IMG/VR virus record: IMGVR_UViG_3300029071_000015
DNA length: 17,566 nt
Origin: a virus
Taxonomy: Duplodnaviria > Heunggongvirae > Uroviricota > Caudoviricetes
Reading direction: 5' to 3' (one strand)
In this document: positions 1 through 17,566 of the stretch, piece after piece
How the letters are laid out: the number at the start of each line of letters is the position of its first letter
Numbering within the stretch: the first letter of the stretch is position 1
Notes under the pieces: generated by a model
What the model was told of the DNA's origin: nothing
What the model saw: only the letters and a program-made list of their open reading frames with translations
Database searches by the model: none
Position numbers and translations under genes: made by a program

Positions 1-987
1 ATGAACGCAATAATATCGCCCGATTATTACTATGTTCTTACCGTTGCCGGTCAGTCTAATGCTATGGCGTATGGCGAAGGACTCCCGTTACCAGACAGTG
101 AAGATGCGCCTCATCCCAGAATAAAACAACTGGCGAGATTCACTCAGACGCATCCCGGTGGCCCGTTATGTCAATTTAATGACATTATTCCACTGACTCA
201 CTGCCCACACGATGTCCAGGATATGCAGGGTTATCACCATCCTCTGGCAACGAATCATCAAACACAGTACGGCACCGTTGGCCAGGCACTACATATTGCG
301 CGGAAATTACTGCCCTTCATTCCTGATAATGCAGGCGTTCTTATCGTTCCCTGTTGCCGTGGTGGATCGGCTTTTACCACGGGCAGCGAAGGGACATATT
401 CAGAACAGCACGGAGCCAGCCATGATTCATGTCGTTGGGGAGCGGATACTCCGCTGTATCAGGATTTAGTCAACAGAACACGAACGGCACTGTCAAAGAA
501 TCCGCAGAATAAATTCCTCGGCGTATGCTGGATGCAGGGCGAATTTGACTTAATGACCAGTGACTACGCGTTACATCCTCAATACTTTAATCATATGGTT
601 GAAGCCTTTCGTGAGGATTTGAAACAGTATCGTTCTCAGCTTAATAATATTGCTGCCGCTCCGTGGTTTTGCGGCGATACCACCTGGTACTGGAAAGAAA
701 ATTACCCTCATTCGTATGAAACGATTTATGGCAATTATAAAAATAATGCCTTAGCCAATATTATTTTCGTCGGCTTCCAGCAACAAGGTGAAAGAGGGCT
801 GACGAACGAGCCAGATGAAGATCCGGACGATTTTATCACGGGATATTACGGTTCAGCGTACCGAACACCAGAAAACTGGACGACGGTGCTACGCAGCAGT
901 CATTTCAGCTCAGCAGCCCGTCGGGGGATTATTTCTGACAAATTTGTTGAAGCTATTTTACGGTATTGGTGCGATATGTGGCTTTAA
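1..987 (+). CDS. nanS: N-acetyl-9-O-acetylneuraminate esterase (SGNH/sialate O-acetylesterase family), NanS/YjhS-like
   Basis: 328-aa ORF starting at window position 1; N-terminal GQSN motif typical of SGNH hydrolases; N-terminus MNAIISPDYYYVLTVAGQSNAMAYGEG matches my recollection of E. coli YjhS/NanS. Not verified by search. Confidence 0.75.
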   Translation: MNAIISPDYYYVLTVAGQSNAMAYGEGLPLPDSEDAPHPRIKQLARFTQTHPGGPLCQFNDIIPLTHCPHDVQDMQGYHHPLATNHQTQYGTVGQALHIARKLLPFIPDNAGVLIVPCCRGGSAFTTGSEGTYSEQHGASHDSCRWGADTPLYQDLVNRTRTALSKNPQNKFLGVCWMQGEFDLMTSDYALHPQYFNHMVEAFREDLKQYRSQLNNIAAAPWFCGDTTWYWKENYPHSYETIYGNYKNNALANIIFVGFQQQGERGLTNEPDEDPDDFITGYYGSAYRTPENWTTVLRSSHFSSAARRGIISDKFVEAILRYWCDMWL

Positions 988-988
988 T

Positions 989-1297
989 ATGCGCCACGAT
1001 GACACCACCGTCGCGCAGGAAGCGGCGCATATAAAATGGAAACAGCACGGCGGCCCTTGTGAAATCCCCAATGGTCTGGCGCTTTGCGCAATTCACCATA
1101 AAGCCTTTGATAAAGGATCGATTGGCCTGGATGAAAATATGCGGGTACTGGTCTCGGATGCGGTAAACGGCGGAGGGATCGTTGAGAAACTATTCTGGGA
1201 TTTTGACGGGAAAACTATTGCGTTGCCGCAGGTGCGTAAAAATTACCCTTTTGAGGGGTTTGTGGAGTGGCATCGGAAAGAGGTTTTTAGGGGGTGA
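989..1297 (+). pseudogene. C-terminal HNH-nuclease-domain fragment (truncated remnant)
   Basis: In-frame Met at 989 immediately after the nanS stop; the translation contains an H-N-H-like pattern (AAHIKWKQHGGPCEIPNGLALCAIHHKAFD). The upstream part of ORF 815..1297 overlaps nanS in another frame and is probably not coding, so no N-terminal domain is present. Confidence 0.3.
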
Positions 1298-1304
1298 GGT
1301 TTGC

Positions 1305-1350
1305 TGTAAATAGACCCGTTTTAGTTCCATGCATTTTTTGAGCTCCCGGC
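1305..1350. repeat. Left arm of a 46-bp inverted repeat (45/46 match to the reverse complement of 2521..2566)
   Basis: tgtaaatagacccgttttagttccatgcattttttgagctcccggc; the reverse complement of 2521..2566 is identical except one base (gagCtcc vs gagAtcc). Confidence 0.85.
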
Positions 1351-1386
1351 ACTGCTAAATCCGCGCTGGGGCAAGTTGGGTTTAGG

Positions 1387-1656
1387 TTGCGCCAGAAGAT
1401 GGCAACTCATCATGGTATGCAGTTCGTTCCATGGCTGAGAGTCACACTGGAGCAAGAGTTTGTACATAACAATCCGGCCAAAGTTAATGATGATAATTTC
1501 AATAACGATATTGCCGGAACAAGAGGAAGTTGCCAGGCTGGCATCAGCGCGGCTACCACGCCGCACACACATATTTACGCCAGCATAAATTATGAGAAAG
1601 GTGATGGGGTGGAATCGCCGTGGACTGGAAACATTGGCTTTAATTATAGTTTCTAA
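1387..1656 (+). CDS. Possible C-terminal fragment of an outer-membrane beta-barrel protein (questionable)
   Basis: 89-aa ORF ending in ...WTGNIGFNYSF with a terminal Phe and alternating aromatic/hydrophobic residues, reminiscent of an OMP C-terminal beta-strand signature; no convincing RBS identified. Confidence 0.2.
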   Translation: MRQKMATHHGMQFVPWLRVTLEQEFVHNNPAKVNDDNFNNDIAGTRGSCQAGISAATTPHTHIYASINYEKGDGVESPWTGNIGFNYSF

Positions 1657-1762
1657 TATGGCATTTCATGTTTATATCAATTCCTATATATCCATTGCTT
1701 TTACAATCAAATGAGAACACCATTCATTATCTTAACAATAGAGATGAAGTCAGGAGACAGCC

Positions 1763-2356
1763 ATGTCATTGCTAGAGTCATTTGGGAAAGTATTAATTAT
1801 ATTGCTTGAAGCATTTTTAGGGAAACGCAAAGGTCAGGAGGAAGCACATATTAATTTTTTAAATGAATATACGAAAGAAAACTGCAACCATCGCTTGGTA
1901 GAATATTGGTTTTGTCAGCTCACAGGATGGCGTTACGCAAAGTACCAGGATATTGTTTTTATAATGATCTCATCCGACCCATCAAAAATATTGTATATGG
2001 CTAAAGGCATTAATTACATTGCCCGTACAGTGGAATTTATTGATAGTGGAGAATGTAAACTATCCGATAGACATAAAGAAACGAAAAAGAATACATTCCT
2101 CTTTTTGTTCATATCATTCATGATCATTTTCTTCATATTAATTGCCTGGATGGTATCCTCTGTAATATCTCTGATAACACATCATCATGATGTCATATTA
2201 ATGGCTATAAATATTTCATCGATAATAGCTGGTGCGATTTTTATCATGTGCTTTGCATTCTTCATTCATGCAATAACAATGGAGTTTTTTGCCTTTGAAA
2301 AGGCAGAGCATTTTGTAAAATCTTACAATGCAGAAAGAGCATCATCAGGTCGTTAA
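1763..2356 (+). CDS. Hypothetical membrane protein (soluble N-terminal ~110 aa followed by 2-3 predicted TM helices)
   Basis: 197-aa ORF with a strong RBS (caggagacagccATG); AT-rich codon usage; hydrophobic stretches FLFLFISFMIIFFILIAWMVSSVISLI and ILMAINISSIIAGAIFIMCFAFFIHAI; lies inside the inverted-repeat-bounded segment. Confidence 0.6.
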   Translation: MSLLESFGKVLIILLEAFLGKRKGQEEAHINFLNEYTKENCNHRLVEYWFCQLTGWRYAKYQDIVFIMISSDPSKILYMAKGINYIARTVEFIDSGECKLSDRHKETKKNTFLFLFISFMIIFFILIAWMVSSVISLITHHHDVILMAINISSIIAGAIFIMCFAFFIHAITMEFFAFEKAEHFVKSYNAERASSGR

Positions 2357-2520
2357 TGTTTGCCTCTATATTAATGCTACTGCTATCGCCACCTATTAAT
2401 ATCTGCCAATCAATAGGCAAAAAGGTGATACCAGTGGCATCAAAATTTCAGCCAAACAATCTTTGTAAGACGAAGATCTCTGATTTAACACTGCACTGAT
2501 TTTGGGCCAGGGTCAATTTG

Positions 2521-2566
2521 GCCGGGATCTCAAAAAATGCATGGAACTAAAACGGGTCTATTTACA
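2521..2566. repeat. Right arm of the 46-bp inverted repeat
   Basis: gccgggatctcaaaaaatgcatggaactaaaacgggtctatttaca; its last base abuts the first codon of the sid remnant. Confidence 0.85.
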
Positions 2567-2698
2567 ACCGGACTGTCAGCGGCAACACTCCCGCACATGG
2601 ATTATGAGGTGGCAGACACACCGGCACAGCGCAAGGTGTGGCAGGACAAAATAGACCAGCAGGCAGCAGAGCTTAAGGCCAGAGGACTGCTGTCATGA
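2567..2698 (+). pseudogene. sid: 3' remnant (last ~43 codons) of a P4 sid-like capsid-size-determination gene
   Basis: Translation TGLSAATLPHMDYEVADTPAQRKVWQDKIDQQAAELKARGLLS* matches my recollection of the P4 Sid C-terminus; the stop overlaps the next start (tcATGAtg), as expected in a sid-delta-psu late operon. Confidence 0.6.
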
Positions 2699-2806
2699 TG
2701 CGCTGCCATTTCTGTCGTCATTCTGCGCATACCCGCACCGGCAAGCACAGCACCGGCTGTTGTCCGAAAAGTTAAAGGCTGTTACAGCTCACCATTCAAC
2801 CATTAA
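2695..2806 (+). pseudogene. ogr/delta-like zinc-finger late activator gene with internal deletion and frameshift
   Basis: Starts MMRCHFCRHSAHTRT (CxxC zinc-finger start like Ogr/delta) and terminates early; its 3' end in another frame encodes KVKGCYSSPFNH*, matching the C-terminus KVQGCYSSPFRH* of the intact copy at 12450..12689. About 110 bp here versus 240 bp in the intact copy. Confidence 0.55.
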
Positions 2807-2820
2807 TCAGGAGACGGGGT

Positions 2821-3393
2821 GTGACTACAATGTCATTACAGCAGGCTTTTGAGGTCTGCCAGAATAATAAAGCGGCATAGCTTCAGCGCAAAAATGAACT
2901 AGCGGCAGCCGAACAGGAATATCTGCGGCTTCTGTCCGGGGAAGGCAGGAATGTCAACCGGCTGGACGAATTACGCAATATTATCGAAGTCAGAAAATGG
3001 CTGGTGAATCAGGCCGCCGGTCGTTATATTCGTTCGCATGAAGCCGTTCAGCACATCAGCATCTGCGACCGGCTGAATGATTTTATGCAGCAGCACGGCA
3101 CAGCACTGGCGGCCGCACTGGCACCGGAGCTGATGGGCTACAGTGAGCTGACGGCCGTTGCCCGAAACTGAGCCATACAGCGTGCCACAGATGCCCTGCG
3201 TGAAGCCCTCCTGTCCTGGCTTGCGAAGGGTGAAAAAATTAATTATTCCGCACAGGATAGCGACATTTTAACGGCTATCGGATTCAGGCCTGACGAGGCT
3301 TCGGTGGATGACAGCCGTGAAAAATTCACTCCTGCGCAGAACATAATTTTTTCCCGTAAAAGTGCAGAACTGGCATCACGTCAGTCTGTGTAA
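2821..3393 (+). pseudogene. psu: psu (polarity suppression protein) pseudogene with two in-frame stop codons
   Basis: A 573-nt frame (190 codons plus stop, GTG start with RBS aggagacgggGTG) alignable along its length to the intact Psu at 12705..13271 (roughly 60% identity by eye); TAG at 2878..2880 where the intact copy has Trp, and TGA near 3170 where a sense codon is expected. Confidence 0.75.
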
Positions 3394-3423
3394 AATTCCC
3401 CGAAAATCCGCCTGTTTTTACTG

Positions 3424-3458
3424 AAAAAAGCCATGCATCGATAAGGTGCATGGCTTTG
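3424..3458 (+). terminator. Putative intrinsic terminator downstream of psu (element 2 copy)
   Basis: Hairpin gccatgca-tcgataagg-tgcatggc followed by ttt; a homologous hairpin follows the intact psu at 13311..13346. Confidence 0.35.
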
Positions 3459-3557
3459 CATGCGTTTTCCCGCCTCATTTCCTGCAGATCACGCCGCACC
3501 CGGCGCGGCCTGAGCGTGTCAGTGCAACTGCATTAAAACCGCTCCGCAAAGCGGGCG

Positions 3558-3576
3558 GGCGAGGCGGGGAAAGCAC
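3558..3576. other. cos site (19-nt P2/P4-type cohesive-end sequence)
   Basis: ggcgaggcggggaaagcac is identical to the P2/P4 cohesive-end sequence as I recall it, and sits downstream of psu as in P4. Confidence 0.6.
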
Positions 3577-3603
3577 TGCGCGCTGCAAATTAATACTAGC
3601 TTA

Positions 3604-4167
3604 TTAAGCATCCGCTTCAAATCCTCCAAGATCGATTTGCTCTTCGATTTCAGGAGTCCAAAGTAATTCTTCTGGCGTAGCGTTTGACCAAAGCAATTTA
3701 CCATTCTCGATAACATACTTAACCGGTATTTTAGGATTGTTTATGTCTTTACCATCTCTTTCATGCCATTGTCTCTCCCATTTATCATAGAAGACTTCCA
3801 AATCACCGGGCATGAGTAAATAAACTGAACGGATAGTGATATTACTATAAATTGCGAACACCCATGGAACCTGCCTATATTTCGCAATTATTGTTGGATT
3901 CATATGATGGTGAGTTGAAAAACTTTTAGTTAACTCAACATTAACTGATTTTAATTCAAACTCAGTACCAGTGACATCTACTGCATCATTACCTTCTCGC
4001 CCAGGAAGAACTTTAAGACTGAGAAGTAAAAGAACTTGCAGGAGTTTCCCTCCGTTATCTTGGAATATATCATTGATTCCGTGCTTATTAGCTAACCGTT
4101 GATATTCTTCAACCTGAGGCCAAAGCGCAATTAAATTTGACCAATCTTGATGCAACTCAAATTTCAT
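3604..4167 (-). CDS. Type II restriction endonuclease, PvuII-like (PD-(D/E)xK)
   Basis: 187-aa ORF; segments [51 protein letters not shown] and DKWER match my recollection of R.PvuII, including the catalytic D...E-x-K; ATGA overlap with the upstream C gene; divergent from the methyltransferase. Confidence 0.75.
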
Positions 4168-4400
4168 ACCTGATTATTCTCCAACAGGGAACTGGGAGAG
4201 ACGCCAAGGGCTGAAGCAATTCGGTCGATATTATCAATGGAAATATTTCTTTCACATCGCTCTACTGATCCGATGTAAGTTCTATGCAAGCCTGCTAAGT
4301 CAGCCAAGGCTTCTTGAGACAACCCTTGTCTCTCCCTTAACTTTCTGATGTTATGGGCAAAAATCACTCTTGCTCTTGAGGGGTTTATCTTTCGTTCCAT
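4164..4400 (-). CDS. Controller (C) protein of restriction-modification system, XRE-family HTH
   Basis: 78-aa ORF with a helix-turn-helix region ([41 protein letters not shown]) resembling C.PvuII-type controller proteins; sits immediately upstream of and overlaps the endonuclease gene. Confidence 0.8.
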
Positions 4401-4427
4401 TCGCGAGACAATGCAGCCTTGATGACA

Positions 4428-4452
4428 ATAGATCTACAGACTATGAGTAGCA
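4428..4452. promoter_or_regulatory. Putative C-box operator in the divergent M/C-R intergenic region
   Basis: The 55-bp intergenic region contains dyad-symmetric elements (tagatcta; actatgagt, i.e. ACT-N3-AGT) just upstream of the C gene start, where C-protein operators normally lie. Confidence 0.4.
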
Positions 4453-4455
4453 GTT

Positions 4456-5430
4456 ATGACATTTGACAATAAAAAACCTGCGTACAAAACAGATTTGGGT
4501 GCAATGTACATTGCTGACTCGCTTGAAATGCTTAAATCGATGCCAGACAACAGCTTAAATTTAGTGATGACAAGCCCACCTTTCGCATTACAGCGTAAGA
4601 AAGAATATGGTAATCACGATCAAGAACAGTACATCGATTGGTTTTTAAAATTCGGCGAGCTGATTTTTAAAAAGCTAAAAGATGATGGTAGCTTTGTCGT
4701 CGATTTTGGTGGTGCTTACATGAAAGGAGTGCCTGTTAGAAGTGTCTACAACTTCCGGGTTTTGATCAGGATGATTGATGAGGTTGGGTTCCATCTGGCT
4801 GAGGACTTCTATTGGTTTAACCCTTCAAAACTACCAAGTCCTATTGAGTGGGTTAACAAAAGAAAGCTGCGTGTTAAAGATTCTGTTAACACAATTTGGT
4901 GGTTTAGCAAAACCGAATGGCCAAAGTCAGATATAACTAAAGTTCTTGTTCCCTATAGTGATAGGATGAAAAAACTTATTGAAGACCCTAATAAATATTA
5001 TTCCCCCAAAATGCGTCCATCAGGGCATGATATAAGCAGCAGCTTTGGCAAAGATAATGGCGGTGCTATACCTCCAAATTTATTGCAAATTCCCAACTCC
5101 GAATCTAACGGTGGATATTTATCGAGTTGTAAAAAAATTGGCGTTAAGGGGCATCCAGCACGATTCCCATCTAAATTGCCGGAGTTTTTCATTACAATGT
5201 TAACAGAGCCGGGTGATCTTGTTGTAGATATTTTTGGCGGTTCAAATACAACTGGAAGTGTTGCTGAACGATTAAAACGCAAATGGCTTTCATTTGAAAT
5301 ATTACCTGAATATGTAGCCGCATCTGTATTTAGATTTACAGATAAAAATACAAGTCAAGATATACTTCAAGAGATGTATGACACTATATTAAATGGAAAT
5401 ACTCTCGATTTATGCGCCAAAGAGAAATAA
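4456..5430 (+). CDS. DNA methyltransferase, beta-class amino-MTase (likely N4-cytosine, M.PvuII-like)
   Basis: 324-aa ORF; motif IV TSPPF near the N-terminus and motif I FGGSNTTG near the C-terminus (the circularly permuted order typical of beta-class N4C/N6A MTases); divergently arranged to the C-R genes. Confidence 0.8.
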   Translation: MTFDNKKPAYKTDLGAMYIADSLEMLKSMPDNSLNLVMTSPPFALQRKKEYGNHDQEQYIDWFLKFGELIFKKLKDDGSFVVDFGGAYMKGVPVRSVYNFRVLIRMIDEVGFHLAEDFYWFNPSKLPSPIEWVNKRKLRVKDSVNTIWWFSKTEWPKSDITKVLVPYSDRMKKLIEDPNKYYSPKMRPSGHDISSSFGKDNGGAIPPNLLQIPNSESNGGYLSSCKKIGVKGHPARFPSKLPEFFITMLTEPGDLVVDIFGGSNTTGSVAERLKRKWLSFEILPEYVAASVFRFTDKNTSQDILQEMYDTILNGNTLDLCAKEK

Positions 5431-5505
5431 GGTCAAATCGTAGTTAGCTAATTCGTAAAGAAAGCCAGTCATAGAGTCAGATTGGCTTTCTATCAGCATA
5501 AATAA

Positions 5506-6764
5506 TTAAGCATGAAGTTTTGCGTAGTCAAATGGACTAATAGGTTTAATCTTGTTTGCATCAAGATAATCAGCCCACCATTGAACCATTAATCGCCTTT
5601 CATCCAAATGTTCAGGGGTATGAATATAAGCTGCCCTAACACTATTACGCTCAGAATGACTCAACTGACGTTCTATCGCGTCATCACTCCATAGCCCCGA
5701 CTCCCCCAACGCACCACGTGCCATATTCCTAAAACCATGACCACAGACTTCCGTTTTTGTGTTATATCCCATCGCACGCAATGCATTGTTTACCGTATTT
5801 TCACTCATAACCTTAGCTGCGTCATGATCTCCCGGGAAAAGAAGCTCTTTATCACCACTAATCTGCTCAAGCTGTACTAACAACATCATCGCCTGCTGGC
5901 TAAGTGGAACTATATGCTCCTCTTTCATTTTCATGCCGCGATACGAGTAACGCACACCTTTAATTTCTTCACGTTTTGCCGGAATACGCCAAATAGCGTT
6001 ATCAAAATCAAATTCTTTCCAACGAGCAAAACGCAATTCGCTTGAACGAACAAAAGTTAGTAAAGAAAGCTCAACCGCAATTTTCGTCATCATACGACCA
6101 CGATATGCAGCAAGACGCGCCAAGAACTCAGGGAAACGATGTGAGGGTAGCGCCGGATAGTGCCGCATTTTAGATGTCGATAACGCTCCAGCCATATCAC
6201 TTGCAGGATTCGAGTCTATATAATCGTTCTGTACGGCATAGCGCATAATAGTAGTGACACGTTGCTGAAGACGCTGCGCTACATCATGCTTACCACTGGC
6301 ATCAACTTTTTTATCGGAGCTAGAAGATGACTAGTTTTAAGCTGTCGGATATCAGACGAGCCAATATAAGGGAAGATATAAAGCTCTAGATAGCGAAGAA
6401 CGCGCCCCCGATGATCCTCGCTCCAACGTTTGTTGCTGGCATGCCATTCACGGGTAATAGTTTCAAAATTATAAGTACCAGCATTCTCTGCTTGGGCCTC
6501 TTTTCGTACTGCTTTTGGATCTATGCCGTGTGCCAGCAACTTTTTCGCTTCATCCCTTCTCGTTCTAGCTTCAGCAAGCGTCACGGTCGGCCAAACACCA
6601 AAAGCAAGACGATCCTCTTTTTTGTCGGAGGGGCGTCTGTATTTCATACGCCAATATTTAGAGCCTTTGATAGAAACCTCAAGATACAAACCGCCACCAT
6701 CAGCCATTTTGTAGGTTTTGTCTTTTAGCTTTGCGGTCTCGACTTGTCTGGCGTTGAGCTTCAT
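5506..6764 (-). pseudogene. int: P4-family tyrosine integrase, frameshifted (split into 6279..6764 and 5506..6246 ORFs)
   Basis: The two ORFs together align along the intact integrase at 16301..17566 (roughly 85-90% identity); the nucleotide alignment shows a 1-bp deletion near 6270..6290 (ttttttatcgg versus ttttttaatcgg in the intact copy) that breaks the frame. Confidence 0.8.
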
Positions 6765-6916
6765 TTTGGGGGCACATTTCTAATCGAAGTTAAGATGCCC
6801 CCAATGATATCCGGATTTCAACGGACAACCTCGGAAGAGGTAGGACGTAAAAATCGCTGCAAGCATTGATTTTAAAGGGATATTTGGACTTTCTCGGATG
6901 GTCTTGGAAGTACTAA

Positions 6917-6935
6917 TGGTGCGAAGGCCGGACTC
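6917..6935 (-). other. att core remnant: partial copy of a tRNA-Leu (leuX-like) 3' end
   Basis: tggtgcgaaggccggactc is the reverse complement of a tRNA-Leu 3' end (...GAGTCCGGCCTTCG(G)CACCA) with one base missing; located ~150 bp upstream of the frameshifted int, in the same orientation as a tRNA-int arrangement. Confidence 0.45.
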
Positions 6936-7080
6936 AAATTACGATATAACATACTGAAATATAATAATTTTAAATTAAAAGGAAAGTAATATGCCCCCTT
7001 TTGTGCCCCCAACGATTTTTTTGAGCATATAAAACCTAGCTAATTGATATTGCTAACAAATTAAAGATTAACTCCCTATT

Positions 7081-7111
7081 CGGTTAGGATCCGAAATCCG
7101 GATCCTAACCG
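7081..7111. repeat. Perfect 13-bp inverted repeat with 5-nt spacer
   Basis: cggttaggatccg-aaatc-cggatcctaaccg; no flanking T-run, so not a typical intrinsic terminator. Confidence 0.7.
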
Positions 7112-7129
7112 GAACTTAATCCCCACAAA

Positions 7130-7415
7130 AAAGTTTTTTTGCATTTAACTGTTCATACTGTTCACCTTGGTTATTTCTCATTTTATATCATGCAGTTAAG
7201 TGATGATGAGTTGGTGAAGGGTGAACAGTCGACTCTTCACCTTTGTTCGTTTTACTCATTCTGGGGGGGCCCCGTCAGGCGATACACGGGGGGATAAAAA
7301 GTTTTTTCCGGTTTTACTGTTCACACTGTTCACCTCTGGTTTTTTATCAATAATTTCATGGTGATACAGGGTGAACATACGGTGAAGGGTGAACAGTGGA
7401 GTGTTCACCCTGTGG
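7130..7415. promoter_or_regulatory. crr-like cis replication region: two ~120-bp direct repeats containing TGTTCACC-type iterons in both orientations
   Basis: Unit 1 (about 7130..7245) and unit 2 (about 7296..7415) each contain aaaaagttttttt, ctgttcaNactgttcacc and ggtgaagggtgaacag; TGTTCACC is the P4 alpha-protein type I iteron; located just past the 3' end of the primase gene, as crr is in P4. Confidence 0.55.
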
Positions 7416-7461
7416 CAATGTCCAGTAAGAAAATGACCGGCTATTGCCGGTCTTAGGTTGG

Positions 7462-9795
7462 TTATGCCTCTGCGGGGTCGTCGCACTTCGGCAGCCAGTC
7501 GCCGTAGCTTTCCTCTTTCAGCGACAGGTTAGTCTGTATCCCCTGCTTTGTGTGCCGCTTCTCATAATTCAGGCCGTACTCTTTCAGCATCATGGGCAGC
7601 CCCAGCCCGAACATTTTCAGGCTGAGTACGTTCCTGTACCCGTTAGCCTCCATATAGGCCAGATACGCGTGATAGAGATATTTACGGTAATTACGCGGGA
7701 TGATGCTGGCATTCCCCATAAACATCCCGTTGGTCTGCGGGAGCATTTCCAGATAGCCGCAAAAATCAAACGTCGGGTCAGCATCGCGCTTGATGCTGAG
7801 CGCCTCGTCGGAGTTCTGCTGCGACTGGAGCAGTGCGCGCGCTGCCATCGGGTCGCTGAATTTCTGCATAAGCTGGCGCACAATCACGGCCAGCTCACGC
7901 GCAATTTTATCCCTGAGCTGCGGGTCGCGTTCCTCCGGCGCAATCTGCTCCGGGAAGTGGATAATCACCCGGCGGCGCGACACACCGCCGCTGCGGTCGG
8001 TGAAGCGCATGGGGTTATTGTTCACGGCCAGAATCACCGCCGGAATATGTGTTGAGTATGGGTTCTGGTATTTCGGGTCAACTGAGACCGCATCGCCGCC
8101 GGTGATGGCCTTAAGTCCTGCGCCGTCACCGCTCCATTTTTCCTGGTCTGGCAGACGGATTAGCGAGAAGCCAATCAGGGAGGCACGCTTGCGCGGGTCT
8201 TCCAGTGTGTCGATATCGGCCGACGTGGCGTTATCTTCCCCGGCGAGCAGGGTCGCGATTTCGGCCAGAATACTTTTGCCGCTCCCGCCGGGGCCGGTGA
8301 CTTCGAGAAAGAGCTGCCAGTCGTAGCGGTTCGCCAGTACCATAAACAGCGCGGCCAGAATCACGTCGCGTTTTTGTGGATTTTTGCCGGCCGCACGGTC
8401 GAGCCAGCGCCAGAAGTTCGGCGAGTGAGTCTCCAGCGTTTCCCCGTCCACCGGTGGGGTGAAATCCACGTCGCACAGCGTGCGCAGCCAGTGTGATTTA
8501 CTGTGCGGGCTGAACAGGCCGCTCTGGGTATCGAGTACCCCGTTGCGAAAGCCAATCAGACGACGCGCCGGTGTATCCTGCTGCGGAATAATCAGTTTCA
8601 GGGTCTCCACCACCGAGGCAATTTTCCCCGATGAGAACGGGGCGCGCAGACGCTGGAATAAGTCAGCCACATTCCGTGAAAAAGTGGCGGCAGGGATATT
8701 TTTCCAGATGCCGTTTTCATAGCGGGACAGGAGCTGGCCGTTTGCATCCACCGCCAGCGCTTCGCCGTAATGCTCATGCACCCGCAAGGCCTTGTCGCTG
8801 GCGCTCATGGCGGTAAATTCCGCCTCGCTCATGGTATCAAACGGGCTTTGCGCCGGTGGCCGGATAGCGTCATAAATGGCTTTGCGTGTCGCATCCTCAC
8901 CATTCTGCATAAACGCATCATTCCAGTCACCGAACACCGGCGGCAGGGCGACAATGCCCTCACAGGCTTCTGCGGCCGCGGCGGCTTTACTCTGGCCGTC
9001 GCCGTTAAGGTCACGGTCGGCGGCGAGCACAATCTGACAGGCCGGGTGTTTTTGTCGGGCAAGGCTCGCCAGAGAAAGGAGGTTCACGGAGGACAGCGCC
9101 ACCATGACGGTTTCGCCGGTCAGGTGATGCACGGTGAGCGCGGTCGCATAACCCTCCGCTATCCACAGGCGCTTTCCCGCCTGTTTTTTCCCTTCGATGA
9201 TGTGGCACGCTCCTTTTACCGCCCCGCCTTTCAGGGTGCGTTTGAGACCGTCAGAATTAATAAGCTGAACGTTAACCAGCGCCCCGGCATCGTCATACAG
9301 TGGGACAACCATATCACCGGCGCGGAACGTCACACCGCCGGTTTTGTGTGTGGCCGTCAGCATGACACACTCATGACCGGGGAATCCCTTGCGGGTGAGG
9401 TAGGCATTGCCGCTGGCCGGTCGGGTTTTCTCCATGAGCCTGACGGCCAGCGCGGCCGCCGCCTGGCGGTCAACCTCCGTTTCTGCTTCTGCGGCCGCAA
9501 TCACTTCCGGGGCAACCGGCGGCAGGTTGCCGGTCACGGCGTTCACCTTTTGAGCTGCCTCTGACGGATTTACACCGAACACCTTTTCAACCAGCTTAAG
9601 CCCGTCACCTGCGCCACACTGATTGCAAAACCACGTCCCGCGCCCTTCTTTATCATCAAAGCGGAAACGGTCAGAGCCGCCACACACCGGGCAGGACTGA
9701 TGGCGGTTTTTAATCACCTTCACACCCAGCGCAGGGAGAATGTGCGGCCAGTGGCCGCAGGCCTGTTTTACCGTTTCTGTTACGTTCATTTTCAT
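7462..9795 (-). CDS. P4 alpha-like primase-helicase (zinc-binding primase, P-loop NTPase)
   Basis: Long ORF; start chosen at MKMNVTETV with RBS gagggagaaaacaaccATG; N-terminal zinc-finger CPVCGGSDRF...FCNQCG; Walker A GPGGSGKS; size comparable to P4 alpha. Confidence 0.9.
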   Translation of the reverse strand: MKMNVTETVKQACGHWPHILPALGVKVIKNRHQSCPVCGGSDRFRFDDKEGRGTWFCNQCGAGDGLKLVEKVFGVNPSEAAQKVNAVTGNLPPVAPEVIAAAEAETEVDRQAAAALAVRLMEKTRPASGNAYLTRKGFPGHECVMLTATHKTGGVTFRAGDMVVPLYDDAGALVNVQLINSDGLKRTLKGGAVKGACHIIEGKKQAGKRLWIAEGYATALTVHHLTGETVMVALSSVNLLSLASLARQKHPACQIVLAADRDLNGDGQSKAAAAAEACEGIVALPPVFGDWNDAFMQNGEDATRKAIYDAIRPPAQSPFDTMSEAEFTAMSASDKALRVHEHYGEALAVDANGQLLSRYENGIWKNIPAATFSRNVADLFQRLRAPFSSGKIASVVETLKLIIPQQDTPARRLIGFRNGVLDTQSGLFSPHSKSHWLRTLCDVDFTPPVDGETLETHSPNFWRWLDRAAGKNPQKRDVILAALFMVLANRYDWQLFLEVTGPGGSGKSILAEIATLLAGEDNATSADIDTLEDPRKRASLIGFSLIRLPDQEKWSGDGAGLKAITGGDAVSVDPKYQNPYSTHIPAVILAVNNNPMRFTDRSGGVSRRRVIIHFPEQIAPEERDPQLRDKIARELAVIVRQLMQKFSDPMAARALLQSQQNSDEALSIKRDADPTFDFCGYLEMLPQTNGMFMGNASIIPRNYRKYLYHAYLAYMEANGYRNVLSLKMFGLGLPMMLKEYGLNYEKRHTKQGIQTNLSLKEESYGDWLPKCDDPAEA

Positions 9796-9809
9796 GGTTG
9801 TTTTCTCCC

Positions 9810-10130
9810 TCAGTGCAGTACCGGCGCGGTGATATGACGGGCGCAAAGCTCATCCATCACGGCCAGCCCGAGAAAGGACAGCGACGGCGCGGCTTTGAGT
9901 GGTCCGGCTTCCATTAAATCCTCCAGTAGTGCACAGGCAATCTGGCGGCCTTTTTCCTCGCCGTGCTGGCGCAGGTAGAAGCCCTCCAGTTCGGCGGCAA
10001 TAGTGCTTTCCAGCGCGTCGAGGGTGAGGTGTGGATGGCGGTGCTGACGTTCGCACAGGGTCAGCCATGCACAGGCCACGGCGCGACGATACAGCGCGGC
10101 GCGTAATACGGGCGGTAATGGCTTTTTCAT
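9810..10130 (-). CDS. Hypothetical protein, P4-family early-operon gene upstream of primase
   Basis: 106-aa ORF ending 14 nt upstream of the primase start; ATGA overlap with the preceding gene suggests an operon. Confidence 0.5.
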
Positions 10131-10354
10131 ACGTTACCCTCCCCGGTCAGCCAGTGCTGATTGCAGCGTTCTACCACGCCGTCGAGCTGGGCAGTCATGA
10201 GATAAATCACGGAGGTGAGCTGTAACTGCTGCGCCGGGTCACGCCTAACGGTCGCGCAGTCCTGCACCTGCATCAGGTCGCCGACGAGCTGGCCGACATT
10301 GCGCATATGCTCCAGACATTCGAGGTCACGGGCGGTAATGGTGGTGTGTCTCAT
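10127..10354 (-). CDS. Hypothetical small protein (early operon)
   Basis: About 75-aa ORF; start placed at the second ATG, which overlaps the stop of the upstream small ORF (gcATGAgacac). Confidence 0.45.
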
Positions 10355-10545
10355 GCGCACACCTCCGCAACCGGCAGACGGCCAGCGAACGAGAGAAAGT
10401 AATCGCGAACGAGAGAAAGGCGAGCGGCGTGCTCATCACCGGCAACGGTGCGAAGCATACAGATACGGGGTTTACGGTCTGCGCGACGAACGGCGGCAAA
10501 CACAAAGACAAACTGCGGGTGTGACGGGGTGAGGGTCGTAGCCAT
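10351..10545 (-). CDS. Hypothetical small protein (64 aa)
   Basis: Short version of the 183-aa ORF, starting at MATTLTPSH with GGAG about 9 nt upstream; the longer form would overlap the AlpA-like gene and an apparently non-coding region. Confidence 0.3.
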
Positions 10546-10747
10546 AGCGGCAATCTCCAATAAGTAGCGGTTATCGCCACCACAAGAGCTGCAAATCTCA
10601 TGGGTGGTAGCCCGGACAGGGTTTGCAGTACCGGCCTTATTGGAAACCGGCCAGCCCGAAGGCTGCCCCGCCCGGACCACCATTATCTGACAGGAGCCAC
10701 GGTGTAAGCACCACAGCCCGAAAAATAGGTGTGTCTGAGCAACGACA

Positions 10748-10770
10748 TAAAAAAACACGCTCGGCGCGTG
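10748..10770 (-). terminator. Putative intrinsic terminator (minus strand) downstream of the AlpA-like gene
   Basis: 6-bp stem acacgc/gcgtgt with 5-nt loop, followed on the minus strand by a run of 7-8 U. Confidence 0.35.
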
Positions 10771-10898
10771 TTGTGTCGCCAATAAGTTACACGGGCTGCA
10801 AATCCCGGCTGCCGATTTTGCGACAGCGGGAAAACTATACCTGGAAACGGCGAAAAGAAGCAAGCCAGAAAAAGGGGCTGTTTGCTGAACGGTCATCA

Positions 10899-11165
10899 TC
10901 ACGCGTCATAGCCCTGGTTACGTTCGGCAATGCGATCCGCCATCCATGCAGTGATTTCAGACTGCGCCCACGCCACATTTTTTCCGCCGAGGGAGATTTG
11001 TTTCGGGAAGGCTTCCCGGCTGATAAGGTCGTAAATGGTCGAACGGGACAGGCCGCACAGATGCATCACTTCGGGCAGACGGATAAAGCGCTCGTGAACG
11101 GTATCAGAAACCGGCATCAGCGGCGCGGCAGGGGCAGAAGACGGGGAAGAAAAAGCGGTGTGCAT
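10899..11165 (-). CDS. AlpA/Vis-family phage transcriptional regulator (excisionase-like HTH)
   Basis: 88-aa ORF containing [42 protein letters not shown], typical of AlpA-family proteins; RBS gaggtagcccgATG; the true start may be the internal Met (MPVSD). Confidence 0.75.
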
Positions 11166-11294
11166 CGGGCTACCTCATAAAGTCCATACAGTGCCGGTCG
11201 TGTCCGTCCGGCTTCGGGTAACTCCTTATTATGTCTATATTTTTCCTCAGGTCATGTGAGATTTTCGGGGAAACAAACATTGACTTTTCCCTAT

Positions 11295-11331
11295 GGCAAA
11301 CAAAGGCAAACGCTGGCAAACATATGCAAAT
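11295..11331. promoter_or_regulatory. Four 7-bp direct repeats (GGCAAAC x3, TGCAAAT) at exact 10-bp spacing: putative operator array
   Basis: Repeats start at 11295, 11305, 11315 and 11325; one helical turn apart; in the divergent regulatory region between the AlpA-like and sid-like genes. Confidence 0.4.
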
Positions 11332-11339
11332 CACTGCAT

Positions 11340-11540
11340 TACAATGCAGCAATTTCTATTTCTTTTAGTTATATATTTTTTATTTTTAATCGAAATAAAA
11401 TCTAGATGCTATAGCCAGGGCAAAACAGGAGGGTGAACAGTGGTGAACAGTCGGTGAACAGTCAGACCCTCAACTGTTCACCATTTAACTTACTGTATTA
11501 CTTATCTTTTTATTTAAGGTGAACAGTGGTGAATAGTTAT
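11340..11540. promoter_or_regulatory. ori-like region: AT-rich stretch plus cluster of GGTGAACA/TGTTCACC iterons
   Basis: AT-rich 11340..11410; iterons gggtgaacagtggtgaacagtcggtgaacagt...ctgttcacc (11432..11483) and ggtgaacagtggtgaatagt (11517..11538); same octamer as in the crr-like region. Confidence 0.5.
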
Positions 11541-11612
11541 AAGTAAAAAAACAAACGGTGAGTTAGATTTTCCTGCGACCTTTCTCTGGCCAGCCTGATT
11601 TTAAGGTCTGTT

Positions 11613-11630
11613 TGTGCCAGCACTCTGACA
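11613..11630 (+). promoter_or_regulatory. TGT-N12-ACA element, candidate Ogr/Delta-activated late promoter site (Psid-like)
   Basis: tgtgccagcactctgaca lies ~75-90 bp upstream of the sid-like start; P2/P4 late promoters carry a TGT-N12-ACA activator site around -55. Confidence 0.3.
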
Positions 11631-11702
11631 ACGGTAATGAATCGTGTTGTTGTGCAGGAGGCGTCAGAATCATTTCAGGTTGAACACACGGAGAGCCTGA
11701 AC

Positions 11703-12446
11703 ATGAAACCCGAACTCATTATCAAAGCCATGCAGACCGTTATCAGTAAACAGGATGAAGGCGCGGAACAACGCATTGCCGGTGCGCTGGCCGCACTTAA
11801 CGAAGCAAAAGACGCATACATGGCCAGCATGGAAAAACTCAGCGACATTGAGGCTTCCATTCAGCGTTGTGAGCAGGAACGACAGACTGCCCTCAGTGAA
11901 AGCGCACAGGCCGAACAGGACTGGCGCAGCCGCTTTCGAACCCTGCGTGGCAACCTCACTCCTGAACTGAAAGCTGAACACAGTAAGCGTATCGCCAGCC
12001 GCGAACTGGCTGATGAGTTCACCGGTCTGATTACCGAGCTCGAGAAAGACAAAAGCCTCGCCATGCTTGGCGCATGCTCCTCCGGTACGGCTTATATCCG
12101 CGCCCATGAAAAAGCATTCACCACTTACGCCAACAGCGAGTGGAAGAAGGCGCAGGCCGGAATCAGCCCCGCACTGTTACGTGCCTTCCTGTTGCGTATA
12201 CGGTCGCTGGAAATGAGTGGGGAAACCTCGCCGCGCGCGACCGTGAATCGCGAGCTGGGTGATGCACTTAATATGCAGTCAGCCCTGTATCATTTTAATA
12301 TTACACAGGAGCCGGTTCTGTCCGTAACGGGCATGAATCGTCCGGTAATTACCGGGGTTGATATGGAACTGTTCAAAAGCCCCGCCAAACGGATGAAGCT
12401 TGCCGCTGAACTGGCAGCCAAAAACCCTGAACAGGCGGAGGGCTGA
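11703..12446 (+). CDS. Sid-like protein (putative capsid-size-determination / external scaffold), divergent
   Basis: About 247 aa from the internal Met with RBS ggagagcctgaacATG; coiled-coil-like, Ala/Glu/Gln-rich; sits immediately upstream of delta and psu as sid does in P4; C-terminal segment (EPVLSVTGMNRPVITGVDMELF) shows weak resemblance to the P4 Sid C-terminus seen at 2567..2698. Confidence 0.55.
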   Translation: MKPELIIKAMQTVISKQDEGAEQRIAGALAALNEAKDAYMASMEKLSDIEASIQRCEQERQTALSESAQAEQDWRSRFRTLRGNLTPELKAEHSKRIASRELADEFTGLITELEKDKSLAMLGACSSGTAYIRAHEKAFTTYANSEWKKAQAGISPALLRAFLLRIRSLEMSGETSPRATVNRELGDALNMQSALYHFNITQEPVLSVTGMNRPVITGVDMELFKSPAKRMKLAAELAAKNPEQAEG

Positions 12447-12449
12447 ATT

Positions 12450-12689
12450 ATGTTTCACTGCCCGTTCTGCAAAAAGACCTCGCATGTCCGAACCAGCCGG
12501 TATCTGTCGGAAAACGTCAAACAGCGTTATCACCAGTGTACCAATATCGAATGCTCGGCCACTTTCCGCACCATCGAGTCTGTTGACGGTGTGATACGTG
12601 CCGCACCGGAGAAAACCGACCCCGCCCCGGTGACGCCAGCGCCGCCGCGTAAAGTACAGGGCTGCTACAGCTCGCCGTTCCGGCATTAA
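12450..12689 (+). CDS. Ogr/Delta-family zinc-finger late transcription activator
   Basis: 79-aa ORF MFHCPFCKKTSHVRTSRY...YHQCTNIECSATF with the CxxC...CxxC arrangement of P2 Ogr / P4 delta; starts 3 nt after the sid-like stop. Confidence 0.85.
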   Translation: MFHCPFCKKTSHVRTSRYLSENVKQRYHQCTNIECSATFRTIESVDGVIRAAPEKTDPAPVTPAPPRKVQGCYSSPFRH

Positions 12690-12704
12690 TCAGGAGAGAG
12701 ACAC

Positions 12705-13271
12705 GTGACCACTGTGACATTGCAGCAGGCCTTTGAGGCCTGTCAGACGAACAAAAACACCTGGCTGAAACGTAAAGCCGAACTGGCCGACCTTGAACTT
12801 GAATACCGTGAACAGCTCCTTGCCGGTGACGAACAAATCCCGCGCAAAATGCAGGATTTGCGCGACAATATCGACGTGAAAAAATGGGAGATTAATCAGA
12901 CTGCCGGTCGCTATATCCGCTCACATGAGGAGGTGCAGCACATCAGCATTCGCAACCGGCTCAATGACTTTATGCAGCAGCACGGCGCGGAGCTGGCCGC
13001 CACGCTGGCACCTGAGCTGATGGGATATCACGAACAGCTTCCCGCAGTAAAACAGAGCGCCATGCAGCACTCGGTTGATTATCTGCGTGAAGCCCTGTCG
13101 GTGTGGCTGGCCGCCGGTGAAAAAATTAATTATTCCGTGCAGGACAGCGATATTTTAACGGCCATCGGATTCAGGCCTGATGCGGCTTCGCGGGATGATA
13201 GTCGCGAAAAATTCACCCCGGCACAGAACCTGATTTACACCCGCCGACGTGCAGAACTGGCCACACGGTAG
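12705..13271 (+). CDS. psu: Psu-like polarity suppression protein
   Basis: 188-aa ORF (GTG start with RBS caggagagagacacGTG) with conserved blocks AGRYIRSHE.VQHISI, RLNDFMQQHG, LAPELMGY, GEKINYS.QDSDILTAIGFRPD and DSREKFTPAQN matching my recollection of P4 Psu and the pseudogene copy at 2821..3393. Confidence 0.85.
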   Translation: MTTVTLQQAFEACQTNKNTWLKRKAELADLELEYREQLLAGDEQIPRKMQDLRDNIDVKKWEINQTAGRYIRSHEEVQHISIRNRLNDFMQQHGAELAATLAPELMGYHEQLPAVKQSAMQHSVDYLREALSVWLAAGEKINYSVQDSDILTAIGFRPDAASRDDSREKFTPAQNLIYTRRRAELATR

Positions 13272-13310
13272 CACGCGAAAAAATCCCCGAAAATTCCGCT
13301 ATTTTTCCTG

Positions 13311-13346
13311 AAAAAAGCCATGCATCCATAAGGTGCATGGTTTTGC
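13311..13346 (+). terminator. Putative intrinsic terminator after psu
   Basis: Hairpin gccatgca-tccataagg-tgcatgg followed by tttt. Confidence 0.4.
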
Positions 13347-13444
13347 ATGCAAATCCCCGTATTTTTTATCCCACGCAACACCAGTGCCGGTGCGGCCTGA
13401 GGCCGTTCATGCACCTGCATTAAAAGCGACCTCTTAAGCGGGCA

Positions 13445-13463
13445 GGCGTGGCGGGGAGAGCAT
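13445..13463. other. Variant cos-like site (16/19 match to the P2/P4 cohesive-end sequence)
   Basis: ggcgtggcggggagagcat versus canonical ggcgaggcggggaaagcac (present intact at 3558..3576); same position relative to psu and the upstream hairpin. Confidence 0.45.
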
Positions 13464-13588
13464 TGCGCGCTAAGCCGTGAGGATAATTATTATCCTACTC
13501 ATGACCTGTCTAATCGGAAAGAAGTGAAAATATTCATGTAACCCCTGAATATTTAACGTTAAACCGATCAAATTCTAGGGCGAAAATA

Positions 13589-13618
13589 TTGCCTGAGCTA
13601 AGTCAATGGGAGTATGCT
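13589..13618 (+). promoter_or_regulatory. Candidate sigma70 promoter for the cargo cassette
   Basis: TTGCCT-N18-TATGCT about 50 bp upstream of the cassette start codon at 13669; weak match, by eye only. Confidence 0.25.
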
Positions 13619-13668
13619 TAATTTTTGATCATGGTGCATATCCAAAGATAAGAAGCTAAGGAAAGAGC

Positions 13669-14748
13669 ATGAATGTAGGGCATCTCAATTTTTTCAAGGT
13701 TAATAAGTGCGGTTTATACAAGGTAAATGATGACAATACCTATGGTTTAGAACTAAGCGAAACATTTGACCTCATACAGGATTGGGTAGGAACTAAACCT
13801 CTTGCACTCACCATACCATGGGACCCAAAAGAAAAACCCAATAGATCAAAGTGTTATTGTAAAGACATCTACAAAGATGAAAATACTGGTGATTTTTTAA
13901 TCATGTTATGGAAATCTGATACTGATAGTACTGGTTCTTTATTAGGAGCGAGTGAAGACGGTGAAATCGGAAGTTCATCAGTGGTTAAATATACTAATAG
14001 CTACAGAGGGAAAAAAGTCATCTGGGGTCGCCCATGCTTTTATTGGGTTATACCTGAACTTGAAACTATAGTTTCTATTAAATTCGATCATTCTGTTTGT
14101 GACTCTGAACTATTTCAAGATTATGTACACTCATCTATTACTAATAGAGTTAAACATAGCAAAAGAGTTAAAAATAAAACCGAGAAAGGTTATATAAGAT
14201 TATCTAATACTGATGACGAAGATTTATATAAATACATGTACAGATTTGATATGAAGCTCCGAAGCTTAGAAACCACTCATGCTGAGTTAGGTAAATTGAT
14301 ATCAAAAATAACACATATTGTTCGCAGAGAAACCATTATTATAAATCCAAATGACGCACGAGCTGATTGGTTAAAGACTTTTAGCACTCTCGTTCCATTT
14401 GTGTCCGGAAAGAAAAACACCAGAACAAGACAGATTGAAATAAAAGCAGAAGCGAAGCCATCCTTGAAAGAAGTTCAAGAAATAATTGAAAAACATTCTG
14501 CTGAGGATAGAGAAAAACGTCTTTGGGATAATGTGGGATTTGCGACGGACAAGGGCATAACATGGGTGGATAAATATAGAATGCGTGATATTCTCAATGT
14601 CCCTTCCGAAGACTATTCGACATATACCGCTGCATATATCTACGAACACATATCACACAAAAGAAAAGAATTCATTTCCCCTATATTAAAAGAGCTAAAA
14701 GCATTAAAATCTCAATCAAGAATAAAGAAAGCATCTGGAGAGGATTGA
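13669..14748 (+). CDS. Hypothetical protein (cargo gene A, 359 aa, soluble, Lys-rich)
   Basis: Long ORF with RBS aaggaaagagcATG; AT-rich codon usage contrasting with the satellite backbone; no catalytic motif I can recognise; stop directly abuts the next start (TGAATG). Confidence 0.7.
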   Translation: MNVGHLNFFKVNKCGLYKVNDDNTYGLELSETFDLIQDWVGTKPLALTIPWDPKEKPNRSKCYCKDIYKDENTGDFLIMLWKSDTDSTGSLLGASEDGEIGSSSVVKYTNSYRGKKVIWGRPCFYWVIPELETIVSIKFDHSVCDSELFQDYVHSSITNRVKHSKRVKNKTEKGYIRLSNTDDEDLYKYMYRFDMKLRSLETTHAELGKLISKITHIVRRETIIINPNDARADWLKTFSTLVPFVSGKKNTRTRQIEIKAEAKPSLKEVQEIIEKHSAEDREKRLWDNVGFATDKGITWVDKYRMRDILNVPSEDYSTYTAAYIYEHISHKRKEFISPILKELKALKSQSRIKKASGED

Positions 14749-15285
14749 ATGTTAAAAGCTATAGTAGGCCTCGTCAAATACACATGGATATACATAGCAA
14801 TATTCATTATATCGCTATTGGTCATTTTACCATCCGATATTTACTATGTGTATAACGATTTTGCTAACTATTGCACTCTTCTCGTATCAGTTTCTGGAAT
14901 GGTTTTTACTATTATGGGGATTTGGTTAGCGTTTCTTTATCCAAATGCTTTGCAGCGTATTGTTAACCCCAAAACTATAGAAACTGTTGATTTCACCGAA
15001 CAACTGGAAGATACAAAAAGGTTAGAAGCAATAGTTGGAAGTGTTCTAAAATCATCTTTCGTTATGATTACTTTACTTGTTGTATATTTAGTTAAACTAG
15101 TATTTTTCAAGAGTCATCTTTATTTAGAGAGTCAAGAAGTAATAAAAGACATATCTTTAGCATTAATTATTGCCATTTCATACATGCAGATTGAGGCAGT
15201 GATTAGTGTAATACTAGCTAATGTTATGTTTATCAATGATTTACATAATAAGCGAGAGCAAAGAGACATCGACGATCAAGTATGA
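14749..15285 (+). CDS. Hypothetical integral membrane protein (cargo gene B, 178 aa, ~4 TM helices)
   Basis: Four hydrophobic segments (WIYIAIFIISLLVIL, LLVSVSGMVFTIMGIWLAFLY, FVMITLLVVYLVKLVFF, LALIIAISYMQIEAVISVILANVMFI); translationally coupled to gene A. Confidence 0.7.
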   Translation: MLKAIVGLVKYTWIYIAIFIISLLVILPSDIYYVYNDFANYCTLLVSVSGMVFTIMGIWLAFLYPNALQRIVNPKTIETVDFTEQLEDTKRLEAIVGSVLKSSFVMITLLVVYLVKLVFFKSHLYLESQEVIKDISLALIIAISYMQIEAVISVILANVMFINDLHNKREQRDIDDQV

Positions 15286-15292
15286 GGAAAAA

Positions 15293-16246
15293 ATGAAAAA
15301 AAACATACGAGTTATACCTAAAAACATTCATAACAAGTTAAAAAGGCTTGGCAATGCAGTTGTTGCTGGCACTTCCATCGCATTTACAGAAGACCAATTA
15401 AAAAATGGTATACTAGAGCACCTTGGAATATACTTTGATAATGGTGTTAATGCTTATGAGACGTCGGTTATACCCGATCCATTGCAAGGCAAATATTCAT
15501 TCAAAAATGTTTTCGGTGAAGAAATCGTAAGAAAAGACCTTCCAAAAGAAACTCATTACACTGAAATTGAGTCACCTAACTGGGGTGATAGTTCTAACGG
15601 TACGCATACTGTTAGATTACCTCACGAGAAATACCCCAGAGATATTATCCCACCAAGACTCATAGCAATTGAAATTAATCACAAACAGTCTTCGGACAGT
15701 CATTTCATATTTAATTTCAGAGTAACTAGAATTTTAGAAAAAAAATCAACCAAGTTTCATGATGAATTATTATTCGACTTAAATCTTCTTCAAGAAAATA
15801 TTGGGAAGTGTGGGATTGAGAATGCTGATAAACCTATATCGACTTATGCTGACACACTCATAGTATCATGGGACATATTTCCACCAGGTAGTAAAGAGGA
15901 AGTTTTAGCAAGAATCTTTAGAGGGAAAAATATCACTACAGATAAGAAAAGTGTTGCTGAAAACAGATATGACTTCTTTATGAGCCTTGATCCTAAAAAA
16001 ATTGTCACAGGTAATAGTACGTTCAGTAATTATATTGGAGCTATGCTAGAGGACGACCTGGTTGTTTTTGAAAATATAGAATATGGTAATGCAATATATA
16101 TCCTCTATGATAACTGGGATGAAATCAGCAAGCTATCTCGAATCGATTTGTTATCAGGAAGAGCAGGCAATAATTTCGATAGAATAATTCATAGTGGTAA
16201 TTGGAAAGACGAGGTGCGAAAAAAAGTTACTAATGGAAGATTATGA
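15293..16246 (+). CDS. Hypothetical protein (cargo gene C, 317 aa, soluble)
   Basis: Start placed at MKKNIRV with RBS tatgaggaaaaaATG, 7 nt after the gene B stop; the longer listed ORF (from 15221) would overlap gene B; followed by a strong terminator. Confidence 0.65.
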   Translation: MKKNIRVIPKNIHNKLKRLGNAVVAGTSIAFTEDQLKNGILEHLGIYFDNGVNAYETSVIPDPLQGKYSFKNVFGEEIVRKDLPKETHYTEIESPNWGDSSNGTHTVRLPHEKYPRDIIPPRLIAIEINHKQSSDSHFIFNFRVTRILEKKSTKFHDELLFDLNLLQENIGKCGIENADKPISTYADTLIVSWDIFPPGSKEEVLARIFRGKNITTDKKSVAENRYDFFMSLDPKKIVTGNSTFSNYIGAMLEDDLVVFENIEYGNAIYILYDNWDEISKLSRIDLLSGRAGNNFDRIIHSGNWKDEVRKKVTNGRL

Positions 16247-16263
16247 TTAAAGTGTTTAACACA

Positions 16264-16300
16264 AAATAAACGCCTATTTAAATTATAGGCGTTTATTTTG
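16264..16300. terminator. Bidirectional intrinsic terminator between cargo gene C and int
   Basis: Hairpin aaacgcctat-ttaaatt-ataggcgttt flanked by an A-run upstream and a T-run downstream; lies between convergent genes. Confidence 0.5.
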
Positions 16301-17566
16301 CTATTGTTTTTTGTTTATTTTAGCAAAATCATAAGGTGTAACTGTTTTGCTTTCATTTGCTTTGAGGTAATCAGCCCACCATTGCACCATCAAGCGACGC
16401 TCATCCAAATGCTCAGAGGTATGAATATACGCAGCACGTACATTATTTCTTTCCGAATGGCTCAACTGCCGTTCAATCGCGTCATCACTCCATAATCCTG
16501 ACTCACCCATAGCACCACGTGCCATCGTTCTGAATCCATGCCCGCAAACTTCAGTTTTCGTGTCATAGCCCATCGCACGCAGGGCGCTATTTACCGTGTT
16601 TTCACTCATAACCTTAGTTGCGTCATGATCCCCAGGAAACAGCAGCTCTTTATCACCACTAATTTGCTTGAGCTGCTCTAATAAAACCATCGCCTGCCGA
16701 CTGAGAGGAACGATATGCTCCTCTTTCATCTTCATGCCACGGTATGAGTAACGCACGCCTTTAATTTCTTCTCGCTTTGCCGGTATGCGCCAAAGAGATT
16801 TATCGAAGTCGAATTCATCCCAACGCGCGAAACGTAACTCACTGGAACGCACAAAAGTTAGTAAGGAAAGCTCGACAGCGATCCGTGTCATTACACGGCC
16901 ACGATAAGCAGCAAGCCGAGCAAGAAACTCAGGGAACCGGCTTGAGGGTAAAGCGGGGTAATGTCGCGCTTTGGTTGTCGATAGCGCACCGGCCATATCA
17001 CTGGCTGGATTTGATTCGATGTAATCGTTCTGTACGGCATAACGCATGATCGCCGTGACGCGCTGTTGCAAGCGCTGAGCGACGTCATGCTTTCCACTGG
17101 CATCAACTTTTTTAATCGGGGCTAACAGGTGGCTGGTTTTGAGCTGGCGAATGTCGGACGAACCGATATGAGGAAAAATATAAAGCTCAAGATATCGAAG
17201 AACGCGCGATCGATGGTCTTCACTCCATCGCTTGTTACAGGCATGCCATTCACGAGCAATGTTTTCGAAAGTATATGCCCCTGAATTCTCGGCTTGAGCT
17301 TCTTTCTGTTCGGCTTTTGGGTCAATGCCCTGCACTAACAGCTTTTTAGCTTCATCGCGCTTTGCTCTTGCCTGAGCAAGAGTCACTGTAGGCCAAACAC
17401 CAAAAGCAAGGCGATCCTCTTTTTTGTCTGAGGGGCGTCTGTATTTCATGCGCCAGTATTTAGAACCCTTGGCCGACACTTCAAGATACAACCCCCCGCC
17501 ATCGGCCATTTTGTAGGTTTTGTCTTTCGGCTTTGCGGTCTCGACCTGTCTGGCGTTGAGCTTCAT
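16301..17566 (-). CDS. int: P4-family tyrosine integrase (site-specific recombinase), intact
   Basis: 421-aa ORF; catalytic HxxR (HGFRTMARG) and C-terminal Tyr region (VRAAYIHTSEH); start codon is the last three bases of the window, so the promoter, att site and presumed tRNA lie beyond the window. Confidence 0.9.
   Translation of the reverse strand: MKLNARQVETAKPKDKTYKMADGGGLYLEVSAKGSKYWRMKYRRPSDKKEDRLAFGVWPTVTLAQARAKRDEAKKLLVQGIDPKAEQKEAQAENSGAYTFENIAREWHACNKRWSEDHRSRVLRYLELYIFPHIGSSDIRQLKTSHLLAPIKKVDASGKHDVAQRLQQRVTAIMRYAVQNDYIESNPASDMAGALSTTKARHYPALPSSRFPEFLARLAAYRGRVMTRIAVELSLLTFVRSSELRFARWDEFDFDKSLWRIPAKREEIKGVRYSYRGMKMKEEHIVPLSRQAMVLLEQLKQISGDKELLFPGDHDATKVMSENTVNSALRAMGYDTKTEVCGHGFRTMARGAMGESGLWSDDAIERQLSHSERNNVRAAYIHTSEHLDERRLMVQWWADYLKANESKTVTPYDFAKINKKQ

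What the first reader, a model, noticed from the sequence alone, without database searches (positions are those of the whole stretch)
1305..2566. 46-bp near-perfect inverted repeats bracket a 1.26-kb AT-rich segment whose right arm marks the exact truncation point of sid
Seen in sequence: 1305..1350 and the reverse complement of 2521..2566 match at 45 of 46 positions. The right arm ends at 2566 and the sid remnant begins at 2567, so the sid 5' portion and everything beyond it in the decayed satellite were replaced at this boundary. The left arm sits 8 bp after the HNH fragment stop. The flanks show no matching target-site duplication. The bounded segment carries a membrane-protein gene with a strong RBS and a possible OMP-like fragment. 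Inference: the arms could be terminal inverted repeats of a non-autonomous mobile element, sites of a recombinase-mediated inversion or deletion, or a recombination scar. I do not recognise the repeat as belonging to any IS or transposon family.
Basis: partly seen in the sequence, partly recalled or inferred. Interest (0 to 1): 0.6.

Follow-up and report, generated by a model that had tools for sequence, protein, structure and literature searches.

The report
Two insertion-sequence end stubs bracketing island debris
The 46-bp inverted repeat is real, but its arms are two leftover stubs of the same end of a common IS3-family insertion sequence, enclosing a 1.1-kb scrap of a conjugative-island gene cluster, so it is an ordinary rearrangement scar and not a new mobile element.

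Summary
Positions 1305-1350 and the reverse complement of 2521-2566 match at 45 of 46. The right arm abuts the sid remnant exactly, and there is no target-site duplication.

Both arms are copies of one end, the transposase-distal end (IRR), of a ~1.2-kb IS3-family insertion sequence ("IS#1"). This IS is found in about 1,800 of 5,426 complete E. coli genomes. Its true left and right ends agree at only 19 of 46 ungapped positions, so the near-perfect repeat exists only because the same end is present twice.

The repeat's inner limits are accidents:
- **Left arm:** it stops at IS position 46, at an 8-bp microhomology joint (ATCCCGGC) with the 3' end of an autotransporter gene.
- **Right arm:** it runs 51 bp and is then interrupted by the last 49 bp of a second IS3-family element ("IS#2").

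The enclosed 1344-2462 is 88-93% identical to integrative conjugative elements of E. coli, Salmonella and Citrobacter. It holds an autotransporter tail and a 197-aa orphan membrane protein.

All 16 contigs carrying this exact protein have the same gene neighbourhood. The five long contigs whose DNA I compared carry the identical element in the same orientation.

Best reading: a patchwork scar of nested and truncated ISs plus deletions. It is ordinary and of low interest.

The parts
988..1297 (+). C-terminal HNH fragment of a phosphorothioated-DNA-binding restriction endonuclease gene (left flank; not part of the repeat-bounded unit)
   Evidence: 98% identical to annotated intact genes in many E. 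coli genomes; the match covers window 985-1301. Pfam HNH_2, E 4.7e-8. Empty-site comparison with E24377A.
1305..1350 (+). Left arm: positions 1-46 of the IRR (transposase-distal) end of the IS3-family element IS#1, with the TG terminus facing outward
   Evidence: 44-45 of 46 identical to the IS end in L002, L003 and L004, and only 18 of 46 to the IRL end. The annotated IS3-family transposase ends 16 nt inside this terminus in full copies.
1343..1350 (.). Left joint: 8-bp microhomology (ATCCCGGC in both parents, CTCCCGGC here) between IS#1 positions 39-46 and the autotransporter gene
   Evidence: Alignment A1 of the window, two ICEs and two IS copies.
1344..1656 (+). 3' terminal 313 bp of an autotransporter beta-barrel gene, a gene fragment ending at its native stop codon
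   Evidence: 88-93% DNA identity to ICE loci L001, L011, L018 and L019, where it is the end of a 770-aa autotransporter gene. Pfam Autotransporter profile positions 187-254 of 255.
1763..2356 (+). Intact gene for a 197-aa orphan protein with two long hydrophobic segments and its own Shine-Dalgarno sequence; function unknown
   Evidence: ORF list. No Pfam or PADLOC hit. Only 8 homologue clusters in the 5.8-billion-protein set. Hydropathy and AGGAG.
1344..2462 (+). The whole enclosed segment derived from an integrative conjugative element (ICE)
   Evidence: Collinear BLAST matches with the same end points in E. coli MS 16-3 (91.9%), Salmonella (92.7%) and Citrobacter youngae (87.9%). These ICEs continue past both end points, whereas the window does not.
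2463..2466 (.). Right joint: about 4 nt (TTGT) assignable to neither parent, between the ICE segment and the IS#2 stub
   Evidence: Alignments A2 and A3.
2467..2515 (+). Last 49 bp (IRR end, terminating ...GGGTCA) of a second IS3-family element, IS#2 (1211 bp when complete)
   Evidence: 98% identical to L012 2501-2549, the end of a complete IS with a programmed-frameshift transposase and a 4-bp TAAC duplication.
2516..2566 (-). Right arm: positions 1-51 of the same IS#1 IRR end, inverted, with its terminus abutting sid
   Evidence: 51 of 51 identical to L002 and 50 of 51 to L004. The same IS#2-end / IS#1-position-51 junction is present in E. coli TUM1881 and on pECC-1470_100.
2567..2698 (+). 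3' remnant of the P4-like sid gene (right flank)
   Evidence: 98.9% identical to the 3' end of sid in intact P4-like satellites. Homology begins at 2567.

Best explanation
The inverted repeat consists of two truncated copies of one and the same terminus of an IS3-family insertion sequence (IS#1, about 1206 bp). That terminus is the IRR end, next to the transposase stop codon.

Two IS#1 copies once lay in opposite orientation. One was just downstream of the endonuclease gene. The other was inside the sid gene of an old P4-like satellite. The sid-side copy had already been split 51 bp from its tip by insertion of a second IS3-family element (IS#2).

Later RecA-independent deletions or joinings left the present structure. 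One used an 8-bp microhomology. The other has about 4 nt of filler. Together they removed both IS bodies, most of IS#2, the 5' part of sid with everything beyond it, and most of an integrative conjugative element. Only 1.1 kb of that element is left between the stubs.

Shown here: the identity of every piece and the exact joints. Inferred: the order of events, and that the ICE was once resident at this locus. The result is a non-functional scar. The 46-bp length of the repeat is simply the shorter of the two stubs (46 versus 51). The 197-aa gene is a surviving passenger and may still be expressed.
For: - **The 46-mer is an IS end.** It hits 2,129 places in 1,777 of 5,426 E. coli genomes (median one per genome). 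The listed best matches lie mostly under annotated IS3-family transposase genes or pseudogenes.
- **Both arms are the same end.** Full or partial copies place it at the transposase C-terminal end. Both arms match this end at 44-45 of 46, but match the opposite IRL end at only 18 of 46. IRR versus IRL of the IS itself is 19 of 46 ungapped.
- **The left joint is illegitimate.** It lies inside an ATCCCGGC microhomology shared by IS#1 and the autotransporter gene.
- **The right arm is nested.** It continues to IS position 51 and is followed by the terminal 49 bp of a different complete IS (L012, 4-bp TSD TAAC). The same nested junction occurs in other E. coli chromosomes and plasmids, so it predates this structure.
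- **The enclosed DNA comes from an ICE.** It is collinear with ICE DNA in four genomes, which all continue beyond both break points.
- **No duplication.** The flanks are TTGC and ACCG.
- **No sign of movement or inversion.** All 16 contigs that encode the exact 197-aa protein have the same gene neighbourhood. The five long ones compared by DNA carry the identical 1262-bp unit in the same orientation. No complete E. coli genome has either outer junction.
- **Literature.** Partial IS copies are described as scars of ancestral recombination events (PMC3129680).
Against: - Both stubs keep the outward-facing TG...CA termini and 46-51 bp, which covers the whole region over which IS#1's own two ends resemble each other. 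A trans-acting transposase would therefore have its likely substrate. Two independent truncations at nearly the same distance from the tips is a mild coincidence.
- No closely related genome lacking the structure, or carrying intact IS copies at these sites, was found. The order of events is therefore inferred.
- Residence of an ICE at this locus was not demonstrated.
- The 4 nt TTGC between the endonuclease flank and the left tip is unexplained.
Confidence: 0.8

Rival explanations
1. The unit 1305-2566 is a non-autonomous, trans-mobilisable cassette, like a mobile insertion cassette (MIC) or a large MITE. It carries two IRR ends and arrived in sid, or could still move, using the transposase of a full IS#1 elsewhere in the genome. 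It would carry the 197-aa membrane-protein gene as a passenger.
For: The termini face outward as TG...CA. Each arm retains 46-51 bp of the IS end, covering the whole native terminal-repeat region. No transposase lies inside. An intact passenger gene with its own ribosome-binding site is retained. MICs and solo IRs can be activated by a cognate transposase (PMC3129680).
Against: - There is no target-site duplication.
- Only one locus and one orientation are seen in all 16 contigs.
- The cargo occurs without arms in every other genome found.
- Both arms are IRR, and they are joined to the cargo by a microhomology joint and by a stub of another IS. This looks like decay and not like a streamlined element.
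- No second copy or IS#1 body is present in the window.
Confidence: 0.08
2. The structure is the decayed remnant of a composite transposon: two full IS#1 copies in inverted orientation, IRR ends outward, flanking ICE-derived DNA. It transposed as a unit into sid. Internal deletions then removed the IS bodies, and an adjacent deletion starting at the left tip removed the sid 5' part together with the duplication.
For: The arm orientation is exactly that of the outer ends of an inverted-copy composite. Both outer boundaries lie precisely at IS tips, as expected for transposition and IS-promoted adjacent deletion.
Against: No such composite, and no full IS#1 next to this ICE module, was found in any searched genome. 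This history needs more events than independent insertions plus deletions. The nested IS#2/IS#1 junction pre-exists in unrelated contexts. This rival differs from the best explanation only in history, not in the present state.
Confidence: 0.1
3. The arms are crossover sites for programmed or homologous inversion of the 1.17-kb segment, that is, an invertible switch.
For: A 46-bp near-perfect inverted repeat could in principle support rare homologous inversion.
Against: The arms are IS termini, not recombinase sites. No invertase gene is in or next to the unit. All five independent long contigs show one orientation. Inversion would have no obvious regulatory consequence for the enclosed gene.
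Confidence: 0.02

Closest known systems
Partial IS copies, solo IRs and intercalated ISs of the IS3 family (ISfinder / ISsaga categories)
   Same: The arms are the terminal 46 and 51 bp of an IS3-family element with TG...CA tips. One stub is interrupted by another IS3-family element. The stubs are joined to unrelated DNA and mark the break points of larger rearrangements.
   Different: Two stubs of the same end happen to lie in inverted orientation 1.17 kb apart. That mimics the terminal inverted repeats of a single element.
Mobile insertion cassettes (MICs), MITEs and ISs with passenger genes
   Same: IS-derived inverted termini enclose non-transposase DNA that includes an intact passenger gene. 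There is no transposase inside.
   Different: Both termini are IRR rather than IRL plus IRR. There is no target-site duplication and only a single locus. The cargo is joined to the ends by an illegitimate microhomology joint and by a stub of a second IS.
Composite transposons bounded by inverted IS copies
   Same: Same-type IS ends face outward on both sides of captured DNA.
   Different: Only 46-51 bp of each IS remains. No transposase, no duplication and no second location.
IS407-like members of the IS3 family (about 1.2 kb, OrfA/OrfB with programmed frameshift, 4-bp duplications). The subgroup assignment comes from my own knowledge of OrfA sequences and was not tested.
   Same: IS#1 is about 1206 bp and IS#2 is 1211 bp. 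Both have two overlapping reading frames annotated as frameshifted or programmed-frameshift IS3-family transposase. IS#2 has a 4-bp duplication (TAAC) in L012.
   Different: Neither element is named in the annotations I could reach, and ISfinder was not available. The exact IS names are therefore not established.

Membership tests
IS3-family insertion sequence terminus (the arms) | The sequence coincides with the physical end of an element that encodes an IS3-family (OrfA/OrfB, DDE integrase-core) transposase | tested here: met
   The match starts at the first base of the element in L002, L003 and L004. The annotated IS3-family transposase or integrase-core CDS ends 16 nt inside it. Translation shows OrfA and OrfB frames.
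IS3-family insertion sequence terminus (the arms) | Termini 5'-TG...CA-3' with imperfect terminal inverted repeats | tested here: met
   IS#1 ends are TGTAAATAG... and TGTAAGTAT.... IRL and IRR agree at about 34 of 51 with gaps and 19 of 46 ungapped.
IS3-family insertion sequence terminus (the arms) | A 3-4-bp target-site duplication flanking an insertion | tested here: not met
   The window flanks are TTGC and ACCG. This is expected if the arms come from two different IS copies. IS#2 in L012 does show TAAC on both sides.
MITE / MIC (non-autonomous IS derivative) | IS-derived terminal inverted repeats and no transposase gene | tested here: met
MITE / MIC (non-autonomous IS derivative) | Flanking target-site duplication | tested here: not met
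MITE / MIC (non-autonomous IS derivative) | Several copies, or presence at different loci in different genomes | tested here: not met
   All 16 contigs have the same context. The element is identical in five independent contigs. Neither junction occurs in any of 5,426 complete E. coli genomes. Only one relative of the cargo was found in 185,579 species genomes, and it lacks arms.
MITE / MIC (non-autonomous IS derivative) | Mobilisation by a cognate transposase | not testable with these tools
   This needs a transposition assay or population long-read data.
Composite transposon | Two complete IS copies flanking the cargo | tested here: not met
   Only 46-bp and 51-bp stubs are present. There is no other IS#1 sequence in the window.
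Invertible DNA switch | Both orientations observed, and/or an adjacent invertase gene | tested here: not met
   One orientation in five independent contigs. No recombinase in or beside the unit.

The most novel reading that the evidence does not exclude
The IRR/IRR-bounded 1.26-kb unit is a functional, trans-mobilisable cassette that IS#1 transposase can move. It would ferry a rare orphan membrane-protein gene. That gene also turns up in a Morganella Rhs toxin/immunity array and might be an immunity-type gene. This would be an example of how IS3-family decay products recruit and spread single accessory genes.
Probability: 0.06. Interest if true: 0.4.

Novelty: already known. Interest (0 to 1): 0.12.

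Why it matters
This finding mainly serves as a correction. A striking, near-perfect 46-bp inverted repeat that looks like the ends of an unknown transposon is in fact two stubs of a common IS3-family end.

It also dates and explains the truncation of the older P4-like satellite: an IS insertion in sid followed by deletion. It shows that the nanS-proximal edge of this island is a layered graveyard of endonuclease island, ICE scrap, nested ISs and tandem satellites.

It adds no new mechanism. Its practical value is for annotation of partial ISs, and as a caution that same-end IS stubs can imitate terminal inverted repeats.

Tried and rejected
- **Same structure in E. coli.** I looked in 5,426 complete E. 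coli genomes with the whole region, each outer junction, and the nanS/HNH flank. No genome has either outer junction or the nanS|HNH fusion. No empty-site or filled-site sister strain could be compared.
- **Species genomes.** The GTDB species-genome scan with the 197-aa protein found only Citrobacter youngae, without arms.
- **Exact-protein look-up.** It gave 16 contigs, all with the same context.
- **Homologue contexts.** Homologues in Salmonella, E. coli, Citrobacter and Morganella lack the arms.
- **Function of the 197-aa protein.** Pfam and PADLOC gave nothing. One PADLOC hit at E 0.06 was disregarded.
- **Promoters and terminators.** The scan gave no more promoter-like sites than in shuffled sequence (4 against a mean of 4.8) and 3 weak terminator-like sites against 1.2 expected, none bearing on the repeat.
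- **RNA families.** Rfam gave nothing inside the unit.
- **Naming the ISs.** A literature search for the terminal sequences found only primers in Salmonella SPI-6 papers. The ISs remain unnamed.
- **Right arm as continuous IS.** I considered that the right arm plus 2467-2515 might be one continuous IS end. I rejected this because 2467-2515 is the terminus of a separate complete IS with its own duplication.
- **Scan not run.** I did not run the metagenome-wide pattern scan. The exact-protein look-up already covered those sources and showed a single context.

Full report
**1. Observation**

The repeat is exactly as described. Positions 1305-1350 and 2521-2566 form a 46-nt inverted repeat with one mismatch and 1170 nt between the arms. 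Chance would give about 4e-18 such pairs in a window this size.

The right arm ends at 2566. Homology to an intact P4-like sid gene (E. coli ATCC 8739, L015) starts at 2567. On the left, homology to the intact phosphorothioated-DNA-binding restriction endonuclease gene and its 3' flank (E24377A, L014) ends about 4 nt before the arm. The gene's stop codon is at 1295-1297.

The 4-bp flanks, TTGC and ACCG, are not a duplication. The interior is AT-rich, with GC 31-39% from about 1650 to 2550. It contains an autotransporter C-terminal fragment and a 197-aa ORF with AGGAG 8 nt upstream and two long hydrophobic segments.

**2. What the arms are**

The 46-mer hits 2,129 places in 1,777 of 5,426 complete E. 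coli genomes, with a median of one per genome. The listed best matches lie mostly under annotated IS3-family transposase genes or pseudogenes, on chromosomes and plasmids.

In full or partial copies (L002, L003, L004) the match begins at the very first base of the element, and the transposase reading frame ends 16 nt inside it. This is therefore the IRR, the transposase-distal terminus, of an IS of about 1206 bp that I call IS#1. Its two overlapping frames, OrfA and OrfB, are visible in translation.

Both window arms match this same end. The left arm matches at 44-45 of 46. The right arm matches at 50-51 of 51, because its match runs on to 2516. Both match the opposite IRL end at only 18 of 46. 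IRR and IRL of the IS agree with each other at only 19 of 46 ungapped positions, or about 34 of 51 with gaps.

A near-perfect 46-bp repeat therefore cannot be the natural terminal repeat of this IS. It exists because the same end is present twice, so the arms derive from two IS copies or from a duplication of one end.

**3. What lies between the arms**

Window 1344-2462/3 is collinear with integrative conjugative elements at these identities:
- 91.9% in E. coli MS 16-3 (L001)
- 92.7% in Salmonella enterica (L018/L019)
- 87.9% in Citrobacter youngae (L011)

In each of these the segment is the last 313 bp of a 770-aa autotransporter gene, the following 197-aa gene, and about 100 bp downstream. 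In each genome the ICE sequence continues past both end points, so the break points are specific to the window.

The left joint lies inside an 8-bp microhomology. ATCCCGGC is present both at IS#1 positions 39-46 and in the autotransporter gene. The window reads CTCCCGGC, and this difference is the arm's only mismatch.

On the right, the ICE homology stops at 2462/3 and about 4 nt (TTGT) belong to neither parent. Then 2467-2515 is 98% identical to the last 49 bp of a different, complete IS3-family element, IS#2. IS#2 is 1211 bp (L012 1339-2549), has a programmed-frameshift transposase and a 4-bp duplication TAAC, and is common on Klebsiella and Salmonella plasmids at about 91%. Its ...GGGTCA tip abuts IS#1 position 51.

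The same IS#2-tip / IS#1-position-51 junction is found in diverged form in E. coli TUM1881 (89%) and on plasmid pECC-1470_100 (about 84%). The nesting is therefore older than, and independent of, the structure in the window.

**4. Anatomy in one line**

HNH fragment | IS#1 IRR 1-46 -> | (8-bp microhomology) ICE scrap 1344-2462 | about 4 nt | IS#2 last 49 bp | <- IS#1 IRR 51-1 | sid 3' remnant.

**5. Is it mobile or invertible?**

- All 16 contigs in the large assembly collection that encode exactly this 197-aa protein show the same neighbourhood: fimB-nanC-nanM-nanS-HNH fragment-unit-psu-PvuII-type R-M-integrase-primase.
- Five long contigs from independent samples carry the identical 1262-bp unit at the same position and in the same orientation.
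- No complete E. coli genome contains either outer junction or the unit as a whole.
- The window holds no other IS#1 or IS#2 sequence.
- No recombinase gene lies in or next to the unit.

I found no evidence of transposition, copy-number increase or inversion.

**6. Most likely history (inferred)**

The window is a tandem array of two P4-like satellites. The older one is decayed and retains sid', delta, psu fragments, a PvuII-like R-M system and a split integrase. The other is intact and has primase, C4/isrK RNAs, sid, psu, three unknown ORFs and an integrase. Distal to the array lie older island debris and nanS.

The simplest account is as follows. An IS#1 copy inserted in sid and was itself hit by IS#2. 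A second IS#1 copy sat downstream of the endonuclease gene in the opposite orientation. ICE DNA lay between them. Two illegitimate deletion or joining events then removed the IS bodies, most of IS#2, the 5' part of sid with the rest of the old satellite, and nearly all of the ICE. One of these events was microhomology-mediated.

A variant history, a decayed inverted-IS composite transposon followed by an adjacent deletion, cannot be excluded. It leads to the same present state.

Partial IS copies of this kind are recognised as scars of ancestral recombination. MICs, MITEs and solo IRs may be trans-activated by a cognate transposase (PMC3129680). Because the stubs face outward and span the whole native terminal-repeat region, trans-mobilisation is conceivable. 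I give it under 10%.

**7. Comparison with known kinds, and novelty**

The arms pass the tests for an IS3-family terminus: position at the end of a transposase-encoding element, TG...CA tips, and imperfect native IRs. The unit fails the tests for a MITE or MIC (no duplication, a single locus, two IRR ends). It also fails for a composite transposon (no complete IS) and for an invertible switch (one orientation, no invertase).

This is an already known kind of feature, namely partial and nested IS copies marking rearrangement break points. Its recombination-scar option is the one supported.

**8. Limits**

- ISfinder was unavailable, so IS#1 and IS#2 are unnamed. Assigning them to the IS407-like subgroup rests on my own knowledge of OrfA sequences and the 4-bp duplication, and was not tested.
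- No sister genome was found to order the events.
- The function of the 197-aa protein is unknown. It has no Pfam or PADLOC match and only 8 homologue clusters.

Noticed in passing
window 2467-2566; L013 3001-3100; L017 about 3001-3100: The junction 'IS#2 right tip | IS#1 position 51' recurs in diverged form (89% and about 84%) in unrelated E. coli chromosomal and plasmid contexts. Either it is an old nested insertion that has been widely inherited and spread, or IS#2-like elements repeatedly target this spot just inside the IS#1 end.
   Followed up: partly
window 1763-2356; L020 1956-2537 (Morganella morganii); L001, L011, L018, L019: The 197-aa membrane ORFan has only 8 homologue clusters among 5.8 billion proteins and occurs in two unrelated settings. 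In ICEs of Salmonella, E. coli and Citrobacter it sits directly after an autotransporter gene. In Morganella it sits after an Rhs-AHH toxin tip and a 201-aa ORF, and there the DNA homology covers only window 1676-2338. That setting hints at an orphan immunity-type gene cassette.
   Followed up: partly
window 2405-2443; L001 3796-3832 and 3855-3893; L011 1168-1205; L018 2440-2475: A motif of about 38 nt downstream of the 197-aa gene, containing a small hairpin, is directly repeated upstream of the autotransporter gene in the ICEs. It therefore brackets the two-gene module there. Its meaning is unknown.
   Followed up: no
window 13669-16246: Three consecutive ORFs (359, 178 and 341 aa) lie between psu and the integrase of the intact P4-like satellite and have no Pfam match. 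This is the position where P4-like satellites usually carry variable accessory or defence cargo (from my own knowledge; not tested).
   Followed up: no
window 3604-5430 and 5506-6764: The decayed satellite carries a PvuII-type restriction endonuclease, a small HTH controller-like ORF and an N4/N6 methyltransferase. Its integrase is split into two ORFs and so is probably a pseudogene.
   Followed up: partly
window about 981-988: A complete nanS gene is fused directly to the C-terminal third of the endonuclease gene. In E. coli genomes these two are about 770 bp further apart, and no complete E. coli genome shares the fusion. nanS here is only about 90% identical to E. coli alleles, while the island parts are 98-99% identical. 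This suggests a divergent Escherichia lineage or allele.
   Followed up: partly
window 2537-2698: An ORF starts with an ATG inside the right IS#1 stub and reads in frame across the IS tip into the last 44 codons of sid. The stub's outward tip reads TTTACA, which is -35-like. No convincing hybrid promoter was found.
   Followed up: partly
L010 (Logan contig, 1245 bp = window 1313-2557): In four read sets the assembler produced a contig that begins and ends inside the two arms. This is the expected assembly break at an inverted repeat or multicopy IS end, not evidence of an excised circle.
   Followed up: no
L003 5404-6325 (E. coli RM14723; H64 and H67 have similar annotation): In several E. coli strains an IS#1 remnant abuts the same endonuclease gene in the same orientation but at a different position, inside the gene at a point equivalent to window position about 1077. 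This is an independent IS#1 hit in the same small region.
   Followed up: partly
literature: A 14-mer of the IS#1 tip (CGGGTCTATTTACA) occurs in primer sequences of two papers on deleting Salmonella SPI-6. This suggests that an IS#1-like end sits at that island's border.
   Followed up: no

What the first reader, a model, noticed from the sequence alone, without database searches (positions are those of the whole stretch)
1387..1656. Possible outer-membrane beta-barrel C-terminal fragment inside the inverted-repeat-bounded segment
Seen in sequence: the ORF ends ...HTHIYASINYEKGDGVESPWTGNIGFNYSF with a terminal Phe and alternating hydrophobic pattern characteristic of OMP C-terminal strands, but the upstream part lacks a signal peptide or barrel-like periodicity. 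It may be a remnant of a porin or autotransporter gene.
Basis: inference. Interest (0 to 1): 0.25.

Follow-up and report, generated by a model that had tools for sequence, protein, structure and literature searches.

The report
Truncated autotransporter gene remnant
The ORF is the leftover last ~100 codons of an adhesin-type autotransporter gene that normally sits on a conjugative element, cut off by insertion-sequence debris; it is an ordinary gene fossil, not a working outer-membrane protein.

Summary
It is wrong for the porin/KdgM/NanC option.

- **What the ORF is.** Window 1345-1656 (ORF as listed: 1387-1656) is the last 103 codons plus stop of a 770-aa AIDA/pertactin-type classical autotransporter gene. 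It is 87% identical to the tail of the full-length gene on an integrative conjugative element (ICE) in E. coli MS 16-3. Full-length copies also occur in Citrobacter youngae and Salmonella.
- **Profile support.** It matches the autotransporter barrel profile TIGR01414 at positions 333-432 of 432 (64 bits, cut-off 16). It also matches BrkA barrel residues 187-284 of 284.
- **Neighbour.** The same 197-aa membrane-protein gene follows it as in the ICEs.
- **Left break.** The gene is cut at a 7-nt microhomology (TCCCGGC) with the right-end inverted repeat of an IS3-family element.
- **Right break.** The ICE fragment ends at 2462. There it meets the last ~50 nt of a second IS3-family element, followed by another copy of the same right-end repeat. 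These two repeat copies are the 46-nt inverted repeat.
- **Mobility.** There is no target-site duplication, and every other occurrence found lies in this same nanS-leuX context.

No signal peptide, passenger or barrel N-terminal part remains, so the ORF is non-functional. The finding is ordinary and of low interest.

The parts
1305..1350 (-). Left inverted-repeat arm. It is a copy of the right-end terminal repeat (IRR) of an IS3-family element (labelled IS-E here), inverted so that its TG terminus faces outward. The last 7 nt (TCCCGGC, 1344-1350) are shared with the autotransporter gene and form the junction microhomology.
   Evidence: One search reports the 46-nt inverted repeat at 98%. One search shows 45/46 identity to the IRR of the full 1208-nt IS in L002 but only 30/46 to its IRL. 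Searches show the full IS with its annotated IS3-family transposase. One search shows the junction.
1345..1656 (+). Autotransporter gene remnant: the last 103 codons plus stop, corresponding to residues 668-770 of the 770-aa full-length homologue. This is roughly the last four to five strands of the 12-strand barrel. The signal peptide, passenger, linker and first part of the barrel are absent.
   Evidence: See (87.5% nt and 87% aa identity to the MS 16-3 gene tail). One search gives TIGR01414 positions 333-432/432. One search gives BrkA 187-284/284. The strand count is inferred from length and alternation and was not computed.
1387..1656 (+). Metagenome gene callers took the ATG at 1399, giving 85 aa.
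1657..1762 (+). Intergenic spacer co-inherited from the ICE, 104/106 nt identical to MS 16-3.
1763..2356 (+). Intact 197-aa predicted membrane-protein gene of unknown function, 31-35% G+C. It is an ICE gene that sits next to a variable cargo slot in Enterobacteriaceae ICEs, upstream of AcaB-like/PFL_4669 and DUF3158 genes.
   Evidence: No curated family matched.
2392..2462 (+). End of the ICE-derived fragment. It is a repeated ICE motif (CCTATTAAT...ATCAATAGG plus the near-palindrome TGATACCAGTGGCATCA). Homology to all ICE loci stops at 2462.
2464..2515 (+). The last ~50 nt (transposase 3' end plus right terminus ...GGGCCAGGGTCA) of a second IS3-family element (labelled IS-K here; common on Klebsiella and Salmonella plasmids). 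It is joined internally to the ICE fragment.
2516..2567 (+). Right inverted-repeat arm: the last 52 nt of IS-E (IRR, terminus ...CTATTTACA), 52/52 identical to the full copy in L002. A truncated P4-like satellite begins immediately after it.
   Evidence: In one search the P4-like matches start at 2567/2568.

Best explanation
**What it is (shown).** The ORF is a dead 3' fragment of a classical (type Va) AIDA/pertactin-type autotransporter gene. The intact 770-aa gene, followed by the same 197-aa membrane-protein gene, is cargo on SPI-7/PFL_4669-type ICEs in E. coli MS 16-3, Citrobacter youngae and Salmonella. In this window only a 1.12-kb piece of such an ICE survives (1344-2462): the last 103 codons of the autotransporter gene, the spacer, the 197-aa gene and a short ICE repeat motif.

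**How it is bounded (shown).** The piece is wedged between fragments of IS3-family insertion sequences in the hypervariable nanS-leuX island of a non-coli Escherichia. Both of its borders are internal-to-internal joints.
- Left: a 7-nt microhomology, TCCCGGC, with an IS right-end repeat.
- Right: a joint to the last ~50 nt of a second IS.

**How it arose (inferred).** Because the joints are internal, they were made by illegitimate recombination or deletion, not by transposase cutting at an IS tip. The two IS-E right ends that create the 46-nt inverted repeat are debris of IS copies. The right-hand one came as a pre-existing 'IS-K plus IS-E-end' composite.

**Function (inferred).** The fragment has about 4-5 of 12 barrel strands, no signal peptide and no passenger. 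It cannot be exported or form a barrel, so it has no autotransporter function. It persists because little time has passed since truncation and because it hitch-hikes next to the intact 197-aa gene.
For: **Homology**
- Homology to the full-length gene begins at window ~1344 and runs to the common stop. The downstream spacer and gene are collinear.
- The cargo is 92.7% identical over all 1119 nt to Salmonella loci, 91.9% to MS 16-3 and 87.9% to C. youngae.
- The full-length protein has AIDA, Pertactin and Autotransporter domains and resembles Vag8, BrkA and pertactin.
- The remnant matches only the last 100 positions of TIGR01414 and BrkA residues 187-284.

**ICE origin**
- In the full-length loci the neighbours are ParB, STY4528, PFL_4669, TIGR03759 and TraD genes. 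AcaB/DUF3158 neighbours appear.

**IS boundaries**
- The left arm is 45/46 identical to the IS-E IRR and the right arm 52/52.
- Positions 2464-2515 match the IS-K 3' end, whose terminus is defined by three independent contexts.
- The IS-K/IS-E-end joint also exists on Klebsiella, E. coli and Salmonella plasmids.

**No sign of transposition as a unit**
- The flanks are TTGC and ACCG, whereas the full IS-E has the duplication ATAT.
- The flanks are unrelated genes: the 3' end of a PT-DNA restriction endonuclease gene and the interior of a P4-like satellite.

**Decay signal**
- The window lineage has the most private amino-acid changes in the tail: 10, against 1 and 7 in the other two lineages. 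This is weakly consistent with relaxed constraint.
Against: - The remnant frame is still open, with no frameshift or internal stop over 103 codons. Decay is therefore not demonstrated by disabling mutations inside the fragment, and the excess of private replacements is small.
- The neighbouring intact 197-aa gene shows a similar replacement rate in all lineages.
- Both IS-E arms retain almost exactly the terminal-repeat length (46 and 52 nt). That is tidier than two random deletions would be expected to leave, and it leaves room for a cassette-like origin.
- The order of events, and whether an ICE once sat here or only a fragment was imported, cannot be resolved from the data.
- Expression was not tested.
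Confidence: 0.9

Rival explanations
1. The 1.26-kb inverted-repeat-bounded unit (1305-2566) is a non-autonomous transposable cassette, like a mobile insertion cassette or a large MITE. On this reading, two IS-E right-end repeats with their tips outward flank passenger DNA, and the unit was delivered here, or can still be moved, by IS-E transposase supplied in trans. The autotransporter tail would then be passenger DNA caught when the cassette formed.
For: - The arms are oriented tips-outward like a transposable element. They are 98% complementary and retain almost exactly the ~48-nt terminal repeat of IS-E.
- The unit contains no transposase.
- Its size (1262 nt) is close to that of IS-E itself (1208 nt).
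- IS-E is clearly active in this region in E. coli: RM14723 has an independent insertion inside the neighbouring endonuclease gene.
- Cassettes bounded by IS repeats are a recognised class (MICs; PMC6542083).
Against: - There is no 3-4-bp target duplication (TTGC versus ACCG), although the full IS-E shows ATAT.
- Both ends are right-end type.
- The right arm is not a clean IS-E end. It is part of an IS-K/IS-E composite found elsewhere.
- The cargo joints are internal microhomology joints.
- All other occurrences sit in the identical nanS/HNH/P4 context: 16 assembly contigs (six places displayed, the rest listed as similar places) and 2 metagenome contigs.
- None of 5,426 complete E. coli genomes carries the unit.
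Confidence: 0.07
2. The ORF is a genuine small gene, for example a stand-alone mini beta-barrel or a peptide that interacts with BAM, rather than a pseudogene fragment.
For: - The frame is open for 89-103 codons.
- It keeps the C-terminal aromatic beta-signal (…FNYSF).
- Gene callers called it in metagenome assemblies.
Against: - There is no signal peptide or hydrophobic N-terminus in MRQKMATHHGMQ….
- The N-terminal limit of the frame is set by a stop codon inside IS debris.
- It is collinear with the interior of a 770-aa gene.
- Only a third of a 12-strand barrel is present.
- Promoter-like sites in the region are no more frequent than in shuffled sequence.
Confidence: 0.02
3. The ORF is a remnant of a porin-type or KdgM/NanC-type outer-membrane channel. 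This is the reader's other suggestion, and nanC lies just upstream of the window in related contigs.
For: A KdgM-family gene (nanC) is in the neighbourhood, and the tail ends in Phe.
Against: - No KdgM or porin family hit appears even at E<=1. Autotransporter is the only hit.
- The sequence is 87% identical to an autotransporter tail.
Confidence: 0.01

Closest known systems
770-aa ICE-borne autotransporter WP_000684968.1 of E. coli MS 16-3 (NZ_CP146667.1), with orthologues in Citrobacter youngae ATCC 29220 and Salmonella enterica
   Same: The C-terminal 103 residues are 87% identical, with the same stop codon. The same 106-nt spacer and the same downstream 197-aa gene follow.
   Different: The window lacks codons 1-667 (signal peptide, AIDA/pertactin passenger, linker, first part of the barrel) and all ICE backbone genes. 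It lies in the nanS-leuX island between IS fragments instead of on an ICE.
Classical (type Va) autotransporters with pertactin-like passengers: Bordetella BrkA (3QQ2), Vag8 (7AKV) and pertactin; more distantly AIDA-I and Ag43
   Same: The barrel C-terminus aligns end to end with BrkA 187-284 and Vag8 786-877, including the terminal aromatic motif. The full-length relatives share the Pertactin and Autotransporter domains.
   Different: Similarity is only distant (E=2e-9 for the fragment). The full-length relative fails the named equivalog models by a wide margin: BafA 176 of 700 bits, AIDA-I 31 of 1200, Ag43 29 of 1200. It is therefore an unnamed subfamily, and here only a fragment of it.
Mobile insertion cassettes / MITE-like IS derivatives (e.g. 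MIC231 of Bacillus cereus; PMC6542083 and its reference 35)
   Same: IS-type terminal inverted repeats with tips outward bound DNA that encodes no transposase.
   Different: There is no target-site duplication, both ends are right-end type, one arm is embedded in a second IS fragment, and only a single genomic context is known.
NanC/KdgM small outer-membrane channels
   Same: Both are outer-membrane beta-barrels ending in an aromatic residue, and nanC is a near neighbour of this locus.
   Different: There is no sequence similarity.

Membership tests
Type Va (classical) autotransporter, beta-domain PF03797 / TIGR01414 | Sequence match to the C-terminal translocator barrel profile | tested here: met
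   TIGR01414 gives 64.1 bits (cut-off 16), E=1.2e-17, but only over profile positions 333-432/432. PF03797 matches 187-254/255, E=4.5e-5, at 23.8 bits, below the 26-bit gathering score for the 89-aa ORF.
Type Va (classical) autotransporter, beta-domain PF03797 / TIGR01414 | Complete 12-strand barrel (whole domain present) | tested here: not met
   Only the last ~100 of 432 (TIGR01414) or ~68 of 255 (PF03797) profile positions are present. This corresponds to BrkA 187-284 of 284. The full-length homologue has the domain at 510-748.
Type Va (classical) autotransporter, beta-domain PF03797 / TIGR01414 | C-terminal aromatic residue / beta-signal motif | tested here: met
   The sequence ends ...GNIGFNYSF*, identical to the full-length homologues.
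Type Va (classical) autotransporter, beta-domain PF03797 / TIGR01414 | N-terminal Sec signal peptide and secreted passenger domain | tested here: not met
   Homology starts at residue 668 of 770. Upstream is IS repeat DNA with an in-frame TGA. The passenger domains (AIDA, Pertactin) are seen only in full-length relatives. Absence of a signal peptide was judged by eye from the sequence; no predictor was run.
KdgM/NanC outer-membrane channel family (PF06178) | Profile match to PF06178 | tested here: not met
   There is no hit at E<=1.
Mobile insertion cassette / MITE-like non-autonomous IS derivative | Terminal inverted repeats matching those of an autonomous IS, and no transposase inside | tested here: met
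   The arms are 45/46 and 52/52 identical to the IS-E right end. The interior holds only the autotransporter tail and the 197-aa gene.
Mobile insertion cassette / MITE-like non-autonomous IS derivative | Flanking target-site duplication of the length made by the parent IS | tested here: not met
   The flanks are TTGC and ACCG, whereas the parent IS in L002 has ATAT/ATAT.
Mobile insertion cassette / MITE-like non-autonomous IS derivative | Copies at more than one genomic site | tested here: not met
   The 16 assembly contigs (six places displayed, the rest listed as similar) and the 2 metagenome contigs all show the same context. The unit is absent from 5,426 E. coli genomes.
Mobile insertion cassette / MITE-like non-autonomous IS derivative | Mobilisation by the cognate transposase in trans | not testable with these tools
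   This needs a transposition or excision assay.

The most novel reading that the evidence does not exclude
The inverted-repeat-bounded 1.26-kb unit is a naturally formed non-autonomous cassette built from two right-end repeats of an IS3-family element. IS-E transposase supplied in trans could then move an ICE gene (the 197-aa membrane protein) and the autotransporter tail around the genome. The recurrent 'IS-K terminus + 52-nt IS-E end' composite seen on plasmids would hint that such borrowed ends are used repeatedly.
Probability: 0.07. Interest if true: 0.3.

Novelty: already known. Interest (0 to 1): 0.1.

Why it matters
It matters mainly for annotation. The 85-89-aa ORF should be flagged as a pseudogene fragment of an autotransporter gene, not called as a hypothetical protein or an OMP.

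It also gives a small, well-resolved example of how the nanS-leuX defence/satellite island accumulates scraps of other mobile elements through IS-associated illegitimate recombination. Here the scrap is an ICE cargo module. It shows that this Escherichia lineage, or a donor, once carried an SPI-7/PFL_4669-type ICE with this adhesin-like autotransporter.

No open question is advanced.

Tried and rejected
- **KdgM/NanC or porin origin.** No profile hit. Rejected.
- **Named autotransporter families** (BafA, AIDA-I, Ag43, MisL). Only far-sub-threshold partial matches, so the gene is not assigned to any of them.
- **A function for the 197-aa neighbour.** Pfam, NCBIfam and PADLOC gave nothing significant. 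The homologue search found 8 cluster representatives (E<=0.001), the named ones from Salmonella, Morganella and Citrobacter, all annotated hypothetical. Its upstream neighbour varies: autotransporter, Fic or others. It is therefore not a dedicated autotransporter partner.
- **An IS-E insertion at the same site in E. coli.** None found. E. coli homology stops at window 1300-1301. The RM14723 insertion is at a different position.
- **The unit on plasmids or in other contexts.** Only the IS fragments matched on plasmids. The metagenome junction scan gave the same context only.
- **Relative-rate test for decay.** It is suggestive (10 private aa changes against 1 and 7) but not decisive, because the intact neighbour gene evolves similarly fast.
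- **Promoter/terminator scan.** Uninformative; counts were at the shuffle level.
- **Not attempted.** Structure prediction was skipped because the sequence evidence was already conclusive. The two IS elements could not be given ISfinder names with the tools available; 'IS-E' and 'IS-K' are labels used only in this report.

Full report
**Observation.** The ORF at 1387-1656 (+ strand, TTG start, 89 aa) is present and ends ...HTHIYASINYEKGDGVESPWTGNIGFNYSF* as reported. The inverted repeat said to bound the segment is also real: arms 1305-1350 and 2521-2566, 46 nt, 98% complementary, 1170 nt apart.

**Identity of the ORF.**
- Pfam gives a single hit, Autotransporter beta-domain PF03797, to the extreme C-terminus of the profile (187-254 of 255). 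The E-value is 4.5e-5 and the score 23.8 bits, just below the 26-bit gathering score.
- I extended the frame upstream to 1345, since the frame is open back to a TGA at 1339-1341. The resulting 103 residues hit NCBIfam TIGR01414 (autotransporter outer-membrane beta-barrel domain) at positions 333-432 of 432. The score is 64.1 bits against a cut-off of 16, E=1.2e-17.
- They also align to residues 187-284 of the 284-residue BrkA translocator structure 3QQ2 (E=2.2e-9), and to the ends of Vag8 and the AIDA-I-type adhesin 4MEE.
- No KdgM/NanC or porin family appears even at E<=1.

**The full-length gene.**
- A megablast of 1300-2600 against 5,426 complete E. coli genomes found one genome, strain MS 16-3, that covers the interior (window 1344-2462, 91.9% identity).
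- There the matching DNA is the 3' end of a 2313-nt gene annotated as an autotransporter outer-membrane beta-barrel domain-containing protein (WP_000684968.1, 770 aa), followed by a 197-aa hypothetical gene. The neighbours are ParB, STY4528-family, PFL_4669-family, TIGR03759-family and TraD genes, so this is an integrative conjugative element.
- The 770-aa protein has AIDA repeats (67-116), a Pertactin domain (353-464) and the Autotransporter beta-domain (510-748). Its nearest solved relatives are Bordetella Vag8, BrkA and pertactin.
- The pairwise DNA alignment shows no similarity left of window ~1344. From there it is collinear through the shared stop codon, the 106-nt spacer (104/106 identical), the whole 197-aa gene and ~106 nt beyond, ending at 2462.
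- The window therefore keeps codons 668-770 of the gene. The tail differs from MS 16-3 at 39 of 312 nt and 13 of 103 aa.
- The same two-gene module (770 aa + 197 aa) is present in Citrobacter youngae ATCC 29220 and in Salmonella enterica contigs, which are 92.7% identical over all 1119 nt.

**The neighbour gene.**
- The 197-aa product has C-terminal hydrophobic segments, low G+C (31-35%) and no significant family match in Pfam, NCBIfam or PADLOC.
- The homologue search returned 8 cluster representatives with E<=0.001. The named ones are from Salmonella, Morganella and Citrobacter, and all are annotated hypothetical.
- In these loci it always lies just upstream of AcaB-like/PFL_4669 and DUF3158 ICE genes. 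The gene on its other side varies: the autotransporter, a Fic protein in C. farmeri, or unrelated genes.
- It is thus an ICE gene beside a variable cargo slot, not a dedicated partner of the autotransporter.

**The boundaries.**
- The right arm (2516-2567) is 52/52 identical to the right end of a 1208-nt IS3-family element. A full copy of this element, with an annotated frameshifted transposase and an ATAT target duplication, sits between mltD and a methyltransferase gene in E. coli USDA-ARS-USMARC-49610. I call it IS-E.
- The left arm (1305-1350) is 45/46 identical to the same right end, inverted. It is only 30/46 identical to the IS-E left end. Both arms are therefore right-end repeats with their TG tips pointing outward.
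- The left joint lies in a 7-nt microhomology. The IS end reads ...GAGATCCCGGCC, the intact autotransporter gene ...CACATCCCGGCAC, and the window ...GAGCTCCCGGCAC.
- On the right, ICE homology stops at 2462. Positions ~2464-2515 match the last ~50 nt of a different IS3-family element that is abundant on Klebsiella and Salmonella plasmids. I call it IS-K.
- Comparing three independent IS-K insertions fixes its right tip at ...GGGCCAGGGTCA, which is window 2515.
- The joint 'IS-K tip + last 52 nt of IS-E' is not unique to this window. It recurs with different outer flanks on a K. pneumoniae plasmid (99%), a Salmonella plasmid (95%) and E. coli plasmids (87-88%). In all, 52 plasmids cover at least 80% of the 104-nt composite.
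- The right arm thus arrived as part of a pre-existing IS composite, which was later deleted down to its last ~100 nt.

**No sign of transposition as a unit.**
- The outer flanks are TTGC and ACCG, so there is no duplication.
- They belong to unrelated genes. On the left is the 3' end of a phosphorothioated-DNA restriction endonuclease gene; its homology with E. coli ends at 1300-1301. On the right is the interior of a P4-like satellite; matches begin at 2567/2568.
- An exact-protein look-up of the 197-aa product read 16 assembly contigs (six places displayed). The five displayed places that extend beyond the unit all show fimB-like/nanC/nanM/nanS/HNH on one side and the PvuII R-M/P4-like integrase on the other. 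Five of the six carry the 1263-nt unit base-for-base; the sixth is a 1245-nt contig that ends inside the repeat arms.
- An exact scan of the metagenome collection for the left junction returned two contigs, again with identical flanks.
- No complete E. coli genome carries the unit.

**Context.**
- The nanS/endonuclease stretch is ~92.7% identical to E. coli, so the host is a non-coli Escherichia.
- The window spans the variable island between nanS and leuX. After the IS-bounded scrap come two tandem P4-like satellites. The second is collinear with one integrated at tRNA-Leu in E. coli MB50.

**Interpretation.**
- Shown: the ORF is the 3' 103 codons of a type Va autotransporter gene of ICE origin, flanked by IS end fragments. 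The signal peptide, passenger and roughly two-thirds of the barrel are missing.
- Inferred: the fragment cannot be exported or fold into a barrel, so it has no autotransporter function.
- Inferred: both of its borders were made by microhomology-mediated illegitimate recombination or deletion involving IS copies, because they are internal-to-internal joints rather than IS-tip joints.
- The window lineage shows the most private amino-acid changes in the tail: 10, against 1 in MS 16-3 and 7 in C. youngae, from 22, 12 and 17 private nucleotide changes. This fits relaxed constraint. It is not decisive, because the intact 197-aa gene changes nearly as fast in every lineage.
- Unresolved: whether an ICE once sat here and eroded, or a fragment was imported.

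**Rivals.**
- The most interesting alternative is that the unit is a non-autonomous cassette (MIC/MITE-like; the class is described in PMC6542083) mobilisable by IS-E. The tips-outward, near-exact terminal repeats and the lack of a transposase fit. The missing target duplication, the composite right arm, the internal cargo joints and the single known context argue against it. I give it about 0.07.
- A functional mini-gene (0.02) and a KdgM/porin origin (0.01) are effectively excluded.

**Verdict.** This is an ordinary pseudogene fragment of a known protein family in an IS-scarred variable island. The novelty rating is 'already known' and the interest is low (0.1).

Noticed in passing
window 13669-16246 (psu 12705-13271; integrase 16301-17566): The second, apparently intact P4-like satellite carries three ORFs (359, 178 and 341 aa) in its psu-integrase hotspot. 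The first two match the PADLOC candidate defence system PDC-M18 A/B (E=1.5e-38 and 9.6e-16). The third has no hit, and none has a Pfam domain. The same trio sits in the leuX-integrated satellite of E. coli MB50.
   Followed up: partly
window 2568-~7400: The first P4-like satellite is degenerate. It is cut by the IS end at 2567, its psu frame (~2821-3393) has two in-frame stops, and its integrase is split into 246-aa and 161-aa ORFs (5506-6246, 6279-6764). Its hotspot still holds a complete-looking PvuII-type R-M: REase 3604-4167 (-), an HTH C-protein, and MTase 4456-5430 (+).
   Followed up: partly
window ~940-1297 (ORF 815-1297): The phosphorothioated-DNA-binding restriction endonuclease gene next to nanS is also a remnant. 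Only profile positions 168-284 of 284 remain (NF045808, 168.7 bits against a cut-off of 180). E. coli genomes have ~765 nt more between nanS and this tail. The last ~120 nt of this piece (window 1180-1301, the only part scored on its own) are 98-99% identical to E. coli, while the whole 1-1304 stretch that includes nanS averages ~92.7%.
   Followed up: partly
window 2464-2567; L014:1601-1701; L016:1801-1900; L017:1801-1900: The right tip of one IS3-family element (IS-K...GGGCCAGGGTCA) is directly followed by the last 52 nt of another (IS-E) in at least four different genomic contexts, with 87-99% identity. In all, 52 plasmids cover at least 80% of the 104-nt composite. In the two plasmid copies where the IS-K left boundary could be aligned (L014, L017), the DNA to its left is not IS-E interior, so a simple nested insertion does not explain it. 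Possibly an alternative or borrowed right end, or targeted insertion followed by loss.
   Followed up: partly
window 2392-2462; L001:5796-5893 and 9056-9113; L019:3142-3192 and ~5680-5730: A ~60-nt motif containing the palindrome TGATGCCAGTGGCATCA and a CCTATCAAT...ATCGATAGG hairpin is repeated on the ICEs. It occurs on both sides of the 'variable gene + 197-aa gene' module: twice upstream of the autotransporter gene and once downstream of the 197-aa gene. It could be an operator or a recombination site marking the cargo slot.
   Followed up: partly
L022:2583-4894 (Salmonella enterica contig; the L021 sequence matches it in the region compared): In the Salmonella copies the autotransporter reading frame is itself interrupted near its 3' end. 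L022 has gene calls of 685 aa plus 79 aa where the intact gene gives 770 aa, and L021 has no gene call in that interval. The longest open frame is 732 codons. The gene seems to be decaying on its native ICE too.
   Followed up: no
L003:2727-3648 (E. coli RM14723) versus window ~1079: IS-E has inserted independently inside the same endonuclease gene in several E. coli strains, at a position equivalent to window ~1079. This suggests the nanS-adjacent region is a recurrent target for this IS.
   Followed up: partly

What the first reader, a model, noticed from the sequence alone, without database searches (positions are those of the whole stretch)
1763..2356. Orphan AT-rich membrane protein gene at the edge of the decayed satellite
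Seen in sequence: a 197-aa ORF with a strong RBS, a hydrophilic N-terminal half and a strongly hydrophobic C-terminal half, in an AT-rich block within the inverted-repeat-bounded segment. Inference: small membrane proteins at satellite or prophage edges are often abortive-infection effectors, superinfection-exclusion proteins or toxin-like proteins. I recognise no family for it.
Basis: inference. Interest (0 to 1): 0.45.

Follow-up and report, generated by a model that had tools for sequence, protein, structure and literature searches.

The report
Orphan membrane gene, likely phage exclusion
The 197-codon gene is real and intact, belongs to a rare uncharacterised family of small inner-membrane proteins that mobile elements keep in their anti-phage gene slots, and reached this spot as a scrap of a conjugative element caught between two insertion-sequence ends, so a phage-exclusion role is plausible but untested.

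Summary
ORF 1763-2356(+) is intact, has an AGGAG ribosome-binding site, is AT-rich (33.5% GC against about 50% in the flanks), and has a soluble N-terminal half and a C-terminal transmembrane hairpin.

It is not cargo of the decayed P4-like satellite. Positions 1344-2463 are a 1.12-kb piece of an SPI-7/PAPI-1-type integrative conjugative element (ICE), about 92% identical to ICE copies. The piece holds the last 104 codons of an autotransporter, a 106-nt spacer, the ORF, and the operator-like palindrome that precedes the ICE's acaB-like gene. It lies between two outward-facing ends of an IS3-family insertion sequence, and the right end truncates the satellite's delta gene.

The protein matches no Pfam, NCBIfam, PADLOC, PHROG or PDB entry, and its N-terminal domain matches no known fold. 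About 45 clusters of relatives exist, all in Enterobacterales. They sit in three kinds of place:
- the variable cargo region upstream of the ICE's acaB-like gene, beside SoFic, a type I-B retron or HipBA;
- the gpA-gpQ defence hotspot of Yersinia P2-like phages, alone or with PARIS, Ppl or PDC-S31;
- chromosomal islands, always paired with a Schlafen-like gene, often beside Avs2.

The layout resembles P22 SieA, but there is no detectable homology. My best reading is a stand-alone membrane phage-exclusion protein (confidence about 0.45, by association only).

The parts
1305..1350 (.). Left arm of the inverted repeat: a 46-nt terminal piece of an IS3-family insertion sequence, with its outer end (TGTAAATAG...) facing left.
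   Evidence: One search found the repeat arms. Searches match the arm sequence to the ends of genes annotated as IS3-family transposase, and one search places the match at the 3' end of such a gene. No target-site duplication is present (GCT on the left, ACC on the right).
1345..1656 (+). 3' remnant of an AIDA/pertactin-type autotransporter gene: the last 104 codons in frame, ending ...GFNYSF plus the stop codon. It is cut off by the IS end.
   Evidence: Searches show homology to the intact 770-aa autotransporter of the ICE. One search gives the in-frame translation and 87.5-88.2% nucleotide identity. Searches give the Pfam hits Pertactin and Autotransporter for the intact gene.
1657..1762 (+). 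106-nt spacer upstream of the ORF, with AGGAG at 1752-1756. This is the presumed promoter and 5' untranslated region of the ORF.
   Evidence: It is 98.1% identical to the ICE copies, higher than the ORF (94.3%) or the autotransporter remnant (87.5%). A weak sigma-70-like site (1621-1650) lies just upstream of this spacer, inside the autotransporter remnant; such sites are no more frequent in the region than in shuffles.
1763..2356 (+). The 197-aa ORF. It has an amphipathic or hydrophobic N-terminal helix, a cytoplasmic domain of about 85 aa, a transmembrane hairpin (about 111-139 and 144-173) and a conserved C-terminal tail (A181, F184, N189).
2357..2463 (+). ICE-derived DNA downstream of the ORF. 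ICE homology ends at 2463.
   Evidence: 84-90% identity. The 47-codon ORF at 2356-2499 is not conserved in the ICE copies.
2427..2443 (.). Palindrome TGATACCAGTGGCATCA. In the ICEs this motif lies about 105-120 nt upstream of the acaB-like (PFL_4669) gene wherever that gene directly follows, and it also flanks cargo genes.
2467..2566 (.). Right IS3-family end of about 100 nt (repeat arm 2521-2566), with its outer end facing right. It abuts the truncated P4 delta gene.
2567..3584 (+). Remnant of the decayed P4-like satellite: the 3' end of delta and a broken psu region. The satellite's own hotspot cargo (PvuII-like R-M, 3604-5430) and its split integrase (5506-6764) follow.
   Evidence: One search shows 98.5-99.3% identity to delta in many E. 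coli genomes. One search shows 72% identity to the intact copy at 12648-13471. Searches identify the R-M genes.

Best explanation
**What it is.** The ORF encodes a stand-alone inner-membrane protein of an uncharacterised, Enterobacterales-restricted family. Mobile elements carry this family as accessory cargo in their anti-phage slots.

**How I think it works.**
- It excludes phages at the cytoplasmic membrane.
- The cytoplasmic domain of about 85 aa and the conserved C-terminal tail are held against the membrane by an N-terminal helix and a C-terminal transmembrane hairpin.
- I favour interference with an early, membrane-associated step of infection, meaning genome entry or its conduit, as P22 SieA does. 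That makes it a constitutively made exclusion protein rather than a suicide effector.

**How this copy got here.** It is not satellite cargo. It came on a 1.12-kb fragment of an SPI-7/PAPI-1-type ICE, now bounded by two IS3-family ends beside a decayed P4-like satellite in the island next to nanS. It kept its own upstream spacer and is intact.

**Shown versus inferred.** Shown: the gene, its origin, the family's distribution and neighbours, the predicted topology, and the lack of any known family or fold. Inferred: the anti-phage role and the mechanism.
For: **Origin**
- Positions 1344-2463 are about 92% identical to ICE copies in E. coli MS 16-3 and Salmonella.
- The same autotransporter-ORF-acaB order occurs in Citrobacter, Enterobacter and Klebsiella ICEs.
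- The flanking arms are IS3-family ends.

**Cargo, not ICE backbone**
- Eleven of 5426 E. coli genomes carry this ICE backbone, but only one carries the ORF.
- The two I inspected hold a type I R-M system in that position instead.
- Other ICE variants carry SoFic (4e-43) directly upstream of the ORF, or a type I-B retron (6e-223 and 8e-97) upstream of the autotransporter.

**Where family members sit**
- In Yersinia P2-like prophages, and as gp21 of the isolated phage vB_YenM_42.18, the homologue lies between gpA and portal gpQ.
- PMC9922126 is not the source; PMC9122126 describes that locus as the P2 old/tin defence hotspot.
- There it is the only substantial ORF (L018 checked by ORF listing; L019 and L020 by gene calls) or sits with PARIS, PDC-S31 or Ppl.
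- A third subfamily lies beside Avs2 (E = 0) and a Schlafen-like gene.

**Selection and persistence**
- dN/dS is 0.27-0.30.
- The exact protein or a 99% variant occurs in at least 40 contigs with the same arrangement.

**Topology**
- Lys/Arg clusters flank the soluble domain in subfamilies a and c and in phage gp21, while the inter-helix loop has no Lys/Arg in any of the four proteins examined.

**SieA comparison**
- P22 SieA has the same layout: an N-terminal transmembrane helix followed by KRKR, a cytoplasmic segment, a transmembrane hairpin, and a conserved cytoplasmic tail.
Against: - There is no functional data of any kind. The defence role rests on guilt by association.
- There is no sequence or profile similarity to SieA (hhalign probability 0.3%; no PF26849 hit) or to any PADLOC model.
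- In its closest ICE relatives the gene is always 107 nt downstream of an autotransporter gene, which could point to a different role.
- PMC13586616 reports that only 15-32% of unknown genes in P2 hotspots are scored as antiviral.
- In the window the gene is a passenger on a rearranged fragment, and expression is not shown.
- The N-domain model has only moderate confidence (pLDDT 78.6).
Confidence: 0.45

Rival explanations
1. Abortive-infection effector. The cytoplasmic domain senses a phage cue, or a signal from a partner such as the Schlafen-like ATPase of subfamily b. The transmembrane hairpins then oligomerise and permeabilise or depolarise the inner membrane, killing the infected cell.
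For: - It occupies the same defence-slot contexts as the best explanation.
- PMC9122126 notes that transmembrane proteins in known systems are generally thought to be suicide effectors.
- Subfamily b is invariably paired with a 676-690-aa SLFN_AlbA_2/HATPase_c_4 gene in all eight loci inspected, from at least four genera.
- The transmembrane helices are long and contain polar residues.
Against: - The gene stands alone in the window, in the ICEs and in three Yersinia prophage hotspots, with no conserved partner.
- In subfamily b the two genes are transcribed divergently, so they are not an operon.
- There is no similarity to any known transmembrane effector model.
Confidence: 0.2
2. Accessory of the ICE or of the neighbouring autotransporter, unrelated to phages. 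Candidates are an entry-exclusion or regulatory membrane protein of the ICE, or a factor acting with the AIDA/pertactin-type autotransporter.
For: - Autotransporter and ORF are adjacent at a constant 107-nt spacing in E. coli, Salmonella, Citrobacter youngae, Enterobacter and Klebsiella ICEs.
- The ORF lies just upstream of the acaB-like regulator gene and its operator-like palindrome.
Against: - Only 1 of 11 E. coli ICEs with this backbone carries it.
- In Citrobacter farmeri the upstream gene is SoFic, not an autotransporter.
- Subfamilies b and c occur with no ICE genes and no autotransporter.
- In the window the autotransporter is destroyed while the ORF is intact.
Confidence: 0.1
3. This copy is an inert passenger. 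Whatever the family does, the window's gene is a leftover on an IS-rearranged ICE scrap, and it is either not expressed or of no consequence to this host.
For: - It sits among decayed genes: a truncated autotransporter, a truncated HNH endonuclease, truncated delta/psu and a split integrase.
- No promoter signal rises above shuffled expectation.
- Truncated or frameshifted family variants exist elsewhere (P0005, P0008, P0010).
Against: - The ORF is intact although every neighbour to its left and right is broken.
- The upstream spacer is the best-conserved part of the fragment, at 98.1%.
- The arrangement persists with no more than one amino-acid change across dozens of contigs whose right-hand neighbours differ.
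Confidence: 0.15
4. Membrane toxin or addiction module that stabilises the element carrying it.
For: - It is AT-rich, small, membrane-embedded and borne on mobile elements.
- It sits near HipBA in some ICEs.
Against: - No conserved adjacent antitoxin ORF exists.
- At 197 aa with a conserved soluble domain, it is unlike type I membrane toxins (my own knowledge).
- It persists as a lone gene.
Confidence: 0.05

Closest known systems
P22 SieA (Pfam PF26849), the inner-membrane superinfection-exclusion protein of P22-like phages
   Same: - Both are small, single-gene products carried by a prophage or other mobile element.
[quoted passage not shown]
- My own reading of its sequence gives the same order of parts: an N-terminal hydrophobic helix followed by Lys/Arg, a cytoplasmic segment, a transmembrane hairpin with a short loop, and a conserved cytoplasmic C-terminal tail.
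- SieA alone is sufficient to block DNA entry.
   Different: - There is no detectable homology: hhalign probability 0.3% and no PF26849 hit for any of 39 members.
- The cytoplasmic domain is about 85 aa with its own conserved motif (LVEYxF..T....A.Y.EI..M....P), against about 50 aa in SieA.
- The tail motif differs: A-x2-F-x4-N against FxRYPxEAxxFNK.
- Function is untested.
P2 old and tin, and other occupants of the P2 gpA-gpQ hotspot (PMC9122126)
   Same: Subfamily c and phage vB_YenM_42.18 gp21 occupy exactly this locus, next to portal gpQ.
   Different: - Old is an ATPase-TOPRIM nuclease.
- There is no sequence relation.
- The window's copy is not in a P2 or P4 hotspot at all.
Transmembrane effectors of multi-gene defence systems, such as the hydrolase-plus-TM, RT-nitrilase-plus-TM and TIR-plus-TM systems of P2/P4 hotspots, and RexB
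   Same: They are small membrane proteins found in the same kinds of loci. Subfamily b has a constant Schlafen-like neighbour that could act as a sensor.
   Different: - No PADLOC model matches.
- The gene stands alone in most contexts.
- Its soluble domain precedes the transmembrane hairpin and has no known fold.
Cargo hotspots of integrative conjugative elements that carry phage defence, such as SXT hotspot 5 (bioRxiv 10.1101/2020.12.16.423150)
   Same: In this ICE family the region upstream of the acaB-like gene holds interchangeable cargo in different hosts: type I R-M, SoFic, a type I-B retron, HipBA.
   Different: This is a different ICE family (SPI-7/PAPI-1/ICEclc type, not SXT). The slot has not been described as a defence hotspot in anything I read.

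Membership tests
P22 SieA (PF26849) | Sequence match to the Pfam SieA model | tested here: not met
   No PF26849 hit for the window protein at E<=1 or for any of 39 family members at E<=0.01. SieA homologues do carry PF26849.
P22 SieA (PF26849) | Profile-profile similarity to a SieA alignment | tested here: not met
   hhalign of A3 against A7 gives probability 0.3%, E 0.19.
P22 SieA (PF26849) | Inner-membrane topology: an N-terminal TM helix, a TM hairpin and a cytoplasmic C-terminal tail | tested here: inconclusive
   Hydropathy and the positive-inside rule give this layout. It is clear for subfamily c and phage gp21, but the N-terminal helix is only borderline in the window protein. This is prediction only.
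P22 SieA (PF26849) | Conserved C-terminal motif FxRYPxEAxxFNK | tested here: not met
   The tail is conserved but different: A181-x2-F184-x4-N189.
P22 SieA (PF26849) | Blocks phage DNA entry across the inner membrane | not testable with these tools
   This needs infection and DNA-injection assays.
Known or candidate anti-phage defence proteins (PADLOC-DB v2.0.0) | Match to any defence HMM | tested here: not met
   The only hit was a compositional one in the transmembrane region, E 0.06.
Cargo of the P4-like satellite defence hotspot (psu-int) | Location between psu and the integrase of a P4-like element | tested here: not met
   The ORF lies to the left of the truncated delta/psu remnant (2567-3584). 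The psu-int interval holds the PvuII-like R-M system at 3604-5430.
Cargo of an SPI-7/PAPI-1/ICEclc-type ICE | Contiguous homology to an ICE cargo region flanked by backbone genes (DnaB, ParB, DUF2857, STY4528 ... acaB-like/PFL_4669, DUF3158, TraD) | tested here: met
   Window 1344-2463 is about 92% identical to L001 and L002. The gene order was confirmed in five genera.
ICE backbone or entry-exclusion gene | Present in all or most elements that share the backbone | tested here: not met
   Eleven E. coli genomes share the acaB-like/DUF3158 backbone at 94% identity or more, but only one has the ORF. The two others I inspected hold a type I R-M system there.
Cargo of the P2 gpA-gpQ (old/tin) hotspot | Location between gpA and the portal gene gpQ of a P2-like phage | tested here: met
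   This is met for the distant homologues (L008-L010, L018-L021, L038, L039). It is not met for the window's own copy.
   The best Pfam hit is E 0.21 and the best NCBIfam hit E 0.013. Both are far below the curated cut-offs and confined to the transmembrane region.
Winged-helix or other known DNA-binding fold (suggested by the helix-helix-helix-hairpin pattern) | Structural match of the N-terminal domain model | tested here: not met

The most novel reading that the evidence does not exclude
The ORF is a founding member of a previously unrecognised family of single-gene, inner-membrane anti-phage proteins with a new cytoplasmic fold. P2-like phages, SPI-7/PAPI-1-type ICEs and chromosomal defence islands all share the family. 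One subfamily works together with a Schlafen-like GHKL ATPase as a new two-gene system. As a by-product, the region upstream of the acaB-like gene in this ICE family would be a defence hotspot.
Probability: 0.4. Interest if true: 0.55.

Novelty: new variant of a known kind. Interest (0 to 1): 0.36.

Why it matters
If the family does exclude phages, it adds a compact single-gene membrane determinant that existing defence finders miss. It would also link three kinds of mobile element (P2-like phages, ICEs and defence islands) through one shared cargo gene.

It would flag the cargo region upstream of the acaB-like gene of SPI-7/PAPI-1-type ICEs as a place to mine for new systems. It would also provide a second, unrelated protein with the SieA layout, useful for studying how phage genome entry or membrane integrity is policed.

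If it does not exclude phages, this is one more orphan gene on a rearranged island, of little consequence.

Tried and rejected
- **Family searches.** Pfam, NCBIfam, PADLOC and PHROG scans of the protein, and a Pfam scan of all 39 aligned members, gave only sub-threshold hits in the transmembrane region.
- **PDB sequences.** A search with the family profile found nothing.
- **SieA homology.** The shared layout suggested it, but profile-profile comparison rejected it.
- **Partner gene.** A translationally coupled 47-codon ORF at 2356-2499 crosses the ICE/IS junction and is interrupted or absent in the ICE copies. It is not a partner.
- **Transposon model.** A single transposon bounded by the inverted repeat does not fit. 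There is no target-site duplication, and both arms are the same IS end. How the fragment arose remains unexplained.
- **Phage and plasmid records.** tblastn of the window protein found no hit in either collection. Only the Yersinia subfamily query found a phage record.
- **Upstream promoter.** An alignment with the C. farmeri ICE showed only patchy similarity, and the sigma-70 scan did not exceed shuffled expectation.
- **RNA elements.** Rfam found nothing near the ORF.
- **Literature.** A search by protein accession found no paper.

Full report
**1. The observation**

ORF 1763-2356(+) is present: 197 aa, with an ATG start. AGGAG lies at 1752-1756, six bases before the ATG.

The ORF is 33.5% GC. 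The flanks are 48% GC (1-1300) and 53.5% GC (2567-3600).

It is not a chance ORF:
- At this composition, 197 stop-free codons have a probability of 1.7e-7.
- None of 2000 shuffles of 1657-2463 reached the observed stop-free run (202 codons against a maximum of 166).
- It has homologues under purifying selection.

There is a hydrophilic stretch of about 85 aa, then two long hydrophobic helices (about 111-139 and 144-173) joined by a short loop, THHHD. There is also a moderately hydrophobic N-terminal helix.

**2. What the surrounding DNA is**

The window is an E. coli island next to nanS, containing P4-like satellites. From left to right it holds:
- nanS (1-987);
- a 3' fragment of a phosphorothioate-dependent HNH endonuclease, ending at about 1301;
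- the repeat-bounded segment;
- a truncated delta gene and a broken psu (2567-3584; 72% identical to the intact copy at 12648-13471);
- a PvuII-like R-M system (3604-5430);
- a split P4-type integrase (5506-6764);
- a second, largely intact P4-like satellite, with a primase, C4 RNA, sid/delta/psu, AT-rich cargo and an integrase.

The repeat arms are ends of an IS3-family insertion sequence. Both are the same end, they face outwards, and there is no target-site duplication.

Between the arms, 1344-2463 is about 92% identical to the cargo region of an SPI-7/PAPI-1-type ICE in E. coli MS 16-3 and in Salmonella. The fragment contains:
- the last 104 codons of a 770-aa AIDA/pertactin-type autotransporter, in frame, 87.5-88% identical;
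- a 106-nt spacer, 98.1% identical;
- the ORF, 94.3-94.6% identical, with dN/dS 0.27-0.30;
- 107 nt of downstream DNA.

The downstream DNA includes one copy of the palindrome TGATGCCASTGGCATCA. In the ICEs this palindrome lies about 105-120 nt upstream of the acaB-like (PFL_4669) gene wherever that gene directly follows.

So the gene sits beside the decayed satellite but does not belong to it. It lies outside the psu-int hotspot.

The exact protein, or a 99% variant, recurs in dozens of contigs with the same local arrangement but different right-hand neighbours. The fragment is therefore fixed in a lineage.

**3. The protein family**

No Pfam, NCBIfam, PADLOC or PHROG model matches. No PDB sequence matches either.

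Two searches of billions of proteins found very few relatives:
- The first found eight clusters.
- A profile search of 1.84 billion cluster representatives found six.
- A broader profile search found 43 clusters.

All relatives are annotated as hypothetical, and every named source is in the Enterobacterales. My degenerate-pattern scans found it in only three GTDB species representatives and three IMG/VR contigs.

The layout is conserved across the family, together with a short list of residues:
- invariant: F50, T54, I64, P73, F184;
- nearly invariant: K23, F32, N40, L45, E47, A59, Y61, M68, W129, N189.

No invariant set of catalytic-type residues stands out.

Lys/Arg clusters flank the soluble domain on both sides in subfamilies a and c and in phage gp21. 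The loop between the hairpin helices has no Lys/Arg in any of the four proteins examined. By the positive-inside rule, the domain and the C-terminal tail are cytoplasmic. In the Yersinia subfamily and in phage gp21 the N-terminal helix is a clear transmembrane segment.

**4. Where the family lives**

*Subfamily a (197-198 aa; includes the window's gene).* It occupies the ICE cargo region just upstream of the acaB-like gene.
- Its closest members follow the autotransporter at a fixed 107 nt in five genera.
- The more divergent Citrobacter farmeri member (58% identity) follows a SoFic gene.
- Upstream cargo varies: HipBA, HTH genes, or a type I-B retron.
- Of 11 E. coli genomes with this ICE backbone, only one has the ORF. 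The two others I inspected carry a type I R-M system in that position.

It is therefore cargo, in a region that exchanges defence genes.

*Subfamily b (196 aa).* It is always transcribed divergently, 170 nt apart, from a 676-690-aa SLFN_AlbA_2/HATPase_c_4 gene. The neighbours change: Avs2 (PADLOC E = 0), a 462-aa protein of unknown function, or none. I saw this in Salmonella, Citrobacter, Leclercia and Superficieibacter.

*Subfamily c (204 aa).* It occurs in Yersinia P2-like prophages. Gp21 of the isolated phage vB_YenM_42.18 is a further relative (hhalign 98%, E 2.5e-13).
- It lies between gpA and the portal gene gpQ.
- PMC9122126 describes this locus as the P2 old/tin defence hotspot.
- There it is the only substantial ORF, and AT-rich like the window copy, or it sits beside PARIS, PDC-S31 or a Ppl-like gene.
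- PMC13586616 reports that six of eight randomly chosen unknown P4 hotspot loci gave phage protection, and that 15-32% of unknown P2 hotspot proteins are predicted to be antiviral.

**5. Mechanism**

*Shown:* an intact, conserved, mobile-element-borne gene for a predicted inner-membrane protein with a cytoplasmic domain of unknown fold. It recurs in three independent kinds of defence-rich slot, and in several of them it has no partner.

*Inferred:* it excludes phages by acting at the cytoplasmic membrane.

[quoted passage not shown] Read from its sequence, it has the same order of parts. That includes a very short periplasmic loop, so the short loop in this protein does not argue against an entry block.

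I therefore favour a SieA-like block of an early step over a suicide pore, but only slightly. Homology to SieA was tested and rejected, so the protein is an analogue at most.

The rivals are:
- an abortive-infection membrane effector, perhaps driven by the Schlafen-like partner in subfamily b;
- an ICE or autotransporter accessory function;
- an inert passenger in this particular genome;
- an addiction toxin.

**6. Verdict**

Its functional guess gains circumstantial support from comparative context, but its rationale (satellite cargo) is wrong, because the gene is an IS-bounded ICE scrap.

The family is uncharacterised and lies outside every library searched. The kind of thing it most resembles is well known. 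Interest is moderate: it is a cheap, well-defined candidate for a phage-challenge experiment, not a surprise.

Noticed in passing
window 13669-16246: Three AT-rich genes lie in the psu-int hotspot of the intact P4-like satellite. The first two match the PADLOC candidate system PDC-M18 (M18A 1.5e-38, M18B 9.6e-16). The third (15293-16246) matches nothing.
   Followed up: partly
window 3604-5430: A PvuII-like type II R-M system with a controller HTH gene (4164-4400) occupies the hotspot of the decayed P4-like satellite. It appears intact although the satellite's psu, delta and integrase are broken.
   Followed up: partly
L001 6695-6831 and 10016-10032; L002 5338-5474 and 8664-8680; L004 6156-6172, 7741-7757, 8649-8725; L022 6878-6894; window 2427-2443: The 17-nt palindrome TGATGCCASTGGCATCA occurs in arrays spaced 60 nt apart, together with a second inverted motif (CCTATCAAT...ATTGATAGG). 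The arrays flank the cargo genes of the ICE, and a copy lies about 105-120 nt upstream of the acaB-like gene in every ICE checked where that gene directly follows. It looks like an operator or an insertion-prone repeat array. The protein that binds it is unknown.
   Followed up: partly
L006, L011-L017 (for example L011 5758-7830 and 8001-8591): The 196-aa subfamily is always paired divergently, with a 170-nt spacer, with a 676-690-aa SLFN_AlbA_2/HATPase_c_4 gene. This holds across Salmonella, Citrobacter, Leclercia and Superficieibacter while the other neighbours change (Avs2, a 462-aa unknown, none). It is a candidate two-gene module.
   Followed up: partly
window 1000-1301: A 3' fragment of a phosphorothioated-DNA-binding HNH restriction endonuclease lies directly after nanS and is cut off by the left IS end. 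It is another dead defence gene in this island.
   Followed up: no
window 1657-1762: The 106-nt spacer upstream of the ORF is 98.1% identical to the ICE copies. The ORF is 94.3% identical and the autotransporter remnant 87.5%. This suggests a constrained promoter or leader, but the sigma-70 scan found nothing inside the spacer itself.
   Followed up: partly
window 10600-10687(-) and 10750-10827(-): Rfam hits to C4 antisense RNA (85.9 bits) and isrK (72 bits) fall in the intact P4-like satellite, as expected for its immunity region.
   Followed up: no
L043 908-4304; L022 1-6391 and 11011-15183: The same ICE family carries a type I-B retron (ATPase-Toprim 6e-223, RT 8e-97) upstream of the autotransporter in one contig. 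In other E. coli it carries a type I R-M system with an AAA ATPase and a DEAD helicase in that region. In GN02350 a CBASS operon lies about 3 kb downstream of the acaB-like and DUF3158 genes, beyond an IS3-family insertion.
   Followed up: partly
L021 2771-6711 (Yersinia phage vB_YenM_42.18): This isolated Peduoviridae phage carries a Ppl-like SMC gene (PADLOC Ppl 3.7e-28) and, next to portal gpQ, gp21. Gp21 is a 240-aa distant member of the family.
   Followed up: yes
window 5506-6764 compared with 16301-17566: The integrase of the decayed satellite is split into two ORFs (5506-6246 and 6279-6764). It is 81% identical at the DNA level to the intact integrase at the right end of the window.
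   Followed up: no

What the first reader, a model, noticed from the sequence alone, without database searches (positions are those of the whole stretch)
2567..17566. Tandem array of two P4-family satellites at one tRNA-proximal site, one intact and one decayed
Seen in sequence: two copies of the P4 module order (int, cargo, cos, psu, delta, sid) in the same orientation, separated by a 19-bp tRNA-Leu 3'-end-like remnant at 6917..6935. The copy nearer the window end has intact int, psu, delta, sid-like, AlpA-like and primase genes plus both iteron regions. The distal copy has a frameshifted int, psu with two stops, an internally deleted delta, a truncated sid, and lacks primase and regulatory regions. 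Inference: sequential integrations at the same tRNA site, the older element decaying while keeping its restriction-modification cargo. The flanking nanS suggests the leuX locus, which holds a different cryptic element in E. coli K-12.
Basis: partly seen in the sequence, partly recalled or inferred. Interest (0 to 1): 0.55.

Follow-up and report, generated by a model that had tools for sequence, protein, structure and literature searches.

The report
Two P4-type satellites stacked at leuX
An intact P4-like phage satellite sits beside the decayed stump of an older one at the leuX tRNA gene of Escherichia marmotae, and the stump has kept only its restriction-modification genes; the case is clean, but this kind of arrangement has already been described.

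Summary

- **Layout.** Window 2558-6935 is a truncated P4-like satellite: sid' tail, internally deleted delta', psu' with stops, an exact P4 cos, an intact PvuII-type C/R/M cargo and a frameshifted int'. Window 6936-17566 is a complete P4-like satellite: crr, primase, CI RNA, AlpA, ori, sid, delta, psu, cos, PDC-M18 cargo plus one unknown gene, and int.
- **The tRNA.** Contigs 100% identical to the window carry tRNA-Leu(CAA), which is leuX, ending 164 bp upstream of the int ATG beyond the window end.
- **Organism.** The host is Escherichia marmotae.
- **Order of arrival.** Most related genomes carry the stump alone, abutting leuX exactly at position 6935. A minority carry one of three different complete satellites inserted at that same point. 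This is direct before/after evidence for sequential integration.
- **The 19-bp junction.** It is the usual right-end attachment-site (attR) form of P4-like satellites, not decay. In 8 of 8 complete elements the left-end site attL is 20 bp and attR is 19 bp.
- **Novelty.** Tandem P4 arrays, their pseudogenisation, and defective P4s that keep working defence genes are all published. This is a new member of a known kind, of modest interest.

The parts
1..987 (+). nanS (sialate O-acetylesterase); chromosomal flank on the far side of the leuX island
   Evidence: Pfam SASA in the gene calls of identical loci. Annotated as nanS in syntenic E. coli loci.
971..1301 (+). 3' fragment of a phosphorothioate-dependent HNH restriction endonuclease gene; remnant of an older defence island
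   Evidence: 97.9% identical to the 3' part of that gene in many E. coli. HNH_2 and PADLOC HNH hits.
2558..2698 (+). sid' : C-terminal 46 codons only; left truncation point of the distal satellite
   Evidence: tblastn of P4 Sid residues 199-244, 91% identity.
2694..2803 (+). delta' : internally deleted Ogr/Delta gene. About 15 N-terminal codons run to an early stop, and about 12 C-terminal codons follow in another frame.
   Evidence: The tail KVKGCYSSPFNH* matches the proximal Delta C-terminus KVQGCYSSPFRH*.
2827..3393 (+). psu' pseudogene, with stops at codons 18 and 115
   Evidence: 92% aa identity to P4 Psu across the stops. Stop 18 is private to the window. Stop 115 is shared by most relatives but absent in L111.
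3558..3576 (+). cos of the distal element; exact P4 cohesive-end sequence
   Evidence: 0 mismatches to GGCGAGGCGGGGAAAGCAC. It is contiguous with 93.6% DNA identity to the P4 right end.
3604..4167 (-). PvuII-type restriction endonuclease (187 aa), intact
   Evidence: Pfam Endonuc-PvuII 6.5e-62. PDB R.PvuII 1eyu/1pvi 7.7e-74. No internal stop in any of the related loci examined.
4164..4400 (-). C (controller) protein, HTH, overlapping the R gene start
   Evidence: PADLOC Control_protein 2.5e-39; Pfam HTH_3.
4456..5430 (+). PvuII-type N4-cytosine DNA methyltransferase (324 aa), intact, divergent from C-R
   Evidence: PDB M.PvuII 1boo 7.5e-173. Pfam N6_N4_Mtase. The exact protein is indexed in 332 blocks of the public collection.
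5506..6764 (-). int' : P4-type integrase pseudogene, split into 161-aa and 246-aa ORFs by a 1-bp deletion at about 6313
   Evidence: The lesion is shared by all related loci, which align without gaps.
6765..6916 (-). int-side (P') attachment arm of the distal element. One of the two tandem 12-bp arm repeats is missing. Two divergent haplotypes exist in the population.
   Evidence: Alignment with P4 attP and with the proximal attL.
6917..6935 (-). 19-bp att core (GAGTCCGGCCTTCG-CACCA in tRNA sense). It is the attR of the proximal satellite and the former leuX 3' end next to the distal element.
6936..7126 (.). primase-side (P) attachment arm of the proximal satellite, with arm repeats at about 6990-7011
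   Evidence: Sequence read. Matches the P4 arm repeats annotated at 4151-4174.
7127..7409 (.). crr-like iteron region (6 TGTTCACC repeats)
   Evidence: 74-76% identity to the P4 crr repeats.
7465..9795 (-). alpha primase-helicase (777 aa)
   Evidence: 84.6% aa identity to P4 alpha over its full length. Zn_Ribbon_Prim, Toprim, D5_N and Pox_D5 domains.
9813..10130 (-). DUF5375 (P4 orf106 homologue)
10127..10360 (-). 77-aa ORF in the position of P4 epsilon/orf151; unknown function; not a detectable epsilon homologue
   Evidence: phrog_10110 only. No Pfam hit. No tblastn hit with P4 epsilon.
10351..10902 (-). Ash-family ORF overlying the immunity region
   Evidence: Pfam Phage_ASH; phrog_6928.
10600..10687 (-). 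CI immunity RNA (Rfam C4 family)
   Evidence: RF01695, 85.9 bits against a gathering score of 45.
10750..10827 (-). isrK-like RNA of the P4 immunity/leader region
   Evidence: RF01394, 72 bits against a gathering score of 50.
10899..11165 (-). AlpA/Vis-type excisionase-regulator (88 aa)
   Evidence: Pfam Phage_AlpA 3e-20. 69% aa identity to P4 orf88.
11431..11525 (.). ori iterons (5 TGTTCACC repeats)
   Evidence: 77.9% identity to P4 9309-9533.
11637..12446 (+). Sid-like capsid-size protein (247-269 aa depending on the start chosen)
   Evidence: 30.8% aa identity to P4 Sid; phrog_6165 1.8e-76.
12450..12689 (+). Delta (79 aa, single Ogr/Delta zinc finger)
   Evidence: Pfam Ogr_Delta 3e-20.
12705..13271 (+). 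Psu (188 aa)
   Evidence: Pfam Psu 3e-88. 64% aa identity to P4 Psu.
13445..13463 (+). cos of the proximal satellite (GGCGTGGCGGGGAGAGCAT; 3 mismatches to P4/P2 cos)
   Evidence: It ends the psu-cos homology block with P4.
13669..14748 (+). cargo gene 1: PDC-M18A (candidate defence protein)
   Evidence: PADLOC PDLC04494 1.5e-38. PDC-M18 is a recurrent P4 hotspot occupant (PMC11754643).
14749..15285 (+). cargo gene 2: PDC-M18B, a 178-aa protein (a membrane location is suggested only by its hydrophobic sequence, not by a topology prediction)
   Evidence: PADLOC PDLC04500 9.6e-16.
15293..16246 (+). cargo gene 3: 317-aa protein of unknown function and fold
16301..17566 (-). int of the proximal satellite (421 aa, intact). 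Its ATG is the last base of the window.
   Evidence: 95.6% aa identity to P4 Int. Three integrase domains. leuX lies 164 bp further on in the identical contigs L004/L006.

Best explanation
Two unrelated P4-family satellites integrated one after the other into the 3' end of leuX, the tRNA-Leu(CAA) gene, in an Escherichia marmotae lineage.

1. **First arrival.** A close relative of canonical P4 integrated first. It carried a PvuII-type C/R/M system in the psu-int cargo hotspot.
2. **Immobilisation.** It then became stranded. A deletion removed everything from the middle of sid outward, including the primase, the regulatory region and its own attR. int acquired a frameshift, delta an internal deletion and psu stop codons.
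3. **Why the site stayed open.** P4-type integration rebuilds the tRNA 3' end, so the site remained a usable attB.
4. **Second arrival.** A second, divergent satellite later recombined its attP with the leuX core. This satellite has a short Delta, a 186-like cos, and PDC-M18 plus one unknown gene as cargo. It now lies between leuX and the stump. Its attR is the 19-bp core at 6917-6935, fused to the stump's old int-side arm, which makes an attP-like junction.
5. **Why the cargo survives (inferred).** The stump's R-M cargo stays intact because it still protects the cell, and because loss of an R-M system is penalised by post-segregational killing.

Shown: the anatomy, the position of the tRNA, the order of arrival and the intactness of the R-M genes. 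Inferred: activity of the R-M system, mobility of the proximal satellite, and selection as the reason for retention.
For: **Anatomy.**

**Two distinct lineages, not a duplication.**
- int 80.8% and psu-cos 72.2% DNA identity between the copies.
- Distal psu-cos is 93.6% identical to P4, against 72.9% for the proximal copy.
- The two cargos are unrelated.

**The tRNA.** L004 and L006 are 100% identical to window 6301-17566. They carry tRNA-Leu(CAA) ending 164 bp upstream of the int ATG.

**Empty-site proof.**
- In L010-L013, L016, L017, L106-L108, L110, L111, L113 and L114 the stump abuts leuX.
- For L010-L013, L016 and L017, homology to the window stops exactly at 6935, which is the end of the tRNA core.

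**Independent later arrivals.** L014/L109 and L015 have different complete satellites, with different cargo, at the same point.

**The stump is older.**
- All copies share the same frameshift, deletion and truncation, and align without gaps.
- psu' stops are still accumulating, with private ones in the window and in L016 and none in L111.
- The occupied state is rare: 1 of 24 and 3 of 24 contigs read.

**R-M retention.** R, C and M have no internal stops and at most 1 aa difference in 9 contexts retrieved through int', not through the R-M genes.

**Normal att pair.** attL is 20 bp and attR 19 bp in 8 of 8 complete P4-likes.

**Organism.** L017 is CP099351.1, listed as E. marmotae.

**Precedent in E. 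coli.** Strain B19 shows the same pattern.
Against: - No experiment shows that the proximal satellite can excise, replicate or be packaged.
- It lacks a detectable epsilon, and its cos differs from P2/P4 at 3 of 19 positions.
- The sequence evidence for purifying selection on the R-M genes is weak. Six of the eight synonymous-only sites lie in M, and that first sample was retrieved by the exact M protein. SNP density in R-M (4.5/kb) is no lower than in int' (5.6/kb).
- The methylase has no Escherichia hit among GTDB species representatives, so the stump is lineage-wide, not species-wide.
- The left end of the stump has no attR. Its original extent and its own integration event are therefore reconstructed, not seen.
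Confidence: 0.87

Rival explanations
1. One satellite integrated as a dimer or was tandemly duplicated in place, and one copy then decayed.
For: The junction looks like an attP: primase-side arm, core, int-side arm. P4 2668-7304 aligns colinearly with window 5518-10130, as a head-to-tail dimer would.
Against: - The copies differ by 19-28% at the DNA level in shared genes.
- They have different Delta types, cos sequences and cargos.
- The stump exists alone next to leuX in most related genomes.
Confidence: 0.01
2. The order is reversed: the complete satellite was resident first, and the R-M-carrying element later integrated into its attR and then decayed.
For: A secondary core exists at the junction, and in principle it could serve as a target.
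Against: - The stump with identical lesions is present without any proximal satellite in most contigs. In those it directly abuts an intact leuX.
- Three different satellites occupy the proximal position.
- The proximal copy is 100% identical across several samples and has no pseudogenes.
Confidence: 0.03
3. The array is an assembly chimera, or a single composite mobile element that moves as one 15-kb unit.
For: The repeated int and psu sequences could in principle mislead an assembler.
Against: - The same junction is assembled, 100% identical, in independent ENA and Logan samples, and at 99.84% in a JGI contig (L004, L006, L007; L005).
- At 72-81% identity the repeats are too divergent to collapse.
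- The two parts occur separately in the population.
- No left-hand att core exists for a composite.
Confidence: 0.01
4. Sequential integration is correct, but the R-M cargo is intact only because too little time has passed, or because R-M addiction blocks its loss. It is not kept because it is useful as defence.
For: - Overall divergence among stump copies is only about 0.5%, so few mutations are expected anywhere.
- SNP density in R-M is similar to that in int'.
- R-M systems are known addiction modules (established knowledge).
Against: - In the same time span the satellite genes collected a frameshift, a deletion, a truncation and at least three independent stop codons in 564 bp of psu'.
- Over that span 1.77 kb of R-M collected no disrupting change in about 18 sequences.
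- The 2026 survey finds the same pattern generally in defective P4s (PMC13586616).
Confidence: 0.3

Closest known systems
Satellite phage P4 (NC_001609/X51522) integrated at leuX
   Same: - Gene order is the same: int, cargo, cos, psu, delta, sid, ori, alpA/vis, CI RNA, orf106, alpha, crr, att.
- It has the same integrase family (95.6% aa) and the same att core in leuX.
- It has the same TGTTCACC iterons.
   Different: In the proximal copy:
- Delta is a 79-aa single-finger protein, against 166 aa in P4.
- Sid is only 31% identical to P4 Sid.
- There is no detectable epsilon or orf151.
- cos has 3 mismatches to the P4 cos.
- The cargo is PDC-M18 plus one gene, instead of gop-beta-cII.
- The attR core is 19 bp, against 20 bp in the P4 attP.

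The distal copy is closer to P4 (psu 92% aa, exact cos) but is a stump.
Tandem and pseudogenised P4-like elements described by Moura de Sousa & Rocha 2021 (PMC8628076)
   Same: [quoted passage not shown] This is the architecture seen here.
   Different: Here the order of events is resolved from empty-site and alternatively occupied loci in one lineage. The host is E. marmotae rather than E. coli.
Defective P4 islands that keep functional defence genes (NAR 2026, PMC13586616)
   Same: [quoted passage not shown] The stump fits this: int', psu', delta' and sid' are broken, while C/R/M are intact.
   Different: In this instance the cargo is a PvuII-type R-M system. The stump also serves as the right-hand flank of an active-looking satellite.
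PvuII restriction-modification system of Proteus (R.PvuII 1PVI, M.PvuII 1BOO, C.PvuII)
   Same: - The three-gene layout is the same, with C overlapping R and M divergent.
- R matches at 7.7e-74 and M at 7.5e-173 to the solved proteins.
- M is 78% identical to the Proteus hauseri homologue.
   Different: - The context is chromosomal and satellite-derived, whereas the original, as far as I recall, is plasmid-borne.
- R is 187 aa, against 157 aa for the solved R.PvuII chain.
- The recognition sequence is not determined here.
Accretion of genomic islands at tRNA genes (for example the leuX island KpLE2 in E. coli K-12, and E. coli B19)
   Same: The newest element lies next to the tRNA and older remnants are pushed outward. 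A P4-type int pseudogene sits at leuX in K-12. In E. coli B19 a frameshifted int remnant plus McrBC and a phosphorothioate-dependent HNH endonuclease gene lie beside a complete P4-like satellite.
   Different: The content differs. Here both layers are recognisably P4 satellites.

Membership tests
P4-like satellite (proximal copy, 6936-17566) | P4-type tyrosine integrase next to a tRNA att site | tested here: met
   421 aa, 95.6% identical to P4 Int, three integrase domains. leuX ends 164 bp upstream of the int ATG in identical contigs.
P4-like satellite (proximal copy, 6936-17566) | alpha primase-helicase with ori and crr iterons | tested here: met
   777 aa, 84.6% identical to P4 alpha. 11 TGTTCACC iterons in two clusters, against 0.49 expected.
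P4-like satellite (proximal copy, 6936-17566) | helper-exploitation genes psu, delta and sid in that block | tested here: met
   Psu 3e-88, Ogr_Delta 3e-20, Sid phrog_6165 1.8e-76.
P4-like satellite (proximal copy, 6936-17566) | AlpA/Vis regulator and CI immunity RNA | tested here: met
   Phage_AlpA 3e-20. Rfam C4 85.9 bits and isrK 72 bits.
P4-like satellite (proximal copy, 6936-17566) | epsilon (helper derepression protein) | tested here: not met
   No tblastn hit with P4 epsilon. The 77-aa ORF in that position has no Pfam 'Derepression' hit. By the published scheme this makes the copy a variant missing one core gene.
P4-like satellite (proximal copy, 6936-17566) | P2-family cos site | tested here: inconclusive
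   16 of 19 positions match, in the right place. Which helper terminase accepts it was not testable.
P4-like satellite (proximal copy, 6936-17566) | excision, replication and packaging with a P2-like helper | not testable with these tools
   Needs an experiment.
Defective P4-like satellite (distal copy, 2558-6935) | recognisable P4 core genes carrying inactivating lesions | tested here: met
   int' has a 1-bp deletion, delta' an internal deletion, psu' stops, and sid' only its last 46 codons. alpha and the regulatory region are absent.
Defective P4-like satellite (distal copy, 2558-6935) | att sites on both sides | tested here: not met
   Only the tRNA-side core (6917-6935) exists. No second core is found within 3 mismatches anywhere in the window. 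The outer end is deleted.
PvuII-type type II R-M system with controller protein | PvuII-fold endonuclease, N4-cytosine methyltransferase and HTH C protein in the C-R / divergent-M layout | tested here: met
   The layout is read from the coordinates: the C stop overlaps the R start at 4164-4167.
PvuII-type type II R-M system with controller protein | CAGCTG specificity and in vivo activity | not testable with these tools
   Inferred from homology only. The window has no CAGCTG site, which is not informative on its own.
PDC-M18 candidate defence system | adjacent PDC-M18A and PDC-M18B genes | tested here: met
   PADLOC 1.5e-38 and 9.6e-16. Listed as a 2-CDS occupant of the P4 hotspot.
PDC-M18 candidate defence system | anti-phage activity | not tested
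   I found no validation in the papers read.
Tandem island array at a tRNA gene | a direct repeat of the tRNA 3' end at each element boundary, with the newest element next to the tRNA | tested here: met
   A 20-bp core lies in leuX (L004 9818-9837) and a 19-bp core at 6917-6935. Arrival order comes from the empty-site loci.

The most novel reading that the evidence does not exclude
The array contains two co-oriented cos sites 9,887 bp apart, at 3558 and 13445. The interval between them has exactly the virion gene order of a P4 genome: cos, R-M cargo, int', attP-like junction, crr, alpha, immunity, ori, sid, delta, psu, cos.

A P2-type helper terminase might therefore cut and package this hybrid straight from the chromosome, without excision. 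Tandem lambda prophages can be packaged in this way. That would re-mobilise the stranded PvuII-type cargo on the replication and hijacking genes of the newer satellite. It would be a concrete route for the rapid cargo swapping seen in P4 hotspots.

Nothing here tests this. The two cos sequences differ at 3 of 19 positions. As far as I recall, P2 terminase prefers circular monomers.
Probability: 0.07. Interest if true: 0.6.

Novelty: new member of a known kind. Interest (0 to 1): 0.3.

Why it matters
This is a clear worked example of how tRNA-linked defence islands are built.
- A satellite delivers a defence system and then loses its mobility genes.
- Its cargo is kept, and the same tRNA site goes on accepting new satellites with new cargo.
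- The E. marmotae population preserves the empty, singly occupied and alternatively occupied states, so the order of events is read directly rather than inferred.

It does not change current understanding. The general phenomenon has been described for P4-like elements (PMC8628076, PMC13586616).

Two side observations may be worth more than the array itself:
- The consistent 20-bp attL / 19-bp attR asymmetry would place strand exchange in the last few bases of leuX.
- The third cargo gene is unassigned, yet it recurs in defence-island-like neighbourhoods.

Tried and rejected
- **Organism from GTDB representatives.** The methylase scan gave no Escherichia hit, only PvuII-type methylases in many phyla. 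The organism was instead identified through accession CP099351.1 in a paper.
- **E. coli complete genomes.** None covers 80% or more of the window. Only parts match, at 84-91%.
- **A second att core marking the stump's outer end.** None was found within 3 mismatches. The left boundary is a deletion next to fragments of an autotransporter gene and of a phosphorothioate-dependent HNH endonuclease gene.
- **A packaged or free form carrying the R-M cargo.** IMG/VR has only 80-82% relatives of the methylase, with no P4 genes nearby. An exact 33-mer of the junction gave nothing.
- **CAGCTG avoidance.** There are 0 sites against about 4.1 expected over 17.6 kb. This is too weak to interpret, and P4 itself has 1 against 3 expected.
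- **Selection on R-M from SNP counts**. It is confounded because that sample was retrieved by the exact M protein, so it was partly redone with an int'-based sample.
- **Phage database.** Only P4 itself resembles the core.

Full report
**What is in the window**

ORF listing, family scans and comparison with P4 give this map.
- nanS lies at 1-987.
- Fragments of older islands occupy about 970-2460. They include the 3' end of a phosphorothioate-dependent HNH endonuclease gene and an autotransporter tail plus a 197-aa ORF.
- Two P4-type modules follow, in the same orientation.

The distal module (2558-6935) contains:
- the last 46 codons of sid;
- a delta gene reduced to its two ends;
- psu' with 92% aa identity to P4 Psu but two stops;
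- an exact P4 cos at 3558-3576;
- an intact three-gene PvuII-type R-M system, with R at 3604-4167, C at 4164-4400 and M at 4456-5430;
- an integrase gene broken by a 1-bp deletion at about 6313.

The proximal module (6936-17566) has every P4 landmark:
- primase-side att arm, and crr iterons;
- alpha primase of 777 aa, DUF5375, and an Ash ORF overlying a C4/CI RNA and an isrK-like RNA;
- AlpA/Vis, ori iterons, Sid-like protein, a 79-aa Delta and Psu;
- a cos variant at 13445-13463;
- three cargo genes, and a 421-aa integrase whose ATG is the last base of the window.

The only P4 core gene I could not find is epsilon.

**The two copies are different satellites**

- They share 80.8% DNA identity over int and 72.2% over psu-cos.
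- The distal copy is close to canonical P4: 93.6% over psu-cos, with an exact cos.
- The proximal copy is divergent there: 72.9% over psu-cos, Sid 31% aa, a short Delta, and 3 mismatches in cos. Its Int, however, is 95.6% identical to P4 Int.
- The cargos are unrelated.

A duplication or dimer origin is therefore excluded.

**The junction and the tRNA**

- 6917-6935 read in tRNA sense is GAGTCCGGCCTTCGCACCA. This is the P4 attP/leuX 20-bp core with one G missing.
- On its left is the int-side arm of the distal element, which has lost one of two tandem 12-bp arm repeats.
- On its right is the primase-side arm of the proximal element. The junction therefore has attP topology, which is why P4 2668-7304 aligns colinearly with window 5518-10130.
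- An exact-protein look-up of the proximal integrase returned contigs from several independent samples. L004, L006 and L007 are 100% identical to the window from 6301 or 6776 onward.
- In them tRNA-Leu(CAA) ends 164 bp upstream of the int ATG and is followed by a truncated ahr and yjgR.
- E. coli K-12 and other E. coli show the same ahr-leuX ... nanS-nanM-nanC frame. In K-12 a different 40-kb cryptic element fills the interval.

**Organism**

The exact methylase protein is indexed in 332 blocks of the public collection. One locus, L017, is CP099351.1, which a 2025 paper lists as an Escherichia marmotae chromosome. Window 1-6935 is 99.4-99.6% identical, without gaps apart from the core base, to L010-L013, L016 and L017. 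Typical E. coli are about 92.6% identical in the housekeeping flank. The window is therefore from E. marmotae (cryptic clade V).

**Order of arrival**

- In L010-L013, L016, L017, L106-L108, L110, L111, L113 and L114 the stump is present alone.
- Its int-side arm runs straight into an intact leuX. For L010-L013, L016 and L017, homology with the window ends exactly at 6935.
- In L014/L109 a canonical-type P4 sits at that point. It has epsilon, a 166-aa Delta and another cargo.
- In L015 yet another satellite sits there, with an Eco57I-like cargo.
- The occupied state is the minority among the contigs read: 1 of 24 and 3 of 24.
- All stump copies share the same frameshift, deletion and truncation.

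So the stump predates the diversification of this lineage, and complete satellites have arrived later at least three times. The stump is not in the GTDB species representative, since there was no Escherichia hit. It is therefore lineage-wide rather than species-wide.

**Decay versus retention**

- psu' is still collecting stops. Codon 115 is shared by most copies but is intact in L111. Codon 18 is private to the window, and another stop is private to L016.
- R, C and M have no internal stop and at most one amino-acid change. This holds in nine contexts retrieved through the int' fragment, so the sample was not chosen on the R-M genes.
- In the first sample all eight variable sites in R-M were synonymous. 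Six of them lie in M, which had been used as the exact query, so this is only weak evidence.
- I infer, but have not shown, that the R-M system is active. I also infer that it is kept by its defence value, by post-segregational killing, or by both.

**The 19-bp core is normal, not decayed**

- The same 19-bp form is the attR of P4-likes in E. coli MB50 and B19 and in 37 IMG/VR contigs from various hosts.
- A primase-side 'TTT' followed by the 20-bp core occurs once in IMG/VR.
- In 8 of 8 elements with both ends visible, attL is 20 bp inside the tRNA and attR is 19 bp.
- The simplest reading is that most P4-likes carry a 19-bp attP core and that strand exchange lies 3' of the missing G, in the last 5-6 nt. 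The tRNA then keeps its own sequence almost to the end. This is an inference.
- L015's junction and the P4 reference have 20 bp.

**Cargo of the proximal satellite**

- Genes 1 and 2 match PADLOC PDC-M18A and PDC-M18B. This is a candidate system listed as a frequent two-gene occupant of the P4 hotspot, system 4 of Rousset et al..
- The same three-gene block occurs at about 90% identity in seven complete E. coli genomes, all annotated as hypothetical proteins. In MB50 the block lies in a P4-like satellite at leuX.
- Gene 3 (15293-16246) has no family. It has 559 homologues. Distant ones, about 50% identical, lie in defence-island-like neighbourhoods without PDC-M18.

**Comparison with what is known**

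- Tandem P4-like elements and their probable pseudogenisation were noted in the 2021 survey (PMC8628076).
- Satellite-finding software has explicit handling for tandem satellites (PMC10085698).
- A 2026 study reports defective P4 islands whose mobility genes are pseudogenes while the defence genes stay intact (PMC13586616).
- E. coli B19 shows the same architecture at leuX.

The finding is therefore a well-resolved new instance of a known kind.

**Verdict**

The novelty class is a new member of a known kind, and interest is about 0.3. The most novel reading not excluded is cos-to-cos packaging of the virion-order hybrid between the two cos sites, 9,887 bp apart. I rate it unlikely, at about 0.07.

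Noticed in passing
window 6917-6935; L003, L154, L124, L125, L129, L133, L144, L145; 37 IMG/VR loci L115-L151: Complete P4-like satellites consistently have a 20-bp core at attL, inside tRNA-Leu, and a 19-bp core at attR with one G missing. This held in 8 of 8 elements with both ends visible. In IMG/VR the 19-bp form occurs 37 times, against one case of a primase-side 'TTT' followed by the 20-bp core. The P4 reference attP has 20 bp. The pattern suggests that most attPs are 19 bp and that strand exchange lies within the last 5-6 nt of leuX.
   Followed up: partly
window 3558-3576 and 13445-13463: Two co-oriented cos sites lie 9,887 bp apart and bracket a segment with the exact gene order of a packaged P4 genome: R-M cargo, int', attP-like junction, then the replication, immunity and hijacking genes of the newer satellite. 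The proximal cos, GGCGTGGCGGGGAGAGCAT, resembles what I recall as the phage 186 type rather than the P2/P4 type.
   Followed up: no
[not shown]
   Followed up: partly
window 6808-6901: The int-side att arm of the stump exists as two haplotypes that differ at 7 linked sites in about 95 bp. The surrounding DNA differs by about 0.5%. The window, L012, L016 and L108 carry the haplotype whose core-proximal part is identical to P4. This looks like a recombination patch next to the core, perhaps a scar of an earlier satellite visit.
   Followed up: partly
window 1-17566: There is no CAGCTG (the presumed PvuII-type target) anywhere in the 17.6 kb, against about 4.1 expected from a first-order Markov model. 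P4 itself has 1 against about 3 expected, so this is weak.
   Followed up: partly
L004 9327-9557 (beyond the window end): In these E. marmotae contigs the ahr gene next to leuX is reduced to a 76-aa ADH_N fragment. E. coli has a full ahr there.
   Followed up: no
L004 1-9700 (valS-holC-pepA-lptFG-yjgR flank): Six complete E. coli genomes are 99.6-99.7% identical to this E. marmotae flank, while more than 5,400 others are 90-95% identical. The six include APEC O1:K1:H7 strains, UPEC132, GN02350 and ZJ3920. This suggests an inter-species transfer of the region next to leuX.
   Followed up: no
window 971-1301 and 1344-2462: Between nanS and the stump lie two remnants. One is the last ~330 bp of a phosphorothioate-dependent HNH restriction endonuclease gene, 97.9% identical to E. 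coli and intact there next to nanS. The other is a block 91.9% identical to a region of E. coli MS 16-3 annotated as a hypothetical protein plus an autotransporter beta-barrel-domain protein. That block includes an intact 197-aa ORF (1763-2356) with no family.
   Followed up: partly
L112 (GCA_000208565.2): One related genome keeps int', M, C and R, but everything to the left of R is replaced by unrelated genes (a 1760-aa Big-domain protein). Even after a rearrangement, or possibly a scaffolding error, the R-M genes are retained.
   Followed up: no

What the first reader, a model, noticed from the sequence alone, without database searches (positions are those of the whole stretch)
2567..3393. 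Decay pattern of the late operon in element 2: truncated sid, internally deleted delta, psu with two nonsense codons
Seen in sequence: psu keeps its full 190-codon frame but has TAG at codon 20 (Trp in the intact copy) and TGA near codon 117; delta has lost about 130 bp internally; sid retains only its last 43 codons. Both psu stops are consistent with single-nucleotide changes, and the frame is otherwise preserved, which suggests recent inactivation. The overlapping stop/start junctions of the operon are still intact.
Basis: partly seen in the sequence, partly recalled or inferred. Interest (0 to 1): 0.35.

Follow-up and report, generated by a model that had tools for sequence, protein, structure and literature searches.

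The report
Decayed P4-like satellite late operon
This stretch is the dead remnant of the sid-delta-psu operon of an old P4-like phage satellite, still picking up random mutations while the restriction-modification genes beside it stay intact; this is an ordinary kind of genome decay.

Summary

- **sid:** only the last 43 codons remain (2567-2698). They abut the end of an IS3-family remnant.
- **delta (2695-2806):** it has lost 134 bp between two GCACC repeats. This shifts the frame and removes half of the zinc finger.
- **psu (2821-3393):** it keeps an indel-free 190-codon frame, with TGG>TAG at codon 20 and TGT>TGA at codon 117.

The stops are not sequencing errors.
- The same remnant occurs in at least 15 distinct haplotypes from genomes and metagenomes of a non-coli Escherichia lineage.
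- TGA is present in 14 of these 15 haplotypes.
- TAG occurs only in the window's own lineage, but there it appears in four assemblies.

"Recent inactivation" is only partly right. TAG is recent, but the operon died earlier. The IS truncation (which removed the sid 5' end and its promoter region), the delta deletion and an integrase frameshift are shared by every copy that retains the late region.

Among the copies, sid'+psu' carry 9 nonsynonymous and 1 synonymous change. This includes an independent third nonsense mutation in another lineage. The adjacent PvuII-type restriction-modification cassette carries 1 nonsynonymous and 9 synonymous changes.

Element 2 is therefore a fossil satellite at leuX that survives as a carrier of this cassette. 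A newer, intact P4-like satellite sits in tandem with it. This is a known phenomenon of low novelty.

The parts
2467..2566 (+). Right-end remnant of an IS3-family insertion sequence (3' end of the transposase gene plus terminal inverted repeat). It forms the breakpoint that truncates sid.
   Evidence: Window 2516-2567 is 100% identical to the right end of an annotated IS3-family IS in E. coli. Window 2467-2566 is 94% identical to an 'ISBp1 transposase B' region. An inverted copy of the same end lies at 1305-1350. There is no target-site duplication (TGC on one side, ACC on the other).
2567..2698 (+). sid': the last 43 codons plus the TGA stop of the capsid-size scaffold gene (P4 Sid residues 202-244).
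   Evidence: Aligns to P4 10186-10317 at 90% and to the ATCC 8739 satellite at about 98%. Homology stops exactly at 2567.
2695..2806 (+). delta': an Ogr/Delta-type zinc-finger activator gene with a 134-bp internal, frame-shifting deletion. The breakpoint is at GCACC 2735-2739, leaving a 26-codon ORF.
   Evidence: Alignment to the intact 246-nt gene of the ATCC 8739 satellite. The deletion removes codons ~15-59, including Cys30 and Cys35 of the C-X2-C...C-X4-C finger. The deletion is present in all remnant copies.
2821..3393 (+). psu pseudogene: 190 codons, indel-free, with two nonsense codons.
   Evidence: It is 93.6% identical to P4 psu and 96% to the ATCC 8739 satellite.
2878..2880 (+). TAG at psu codon 20 (TGG Trp in intact copies). 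Recent and specific to the window's lineage.
   Evidence: Position 2879 is A only in the window and in L012, L013, L015 and L016. It is G in 14 other haplotypes.
3169..3171 (+). TGA at psu codon 117 (TGT Cys in intact copies). The older lesion.
   Evidence: Present in 14 of 15 haplotypes. The exception, L033, carries an imported patch across 3157-3396.
3558..3576 (+). cos cohesive-end sequence GGCGAGGCGGGGAAAGCAC, identical to that of P4.
   Evidence: Exact string match to P4 bases 1-19. Homology to P4 runs up to its right end at window 3557.
3604..4167 (-). Intact R.PvuII-type restriction endonuclease (187 aa), cargo in the psu-int hotspot.
   Evidence: Pfam Endonuc-PvuII E 6.5e-62, PADLOC REase_II E 3.5e-131, PDB R.PvuII E ~1e-73. 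Polymorphism is 0 nonsynonymous to 2 synonymous.
4164..4400 (-). Intact C (controller) protein of the restriction-modification system (78 aa, helix-turn-helix).
   Evidence: Pfam HTH_3 E 1.5e-16. PADLOC Control_protein E 2.5e-39. No polymorphism among the copies.
4456..5430 (+). Intact M.PvuII-type N4-cytosine methyltransferase (324 aa).
   Evidence: PADLOC MTase_II E 1.6e-203. PDB 1BOO (M.PvuII) E 7.5e-173. The exact protein is indexed in 332 blocks of the collection. Polymorphism is 1 nonsynonymous to 7 synonymous.
5506..6764 (-). int': the integrase of element 2, split by a frameshift near 6303-6312 into fragments of 161 and 246 aa.
   Evidence: tblastn with P4 Int: residues 2-158 lie in one frame and 156-414 in another. 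Pfam domains are split between the two ORFs. All copies carry the same split. Polymorphism in the C-terminal fragment is 7 nonsynonymous to 2 synonymous, including a nonsense codon in L031.
6917..6936 (-). att core (3' end of tRNA-Leu(CAA), leuX), the junction between fossil element 2 and intact element 1.
   Evidence: In strains without element 1, the same bases are the 3' end of a complete tRNA-Leu(CAA) (L004 8462-8546). Identity between the window and those strains ends at 6935.
11637..13271 (+). Intact sid (269 aa), delta (79 aa) and psu (188 aa) of tandem element 1.
   Evidence: PHROG matches: Sid family E 1.8e-76, Delta E 1.1e-20, Psu E 2.5e-91.

Best explanation
Element 2 (about 2567-6936) is the fossil of a P4-like phage satellite that integrated at tRNA-Leu leuX in an ancestor of this non-coli Escherichia lineage.

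An IS3-family insertion in sid codon 201/202, with an associated deletion, removed the sid 5' end, the Delta-dependent late promoter region and all replication, immunity and derepression genes. This loss is shown. The remaining late genes then had no promoter, no activator and no function to be selected for, which is inferred.

The remnant has since drifted. Shared lesions are:
- a 134-bp slippage deletion in delta;
- a frameshift in int;
- TGT>TGA at psu codon 117.

Later, lineage-specific lesions include the window's TGG>TAG at codon 20.

The PvuII-type R-C-M cassette in the psu-int hotspot has stayed intact under purifying selection. It is probably the reason the remnant persists, either through defence benefit or through post-segregational killing; this is inferred. 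A newer, intact P4-like satellite (element 1) later integrated at the same tRNA site, which produced the tandem array.
For: Anatomy:
- P4 and self BLAST map the window.
- Alignment to the intact ATCC 8739 satellite defines the three lesions.
- Both IS ends match the right end of one IS3-family element.
- The int frameshift is shown.
- The att core equals the leuX 3' end.
- C4 RNA and isrK are found only in element 1.

Sharing:
- The remnant is found in genome and metagenome assemblies at 99.2-99.6% identity, with 15 distinct haplotypes.
- The IS junction, the delta deletion and the int split are invariant. TGA is in 14 of 15 haplotypes. TAG is only in the window's lineage.
- Several strains have the remnant directly next to leuX with no element 1. 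Others have a different second satellite. The remnant is therefore the older resident.

Selection:
- Polymorphism among copies is 9 nonsynonymous to 1 synonymous in sid'+psu'. This matches the neutral expectation of 77% nonsynonymous (binomial p=0.47).
- It is 7 to 2 in int' and 1 to 9 in R+C+M.
- Fisher's test of 16:3 against 1:9 gives p=0.0002.
- Independent nonsense mutations occur in other lineages: psu S72* in L010/L032 and int Q6* in L031.

Other:
- No sigma-70-like site lies on the + strand upstream of psu.
- Psu helix alpha7 (residues 170-186) contacts Rho (PMC11718236), so a product truncated at codon 116 lacks that contact.
- Pseudogenised tandem P4-like sets are already noted in the literature (PMC8628076).
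Against: - Expression was not measured. A weak outward promoter from the IS end, or read-through from upstream, cannot be excluded; a 53-codon chimeric ORF (2537-2698) spans the junction.
- Fixed differences from intact relatives in psu are 8 nonsynonymous to 11 synonymous. That is only mildly raised over functional lineages (3:9) and not significant, so much of that divergence predates the inactivation.
- The M counts are partly biased, because 8 of the loci were retrieved by exact M-protein identity. For R and C alone the contrast is weak (0:2, p=0.045).
- The relative order of the IS event, the delta deletion and TGA cannot be resolved, because all are shared.
Confidence: 0.88

Rival explanations
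1. The psu stops were selected for, not neutral. After the rearrangement, psu came under unregulated transcription from the IS end or from upstream. Psu inhibits the essential factor Rho and is toxic, so knock-outs were favoured.
For: Three independent nonsense mutations occur in a 190-codon gene (C117*, W20*, S72*). Two of 8 polymorphisms are nonsense against 4.1% expected (binomial p=0.04). Cellular toxicity of Psu is mentioned in PMC11718236. A chimeric ORF runs from the IS end into sid'.
Against: W20* and S72* arose in copies that already carried C117*, which removes the Rho-contacting helix alpha7, so they cannot have been selected to remove toxicity. L033 carries a restored full-length psu ORF with no visible compensating lesion. 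No promoter-like site lies upstream on the + strand. The int' fragment decays in the same way (7 nonsynonymous to 2 synonymous, with one nonsense) and has no toxicity argument.
Confidence: 0.07
2. The stops are sequencing or assembly errors, and psu is intact in the organism.
For: None from the tools. Raw reads were not available.
Against: TAG is present in four separately assembled contigs that are 100% identical to the window (two ENA and two JGI assemblies). TGA is present in 14 distinct haplotypes, including NCBI isolate genomes. Gene callers independently report the 116-aa product ending at TGA.
Confidence: 0.01
3. The remnant is kept because psu'-cos and int' serve as homology arms. They would let the PvuII cassette be swapped by recombination into incoming P4-like satellites, or the cos site would let helper phage package the region. 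On this view the late-gene relics are functional DNA rather than junk.
For: The cos 19-mer is identical to that of P4. L033 shows a recombination patch (3157-3396) that is 99.3-99.6% identical to circulating E. coli psu alleles, whereas the window version is at best 97.2%, so the relic does recombine with other satellites. New satellites repeatedly land next to it. Modular exchange of hotspot cargo is a published theme (title and abstract of PMC13586616).
Against: One conversion tract shows that recombination happens, not that it is selected. The relic accumulates substitutions at neutral proportions. TW09308 (L035) keeps the cassette and int' but lacks psu', cos and everything to their left, so these are dispensable for retaining the cassette. 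Element 1's psu is only 72% identical, which makes it a poor recombination partner.
Confidence: 0.04

Closest known systems
Late operon (sid-delta-psu) of satellite phage P4 (NC_001609) and of P4-like satellites such as the selC-integrated element of E. coli ATCC 8739
   Same: Same gene order and sid/delta ATGA overlap. psu' is 93.6% identical in DNA to P4 and 96% to ATCC 8739. The cos 19-mer is identical and lies 165 bp after psu. The psu-cos-hotspot-int layout is the same.
   Different: sid lacks codons 1-201 and its promoter. delta is the short, single-domain (Ogr/phiR73-like) type and is internally deleted and frame-shifted. psu has two nonsense codons. No alpha, epsilon, cI/C4 RNA, alpA or ori remains.
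Pseudogenised tandem P4-like sets described by Moura de Sousa & Rocha (PMC8628076)
   Same: A group of P4 core-gene homologues lies next to a complete P4-like element at a tRNA site. That paper interprets this as pseudogenisation of tandem elements.
   Different: That paper found psu pseudogenes to be rare (8% of psu-less variants). Here the order of lesions can be read across 15 haplotypes, and the relic is fixed in a non-coli Escherichia lineage.
Defence hotspot between psu/cos and int of P4-like satellites (Rousset et al., PMC9122126), and the PvuII-orthologous 'Esp' RM system of Escherichia sp. TW09308 (Liang & Blumenthal, PMC3850674)
   Same: A type II restriction-modification system sits immediately after cos and before int. 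The same cassette occurs in the TW09308 contig AEME01000001 (L035).
   Different: Here the carrier satellite is dead while the cargo is conserved. The 2013 paper described the cassette, but the passages read here did not mention a satellite context.
Domesticated or defective prophages of enterobacteria (Bobay et al. 2014, cited in PMC8628076)
   Same: Mobility and structural genes decay neutrally while a useful or addictive cargo gene set stays under purifying selection.
   Different: This is a satellite rather than a phage, and the retained module is a C-regulated type II restriction-modification system.

Membership tests
P4-like phage satellite (functional element, in the sense of Moura de Sousa & Rocha: at least 5 of 7 core components int, psu, delta, sid, alpA, epsilon, alpha) | Intact psu | tested here: not met
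   Homologous over the full length, but with TAG at codon 20 and TGA at codon 117.
P4-like phage satellite (functional element, in the sense of Moura de Sousa & Rocha: at least 5 of 7 core components int, psu, delta, sid, alpA, epsilon, alpha) | Intact delta (Ogr/Delta zinc-finger activator) | tested here: not met
   A 134-bp frame-shifting deletion removes the second Cys pair.
P4-like phage satellite (functional element, in the sense of Moura de Sousa & Rocha: at least 5 of 7 core components int, psu, delta, sid, alpA, epsilon, alpha) | Intact sid | tested here: not met
   Only 43 of 244 codons remain.
P4-like phage satellite (functional element, in the sense of Moura de Sousa & Rocha: at least 5 of 7 core components int, psu, delta, sid, alpA, epsilon, alpha) | alpha primase-helicase, epsilon/ash and alpA present | tested here: not met
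   No P4 homology lies between the IS end and sid'. These genes, with C4 RNA and isrK, occur only in element 1.
P4-like phage satellite (functional element, in the sense of Moura de Sousa & Rocha: at least 5 of 7 core components int, psu, delta, sid, alpA, epsilon, alpha) | Intact tyrosine integrase next to a tRNA att site | tested here: not met
   The integrase is homologous (87-90% aa identity to P4 Int) but frame-shifted. The att core/leuX relation is met.
P4-like phage satellite (by descent: a relic of one) | Collinear nucleotide homology to P4 across sid-delta-psu-cos and int, with a P2/P4-type cos | tested here: met
PvuII-type (C-regulated, type IIP) restriction-modification system | R.PvuII-fold endonuclease, C protein upstream of and overlapping R, and a divergent N4-cytosine methyltransferase | tested here: met
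   Sequence matches to the PDB R.PvuII and M.PvuII structures. C overlaps R by 4 nt (4164-4167) and M is divergent from C. This layout matches PMC3850674. CAGCTG specificity and activity were not tested.
IS3-family insertion sequence (complete element) | Two different terminal repeats flanking orfA/orfB transposase genes, plus a target-site duplication | tested here: not met
   Only two inverted copies of the same (right) end are present. No transposase ORF lies between them (Pfam found none) and there is no duplication. These are remnants, not an IS.

The most novel reading that the evidence does not exclude
The dead satellite may be more than junk. Its psu'-cos and int' relics may act as landing pads and homology arms that exchange sequence, and potentially the PvuII cassette, with P4-like satellites that repeatedly integrate beside it at leuX. 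One strain (L033) has already had the 3' half of psu overwritten by a circulating allele, which restored a full-length ORF. The relic would then be a chromosomal bank for satellite hotspot cargo.
Probability: 0.1. Interest if true: 0.4.

Novelty: already known. Interest (0 to 1): 0.15.

Why it matters
The significance is mainly for annotation. The region should be annotated as three pseudogenes of a fossil P4-like satellite, not as short hypothetical proteins or a 'Psu' gene, which is how gene callers report it in many assemblies.

It is also a clean small example of differential decay. The satellite's mobility and hijacking genes drift neutrally, while the restriction-modification cargo in the hotspot is conserved. 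Maintenance of this cassette therefore does not need a working Psu. That bears, weakly, on the published speculation that Psu boosts expression of hotspot defence genes.

Tried and rejected
- **Deletion-junction scan.** I scanned one genome per species (genome contigs) for the delta deletion junction. There were 0 hits.
- **nanS scan.** A 41-mer from nanS, meant to name the host species, also gave 0 hits. The species is therefore inferred only from 90-95% identity of flanking core genes to E. coli and from the TW09308 link.
- **TAG carriers.** I looked up the 55-aa psu fragment to count assemblies carrying TAG. It is not on record, with either V or M as first residue.
- **Progenitor search.** I searched viral contigs for an intact satellite carrying the same methylase. 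The best hit was only 82% identical and uninformative.
- **P4 delta as reference.** I first compared delta' with P4's 166-aa delta, which suggested a 448-bp loss. I rejected this because the 3' end and the psu junction match the short delta type.
- **Complete IS.** I considered 1305-2566 as a complete IS. I rejected this because both ends are the same IS end and there is no transposase.
- **Fixed substitutions.** A relaxed-selection test on fixed substitutions (8 nonsynonymous to 11 synonymous, against 3:9) was not significant. The polymorphism-based test was used instead.

Full report
**What is at the coordinates**

BLAST of the window against P4 (NC_001609) gives two collinear matches. Window 2567-2735 matches P4 10186-10354 at 90%. 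Window 2836-3557 matches P4 10903-11624 at 93.6%, and P4 11624 is the right end of the P4 genome. In P4 these coordinates are the 3' end of sid, the start of delta, and psu up to the cos end.

A closer intact relative is the P4-like satellite at tRNA-Sec of E. coli ATCC 8739. It covers 100% of window 2567-3557 at 96.3% identity, but in 1125 bp instead of 991 bp.

**The three lesions**

*sid.* Homology starts abruptly at 2567. That is 43 codons before the sid stop (TGA 2696-2698), so P4 Sid residues 202-244 remain.

*delta.*
- The start ATG 2695-2697 keeps the ATGA overlap with the sid stop.
- The gene is 112 nt instead of 246 nt. The missing 134 bp lie between two GCACC pentamers, of which one copy remains at 2735-2739.
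- 134 is not a multiple of 3. The reading frame from the ATG therefore ends after 26 codons, at TAA 2773-2775. The conserved C-terminus (…RKVKGCYSSPFNH*) is in another frame.
- Cys30 and Cys35 of the zinc finger are deleted.
- The 3' end of delta and the delta-psu spacer resemble the short delta of ATCC 8739 and of element 1, not the duplicated 166-aa P4 delta.

*psu.*
- Window 2821-3393 aligns codon for codon with P4 psu, 573 nt each.
- The stops are TAG at codon 20 (2878-2880) and TGA at codon 117 (3169-3171). P4 and ATCC 8739 have TGG and TGT at those positions.

Only the sid/delta junction overlaps. The delta-psu junction is a 14-nt spacer in all copies.

**Surroundings**

Immediately left of 2567 lies the right end of an IS3-family IS. 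Window 2516-2567 is 100% identical to the end of an annotated IS3-family element.
- An inverted copy of the same end lies at 1305-1350.
- Between the two ends are an autotransporter fragment and a 197-aa ORF, with no transposase.
- There is no target-site duplication.
- These are therefore rearrangement scars, not a simple insertion.
- Further left are an HNH gene and nanS.

To the right of psu the features run as follows.
- The cos 19-mer at 3558-3576 is identical to that of P4.
- An intact PvuII-type cassette follows: R at 3604-4167 (−), C at 4164-4400 (−) and M at 4456-5430 (+).
- Next is an integrase gene with 87-90% aa identity to P4 Int, frame-shifted near 6303-6312.
- The 20-nt att core lies at 6917-6936. 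In strains lacking element 1, these bases are the 3' end of tRNA-Leu(CAA).

From 6937 onward lies a complete, different P4-like satellite, element 1. It has:
- crr repeats and the alpha gene;
- C4 RNA and isrK;
- an intact sid, delta and psu;
- a variant cos;
- a PDC-M18-like hotspot;
- an integrase gene.

The two elements are only 72-81% identical to each other.

**Are the stops real, and how old are they?**

Exact-protein look-ups retrieved the same nanS…sid'-delta'-psu'-R-C-M-int' arrangement from isolate genomes and gut metagenomes. The methylase is indexed in 332 blocks of the collection and the int' fragment in 252.
- Four contigs (two ENA, two JGI) are 100% identical to the window across the TAG. 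Three of them match over 8987 bp and one over 3009 bp.
- Other copies are 99.2-99.6% identical.
- Across 15 distinct haplotypes, the IS junction, the delta deletion and the int frameshift never vary.
- TGA is present in 14 of the 15 haplotypes.
- TAG (A at 2879) is found only in the window's lineage.
- S46N (2957) is shared with L031, which still has TGG, so TAG is the latest change.
- L010/L032 carry an independent TCG>TAG at codon 72. L031 carries a nonsense codon in int'.

The one copy without TGA is L033. It differs at 19 clustered positions between 3157 and 3396.
- That tract is 99.3-99.6% identical to psu alleles of circulating E. coli satellites. The window's version is at best 97.2% identical.
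- This is a recombination patch, not the ancestral state of the relic.
- It restores a 190-aa ORF.

In TW09308 (L035) the cassette and int' are present, but everything left of 3585, including cos and the late genes, is replaced by a large Big-domain gene.

**Selection**

| Region | Nonsynonymous | Synonymous |
|---|---|---|
| sid' | 2 | 0 |
| psu' | 7 | 1 |
| int' C-terminal fragment | 7 | 2 |
| R | 0 | 2 |
| C | 0 | 0 |
| M | 1 | 7 |

These are counts of polymorphisms among the copies.
- For random changes in psu, 77% would be nonsynonymous and 4.1% nonsense.
- The combined sid'+psu' count of 9:1 fits neutrality (p=0.47).
- The pseudogene parts (16:3) differ from the cassette (1:9) with Fisher p=0.0002.
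- They also differ from the divergence between functional P4 and ATCC 8739 psu (3:9), with p=0.004.

Two caveats apply. Eight loci were retrieved by exact M identity, which biases M toward zero nonsynonymous changes. R and C alone give only 0:2.

**Interpretation**

The late operon of element 2 is dead.
- It has lost the sid 5' end and, with it, the Psid region and the activator.
- No sigma-70-like site was found on the + strand upstream.
- The 116-codon Psu product lacks helix alpha7 (residues 170-186), which contacts Rho (PMC11718236).

The operon was inactivated before these strains diverged.

Strains with the relic directly at leuX, and strains with different second satellites, show that the relic is the older resident and that element 1 arrived later.

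The host is a non-coli Escherichia.
- Its yjgR-lptFG genes are 90-95% identical to those of 5306 E. coli genomes.
- One carrier contig is AEME01000001, from Escherichia sp. TW09308.
- That strain's PvuII-orthologous system was described in PMC3850674.

**Comparison with what is known**

Tandem P4-like sets next to complete elements were interpreted as pseudogenisation by Moura de Sousa & Rocha (PMC8628076). Type II restriction-modification systems in the psu-int hotspot were reported by Rousset et al. (PMC9122126). This locus is an instance of both. It is correctly observed, ordinary in kind and of low novelty.

Noticed in passing
window 3604-5430: An intact PvuII-type R-C-M restriction-modification cassette sits in the psu-int hotspot of the dead satellite. 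It shows purifying selection (1 nonsynonymous to 9 synonymous) while its flanks decay. It is the same cassette as the 'Esp' system of Escherichia sp. TW09308 (PMC3850674).
   Followed up: yes
L033 8345-8625 (equivalent to window 3157-3396): One metagenomic strain has a recombination patch in the 3' half of psu'. The patch is 99.3-99.6% identical to circulating E. coli satellite alleles. It removes the TGA and restores a 190-aa ORF in an otherwise dead operon.
   Followed up: partly
L035 (AEME01000001, TW09308), junction equivalent to window 3585: This strain keeps R-C-M and int' but lacks cos, psu', delta', sid', the IS scars and nanS at this site. A gene for a Big-domain protein of more than 1760 aa abuts the hotspot directly.
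   Followed up: no
window 1305-1350 and 2521-2566: Two inverted copies (46 nt, 98% complementary) of the same right end of an IS3-family IS enclose an autotransporter beta-domain fragment (1387-1656) and a 197-aa ORF with no family match (1763-2356). There is no transposase and no target-site duplication.
   Followed up: partly
window 2537-2698: A chimeric 53-codon ORF starts at an ATG inside the IS end and runs in frame into the sid remnant. It is called as a gene in many assemblies.
   Followed up: no
window 13669-16246: The hotspot of element 1 encodes proteins matching the PADLOC candidate system PDC-M18 (A: E 1.5e-38; B: E 9.6e-16). It also has a 341-aa ORF (15221-16246) with no Pfam, PHROG or PADLOC match.
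   Followed up: no
window 10600-10687 and 10750-10827 (- strand): C4 antisense RNA (85.9 bits) and isrK (72 bits) lie in the immunity region of element 1. Element 2 has neither.
   Followed up: no
window 1-987 (nanS): Among the same strains, the sialate O-acetylesterase gene shows 15 nonsynonymous and 7 synonymous polymorphisms. That is unusually protein-changing for an intact chromosomal gene.
   Followed up: no
L004 9127-12962 (yjgR-lptF-lptG next to leuX): Six complete E. coli genomes, including APEC O1:K1:H7 and UPEC strains, are at least 99% identical to this non-coli host over this segment, while 5306 others are 90-95% identical. This suggests interspecies import around leuX.
   Followed up: no
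window ~13447-13465: The cos core of element 1 (GGCGTGGCGGGGAGAGCAT) differs from the P4/element 2 19-mer at three positions. This may indicate a different helper specificity.
   Followed up: no

What the first reader, a model, noticed from the sequence alone, without database searches (positions are those of the whole stretch)
3604..5430. Complete PvuII-like C-protein-controlled Type II restriction-modification system retained in the decayed satellite
Seen in sequence: a divergent methyltransferase (TSPPF then FGGSNTTG, beta-class order) and a controller-plus-endonuclease operon with ATGA coupling; the endonuclease carries the D...E-x-K catalytic arrangement and several blocks matching my recollection of R.PvuII. 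All three reading frames are intact although the surrounding satellite genes are pseudogenised, which suggests selection or post-segregational addiction. If the specificity is PvuII-like (CAGCTG), the system would protect against incoming phage and stabilise the locus. The endonuclease is about 30 aa longer at the C-terminus than R.PvuII as I recall it.
Basis: partly seen in the sequence, partly recalled or inferred. Interest (0 to 1): 0.5.

Follow-up and report, generated by a model that had tools for sequence, protein, structure and literature searches.

The report
Known PvuII-type restriction system in satellite remnant
The finding is correct but ordinary: it is an intact, selectively maintained copy of the already described SbaI/SptAI (PvuII-like, CAGCTG) restriction-modification system, sitting in the defence-gene hotspot of a decayed P4-like phage satellite in Escherichia marmotae.

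Summary
All three ORFs exist exactly as described: R 3604-4167(-), C 4164-4400(-) and M 4456-5430(+). R belongs to Pfam Endonuc-PvuII and is 69% identical to R.PvuII. M is a beta-class N4/N6 methyltransferase, 76% identical to M.PvuII. C is a controller protein with near-PvuII C-boxes at 4424-4449.

The system is not new. The proteins are 95-100% identical to Salmonella proteins that databases name SbaIR and SptAIM. The Escherichia sp. TW09308 copy is listed as a PvuII orthologue in a 2013 paper.

In Salmonella the same cassette lies in an intact P4-like satellite between psu/cos and int, the known P4 defence hotspot. Here that satellite has decayed: int has a 1-bp frameshift, psu is truncated and the rest is gone. 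A second, apparently intact P4-like satellite follows in tandem.

The RM genes are under purifying selection. dN/dS against Salmonella is 0.06 for R and M and 0 for C, and M varies only synonymously among 11 E. marmotae sequences. CAGCTG is absent from about 31 kb of E. marmotae DNA, while orthologous E. coli genes carry 6 sites in 6.7 kb. This suggests long-term activity.

Enzyme activity and specificity were not measured. Side note: the 27-aa R tail ends in a conserved D-x-G/A-G-F-x-P/A-D/E motif that PvuII lacks.

The parts
3604..4167 (-). R gene: PvuII-family Type IIP restriction endonuclease, 187 aa (SbaI/SptAI-type). Residues 161-187 form a C-terminal tail that R.PvuII lacks.
   Evidence: Pfam PF09225 E=6.5e-62. 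PDB R.PvuII 1eyu E=8e-74, query 6-158 = PvuII 3-155. 97% identical to proteins named SbaIR and to the Paratyphi A protein, 69% to R.PvuII. PADLOC REase_II PDLC03554, 1-186 of 187, E=3.5e-131. AF2 mean pLDDT 89.7.
4164..4400 (-). C gene: controller (C) protein, 78 aa, HTH with an HRTY recognition helix. Its stop codon overlaps the R start codon (ATGA at 4164-4167).
   Evidence: HTH_3 E=1.5e-16. Best solved relatives are C.BclI (1.8e-16) and C.AhdI. 64% identical to C.PvuII. PADLOC Control_protein E=2.5e-39. Identical in sequence to the C protein on more than 1000 contigs, named from Salmonella among others.
4424..4449 (-). C-boxes (operators OL and OR). On the - strand: TACT-cat-AGTC-tgta-GATC-tat-TGTC, ending 23 nt upstream of the C start codon.
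   Evidence: 22 of 26 positions identical to pPvu1 (TACTcatAGTCtgtaGATTcaaAGTC), with the same spacing to the C ATG. Consensus GACT-N3-AGTC-TGTA-GACT-N3-AGTC, and the pairing of the TGTA spacer with HRTY-helix C proteins, come from PMC2175313. Invariant in 11 E. marmotae sequences.
4456..5430 (+). M gene: beta-class N4-cytosine DNA methyltransferase, 324 aa, divergent from C-R. Motif IV SPPF lies near the N-terminus and motif I FGGSNTTG near the C-terminus.
   Evidence: PF01555 E=2.8e-46. PDB M.PvuII 1boo E=7.5e-173 over residues 5-319. 76% identical to M.PvuII and 95% to Salmonella copies, one of them named SptAIM. PADLOC MTase_II E=1.6e-203.
3558..3576 (+). cos-type 19-mer GGCGAGGCGGGGAAAGCAC of the decayed satellite, 27 nt beyond the R stop codon. 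It marks the psu-side edge of the shared RM cassette.
   Evidence: Exact single match, none in 200 shuffles. A 3-mismatch variant sits at the equivalent position of the second element and of the Salmonella and E. coli P4-like elements. Window-to-Salmonella identity drops from 90-99% to about 60-80% at this point. That this sequence is the P2/P4 cos site is my recollection.
3539..3554 (-). Terminator-like hairpin followed by a T-run, downstream of R. Candidate terminator of the C-R operon.
   Evidence: Consensus scan only. No functional evidence.
2821..3171 (+). psu remnant of the decayed P4-like satellite (116-aa fragment of a 188-aa protein).
   Evidence: A PF07455 Psu fragment is called at this position in E. 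marmotae loci L002-L009. 78-79% direct repeat with the intact psu region at 12850-13358.
5506..6764 (-). P4-type tyrosine integrase pseudogene, split into 161-aa and 246-aa ORFs by a 1-bp deletion near 6313/6314.
   Evidence: Arm-DNA-bind_3 and Phage_int_M on one ORF, Phage_integrase on the other. Alignment with the intact 419-aa Salmonella int shows the single-base gap. The frameshift is shared by all 11 E. marmotae sequences.

Best explanation
This is a functional, C-protein-controlled Type IIP restriction-modification system of the PvuII family. More precisely, it is the Escherichia marmotae copy of the SbaI/SptAI system known from Salmonella.

Inferred mechanism, by homology to PvuII:
- M methylates the internal cytosine of CAGCTG to N4-methylcytosine.
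- R, a homodimer, cuts unmethylated CAG|CTG.
- C binds the two C-boxes upstream of its own gene. It first activates and then represses the C-R operon, so that R appears only after M has protected the chromosome.

Shown here: the cassette is cargo of the cos-proximal psu-int defence hotspot of P4-like satellites. In Salmonella it rides in an intact satellite. In E. marmotae that satellite, at the equivalent chromosomal site, has lost its integrase and all replication and capsid-hijacking genes. The RM genes have stayed intact under purifying selection.

Inferred: the system is retained because it restricts incoming phage and foreign DNA, and/or because losing it kills the cell (post-segregational killing).
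For: Family identity.

Near-identity to named SbaI/SptAI proteins, with exact matches on record as E. marmotae. Literature listing of Escherichia sp. TW09308, Spt and Sba as PvuII-layout orthologues: PMC3850674.

The catalytic D/E-x-K, the His triplet and the NNPK block are invariant across 52 homologues. The window has Y22. The only difference between the proteins named SbaIR and the Paratyphi A (SptAI) copy is Y22H.

C-boxes match PvuII's at 22 of 26 positions with identical spacing. The TGTA spacer matches the HRTY helix rule.

Context: psu remnant - cos - R-C-M - int pseudogene. The same cassette sits in an intact satellite in Salmonella. The psu-int, cos-adjacent hotspot is known to carry Type II RM systems (PMC9122126). 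The cassette's similarity boundary lies at cos.

Selection: dN/dS is 0.064 for R, 0 for C (13 synonymous, 0 nonsynonymous) and 0.059 for M. Within E. marmotae, M has 5 of 5 synonymous polymorphisms while all strains share the int frameshift.

Footprint of activity: 0 CAGCTG in the 17.6-kb window and in a 20.6-kb E. marmotae locus. E. coli has 6 sites in the orthologous 6.7 kb, and all 6 are altered in E. marmotae. Outgroups have 2-4 sites in the same 4 kb, and control hexamers are unchanged.
Against: No enzymatic or methylome data exist for this strain. Activity of R and the CAGCTG specificity are inferred from homology.

R has strain-lineage substitutions relative to SbaI (D121G, Y135H, Y155N, E186D, N187A). 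They fall in variable columns but their effect is untested.

From my memory of Naderer et al. 2002, which I could not read, a close relative (SptAI) is naturally R-inactive. So intact ORFs do not guarantee activity.

The CAGCTG depletion rests on only about 14 kb of core DNA around one locus. E. coli P4-like relatives also lack CAGCTG in their 6-kb cores, so part of the window's zero count is not host-specific.

dN/dS against Salmonella averages over the whole divergence, including time spent in functional satellites.

The GTDB representative genomes returned no E. marmotae copy, so the system is not in every strain.
Confidence: 0.85

Rival explanations
1. The endonuclease is catalytically dead or not expressed, as reported for SptAI. 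The locus would then work only as a methyltransferase with a regulator, and the R ORF would be intact merely because too little time has passed.
For: The system sits in a decayed element. R has lineage-specific substitutions. By my recollection of Naderer 2002, a 97%-identical relative (SptAI) is inactive. REBASE-style naming as 'SptAIP' appears in PMC3185647.
Against: R dN/dS is 0.064, with 21 synonymous and 6 nonsynonymous changes. Every column that is invariant in 52 homologues is kept, including Y22, the only residue that differs between the SbaI and SptAI proteins. The int frameshift is shared by 11 strains that have accumulated polymorphism elsewhere, yet R shows no stop or frameshift. 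CAGCTG avoidance in core genes is hard to explain with methylation alone.
Confidence: 0.1
2. The system is active but recognises a sequence other than CAGCTG.
For: R is only 69% and M only 76% identical to the PvuII enzymes. Specificity can change with few substitutions.
Against: R is 97% identical to proteins named SbaIR, and the cluster includes 'type II restriction endonuclease PvuII [Salmonella]'. The blocks I recall as PvuII's DNA contacts (D34, S81-H85, N140-K143 in PvuII numbering) are invariant. Salmonella methylomes assign CAGCTG/m4C to a Type II methyltransferase (PMC4490842; PMC4393132), though I could not confirm it is this gene. The hexamer depleted in E. marmotae is specifically CAGCTG, not its one-base neighbours.
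Confidence: 0.03
3. The genes are functional but are kept purely as a selfish addiction module (post-segregational killing), with no defence benefit to the host.
For: The RM survives in an otherwise eroded island. C-controlled RM systems are known to kill on mis-timed expression and to cause mutual exclusion (PMC12707154).
Against: Nothing here separates addiction from defence. Both predict intact genes and purifying selection. The location in the P4 anti-phage hotspot and the presence of the cassette in intact satellites fit a defence role. This is a complement to the main explanation rather than a true alternative.
Confidence: 0.3

Closest known systems
SbaI (Salmonella enterica serovar Bareilly) and SptAI (serovar Paratyphi A) RM systems; Naderer et al. 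2002, J Bacteriol 184:2411
   Same: R is 97%, M about 95% and C 100% identical. Gene order and divergent layout are the same. The 187-aa R has the same C-terminal tail. The flanks are the same: a P4-type integrase on the M side and psu/cos on the R side, next to the same chromosomal neighbourhood (ahr/yjgR side).
   Different: In Salmonella the satellite is intact (int 419 aa, psu, delta, sid, alpA, primase). Here it is a remnant. M is 324 aa here versus 331 aa, with a different C-terminal end. The cos 19-mer next to the cassette differs at 3 positions. The psu and int backbones are only about 60-85% identical, so the cassette was exchanged between backbones. The window R has Y22 like SbaI, not H22 like SptAI.
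PvuII RM system of Proteus vulgaris plasmid pPvu1 (NC_002632.1)
   Same: Same three-gene architecture (M divergent from C-R). C-boxes are 22/26 identical, 23 nt before the C ATG. Catalytic and recognition blocks are conserved. M is beta-class with SPPF.
   Different: About 70% DNA identity. pPvu1 is a small mobilisable plasmid, not a satellite. R.PvuII is 157 aa and lacks the 27-aa tail. pvuIIC ends about 20 nt after the pvuIIR start, whereas here the overlap is ATGA. pvuIIM has an upstream in-frame ATG inside the C-box spacer, and here that ATG is out of frame.
'Esp' system of Escherichia sp. TW09308 (AEME01000001.1), listed in Liang & Blumenthal 2013, PMC3850674
   Same: A PvuII-layout orthologue from a non-coli Escherichia. 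By my knowledge TW09308 is a cryptic clade V strain, now E. marmotae, so this is very probably the same locus.
   Different: I could not retrieve that sequence to confirm identity. NCBI taxonomy still files TW09308 as unclassified Escherichia.
EcoO109I and other Type II RM cargo of the P4-like psu-int hotspot (Kita et al. 1999; Rousset et al. 2022, PMC9122126)
   Same: Type II RM carried next to cos, between psu and int, in a P4-like satellite. EcoO109I also has a C protein.
   Different: Unrelated enzymes and specificity. PvuII-type cargo is not among the systems named in the passages I read, which concern E. coli. No complete E. coli genome in the collection holds this cassette at megablast level.

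Membership tests
PvuII-family Type IIP restriction endonuclease (Pfam PF09225) | Sequence membership in the Endonuc-PvuII family across the whole catalytic core | tested here: met
   PF09225 208.6 bits against a cut-off of 25, profile positions 4-155 of 155. E=8e-74 to the R.PvuII crystal sequence.
PvuII-family Type IIP restriction endonuclease (Pfam PF09225) | PD...(D/E)-x-K catalytic residues (PvuII D58, E68, K70; numbering from my knowledge) | tested here: met
   Window D61, E71 and K73 align with them and are invariant in 10, 16 and 52-sequence alignments.
PvuII-family Type IIP restriction endonuclease (Pfam PF09225) | Conserved DNA-recognition blocks (QDNGGK, STHHH, DINNPK in PvuII; assignment from my knowledge of the co-crystal structures) | tested here: met
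   All three blocks are identical to PvuII and invariant in the alignments.
PvuII-family Type IIP restriction endonuclease (Pfam PF09225) | Cleavage of unmethylated CAG|CTG as a homodimer | not testable with these tools
   Needs an enzyme assay. Indirect support only: CAGCTG-specific depletion in host core genes.
Beta-class N4-cytosine DNA methyltransferase (M.PvuII type) | Motif order IV - TRD - I, with an S-P-P-F motif IV and an FxGxG motif I | tested here: met
   SPPF at aa 40-43 and FGGSNTTG at aa ~260-267. Class definition from PMC7544214.
Beta-class N4-cytosine DNA methyltransferase (M.PvuII type) | Close homology to M.PvuII over the full length | tested here: met
   E=7.5e-173 to PDB 1boo, residues 5-319 against 5-319 without gaps. 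76% identity.
Beta-class N4-cytosine DNA methyltransferase (M.PvuII type) | Produces N4-methylcytosine at the internal C of CAGCTG | not testable with these tools
   Needs SMRT or nanopore methylome data or an in vitro assay. The M.PvuII chemistry is cited from PMC2997769.
C (controller) protein regulon, PvuII/HRTY group | Small HTH protein with an HRTY recognition helix, encoded directly upstream of R and co-oriented with it | tested here: met
   HTH_3. '[12 protein letters not shown]' is present, and C is 64% identical to C.PvuII. C and R overlap by 4 nt.
C (controller) protein regulon, PvuII/HRTY group | Two C-boxes GACT-N3-AGTC separated by a TGTA spacer, upstream of the C gene | tested here: met
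   TACTcatAGTCtgtaGATCtatTGTC at 4449..4424. 12 of 16 symmetry positions match, plus the exact TGTA spacer. 22 of 26 positions are identical to PvuII with the same distance to the ATG.
C (controller) protein regulon, PvuII/HRTY group | Autogenous activation then repression of the C-R promoter, delaying R after entry into a new cell | not testable with these tools
   Needs reporter fusions or establishment assays. Inferred from PvuII work (PMC2175313).
Cargo of the P4-like satellite psu-int (cos-proximal) defence hotspot | Located between psu and int of a P4-like element, directly adjacent to cos | tested here: met
   psu remnant at 2821-3171, cos 19-mer at 3558-3576, RM at 3604-5430, int at 5506-6764. 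Hotspot definition from PMC9122126.
Cargo of the P4-like satellite psu-int (cos-proximal) defence hotspot | The same cargo is found in intact satellites, and different cargo is found at the same position in related satellites | tested here: met
   Intact Salmonella satellites carry the same cassette. E. coli relatives and the window's own second element carry other cargo after psu.
Cargo of the P4-like satellite psu-int (cos-proximal) defence hotspot | Measurable anti-phage activity | not testable with these tools
   Needs plaque assays.

The most novel reading that the evidence does not exclude
Two things go beyond what I could find described.

(1) Most R.PvuII relatives, unlike the one enzyme that has been studied structurally, carry a C-terminal tail. 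It ends in a strongly conserved peptide, D-[AL]-[GA]-G-F-[EG]-[PA]-[DE] (G 52/52, F 51/52). This could be a docking or autoregulatory motif, for example one that controls R activity, R stability, or interaction with a host or partner protein.

(2) In the E. marmotae lineage that carries it, the system may have been resident long enough to purge CAGCTG from core genes. It could then act as a standing barrier to DNA flow from E. coli.
Probability: 0.3. Interest if true: 0.45.

Novelty: already known. Interest (0 to 1): 0.15.

Why it matters
As an RM system it adds nothing new. PvuII-type systems are among the best studied. The SbaI/SptAI copies flanked by P4-related genes were described in 2002, and the Escherichia TW09308 copy was listed in 2013.

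Its modest value is as a clean natural example. A defence cassette from the P4 satellite hotspot has outlived its vehicle. It has stayed under purifying selection in a dead satellite, and it appears to have left a recognition-site-avoidance footprint in the host's core genes. It also shows the same cassette moving between different satellite backbones, with one junction at cos.

The conserved tail motif on R is a small open question for enzymologists who work on PvuII.

Tried and rejected
- Megablast of the cassette against 5,426 complete E. coli genomes found only a ~95-bp cos-region match. The phage collection gave no match. So those collections provided no annotated near-identical copy.
- Naderer et al. 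2002 could not be read by DOI or PMC id. Its content is cited from my memory, from its title in reference lists, and from how PMC3850674 uses it.
I reached Salmonella loci through the identical C protein instead.
- The single genome-contig scan returned only distant relatives and no Salmonella or E. marmotae, so it gave no DNA for the selection test.
- The idea that the CAGCTG losses reflect mutagenesis at the m4C base was rejected. All six E. coli sites are changed at the central G/C in E. marmotae. However, with outgroups these same positions toggle between CAG/CAA and CTG/TTG in other lineages too, so the position of the change carries no signal. Only the total absence does.
- The idea that the window's zero CAGCTG count is entirely host-driven was tempered. 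E. coli P4-like relatives also have none in their 6-kb cores.
- The idea that the R tail is a beta-clamp-binding motif (QL[SD]LF-like 'QIDLGGF') was rejected. The Q is present only in enteric copies.
- NCBIfam has no model for R.
- My first dN/dS script failed on file naming and was rerun. The first within-species alignment missed 7 loci because of an exact-match anchor and was redone by coordinates.
- The exact P2/P4 cos 19-mer is not present in the second element. Only a 3-mismatch variant is.
Full report
**What is there**

The interval holds three uninterrupted ORFs at exactly the stated coordinates:
- R, 3604-4167 on the minus strand, 187 aa
- C, 4164-4400 on the minus strand, 78 aa
- M, 4456-5430 on the plus strand, 324 aa

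The C stop and the R start share the tetranucleotide ATGA at 4164-4167.

R matches Pfam Endonuc-PvuII over the whole profile (E=6.5e-62). It matches the R.PvuII crystal sequences at E=8e-74.

M matches N6_N4_Mtase. It aligns without gaps to M.PvuII (PDB 1boo) at E=7.5e-173. SPPF (motif IV) precedes FGGSNTTG (motif I). That is the beta-class order defined in PMC7544214, which also states that M.PvuII methylates the central cytosine of CAGCTG.

C is an HTH_3 protein. Its best solved relatives are the controller proteins C.BclI and C.AhdI. It is 64% identical to C.PvuII.

PADLOC's REBASE-derived models name the three proteins REase_II, Control_protein and MTase_II, with E-values of 3.5e-131, 2.5e-39 and 1.6e-203.

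**Regulatory anatomy**

Read in the direction of C, the 55-bp C-M intergenic region contains TACT-cat-AGTC-tgta-GATC-tat-TGTC at 4449..4424. pPvu1 has TACT-cat-AGTC-tgta-GATT-caa-AGTC. The two agree at 22 of 26 positions, and both end 23 nt before the C start codon.

This fits the published consensus GACT-N3-AGTC-N4-GACT-N3-AGTC. It also fits the rule that C proteins with an HRTY recognition helix, which this one has, use a TGTA central spacer (PMC2175313). GATC was one of the half-box 2A variants recovered as functional in that study.

By homology, C therefore binds OL to activate the C-R promoter and OR to repress it, delaying R after entry into a new cell. This step is inferred, not shown.

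In PvuII the C stop lies about 20 nt downstream of the R start, and R translation was shown experimentally to be independent of C translation (PMC2997769). The window's 4-nt overlap is a different geometry, and whether it couples translation is unknown.

The ATG inside the box 1A-1B spacer starts a longer M isoform in PvuII. Here it is out of frame, giving a seven-codon ORF. M can therefore start only at 4456.

**It is a known system**

The exact R and M proteins are on record from Escherichia marmotae.

The 90%-identity cluster of R contains proteins that sources call 'Restriction endonuclease SbaIR' and 'type II restriction endonuclease PvuII [Salmonella]'. The M cluster contains 'DNA methyltransferase SptAIM'. 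The C protein is identical to one found on more than 1000 contigs, named from Salmonella among others.

| Protein | Identity to Salmonella SbaI/SptAI-type copy | Identity to PvuII |
|---|---|---|
| R | 97% | 69% |
| M | about 95% | 76% |
| C | 100% | 64% |

SbaI and SptAI were described by Naderer et al. 2002 (J Bacteriol 184:2411). I could not read that paper. By my recollection it reports that both share PvuII's specificity, lie between P4-related ORFs including an integrase, and that R.SptAI is inactive through a subunit-interface mutation.

Liang & Blumenthal 2013 (PMC3850674) list 'Esp (Escherichia spp. TW09308)', Spt and Sba as PvuII-layout orthologues. By my knowledge TW09308 is a cryptic clade V strain, now E. 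marmotae.

The only difference between the proteins named SbaIR and the Paratyphi A copy is Y22H, at a position invariant in 52 homologues. The window has Y22.

**Context**

The window contains two P4-like elements in tandem. Internal 77-80% repeats pair 2765-3471 with 12648-13358 (delta-end/psu) and 5518-6606 with 16319-17408 (int).

The right-hand element looks intact:
- primase 7462-9846
- Psu 12705-13271
- a cos-like 19-mer at 13445-13463
- cargo at 13669-16246
- int 16301-17566

The left-hand element is a remnant:
- a 116-aa psu fragment at about 2821-3171
- an exact GGCGAGGCGGGGAAAGCAC at 3558-3576, which I recall as the P2/P4 cos sequence
- the RM cassette
- an integrase split by a single-base deletion near 6313/6314

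Ten other E. marmotae assemblies show the same remnant between yjgR/ADH-fragment and the nanS-nanM-nanC-fimB side, without the second satellite.

In Salmonella the same cassette sits at the corresponding chromosomal site inside an intact satellite. The order is int (419 aa), M, C, R, Psu, Delta, Sid, AlpA and so on to the primase.

This is the psu-int, cos-adjacent hotspot of P4-like satellites described by Rousset et al. 2022. That hotspot is known to carry Type II RM systems such as EcoO109I.

Window-to-Salmonella identity is 90-99% from 3565 to about 5660. It falls to about 60-80% immediately beyond cos and to about 80-85% within int. The adjacent cos 19-mers differ at three positions. So the cassette has moved between different satellite backbones, with one junction at cos.

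**Is it maintained?**

Window versus Salmonella:

| Gene | Synonymous changes | Nonsynonymous changes | dN/dS |
|---|---|---|---|
| R | 21 | 6 | 0.064 |
| C | 13 | 0 | 0 |
| M | 44 | 12 | 0.059 |

Among 11 E. marmotae sequences, all share the int frameshift, so the decay predates their divergence. The C-box region and C are invariant. M was not a criterion for retrieving these loci, and all five of its polymorphic sites are synonymous. R has one conservative change (K140R) in one strain. Eight of these loci were retrieved by exact R sequence, so R variation among them is censored.

It cannot separate defence from addiction.

**A footprint of activity**

CAGCTG does not occur in the 17,566-bp window. 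About 4.2 sites are expected from shuffles and 5.1 from a Markov estimate. It is also absent from 20.6 kb of E. marmotae chromosome around the locus.

The motif is not rare in Escherichia. An E. coli locus without this RM has 17 sites in 42 kb.

In the orthologous valS-yjgR stretch, E. coli has 6 sites in 6.7 kb. E. marmotae has none, and all six positions are altered.

In the 4-kb pepA-lptG block:

| Sequence | CAGCTG sites |
|---|---|
| E. coli (L103) | 6 |
| E. coli-like contig (L106, 98.9% identical to L103) | 4 |
| Outgroup L104 | 4 |
| Citrobacter koseri | 2 |
| All eight E. marmotae strains | 0 |

Control hexamers are unchanged (CAGCAG 8 vs 7, CAGCTC 5 vs 7, AAGCTT 3 vs 2). CAGTTG/CAACTG rises from 4 to 11.

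The substitutions fall at positions that toggle between CAG/CAA and CTG/TTG in other lineages too. I therefore reject a reading in terms of mutagenesis at the methylated base.

The sample is small and comes from one neighbourhood. E. coli P4-like relatives also lack CAGCTG in their cores. The result is suggestive and not conclusive. It is consistent with long residence of an active CAGCTG-specific endonuclease.

The GTDB representative genomes returned no E. marmotae copy, so the system is not universal in the species.

**The C-terminal extension**

The extra length of R is 27 aa at the C-terminus plus 3 aa at the N-terminus. It is not peculiar to this copy.

The family is large, with 4,130 clusters at E<=1e-5. 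Many distant members from Pectobacterium, Serratia, Rahnella, Burkholderia, Pseudomonas and Xanthomonadaceae are about 187 aa. PvuII and some small-plasmid copies are the short forms.

In 52 full-length homologues the linker is variable, but the end is conserved as D-[AL]-[GA]-G-F-[EG]-[PA]-[DE]. The counts are D179 45/52, G182 52/52, F183 51/52 and D/E186 52/52.

An AlphaFold2 monomer model is confident for the core (mean pLDDT 89.7). Residues 161-170 score about 90, with a short helix at 165-169. The terminal motif scores 63-69. That would fit a peptide that needs a partner surface, though a monomer model cannot show this.

I found no description of this motif in the papers I could search. 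Its function is unknown.

**Verdict**

The finding is accurate and its interpretation is supported, but the system is already known. The most likely function is an active CAGCTG/m4C restriction-modification system under C-protein timing control. It was acquired as P4-satellite hotspot cargo and has been retained by selection after the satellite died.

Activity and specificity in this strain remain inferences from very close homology, purifying selection and site avoidance.

Noticed in passing
window 1-17566; L002 1-20564; L103: CAGCTG is completely absent from the window (expected 4-5) and from 20.6 kb of E. marmotae chromosome. Orthologous E. coli pepA-lptF-lptG has 6 sites, all altered in E. 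marmotae, and outgroups have 2-4 sites. Control hexamers are unchanged. This suggests recognition-site avoidance in the host's core genome.
   Followed up: partly
window 3607-3687 (- strand; R residues 161-187): The R tail is a family-wide feature: a variable linker ending in a conserved D-[AL]-[GA]-G-F-[EG]-[PA]-[DE] motif (G 52/52, F 51/52). It is absent from R.PvuII. AF2 gives intermediate confidence (63-69) for the motif. Function unknown.
   Followed up: partly
window ~7000-17566: A second, apparently intact P4-like satellite lies in tandem: primase 7462-9846, Psu 12705-13271, int 16301-17566. It is absent from the ten other E. marmotae loci examined. Its closest E. coli relatives (93% identity) sit at ssrA, not at this locus.
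   Followed up: partly
window 13669-16246: The hotspot cargo of the second satellite is three low-GC ORFs (about 33-36% GC). The first two match the PADLOC candidate defence system PDC-M18 (M18A E=1.5e-38, M18B E=9.6e-16). The third (341 aa) matches nothing in Pfam, NCBIfam or PADLOC.
   Followed up: partly
window 3558-3576 and 13445-13463; L090/L091 8825-8843: The two elements carry different cos-like 19-mers: GGCGAGGCGGGGAAAGCAC and GGCGTGGCGGGGAGAGCAT. The Salmonella satellites with the same RM cassette have the second type. Cassette similarity ends exactly at cos, which implies cargo exchange between backbones at that point.
   Followed up: partly
window 1763-2356: A 197-aa ORF in a 34-38% GC stretch between the HNH remnant and the psu remnant. 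It is conserved at this position in all E. marmotae loci and has no hit in Pfam, NCBIfam or PADLOC.
   Followed up: no
window 815-1297: A 160-aa HNH_2 ORF next to nanS. The E. coli DNA that matches it is annotated 'phosphorothioated DNA-binding restriction endonuclease', and a ScoMcrA-SBD + HNH protein follows the satellite in some Salmonella loci. This may be a truncated remnant of another defence gene flanking the island.
   Followed up: no
window 4443-4466: The ATG in the C-box 1A-1B spacer starts the longer M isoform in PvuII. Here it is out of frame (MSSSYDI*), so only the downstream M start at 4456 is usable. The mini-ORF overlaps the M start codon.
   Followed up: partly
window 7128-7409 and 11432-11537: Two 114-nt direct repeats (71% identical) lie between the dead integrase and the second satellite's primase. 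Two 20-nt GGTGAACAGT-type repeats lie 86 nt apart in the second satellite. These may be att- or replication-origin-type repeats. Not examined.
   Followed up: no

What the first reader, a model, noticed from the sequence alone, without database searches (positions are those of the whole stretch)
5506..6764. Integrase of the decayed element inactivated by a single-base deletion; two directly repeated int genes flank the intact satellite
Seen in sequence: compared with the intact copy (ttttttaatcgg near 17130), the decayed copy reads ttttttatcgg near 6275, shifting the frame and ending the N-terminal ORF after about 161 aa. The two int genes are 1.26-kb direct repeats about 10 kb apart at roughly 85-90% identity. 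Inference: homologous recombination between them could delete the intact element and cargo, or make hybrids. The frameshift could alternatively be a sequencing error.
Basis: partly seen in the sequence, partly recalled or inferred. Interest (0 to 1): 0.4.

Follow-up and report, generated by a model that had tools for sequence, protein, structure and literature searches.

The report
Frameshifted integrase pseudogene beside P4-like satellite
The broken integrase gene is a real, inherited pseudogene left in an old, decayed P4-like phage-satellite remnant at the leuX tRNA gene of Escherichia marmotae, next to which a second, complete satellite later integrated; this is an ordinary and already described situation.

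Summary
The one-base deletion is real, but it lies at window 6307-6314, not about 6275. It is not a sequencing error. The same allele occurs in all 20 further fetched loci that are not the window's own contig, and its exact 161-aa product was seen on 108 contigs. No intact allele was found anywhere. The closest intact relatives read ATA AAA AAA, so the lesion is an A7-to-A6 contraction. After the break, the catalytic half varies as expected without constraint: 7 nonsynonymous changes (one nonsense) against 2 synonymous. The neighbouring PvuII-type methylase gene shows 1 against 7.

The two int genes are 79.7% identical in DNA, not 85-90%. They are 88% identical in protein, with dS 1.75, dN/dS 0.034 and a longest identical run of 23 nt. 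They are diverged homologues brought by two separate integrations at leuX, not a duplication. A tRNA-derived att core at 6917-6938 separates the elements. Most related genomes carry only the remnant, and one carries a different satellite at the same junction.

RecA-dependent int-int deletion or hybrid formation should therefore be rare, and no hybrid was seen. Int-mediated att x att excision is the likely exit route for the intact element.

Two curiosities remain. The lesion creates an in-register A_AAA_AAG -1 slippery heptamer. The N-terminal 450 nt are invariant. Neither is supported as functional.

The parts
5506..6764 (-). int': frameshifted P4-family tyrosine integrase pseudogene of the decayed element. 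With one base restored it is a 419-aa open frame.
   Evidence: Pfam finds Arm-DNA-bind_3 and half of Phage_int_M in the first ORF, and Phage_integrase in the second.
6279..6764 (-). N-terminal ORF of 161 aa (arm-binding domain plus part of the central domain). It ends at a TAG stop 8 codons after the shift.
   Evidence: The exact product occurs on 108 contigs and is named as an Escherichia marmotae / Escherichia sp. KTE11 integrase.
6306..6314 (-). Lesion site. The coding strand reads GAT AAA AAA G, i.e. ATA AAA AAG. This is an A6 run where the closest intact relatives have A7. It forms the heptamer A_AAA_AAG in the 0-frame register.
5506..6246 (-). C-terminal ORF of 246 aa holding the whole catalytic domain. 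It is out of frame with the N-terminal part and varies without detectable constraint.
   Evidence: 7 nonsynonymous changes, including Q179* and C341Y, against 2 synonymous.
6917..6938 (-). Middle att core (TGGTGCGAAGGCCGGACTCAAA). It is an imperfect copy of the 3' end of tRNA-Leu(CAA) leuX. It serves as attR of the intact satellite and marks the old tRNA-proximal end of the remnant.
   Evidence: ARAGORN finds no complete tRNA in the window.
16301..17566 (-). Intact int of the P4-like satellite (421 aa). It is 89.9% identical in DNA to the int of phage P4.
   Evidence: An intact leuX tRNA lies just beyond the window in the same strain type.
6939..17566 (.). Complete P4-like satellite. Components: crr repeats 7128-7409; alpha primase 7462-9795; DUF5375 gene 9810-10130; cI RNA 10600-10687; alpA 10899-11165; sid-position gene 11637-12446; delta 12450-12689; psu 12705-13271; cos-like site 13445-13463; cargo 13669-16246; int.
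3604..5430 (.). PvuII-type restriction-modification cassette in the psu-int hotspot of the decayed element: R 3604-4167 (-), C 4164-4400 (-), M 4456-5430 (+).
   Evidence: Polymorphism is mostly synonymous (M 7 synonymous to 1 nonsynonymous; R 2 to 1).
2567..3576 (+). Remains of the sid/delta/psu genes of the decayed element, with in-frame stops in psu', followed by a perfect P2/P4 cos 19-mer at 3558-3576. This is the second roughly 78-80% direct-repeat block, matching 12648-13463.

Best explanation
int' (5506-6764) is a true, vertically inherited pseudogene of a leuX-specific P4-family tyrosine integrase.

The remnant it belongs to:
- It is a degraded P4-like satellite that appears fixed in Escherichia marmotae.
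- Retained: int', a PvuII-type R-M-C cassette in the psu-int defence hotspot, a perfect cos site, and broken psu/delta/sid genes.
- Lost: primase, immunity region and distal att site.

The lesion:
- One A was lost from an A7 run (ATA AAA AAA GTT became ATA AAA AAG TTG).
- Translation stops after 161 aa, before the catalytic domain.
- Since then the catalytic half has accumulated changes without detectable constraint, while the restriction-modification genes stayed under purifying selection. Mobility was lost and the defence cargo kept.

The second int:
- It belongs to a separate, complete P4-like satellite whose int is about 90% identical to that of P4.
- That satellite later integrated by site-specific recombination into the same leuX attB, between the tRNA and the remnant, which produced the tandem array.
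- The 1.26-kb direct repeat is therefore two old homologues side by side, not a duplication.

Consequences:
- RecA-dependent deletion or hybrid formation between the two int genes should be very rare.
- The intact element most likely leaves by Int/AlpA-mediated attL x attR excision.

Shown here: the lesion, its inheritance, relaxed constraint on the catalytic half, the divergence between the copies, the att junction, and presence/absence polymorphism of satellites.
Inferred: the order of events, the excision route, and the rarity of recombination.
For: Lesion and its inheritance:
- There is a single indel in the coding-region alignment.
- Restoring one base gives a 419-aa open frame with no other stop.
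- All loci fetched through the 161-aa product, through the R protein, or by a DNA pattern carry CCGATAAAAAAGTTG. That is 22 loci; two of them (L099, L106) are the window's own contig.
- The metagenome pattern allowed A6 or N+A6 and matched only A6.
- The repaired protein is absent from the 15-billion-sequence collection.
- The best full-length relatives are 88-90% identical.
- The closest intact relatives, E. coli L001 and L002, have A7 at this site.

Relaxed constraint:
- Downstream of the shift there are 7 nonsynonymous changes (including Q179* and C341Y) against 2 synonymous.
- The probability of at least 7 of 9 being nonsynonymous is 5e-6 under the historical omega of 0.034. It is 0.69 under omega = 1.
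- The neighbouring M gene shows 7 synonymous to 1 nonsynonymous.

Independent origin of the two int genes:
- 79.7% nucleotide identity, dS 1.75, dN/dS 0.034, longest identical run 23 nt.

Tandem architecture and site-specific insertion:
- The att core and the conserved sequence downstream of the tRNA are identical to the tRNA-int' junction of single-element genomes.
- Most genomes have int' directly beside leuX. L006 has a different satellite at the same junction.
- An intact tRNA-Leu(CAA) lies upstream of the intact int.

P4 identity of the intact element.

Literature:
- Tandem P4-like elements and their pseudogenization are described in PMC8628076.
- Defective P4 elements with broken mobility genes and intact defence genes are described in PMC13586616.
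- The psu-int defence hotspot, including restriction-modification systems, is described in PMC9122126.
Against: - The N-terminal 450 nt of int' show no polymorphism at all in 20 alleles, against 9 sites in the downstream 808 nt (Fisher p = 0.03). Pure neutral decay of the whole gene does not predict this.
- The lesion leaves an in-register A_AAA_AAG heptamer, so a trace of full-length Int could still be made.
- The polymorphism sample is small (9 haplotypes), and half of it was selected through the exact N-terminal product.
- Excision of the intact satellite and the inactivity of int' were not tested experimentally.
Confidence: 0.85

Rival explanations
1. The frameshift is a sequencing or assembly error at a homopolymer, and the integrase is really intact.
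For: The lesion lies in an A/T homopolymer, which is a typical site for such errors.
Against: - The same A6 allele is found in independent NCBI isolate assemblies (for example GCA_000408325.1, GCA_000208565.2 and the complete genome CP099351.1). It is also found in several ENA/JGI metagenomes.
- The exact truncated product occurs on 108 contigs.
- No A7 or N+A6 allele was found.
- Downstream polymorphism looks neutral and includes a nonsense mutation.
Confidence: 0.01
2. The gene is recoded rather than dead. Ribosomes slip -1 on A_AAA_AAG (0-frame ATA AAA AAG) and produce full-length Int with the exact wild-type sequence PIKK|VDASGK. The 161-aa product would then act as a regulator, as in the OrfA/OrfAB arrangement of IS3-family transposases.
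For: - The heptamer is in the correct register, and a -1 shift restores the ancestral protein sequence.
- A_AA.A_AA.G is among the most slip-prone motifs in E. coli. It gives more than 0.1% frameshifting even without stimulators (PMC4066793).
- The downstream frame is still open in 8 of 9 haplotypes.
Against: - The downstream half shows 7 nonsynonymous changes (one nonsense, one beside the HxxR box) against 2 synonymous. This fits omega = 1 and is incompatible with the earlier omega of 0.03.
- No stimulatory hairpin was found (fold z = -0.04), and no Shine-Dalgarno-like element lies upstream (sequence).
- Any A7-to-A6 loss followed by G at this codon phase creates the motif automatically.
- Without stimulators the yield would be well under 1% (PMC4066793).
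Confidence: 0.04
3. The 161-aa arm-binding fragment is retained by selection as a stand-alone DNA-binding protein. It could, for example, occupy the arm sites of incoming leuX-specific P4-like satellites and modulate their integration or excision.
For: - There are zero polymorphic sites in the first 450 nt in 20 alleles. By comparison there are 9 in the downstream 808 nt, at least 8 in the 155-nt upstream spacer, and 8 in the M gene. Fisher p = 0.03.
- The int promoter region and the start codon are retained.
- Isolated N-domains of lambda Int are known to modulate the recombinase (own knowledge, not checked here).
Against: - The statistic is marginal and was examined after the fact.
- Selection on a protein predicts that synonymous variation persists (about 3 sites expected), yet none is seen. 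That pattern points to chance or a local sweep or recombination tract rather than protein-level selection.
- Half of the sample was chosen by exact N-terminal sequence.
- Satellites do integrate next to the fragment (window, L006), so it does not block integration.
Confidence: 0.07
4. One reading: the two int genes act as substrates for homologous recombination that deletes the intact satellite and its cargo, or creates hybrid integrases, at a biologically relevant rate.
For: - The two genes are in direct orientation over 1.26 kb.
- A crossover downstream of codon 151 would yield an in-frame chimeric int next to the restriction-modification cassette.
- A second homology block (psu/cos) also exists.
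Against: - Identity is 79.7% and the longest perfect run is 23 nt.
- The bacterial minimum identity block is up to about 30 bp, and about 20% divergence reduces recombination at least 10^4-fold in mismatch-repair-proficient cells (PMC8918686).
- No conversion tracts were seen. int' in tandem strains differs by only 0-4 nt from int' in single-element strains.
- No chimeric full-length protein above 90% identity was found in the database.
- Single-element genomes have a precise tRNA-int' junction, as expected from site-specific events.
Confidence: 0.05

Closest known systems
Integrase of satellite phage P4 and the leuX-inserted P4-like prophages or islands of E. coli (for example the loci in NZ_CP033635 and O157:H7 FRIK944)
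   Same: - Same three-domain architecture: Arm-DNA-bind_3, Phage_int_M and Phage_integrase.
- Same position immediately downstream of tRNA-Leu(CAA) and same orientation.
- Same psu - hotspot - int layout.
- The intact copy is 89.9% identical in DNA to P4 int. int' is 87-89% identical to the E. coli leuX integrases.
   Different: int' carries a one-base loss in the A7 run and is split into 161-aa and 246-aa ORFs. The rest of its element (alpha, cI, epsilon, distal att) is gone.
Tandem and pseudogenized P4-like elements (Moura de Sousa and Rocha, PMC8628076), and defective P4 elements that keep intact defence genes (PMC13586616)
   Same: - A complete P4-like element sits next to a group of P4-homologous genes.
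- Mobility genes are pseudogenized while the hotspot defence system stays intact.
- Inactivation by frameshift also occurs in P4-like genes in those surveys (reported there for alpA).
   Different: Those surveys did not describe this particular E. marmotae remnant or its int lesion. The pseudogenes they report most often are alpA/ash (PMC8628076, PMC13586616) and, in defective elements, the primase (PMC13586616), not int.
PvuII-family restriction-modification systems SptAI and SbaI of Salmonella enterica
   Same: - The R protein falls in the same 90%-identity cluster as proteins that sources name SbaIR and 'type II restriction endonuclease PvuII'. The M protein falls in the same cluster as a protein named SptAIM.
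- R aligns over its full length to R.PvuII structures and keeps the D...ExK motif.
- From my own recollection of Naderer et al. 2002 (J Bacteriol), not retrievable here: the Salmonella systems lie between P4-related ORFs, one of which is an integrase.
   Different: The host is E. marmotae, and the adjacent integrase is frameshifted.
IS3-family and dnaX -1 programmed frameshift sites (A_AAA_AAG)
   Same: The heptamer is identical and in the correct register. The -1 product would fuse a DNA-binding N-terminal part to a catalytic C-terminal part (PMC4066793).
   Different: There is no downstream hairpin or upstream Shine-Dalgarno-like stimulator. There is no purifying selection on the -1 frame product. 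The motif arose as a by-product of a homopolymer deletion.

Membership tests
P4-type tyrosine integrase (Pfam Arm-DNA-bind_3 + Phage_int_M + Phage_integrase) | Three-domain architecture above Pfam gathering scores | tested here: met
   The intact copy has all three domains in one 421-aa protein. In int' they are split: Arm-DNA-bind_3 and Phage_int_M positions 1-55 lie in the 161-aa ORF, and Phage_integrase lies in the 246-aa ORF.
P4-type tyrosine integrase (Pfam Arm-DNA-bind_3 + Phage_int_M + Phage_integrase) | Catalytic box residues (Arg in ..VRSSELR.., HxxR in ..GHGFR.., Tyr in ..RAAYIH..) | tested here: met
   The motifs are present and identical in both copies when the frame is repaired. 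Assignment of the residues rests on general knowledge of tyrosine recombinases, not on a structural alignment made here. One population allele has C341Y next to HxxR.
P4-type tyrosine integrase (Pfam Arm-DNA-bind_3 + Phage_int_M + Phage_integrase) | A single uninterrupted reading frame, i.e. a functional gene | tested here: not met
   int' has a -1 nt lesion at 6307-6314 and a stop at 6279-6281. The lesion is shared by all related loci. The intact copy meets this feature.
P4-type tyrosine integrase (Pfam Arm-DNA-bind_3 + Phage_int_M + Phage_integrase) | Integration at the 3' end of tRNA-Leu(CAA) leuX, with int directly downstream of the tRNA | tested here: met
   - tRNA-Leu(CAA) lies about 150 nt upstream of int' in single-element genomes.
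- The same tRNA lies upstream of the intact int in tandem genomes.
- A partial tRNA 3' core lies at 6917-6938 between the elements.
P4-like phage satellite (core set as used by SatelliteFinder: int, alpha, epsilon, alpA, sid, delta, psu; plus cos and cI RNA) | int, alpha primase-helicase, alpA, delta and psu present and intact (element at 6939-17566) | tested here: met
   Pfam hits. There is 82.7% nucleotide similarity to P4 over 43% of the element, including alpha, ori/crr and int.
P4-like phage satellite (core set as used by SatelliteFinder: int, alpha, epsilon, alpA, sid, delta, psu; plus cos and cI RNA) | cI immunity RNA | tested here: met
   Rfam C4 antisense RNA at 10600-10687, 85.9 bits against a gathering score of 45.
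P4-like phage satellite (core set as used by SatelliteFinder: int, alpha, epsilon, alpA, sid, delta, psu; plus cos and cI RNA) | epsilon (derepression protein) and sid | tested here: inconclusive
   - The gene at the sid position (11637-12446) has no Pfam hit.
- The 77-aa ORF at the epsilon position (10127-10360) has no Pfam hit.
- A related satellite (L006) does carry a gene matching the Pfam 'Derepression' family.
- A 75-aa protein absent from P4 is reported in 61% of P4-like elements (PMC8628076).
P4-like phage satellite (core set as used by SatelliteFinder: int, alpha, epsilon, alpA, sid, delta, psu; plus cos and cI RNA) | cos packaging site matching a P2-like helper | tested here: inconclusive
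   The decayed element has the perfect 19-mer GGCGAGGCGGGGAAAGCAC at 3558-3576. The intact element has a variant with 3 mismatches at 13445-13463. Helper compatibility cannot be tested with these tools.
Pseudogene (non-functional relic) | Disrupted frame inherited across lineages, with no intact allele | tested here: met
Pseudogene (non-functional relic) | Relaxed selective constraint after the lesion | tested here: met
   Met for the catalytic half: 7 nonsynonymous (1 nonsense) against 2 synonymous. Not demonstrable for the N-terminal 450 nt, which show no variation at all.
Programmed -1 ribosomal frameshift site | X_XXY_YYZ slippery heptamer in the 0-frame register | tested here: met
   A_AAA_AAG with 0-frame codons AAA AAG. 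A -1 shift yields the ancestral sequence.
Programmed -1 ribosomal frameshift site | Stimulatory elements (upstream Shine-Dalgarno-like sequence, downstream hairpin or pseudoknot) | tested here: not met
   The fold of 116 nt around the site is no more stable than shuffled sequences (z = -0.04). No GGAG-like motif lies 6-17 nt upstream (sequence).
Programmed -1 ribosomal frameshift site | Purifying selection on the trans-frame product | tested here: not met
PvuII-type type II restriction-modification system with C protein | R with the PvuII fold and motif, an N4/N6 methyltransferase, an HTH controller protein, and divergent M / C-R organisation | tested here: met
   - Pfam: PF09225 (E = 6.5e-62), PF01555 and PF01381.
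- PADLOC: REase_II and MTase_II.
- R matches PDB PvuII chains at E = 7.7e-74 and keeps NDAVD...ELK.

The most novel reading that the evidence does not exclude
The lesion did not simply kill the gene. One possibility is that the 161-aa arm-binding fragment, invariant over 450 nt in all 20 sampled alleles, is kept as a trans-acting modulator of incoming leuX-specific P4-like satellites. Another is that the in-register A_AAA_AAG heptamer lets a trickle of full-length Int be made by -1 frameshifting. That would resemble the OrfA/OrfAB control of IS3-family transposases, applied to a tyrosine integrase.
Probability: 0.07. Interest if true: 0.55.

Novelty: new member of a known kind. Interest (0 to 1): 0.15.

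Why it matters
- It is a clean, datable example of how a P4-like satellite is domesticated. Integrase function is lost by a homopolymer slip and the replication and immunity genes are deleted. The defence cargo (a PvuII-type restriction-modification system) stays under purifying selection.
- It shows that the regenerated leuX site remains a landing pad for new satellites.
- For annotation, int' should be called a pseudogene, not two genes, and the two elements should be delimited at the att core (6917-6938).
- It does not open a new question. The general pattern is already described for P4-like elements.

Tried and rejected
- Sequencing error: rejected by population evidence.
- Search for an intact allele. 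The E. coli complete genomes give at best 89% DNA identity. The 5.8-billion-cluster protein search gives a best full-length hit of 88%. Sampled cluster members are at most 90% identical. An exact look-up of the repaired protein found nothing. The metagenome pattern that allowed either allele matched only A6.
- Exact 37-mer scan of GTDB species-representative genomes: no match. The species was named instead from source annotations of identical proteins.
- The genome-contig scan with the R protein returned mostly distant PvuII homologues in unrelated phyla. It gave no further int' context.
- Distal att site of the decayed element: no second copy of the tRNA core was found in the window. The remnant therefore cannot be delimited or excised as a unit.
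- Stimulators of programmed frameshifting: none found.
- Recent gene conversion between the two int genes: none. The longest identical run is 23 nt.
- Caveat: the 'intC_repaired' rows were computed in the wrong (unrepaired) frame and are not used.
Full report
**1. What is in the sequence**

Two long minus-strand reading frames for P4-type integrases lie in the window. One is intact: 16301-17566, 421 aa, with Arm-DNA-bind_3, Phage_int_M and Phage_integrase domains. The other is split into a 161-aa ORF (6279-6764) and a 246-aa ORF (5506-6246).

A pairwise alignment shows exactly one indel in the coding region. The deletion is thus at about 6307-6314, roughly 35 nt from the stated position. Position 6279-6281 is the premature stop.

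Inserting one base gives an open 419-aa frame with no other defect. Identity over the coding region is 79.7% in DNA (1003 of 1259 positions) and 88% in protein. Start-to-start spacing is 10.8 kb.

**2. Context: two P4-like elements in tandem at leuX**

The right-hand element (about 6939-17566) is a complete P4-like satellite. Its parts are:
- crr repeats and an alpha primase-helicase of 777 aa;
- a DUF5375 gene;
- the cI immunity RNA (Rfam C4, 85.9 bits) with an adjacent isrK hit;
- alpA, a gene at the sid position, delta (Ogr_Delta) and psu;
- a cos-like site;
- a three-gene cargo, two genes of which match the PADLOC candidate defence system PDC-M18;
- int.

This element is 82.7% identical to phage P4 over 43% of its length. 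Its int is 89.9% identical to P4 int.

The left-hand element is a remnant. It retains:
- int';
- a PvuII-type R-M-C cassette (R 3604-4167, C 4164-4400, M 4456-5430) in the psu-int hotspot;
- a perfect P2/P4 cos 19-mer at 3558-3576;
- psu'/delta'/sid' fragments with in-frame stops.

It has no primase, no immunity region and no second att core.

Between the elements, at 6917-6938, lies an imperfect copy of the 3' end of tRNA-Leu(CAA). The sequence that follows it towards int' is the same one that follows the real tRNA in E. coli and in related genomes. In genomes with the same intact int, a complete tRNA-Leu(CAA) sits about 160 nt upstream of that int.

The order is therefore: leuX - [intact satellite: int ... 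alpha] - att core - [remnant: int' - RM - cos - psu'...] - nanS.

The tRNA-proximal element must be the later arrival. This is inferred from how integration at a tRNA 3' end works.

**3. Not a sequencing error**

The exact 161-aa product is listed in 252 blocks of the public collection and was seen on 108 contigs. Sources name it as an integrase of Escherichia marmotae or Escherichia sp. KTE11.

I fetched 9 loci through that product, 9 through the R protein, and 2 through a DNA pattern. These cover independent NCBI isolate assemblies, including a complete genome, and ENA/JGI metagenomes. Two of the loci (L099, L106) are the window's own contig. All read CCGATAAAAAAGTTG. The metagenome pattern allowed either A6 or one extra base, and only A6 was found.

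Other searches for an intact allele also failed:
- The repaired protein is not in the 15-billion-sequence collection.
- No full-length relative exceeds 88-90% identity.
- The complete E. coli genomes reach only 89% DNA identity.

The two closest intact relatives, both leuX integrases of E. coli, read ATA AAA AAA GTT at this site. The P4-type copies read ATT AAA AAA GTT. The most parsimonious lesion is thus loss of one A from an A7 run. AAAAAAA runs are noted as indel-prone in PMC4066793.

**4. Is it really dead?**

Among 20 alleles (9 haplotypes) read in the repaired frame, the 808 nt downstream of the shift carry 7 nonsynonymous changes. These include Q179* in one lineage and C341Y next to the HxxR box. 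Only 2 changes are synonymous.

The two int genes have diverged under dN/dS = 0.034 with dS = 1.75. Under that constraint the chance of at least 7 of 9 changes being nonsynonymous is 5e-6. Under neutrality it is 0.69. In the same genomes the M gene shows 7 synonymous to 1 nonsynonymous, the R gene 2 to 1, and the C gene no variation.

So the catalytic half shows no sign of the earlier constraint, while the restriction-modification genes are conserved. R also keeps the PvuII catalytic D...ExK motif. This matches the published pattern of defective P4-like elements with broken mobility genes and intact defence genes (PMC13586616), and of pseudogenized tandem elements (PMC8628076).

**5. Two oddities, examined and not supported as functional**

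(a) The lesion leaves ATA AAA AAG, which is the dnaX/IS3-type slippery heptamer A_AAA_AAG in the right register. A -1 slip would regenerate the exact ancestral sequence PIKK|VDASGK. This motif is among the most shift-prone in E. coli, but without stimulators it gives only a few tenths of a percent (PMC4066793). Here there is no stimulatory fold (z = -0.04) and no Shine-Dalgarno-like element upstream. The -1 product is not under selection. Any A7-to-A6 loss at this codon phase would create the motif.

(b) The first 450 nt of int' are invariant in all 20 alleles. The 155-nt upstream spacer, the downstream half and the neighbouring genes all vary. Fisher p = 0.03. This is marginal, was noticed after the fact, and half the sample was chosen by the N-terminal protein. 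Protein-level selection would also not remove synonymous variation. I record it as unexplained.

**6. The recombination inference**

The two int genes are old homologues brought in by separate integrations, not a duplication (dS 1.75). The longest identical stretch is 23 nt. Bacterial RecA recombination needs an identity block of up to about 30 bp, and about 20% divergence lowers recombination at least 10^4-fold in mismatch-repair-proficient cells (PMC8918686).

There is also no empirical trace of exchange:
- int' in the tandem strains differs by 0-4 nt from int' in single-element strains.
- There is no high-identity tract between the two copies.
- No chimeric integrase appears in the protein search.

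The population instead shows presence/absence and replacement of satellites exactly at the att core. Most genomes have no satellite, L006 has a different one, and the window type has this one. This is the signature of site-specific recombination. Deletion or hybrid formation by int-int crossover is possible in principle but should be rare.

**7. Comparison with what is known, and verdict**

- int' fails membership as a functional integrase because its frame is broken. It remains an unambiguous member of the P4/leuX integrase family by domains, motifs and att site.
- The right-hand element is a P4-like satellite. Most core features were met. epsilon and sid could not be identified by Pfam. The cos site is a variant.
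- The remnant's cargo belongs to the PvuII/SptAI/SbaI family. I recall, but could not retrieve here, that the Salmonella systems also lie between P4-related ORFs (Naderer et al. 2002).

Everything fits described biology: the psu-int defence hotspot (PMC9122126), tandem and pseudogenized P4-like elements (PMC8628076), and domesticated defective P4 elements (PMC13586616).

The finding is real but ordinary. It is a new example of a known kind. Interest is 0.15.

Noticed in passing
window 6306-6312 (coding strand A_AAA_AAG): The frameshift lesion creates the canonical -1 slippery heptamer in the correct register. A -1 slip would restore the exact ancestral protein sequence. No stimulators were found, and the downstream frame shows no purifying selection.
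   Followed up: yes
window 6315-6764 (first 450 nt of int'): There are no polymorphic sites in 20 alleles from different assemblies, although the upstream spacer, the downstream half of int' and the neighbouring genes all vary (Fisher p about 0.03). This remains unexplained.
   Followed up: partly
window 6917-6938; also L006 about 9826-9850: The att core between the two elements differs from the real tRNA 3' end by a C-to-T change and one missing G (TTTGAGTCCGGCCTTC-GCACCA against TTCGAGTCCGGCCTTCGGCACCA). The same variant is present in L006, where a different P4-like satellite occupies the site. It probably derives from the satellites' attP.
   Followed up: partly
window 3558-3576 and 13445-13463: The decayed remnant keeps a perfect P2/P4 cos 19-mer (GGCGAGGCGGGGAAAGCAC). 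The complete satellite has a variant with 3 mismatches (GGCGTGGCGGGGAGAGCAT), which may point to a different P2-like helper.
   Followed up: partly
window 1305-2566: A 1.26-kb segment is bounded by 46-nt inverted repeats that are 98% complementary (1305-1350 and 2521-2566). It contains a 197-aa ORF with hydrophobic stretches and no Pfam or PADLOC hit. It abuts the sid'/delta' remains of the remnant. It may be a non-autonomous mobile insertion. It is present in related genomes too.
   Followed up: no
window 13669-16246: The hotspot cargo of the intact satellite has two genes that match the PADLOC candidate defence system PDC-M18 (A: E = 1.5e-38; B: E = 9.6e-16). A third ORF, listed as 341 aa here and called as 317 aa in related loci, has no family hit. 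Proteins in the same 90%-identity clusters as the first two genes occur in Shigella, E. coli, Klebsiella and Serratia.
   Followed up: partly
window 3604-5430: A PvuII-type restriction-modification system with a controller protein. Its R and M proteins fall in the same 90%-identity clusters as the Salmonella SbaI/SptAI proteins. It is intact and under purifying selection inside an otherwise decayed element.
   Followed up: partly
window 10600-10827: Rfam C4 antisense RNA (the P4 cI immunity RNA family) and an adjacent isrK hit, both well above their gathering scores. A 183-aa GTG-initiated ORF that overlaps them is probably spurious.
   Followed up: no
window 815-1297: The 160-aa ORF listed here carries an HNH_2 endonuclease domain and lies between nanS and the inverted-repeat-bounded segment. 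The gene is called as 102 aa in related loci. All 8 polymorphic sites among the sampled genomes are nonsynonymous in the 160-aa frame, so it may be decaying or mis-framed.
   Followed up: no
L003-L011, for example L003 9338-9568 (outside the window): In E. marmotae the ahr gene next to leuX is called only as a 76-aa ADH_N fragment, whereas E. coli has a full-length ahr at the same place. It may be another pseudogene at this junction.
   Followed up: no

Follow-up and report, generated by a model that had tools for sequence, protein, structure and literature searches.

A one-base-short leuX-end att core at the junction of two P4-type satellites in tandem

The window, by which we mean the whole stretch of DNA analysed (17,566 nt), holds two P4-type satellites, each with its own integrase: that of element 1 (int1) is intact (16301-17566) and that of element 2 (int2) is a pseudogene (5506-6764). 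Element 1, the newer of the two, is an intact satellite of about 10.8 kb that extends from about 6917 to just past 17566, and element 2, the older, is decayed and spans about 2567-6916; the remaining left part of the window carries an HNH gene and nanS. The P4-type identity is in keeping with the domain content, namely int, Psu, Delta, primase-helicase, AlpA, C4 RNA and cos. The features of element 1 are as follows.

16301..17566, - strand: integrase of the P4 family, intact, 421 aa
13669..16246, + strand: hotspot cargo of low GC (0.32-0.36), PADLOC PDC-M18 A/B plus a third ORF
13445..13463, + strand: cos-like site, 3 mismatches to P4 cos
11637..13271, + strand: late genes, whole block
12705-13271, + strand: Psu
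12450-12689, + strand: Delta
11637-12446, + strand: ORF in the Sid position, no Pfam match, named from the annotations of E. coli relatives
10600..11165, - strand: immunity and excision region
10899-11165, - strand: AlpA/Vis-type excisionase ORF
10750-10827, - strand: isrK
10600-10687, - strand: C4 antisense (immunity) RNA
7462..9846, - strand: alpha-type primase-helicase with Zn-ribbon, Toprim, D5_N, DUF5906 and Pox_D5 domains

The core set of P4-like satellites is thus present in element 1 (int, psu, delta, putative sid, alpha, C4-type RNA and cos), together with a DUF5375 ORF. The putative sid is assigned only by gene position and by the annotations of its relatives as "capsid size-determining scaffold Sid" or "glycoprotein 3". 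The GC content of the cargo (0.32-0.36) compares with about 0.55-0.6 for the satellite core. PADLOC identifies in this cargo a candidate defence pair, PDC-M18 A and B (E=1.5e-38 and 9.6e-16, respectively), and the third cargo ORF gave no family match; all three genes are also found in E. coli 3PT (L005).

In element 2 and at the left end of the window, the following features are recognised.

5506..6764, - strand: integrase pseudogene (int2) of the P4 family, with Arm-DNA-bind_3, Phage_int_M and Phage_integrase domains
3604..5430: PvuII-type restriction-modification module, R 3604-4167 (-), C 4164-4400 (-) and M 4456-5430 (+)
3558..3576, + strand: cos, an exact match to nt 1-19 of the P4 genome
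2821-3381, + strand: psu pseudogene, 65% aa identity to element 1 psu, with in-frame stops
2695-2803, + strand: delta fragments
1305-2566: segment bounded by a 46-nt inverted repeat (1305-1350 and 2521-2566, 98% complementary)

A frameshift near 6303-6312 splits int2, which has 88% aa identity to int1, into ORFs of 161 and 246 aa. Sid, the immunity region, the primase and a distal att core are all absent from element 2, which is cut off at about 2567. The PvuII-type R-C-M system with its controller protein is complete and apparently intact, though the rest of the element is decayed. The 1.26-kb segment bounded by the inverted repeat encodes a 197-aa membrane-like ORF (1763-2356; no Pfam or PADLOC match) and a C-terminal fragment resembling an outer-membrane protein (1387-1656), and it takes up the position in which three other genomes (L153, L158 and L160) show the chromosomal edge, with a truncated att core directly against the HNH gene's stop codon.

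Between the two satellites, at 6917-6935 on the + strand, lies the 19-base motif TGGTGCGAAGGCCGGACTC / tggtgcgaaggccggactc. Its reverse complement GAGTCCGGCCTTCGCACCA occurs as a single copy in the window with up to 3 mismatches allowed (0 expected from 200 shuffles), so that a second or third core copy, such as one at the distal end of element 2, is not found in the window at this threshold; the full 20-mer GAGTCCGGCCTTCGGCACCA is absent from a whole-window search. Intact E. coli leuX genes terminate in ...GGTTCGAGTCCGGCCTTCGGCACCA, and the motif is that 3′ end with exactly one G fewer, matching the last 20 nt of tRNA-Leu(CAA) (leuX) at 19/20 positions with a single-base deletion. The earlier note had read the motif as the reverse complement of a leuX 3′ end minus one base, in the orientation of the adjacent integrase and between the primase end of one element and the integrase of the other, and the alignment to intact E. 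coli leuX genes bears this out: the tRNA-sense reading is on the - strand, as are the adjacent integrase ORFs (6764..5506), with the primase-helicase at 7462-9846 on one side and, on the other, the split integrase starting at a distance of 152 nt. Nowhere in the window does ARAGORN call a tRNA gene, which leaves the core as an orphan fragment; Rfam at the gathering threshold reports nothing at the motif, and an E-value search of 6700-7500 gave noise alone. In place of a cloverleaf body, an AT-rich satellite arm lies 5′ of the core (in tRNA sense), and the site is therefore neither a tRNA gene nor a tRNA pseudogene.

The arms on the two sides of the core come from different satellites.

6936..7013, - strand: P arm from element 1, with the TTT(GAGTCC) T-loop variant as in P4 attP
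6917..6935, - strand: 19-bp att core, the leuX 3′-terminal 20-mer minus one G; the attR of element 1, in the place where element 2 formerly had its attL
6765..6916, - strand: P′ arm of element 2, the integrase upstream region

Arm-type repeats flank the core on both sides at a spacing similar to that in the P4 attP annotation, with ATGCCCCC at 6991-6998 and GTGCCCCC at 7003-7010 in the P arm (56-75 nt from the core) and two further repeats at 6768-6775 (inverted) and 6795-6802 in the P′ arm (115-149 nt from the core). The P arm starts with TTTGAGTCC, as in P4 attP, and 3′ of the core (in tRNA sense) the alignment shows the integrase-upstream arm that E. coli 13E0767 has behind its intact leuX and that P4 has in its attP. 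The whole of window 6800-7500 can be aligned with P4 3961-4674 (74% identity), through the int start, attP, crr and the alpha end. At the position of the P4 crr repeats, past the att arm repeats and before the end of the primase gene, the window has a perfect palindrome, cggttaggatccg-aaat-ccggatcctaaccg (about 7073-7108), and a related palindrome is present in E. coli 3PT.

In megablast searches of 5,426 complete E. coli genomes, the homology breakpoints coincide exactly with the motif: the hits to window 6500-6938 are "integrase | tRNA-Leu" junctions, those to window 6916-7500 are primase-distal ends of P4-like elements, and the exact junction is found in none of these genomes (0 places with at least 80% query coverage). 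Furthermore, an intact leuX lies beyond int1. Three metagenome contigs (L166-L168) encode exactly int1, are 100% identical to window 13301-17566 (4266/4266 bases) and all run on into an intact tRNA-Leu(CAA) (ARAGORN) that ends 163 nt upstream of the int1 ATG; in extended window coordinates this leuX would fall at about 17730-17814 on the - strand and its 3′ end is the full 20-mer. Two more copies of the window locus were found (L163 and L164; 100% and 99.8% identity). The breakpoints on the motif and the intact leuX beyond int1 support the earlier proposal of a shared junction of a tandem insertion at leuX, and the motif is genuine, an att junction of a common kind that belongs to a tandem array of P4-type satellites at this gene. 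The identical core that had been expected past 17566 is there in that intact leuX, one base longer than the core in the window.

The backbone beside leuX outside the window (L166, 1-2300) contains an lptG-yjgR segment with 99.7% identity to just 6 E. coli genomes of 5,426 and 80-90% identity to the others, a divergent allele block beside an integration hot spot; ahr in this backbone is shortened to 76 aa. Because of the 99.7% identity to six E. coli genomes, the host is most probably E. coli.

The order in which the two satellites arrived can be read from genomes that have element 2 alone. In four such genomes (L178, L179, L180 and L182), found as contigs encoding the exact 161-aa N-terminal ORF of int2, yjgR and ahr′ are followed by a leuX ending in the 20-mer and then by the flank and split int2 known from the window. 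Their identity to window 4779-6935 is 99.3-99.7%, with a single gap per alignment, so that the P′ arm of the window is nearly the same sequence that follows an intact leuX where element 1 is absent; element 2 is also present in NCBI assemblies. The later state is seen in the window and in L181, in which another P4-like element occupies the same place with a different P arm, and both carry the 19-mer. Genomes with and without a P4-like element at exactly this position thus both exist. Together, the comparison of element 2 alone with L181 and the window shows that element 2 came first and was already frameshifted, that among genomes sharing the element 2 flank the 19-mer occurs only with a P4-like element upstream, and that it arose independently at least twice at this site, tied to the incoming P4-like element.

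The 19-mer is widespread. It is found exactly in at least 120 species-representative genomes, almost all of Enterobacterales, in a scan that could detect 19-mers only; later scans accepted either length near P4-type features. Together with L002, L003 and L005, the 120 matches listed from the scan make up 123 sites, of which 122 are orphan fragments. On the left, the orphan 19-mers are bordered by element-type sequences that group into families recurring in different genera; on the right, they border either terminator-like or integrase-upstream DNA. Of the P4-type distal sites in IMG/VR, 24 of 26 in the first scan and 29 of 30 in the later one have the 19-mer. Six proviruses have both ends on a single contig, and every one of them pairs a 20-mer at the tRNA with a 19-mer at the distal site. 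Five metagenome junctions with an integrase side and a primase side also all have the 19-mer, and from their contexts these could themselves be tandem junctions.

The 20-mer is found at two P4-type distal sites (L129 and L145), and the published P4 attP (GenBank X51522 and X05947) is annotated with the full 20-mer; attP is therefore polymorphic. An IMG/VR scan with an integrase-side anchor pattern gave 0 matches to a free attP of a natural P4-like element, a search of a plasmid collection for free attP gave nothing relevant, and a literature search returned no statement on a 19-mer core or on the P4 exchange point.

Several single loci stand beside these counts. In Pantoea eucrina (L063, 2010-2093) a full-length tRNA-Leu(CAA) has the 19-mer and hence an acceptor stem one base short, and in Salmonella enterica subsp. 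arizonae (L016, about 540-602) a leuX fragment covering the anticodon loop through the 3′ end has the 19-mer, with a terminator after it; a simple model in which the 19-mer comes from attP accounts for neither. In E. coli W5-6 (L003, about 3420-3445) the same 19-mer links the end of a CbtA/YeeU-type island to the flank of a P4-family integrase, making another tandem junction at leuX, from which it follows that the off-by-one core is not confined to P4-type satellites. Three P4-like distal cores in IMG/VR contain 4, 3 and 2 tandem copies of the 8-mer GGTGCGAA (L155, L156 and L157, respectively; for example TGGTGCGAAGGTGCGAAGGTGCGAAGGCCGGACTC), and another has a larger deletion (TGGTGAAGG; L159). 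This indel hot spot lies exactly at the missing base and may mark the cleavage or overlap region.

We propose that element 2 was the first of the two P4-type satellites to integrate at leuX and decayed thereafter, and that the attP of element 1 later recombined with the leuX end still joined to the integrase-upstream arm of element 2. The products would be an intact leuX (20-mer) by int1 and a hybrid site consisting of the primase-side arm of element 1, the core and the integrase-side arm of element 2. The missing base would have been brought in by the attP of the incoming satellite and would not reflect decay of the host tRNA end, which implies that the partial tRNA duplicate anticipated at the distal junction is indeed a copy of the leuX end, one that is off by one base and presumably satellite-borne via attP instead of a decayed host duplicate. 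From the distribution of the two lengths, we infer that natural P4-like attP sites carry the 19-mer and that strand exchange takes place 3′ of the missing G. For the event in the window, exchange would fall between the missing G and a T/C difference 14 nt past CCA, where the attL of element 1 has AAGATCATCC and both L180 and the junction have AAGACCATCC; where an insertion borders the common E. coli flank, exchange would fall within GCACCA. The host tRNA would accordingly be kept almost whole, not rebuilt from the element, and the site is predicted to serve still as attR for excision of element 1 by Int and Vis.

We regard this explanation as a whole, i.e., an att core between stacked satellites, element 2 before element 1, a 19-mer borne by attP and exchange 3′ of the missing G, as very probable. 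Several observations run counter to it: the identity at GCACCA is only about 6 bp, which is short for a tyrosine recombinase; the deletion in the full-length leuX of P. eucrina is not predicted; the published P4 attP and the two distal sites named above have the 20-mer; and neither the viral scan and plasmid search nor the metagenome junctions yielded an unambiguous free or circular attP of a natural P4-like element. That the same holds for natural P4-type satellites and many leuX-targeting islands of Enterobacterales in general, with a conserved off-by-one copy in attP and exchange at the terminal GCACCA or just beyond, has in our view an even chance of being right.

The same lengths could also arise if the GG lay inside the overlap region, such that recombination of a 19-mer attP with a 20-mer attB yields a heteroduplex that is then resolved or selected, leaving a functional leuX at attL and the 19-mer at attR. 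The clustering of indels exactly at GG, including the 8-bp tandem expansions of two to four copies, speaks for this, as do the 20-mer of P4 itself and the occurrence of both lengths within one P-arm family (L137 versus L145; L014 and L048 versus L170). However, the asymmetry in all six proviruses would then demand strong selection every time, and in lambda-type integrases heterology in the overlap normally blocks the tyrosine-recombinase reaction. We consider this account improbable, if the best of the alternatives.

Less likely still, by about half, is that exchange takes place at the 5′ boundary of the identical stretch, where T-stem and acceptor meet, with the element re-supplying the tRNA 3′ end and the old end, of the host or of element 2, losing its G by random decay. 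Such displacement is the general model for tRNA-targeting islands (Islander, PMC4383910), displaced fragments are free to decay, and other indels do occur at the same spot (L155-L157 and L159). The flanks argue against it. The terminator-like flank that borders many P4-like distal 19-mers follows an intact 20-mer leuX directly in about 3190 of 5,426 E. coli genomes, and it leads on to an integrase gene at the two loci read further (L005 and L170). The same flank has GG whenever it stands directly after leuX and keeps the 20-mer where a non-P4 island lies upstream (O157:H7, L170), whereas it nearly always has the 19-mer when a P4-like element comes before it. Decay would also have to account for 29 of 30 distal sites, six of six pairs and two independent insertions, and independent loss of one and the same base in nearly all lineages is unparsimonious.

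The reverse order of arrival, with element 1 first at leuX and element 2 later inserted into its attR, is very unlikely: the junction sequence alone is silent on order, but the genomes with element 2 alone at leuX carry the identical integrase frameshift, and element 2 is heavily decayed whereas element 1 is intact. That the 19-mer is the true 3′ end of another tRNA, or a chance or unrelated sequence, has a negligible probability: the one-base difference from leuX is all that speaks for it, 0 matches are expected by chance, no Rfam family is found at the site and the sole full tRNA among the matches listed is a leuX with a deletion; with orphan fragments at 122 of 123 sites among the matches listed from the species-representative scan, we rejected the end of another tRNA as a candidate.

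The site has much in common with the P4 attP and the leuX attB (X51522 and X05947; "attP core sequence", 20-bp), including the core, its orientation to int and its distance from the int start, as well as the arm-type repeats and the start of the primase-side arm. It differs in having a core of 19 nt, not 20 nt (one G fewer), and in being a chromosomal hybrid of the attR/attL type, with arms from two satellites, and not a free attP. As in the tandem arrays described with Islander, two same-orientation, integrase-bearing elements share one tRNA gene with a tDNA fragment between them, and the newer element sits beside the intact tRNA. In those arrays each member has its own tDNA fragment, whereas here one core is found in the window and none distal to element 2, which has lost its own, so that only element 1 fully matches the description. 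Moreover, the fragment here appears to be element-derived and not a displaced host piece, in contrast to the general statement in the Islander paper that the island rebuilds the tRNA end and leaves a displaced fragment at the distal side (PMC4383910).

Both window elements share their target tRNA and integrase family with the E. coli leuX islands. Cryptic P4-type islands associated with leuX in E. coli include KpLE2/intB of K-12 and the leuX pathogenicity islands. Unlike the latter, the two elements in the window are not large pathogenicity islands but satellites of the P4 type carrying psu, delta and cos. The region between int and psu is known from earlier work as a hotspot of P4-like satellites. 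It has also been described as a defence hotspot (NAR 2026, PMC13586616), and variable cargo is found at the same position here, with PDC-M18-like genes in element 1 and the PvuII-type restriction-modification module in element 2; this cargo is background to the att site and forms no part of it.

The type of structure is already well known, and what the present analysis adds is the origin and generality of the missing base. The site marks the boundary of two stacked P4-type satellites, which helps to delimit the elements and their defence-gene cargo, and the junction shows that the newer element sits beside the tRNA. Programs for finding att sites that look for an exact duplicate of the tRNA end, or presume displaced host DNA at the distal side, will mis-model P4-like elements, and the 19/20 asymmetry provides a free comparative map of the strand-exchange position of P4-family integrases. 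If the off-by-one copy is indeed general, leuX-targeting elements would never rebuild the tRNA, at odds with the 20-bp P4 core of the textbooks and with the rule that an island restores its target gene, and the offset might aid directionality or keep the distal site from being a second target.

What the first reader, a model, noticed from the sequence alone, without database searches (positions are those of the whole stretch)
7130..7415. crr-like duplicated iteron region downstream of the primase gene
Seen in sequence: two ~120-bp direct repeat units, each with TGTTCAnACTGTTCACC and inverted GGTGAAGGGTGAACAG elements plus an A5-6GT6-7 tract. Established knowledge: P4 alpha protein binds TGTTCACC type I iterons at ori and at crr, and crr consists of two direct repeats. 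The arrangement here is consistent with a functional cis replication region for element 1.
Basis: partly seen in the sequence, partly recalled or inferred. Interest (0 to 1): 0.4.

Follow-up and report, generated by a model that had tools for sequence, protein, structure and literature searches.

The report
P4-type cis replication region (crr)
This is the known "cis replication region" of a P4-like phage satellite: two old ~115-bp repeats packed with binding sites for the satellite's own primase-helicase, just after that gene. It is an expected part of such an element, not a new kind of feature.

Summary
Two direct repeats lie at 7128-7241 and 7296-7409: 81 of 114 bases match at an offset of 168, against a maximum of 56 in simulations. 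Each has an A5-6GT6-7 tract, TGTTCAnACTGTTCACC and an inverted GGTGAAGGGTGAACAG. TGTTCACC occurs 11 times in the window (0.49 expected), only here and in an ori-like cluster at 11432-11525.

The region aligns with the annotated crr of phage P4 (70.6% identity, E 2e-44), in the same place: attP side, crr, alpha terminator, alpha. The primase-helicase (7462-9795, minus strand) is 85% identical to P4 alpha. Its C-terminus matches the solved P4 origin-binding domain (1KA8).

In 19 related satellites the two units are one-to-one orthologues. Iteron columns are the best conserved, and conservation begins abruptly at the A/T tract. An iteron variant (C or T at base 8) changes together in crr and ori.

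Binding and the cis requirement were not tested. I rate this a new member of a known kind, of low interest.

Side findings:
- Element 1 is integrated at leuX next to a decayed second element.
- Sister clades carry one unit, or units separated by cargo genes.

The parts
7128..7241 (.). crr unit 1 (att-proximal ~114-nt direct repeat)
   Evidence: the repeat finder D1. Aligns to P4 crr repeat 4291-4410. Orthologous to unit 1 of 18 other loci.
7242..7295 (.). inter-unit spacer, G+C-rich (AT 0.43), hypervariable in sequence and length among relatives
   Evidence: Alignment of 19 loci: mean majority fraction 0.70, 1 invariant column, variable length.
7296..7409 (.). crr unit 2 (alpha-proximal direct repeat)
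   Evidence: the repeat finder D1. Aligns to P4 crr repeat 4471-4590 at 83%. This is the better conserved unit: 0.876 against 0.816 between loci.
7128..7141 (.). A6GT7 tract that opens unit 1; conservation among relatives starts exactly here
   Evidence: A/T tract columns 0.913 conserved; the flank to the left 0.384.
7298..7309 (.). A5GT6 tract that opens unit 2
7150..7166 (+). iteron pair TGTTCATA (2 mismatches) and TGTTCACC, 9 nt apart
   Evidence: Homologous to P4 type 1 repeats 4314-4321 and 4323-4330.
7214..7227 (-). overlapping inverted iterons GGTGAAGG and GGTGAACA (perfect at 7220-7227)
   Evidence: Homologous to P4 type 1 repeat 4384-4391.
7234..7241 (+). iteron TCTTCACC (1 mismatch)
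   Evidence: Homologous to P4 4398-4405, which has the same TCTTCACC variant.
7318..7334 (+). iteron pair TGTTCACA (1 mismatch) and TGTTCACC
   Evidence: Homologous to P4 4494-4501 and 4503-4510.
7370..7377 (-). inverted iteron GGTGAACA (perfect; P4 has GGTGAATA here)
7382..7395 (-). overlapping inverted iterons GGTGAAGG and GGTGAACA (perfect at 7388-7395)
7402..7409 (+). iteron TGTTCACC (perfect)
   Evidence: Homologous to P4 4578-4585.
7435..7452 (-). intrinsic terminator of alpha (GACCGGCAATAGCCGGTC followed by a T run)
   Evidence: Aligns to the P4 'talpha' terminator at 4604-4628. Columns 0.943 conserved.
7462..9795 (-). alpha primase-helicase, 777 aa, the presumed reader of the iterons
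   Evidence: 85% identical to P4 alpha over 777 aa. Pfam hits Zn_Ribbon_Prim, Toprim_3, D5_N, DUF5906, Pox_D5. The C-terminus matches 1KA8, E 1.6e-62.
11432..11535 (.). ori-like iteron cluster: 5 perfect TGTTCACC and TATTCACC, in the P4 arrangement
   Evidence: Aligns to P4 type 1 repeats 9310-9413.
11340..11429 (.). AT-rich stretch next to the ori iterons (candidate unwinding element); the crr has nothing comparable
   Evidence: Highest AT in a 40-nt window: 0.925 at 11351 in the ori region, 0.725 in the crr.
6922..6935 (-). att core copy (3' end of tRNA-Leu CAA, leuX) that bounds element 1, 193 nt from the crr
   Evidence: The same 14-mer lies in the tRNA of L083 and at this junction. Aligns to the P4 attP core 4078-4097 with a 1-nt gap.

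Best explanation
The region is the cis replication region (crr) of an integrated P4-like satellite of about 10.8 kb.

Shown here:
- It is noncoding and has two anciently duplicated ~114-nt units.
- Each unit carries 5-6 copies or near-copies of the octamer TGTTCACC in the order + + - - +, preceded by an AnGTn tract.
- It sits between the alpha terminator and the att core.
- The same octamer forms the ori cluster 4 kb away.

Inferred from P4 (GenBank annotation and my own knowledge of the work of Flensburg & Calendar 1987, Ziegelin et al. 1993 and Diaz Orejas et al. 1994):
- After excision, the C-terminal winged-helix domain of alpha binds the iterons at both ori and crr.
- Alpha bridges the two sites into a loop.
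- This complex is needed in cis for efficient opening and priming at the AT-rich ori, from which theta replication proceeds.

On this reading the crr acts as a distant, orientation-tolerant enhancer of initiation and not as the start site. The AnTn tracts probably supply intrinsic bends; that is my inference only.
For: Homology to the annotated P4 crr:
- 70.6% identity over 92% of the query, E 2e-44, and P4 records were the only hits in 50,697 phage records.
- All ten annotated P4 type 1 repeats have a counterpart at the aligned position; nine are recognisable iterons and the counterpart of P4 4366-4373 (window 7202-7209) has decayed.

Evidence of selection:
- In 19 P4-clade loci, iteron columns have a mean majority fraction of 0.951. 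Other intra-unit columns score 0.859, the spacer 0.702 and the att-side flank 0.384 (Mann-Whitney p 2e-5).
- Units are orthologous: 38 of 38 have a nearest neighbour of the same unit class.

Link to ori and alpha:
- TGTTCACC is confined to the crr and the ori.
- Base 8 of the iteron (C or T) covaries between crr and ori across 22 loci, rho 0.87, and tracks divergence of the alpha C-terminus.
- The alpha C-terminus matches the solved P4 origin-binding domain.

Not a gene, RNA or promoter:
- No reading frame stays open across relatives, and gaps against P4 are 4, 8 and 4 nt.
- No Rfam family and no promoter-like site were found in the region.

Not the unwinding site: the AT-rich stretch is at the ori, not the crr.
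Against: - Nothing here shows binding, looping or a cis requirement. Those steps are carried over from P4.
- Unit 1 is partly degenerate in this window (2 perfect iterons, one position lost). In L003 and L006 it has decayed further, so both units may not be needed.
- At least one relative (L038) has a full ori cluster but no recognisable crr within 4 kb downstream of alpha.
- The covariation is essentially a contrast between two clades and is not corrected for phylogeny.
- The element is integrated next to a decayed neighbour, so whether it still excises and replicates is unknown.
Confidence: 0.82

Rival explanations
1. The same alpha-bound iteron array acts mainly as a negative copy-number control. 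It would titrate alpha or handcuff the ori, as incA of P1 or incC of F do downstream of their rep genes, and would be dispensable for initiation.
For: The layout, iterons upstream and downstream of the initiator gene, is that of P1 and F (my knowledge). Unit 1 decays in some relatives (L003, L006). L038 has an ori cluster but no crr within 4 kb. Both fit a dispensable element.
Against: In P4 the region is annotated as 'cis required region for replication' and is kept as essential in engineered P4 phasmids. Iterons are strongly conserved in all 18 P4-clade relatives. When cargo is inserted, the crr is kept further out and not lost.
Confidence: 0.08
2. It is a decaying relic in a domesticated, no longer replicating island. 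It would be recognisable only because too little time has passed for it to erode.
For: The element sits in a tandem array with a clearly decayed neighbour that has a split integrase and a psu fragment. The att core differs from the P4 core by a 1-nt gap. Unit 1 has lost one iteron.
Against: - alpha, int (96% identical to P4 int), Psu, the delta-like gene, AlpA, the C4 RNA and the ori are all intact.
- The window crr has 6 perfect octamers against 5 in P4 itself.
- Conservation is concentrated in the iterons, not spread evenly.
Confidence: 0.06
3. The region encodes a small protein: the ORFs at 7139-7297 (+), 52 aa, or 7256-7486 (-), 76 aa, or a counterpart of the GeneMark-predicted P4p05.
For: ORFs of 52 and 76 codons exist. 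RefSeq P4 carries a predicted hypothetical CDS, P4p05, that overlaps unit 1.
Against: The longest stop-free frame changes frame and length from locus to locus. Gaps against P4 are not multiples of three. Conservation follows octamers on both strands, not codons.
Confidence: 0.02
4. It belongs to the site-specific recombination apparatus, as extra arm-type or accessory-factor sites of attP, and not to replication.
For: It lies only 193 nt from the att core, next to the conserved ATGCCCCC-type arm repeats.
Against: - The octamer differs from the arm repeats and is shared with the distant ori, not with the int-side arm.
- Relatives with unrelated att flanks keep the crr, and homology starts exactly at 7128.
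- The octamer variant tracks alpha, not int.
Confidence: 0.02

Closest known systems
crr (cis replication region) of satellite phage P4, NC_001609 / X51522 positions 4291-4590
   Same: - Position between attP and the alpha terminator.
- Two ~120-bp direct repeats.
- Order and orientation of the type 1 iterons (+ + - - +), including the TCTTCACC variant at the end of unit 1.
- The A/T tract at the start of each unit.
- The same octamer in a distant ori.
- A cognate alpha 85% identical.

   Different: - Only about 71% nucleotide identity.
- Start-to-start spacing 168 instead of 180 nt, and an unrelated spacer sequence.
- The two units are less alike here (71%) than in P4 (82%).
- Unit 1 has lost its third iteron, while unit 2 has a perfect octamer where P4 has TATTCACC.
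- The ori carries four 10-nt GCAAAY repeats where P4 has its unrelated type 2 repeats.
Single-unit or split crr of sister P4-like satellites (for example L011, L015, L036, L049 from Enterobacter, Mangrovibacter, Edwardsiella)
   Same: The same unit architecture downstream of a homologous alpha, and the same core TGTTCAC.
   Different: - One unit lies next to alpha, or units are 0.3-2 kb apart with ORFs between them.
- Base 8 of the iteron is mostly T in both crr and ori.
- The alpha C-terminus is only 75-80% identical.

Distant iteron sets of iteron plasmids: R6K gamma-ori iterons that activate the alpha and beta origins through pi-mediated looping; P1 incA and F incC (my knowledge, not tested here)
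   Same: It works like them: a second cluster of initiator-binding iterons kilobases from the start site, communicating with it through protein-mediated DNA looping.
   Different: - The initiator here is a primase-helicase with a C-terminal winged helix, unrelated to the pi, RepA and RepE proteins.
- incA and incC are negative and dispensable, whereas the P4 crr is annotated as required.
- There is no sequence relation.

Membership tests
P4-type crr | Nucleotide homology to the experimentally defined P4 crr | tested here: met
   blastn: 70.6% identity over 92% of window 7050-7480, E 2e-44, onto P4 4243-4654, which is annotated crr. Pairwise alignment.
P4-type crr | Lies just 3' of the alpha primase-helicase gene and its terminator, on the attP side | tested here: met
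   alpha stop codon at 7462-7464. Terminator at 7452-7435. crr at 7409-7128. att core at 6935-6922.
P4-type crr | Two direct repeats of about 120 bp separated by a short spacer | tested here: met
   Units at 7128-7241 and 7296-7409; 81/114 matches against a simulated maximum of 56. Spacing is 168 nt against 180 in P4.
P4-type crr | Each repeat carries about five type 1 iterons (TGTTCACC and near variants) in the order + + - - + | tested here: met
   Unit 2: all five positions within 1 mismatch, four of them perfect. Unit 1: two perfect, one with 1 mismatch, one with 2 mismatches, one lost.
P4-type crr | The same iteron is present in a separate ori several kb away on the same element | tested here: met
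   5 perfect and 1 near iteron at 11432-11535, aligned with the P4 ori type 1 repeats. No other exact copy in the window.
P4-type crr | A cognate alpha protein with the C-terminal origin-binding winged-helix domain | tested here: met
   777 aa, 85% identical to P4 alpha. The C-terminal 100 residues match PDB 1KA8, E 1.6e-62.
P4-type crr | Specifically bound by alpha | not testable with these tools
   Indirect support only: the iteron variant covaries between crr and ori and tracks the alpha C-terminus.
P4-type crr | Required in cis for replication from ori | not testable with these tools
   Needs a replicon assay. Conservation and retention after cargo insertion are consistent with a requirement.
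Protein-coding gene (P4p05-like) | A reading frame conserved among homologues | tested here: not met
   The longest stop-free stretch changes frame between loci. Gaps against P4 are 4, 8 and 4 nt.
Curated RNA family | Match to an Rfam model above its gathering score | tested here: not met
   The only Rfam hits in the window are C4 at 10600-10687 and isrK at 10750-10827. None lies in 7000-7500.

The most novel reading that the evidence does not exclude
The two crr units may double as the borders of a cargo slot.

- In this window the 54-nt hypervariable spacer would be the empty state.
- In sister satellites the same interval, or the interval between the alpha terminator and the crr, holds 0.7-3 kb of accessory and defence-like genes.
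- Homologous recombination between the direct repeats, or between crr units of co-resident or tandem satellites, would then drive gain, loss and exchange of cargo.
- That would give a mechanism for the minor 'primase-att' defence hotspot reported for P4-like elements (PMC13586616).
Probability: 0.15. Interest if true: 0.4.

Novelty: new member of a known kind. Interest (0 to 1): 0.15.

Why it matters
For this window it matters little. It shows that element 1 has the complete P4 replication module (alpha, ori, crr) and is probably still replication-competent. That is useful for annotating the element and for delimiting it from its decayed neighbour.

The comparative by-products are of modest value to satellite specialists:
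- The crr duplication is ancient, and its two copies evolve as separate orthologous lineages.
- The alpha-proximal unit is the more constrained.
- A sister clade uses one unit with a TGTTCACT iteron at both crr and ori.
- Cargo genes can sit between alpha and the crr, or between crr units.

Neither of the two surveys of P4-like satellites that I text-searched mentions the crr (0 occurrences).

Tried and rejected
- Primary papers. I tried two PMC ids recalled from memory for Ziegelin et al. 1993 and Tocchetti et al. 1999. Neither is held. Statements on alpha binding, looping and the cis requirement therefore rest on GenBank feature annotation, a secondary mention in a 2026 preprint and my own knowledge.
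- Literature search for 'TGTTCACC'. It returned 2,174 unrelated primer-type hits and was useless. In PMC9942202 the 'crr' hits were almost all 'crRNA'; one figure legend says the crr and P4 ori were included in a cosmid but were not active.
- Small protein. Rejected because no frame is conserved.
- Structured RNA or promoter. No Rfam hit and no sigma-70-like site in 6750-7550. One weak terminator-like hairpin on the + strand at 7287-7310 is simply the A5GT6 tract pairing with itself.
- crr as the unwinding site. Rejected because its highest AT content in 40 nt is 0.725, against 0.925 beside the ori iterons.
- Concerted evolution of the two units. Rejected: identity between units is 0.707 within a locus and 0.696 between loci.
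- Exact source in reference collections. The best hit among complete E. coli genomes is 92.3% and the best alpha in GTDB species representatives is 96%. Exact copies turned up only in metagenome assemblies.

Full report
**1. The observation**

The repeat finder gives a two-copy family of 114 nt at 7128-7241 and 7296-7409, 71% identical without gaps, 168 nt start to start. In my own scan this is the best ungapped pair in 7000-7500: 81 of 114 matches, against a mean of 47.2, sd 2.0 and maximum 56 in 300 Markov simulations.

Each unit opens with an AnGTn tract (7128-7141 and 7298-7309). It then carries TGTTCAnACTGTTCACC (7150-7166 and 7318-7334) and the inverted GGTGAAGGGTGAACAG (7214-7229 and 7382-7397). 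It ends with a forward octamer: TCTTCACC at 7234-7241 and TGTTCACC at 7402-7409. Unit 2 has one more perfect inverted octamer at 7370-7377.

Exact TGTTCACC occurs 11 times in 17.6 kb against 0.49 expected. Six copies are here and five at 11432-11525. With one mismatch allowed, three more fall in these two clusters: 7234, 7318 and 11528.

**2. Surroundings**

- The 794-codon ORF at 7462-9846 (minus strand) is a primase-helicase with Zn_Ribbon_Prim, Toprim_3, D5_N, DUF5906 and Pox_D5 domains. From its ATG at 9795 it is 777 aa and 85% identical to P4 alpha over the full length.
- Its last 100 ordered residues match PDB 1KA8, the P4 origin-binding winged-helix domain, with about six substitutions.
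- A terminator hairpin (7452-7435, minus strand) separates the gene from the repeats.
- Upstream of alpha lie DUF5375, Ash and AlpA genes, the C4 antisense RNA and isrK, the iteron cluster at 11432-11535 beside a 92% A+T stretch, a sid-like ORF, a delta-like gene (Ogr_Delta, called in the copies), Psu, a cargo block, and an integrase 96% identical to P4 Int.
- Exact copies of alpha occur in several metagenome assemblies. There a tRNA-Leu(CAA) lies just beyond the integrase, and its 3' core GAGTCCGGCCTTCG is repeated at window 6922-6935.

Element 1 is therefore an integrated P4-like satellite of about 10.8 kb, and the repeats lie 193 nt inside its far end. Left of that core is a second, decayed element. 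It has an integrase split by a frameshift (the same two ORFs appear in four assemblies), a PvuII-type restriction-modification system and a 55-codon psu fragment.

**3. What it is**

A sensitive blastn of 7050-7480 against 50,697 phage records hits only P4, at 4243-4654: 70.6% identity, E 2e-44. [quoted passage not shown]

The pairwise and four-unit alignments place every annotated P4 iteron opposite a window position. Even unit-specific details are shared, for example CAGTCGACTCTTCACC against CATTCGATTCTTCACC in unit 1, and CAGTGGAGTGTTCACC against CAGTGGATTGTTCACC in unit 2. The ori aligns equally well with the P4 ori type 1 repeats.

**4. Comparative evidence**

A scan of one genome per species found 80 loci with alpha homologues of 57-96% identity across Enterobacterales.

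- Where the alpha C-terminus is at least 85% identical, both units lie directly downstream of alpha in every locus with enough sequence.
- In a 19-sequence alignment homology begins abruptly at the A6GT7 tract. The att-side flank is unrelated among loci with other attachment sites.
- Column conservation is 0.951 in iterons, 0.913 in the A/T tracts, 0.859 elsewhere within units, 0.702 in the spacer and 0.384 in the flank.
- All 38 units have a nearest neighbour of their own class. Unit 2 is more conserved between loci (0.876) than unit 1 (0.816). Units of one locus are no more alike (0.707) than units of different loci (0.696).

The duplication therefore predates this clade and has not been homogenised.

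In a sister clade (alpha C-terminus 75-80% identical) the octamer is mostly TGTTCACT at the crr and partly so at the ori. Across 22 loci the T fraction at the crr and at the ori correlates with rho 0.87. That fits one protein reading both sites, although it is essentially a two-clade contrast.

No reading frame is conserved, and no Rfam family or promoter-like site is present.

**5. Mechanism**

Shown: anatomy, homology, selective conservation of the octamers, their restriction to the crr and the ori, and an intact cognate alpha with the known origin-binding fold.

Inferred from P4 (annotation; a preprint that treats the crr as essential for replication; my own knowledge of the 1987-1994 work, which I could not open): alpha binds the octamers at both sites, bridges them into a loop, and this is needed in cis for initiation at the AT-rich ori.

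The crr has no comparable AT-rich stretch, so it is unlikely to be a start site. The AnTn tracts may provide bends, which is inference only.

Rivals are listed in the rival-explanations section: negative handcuffing control, a decaying relic, a small ORF, and a recombination accessory site. None is favoured.

**6. Comparison and novelty**

All six features that can be tested in silico for a P4-type crr are met. The two functional features cannot be tested here.

Differences from P4 are quantitative:
- About 71% identity overall.
- 168-nt instead of 180-nt spacing.
- An unrelated spacer sequence.
- Units that are less alike than in P4.
- One iteron lost in unit 1 and one improved in unit 2.

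This is a new member of a known kind.

**7. By-products**

Some relatives have a single unit. Others have the crr displaced 0.7-3 kb from alpha, or a second unit 0.3-2 kb beyond the first, with ORFs in between. Two of these ORFs resemble defence proteins: OLD/AriA-like in L032 and Mrr-like PDC-S02 in L041.

[quoted passage not shown] Its relation to the crr units did not come up in the passages I searched in that paper. L038 has an ori cluster but no crr within 4 kb.

Noticed in passing
window 5506-6764 (-): The integrase next to the crr belongs to a second element and is split by a frameshift after about residue 153, into ORFs 6279-6764 and 5506-6246. The same two ORFs are called in four independent metagenome assemblies, so this is probably a real pseudogene and not a sequencing error.
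   Followed up: partly
window 1-6920; L083 12875-22334: 'Element 2' looks like a decayed P4-like remnant at leuX. It has a split int, a PvuII-type restriction-modification system with a C protein (3604-5430), a 55-codon psu fragment (3004-3171), and an HNH and a SASA esterase. NanM-like and KdgM-like genes follow beyond the window. No alpha, ori or crr of its own is visible.
   Followed up: partly
window 6765-6940: The int-side arm and the att core are almost identical to P4 attP 3940-4097. Similarity drops sharply on the crr side of the core, as expected at a junction between two elements. The core copy has a 1-nt gap relative to P4 attP.
   Followed up: partly
window 7081-7111: A perfect 13-bp inverted repeat with a 5-nt loop (CGGTTAGGATCCG / CGGATCCTAACCG) lies between the att arm repeats and the crr. 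It has no T run. P4 and four other loci keep it, P4 with a compensatory A/T swap in both arms (TTTGGATCC / GGATCCAAA). Function unknown.
   Followed up: partly
window 11296-11331: Four GCAAAY motifs at exact 10-nt spacing lie about 100 nt from the ori iterons. P4 has three unrelated 10-bp 'type 2' repeats (CCACTTAAAG-like) at the equivalent position, so the position is conserved but the sequence is replaced.
   Followed up: partly
window 10600-10687 and 10750-10827 (-): Rfam C4 antisense RNA (85.9 bits) and isrK (72 bits) both score above their gathering thresholds, so the P4-type RNA immunity region appears to be present.
   Followed up: no
window 13669-16246 (+): The cargo between psu and int of element 1 matches the candidate defence system PDC-M18: M18A (359 aa, E 1.5e-38) and M18B (178 aa, E 1e-15). 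A third ORF of 341 aa has no match.
   Followed up: partly
L011, L015, L019, L021, L023, L025, L029, L040, L043, L053 (about 50-165 nt after the alpha stop): A sister clade (alpha C-terminus 75-80% identical) has only one crr unit next to alpha. Its octamer is mostly TGTTCACT, a variant also found in its ori.
   Followed up: partly
L017 +1277..1566, L018 +2059..2350, L026 +2082, L036 +1877, L055 +1976, L049 +388 (relative to the alpha stop): Further crr units lie 0.3-2.3 kb beyond the alpha-proximal unit, with ORFs of 95-495 aa between them. Cargo seems to sit between crr units.
   Followed up: partly
L010 and L060 +727, L035 +842, L041 +1527, L037 +1756, L032 +2323, L058 +3092: Here the crr is displaced from the alpha terminator by inserted genes. 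These include an OLD/AriA-like ATPase (L032, E 3.5e-55) and an Mrr-like PDC-S02 protein (L041). This matches the published minor primase-att defence hotspot.
   Followed up: partly
L003 and L006, aligned to window 7150-7230: Unit 1 has decayed octamers (CTTTGCAGACTATTCATT, GACGCAGAGTTAACAG) while unit 2 is intact. This suggests the alpha-proximal unit can suffice.
   Followed up: no
L038 (Cedecea), 4 kb downstream of alpha: The ori cluster has five TGTTCACC, but no crr-like sequence or iteron cluster lies within 4 kb downstream of alpha. Either this is a crr-less relative or its crr lies further away.
   Followed up: no
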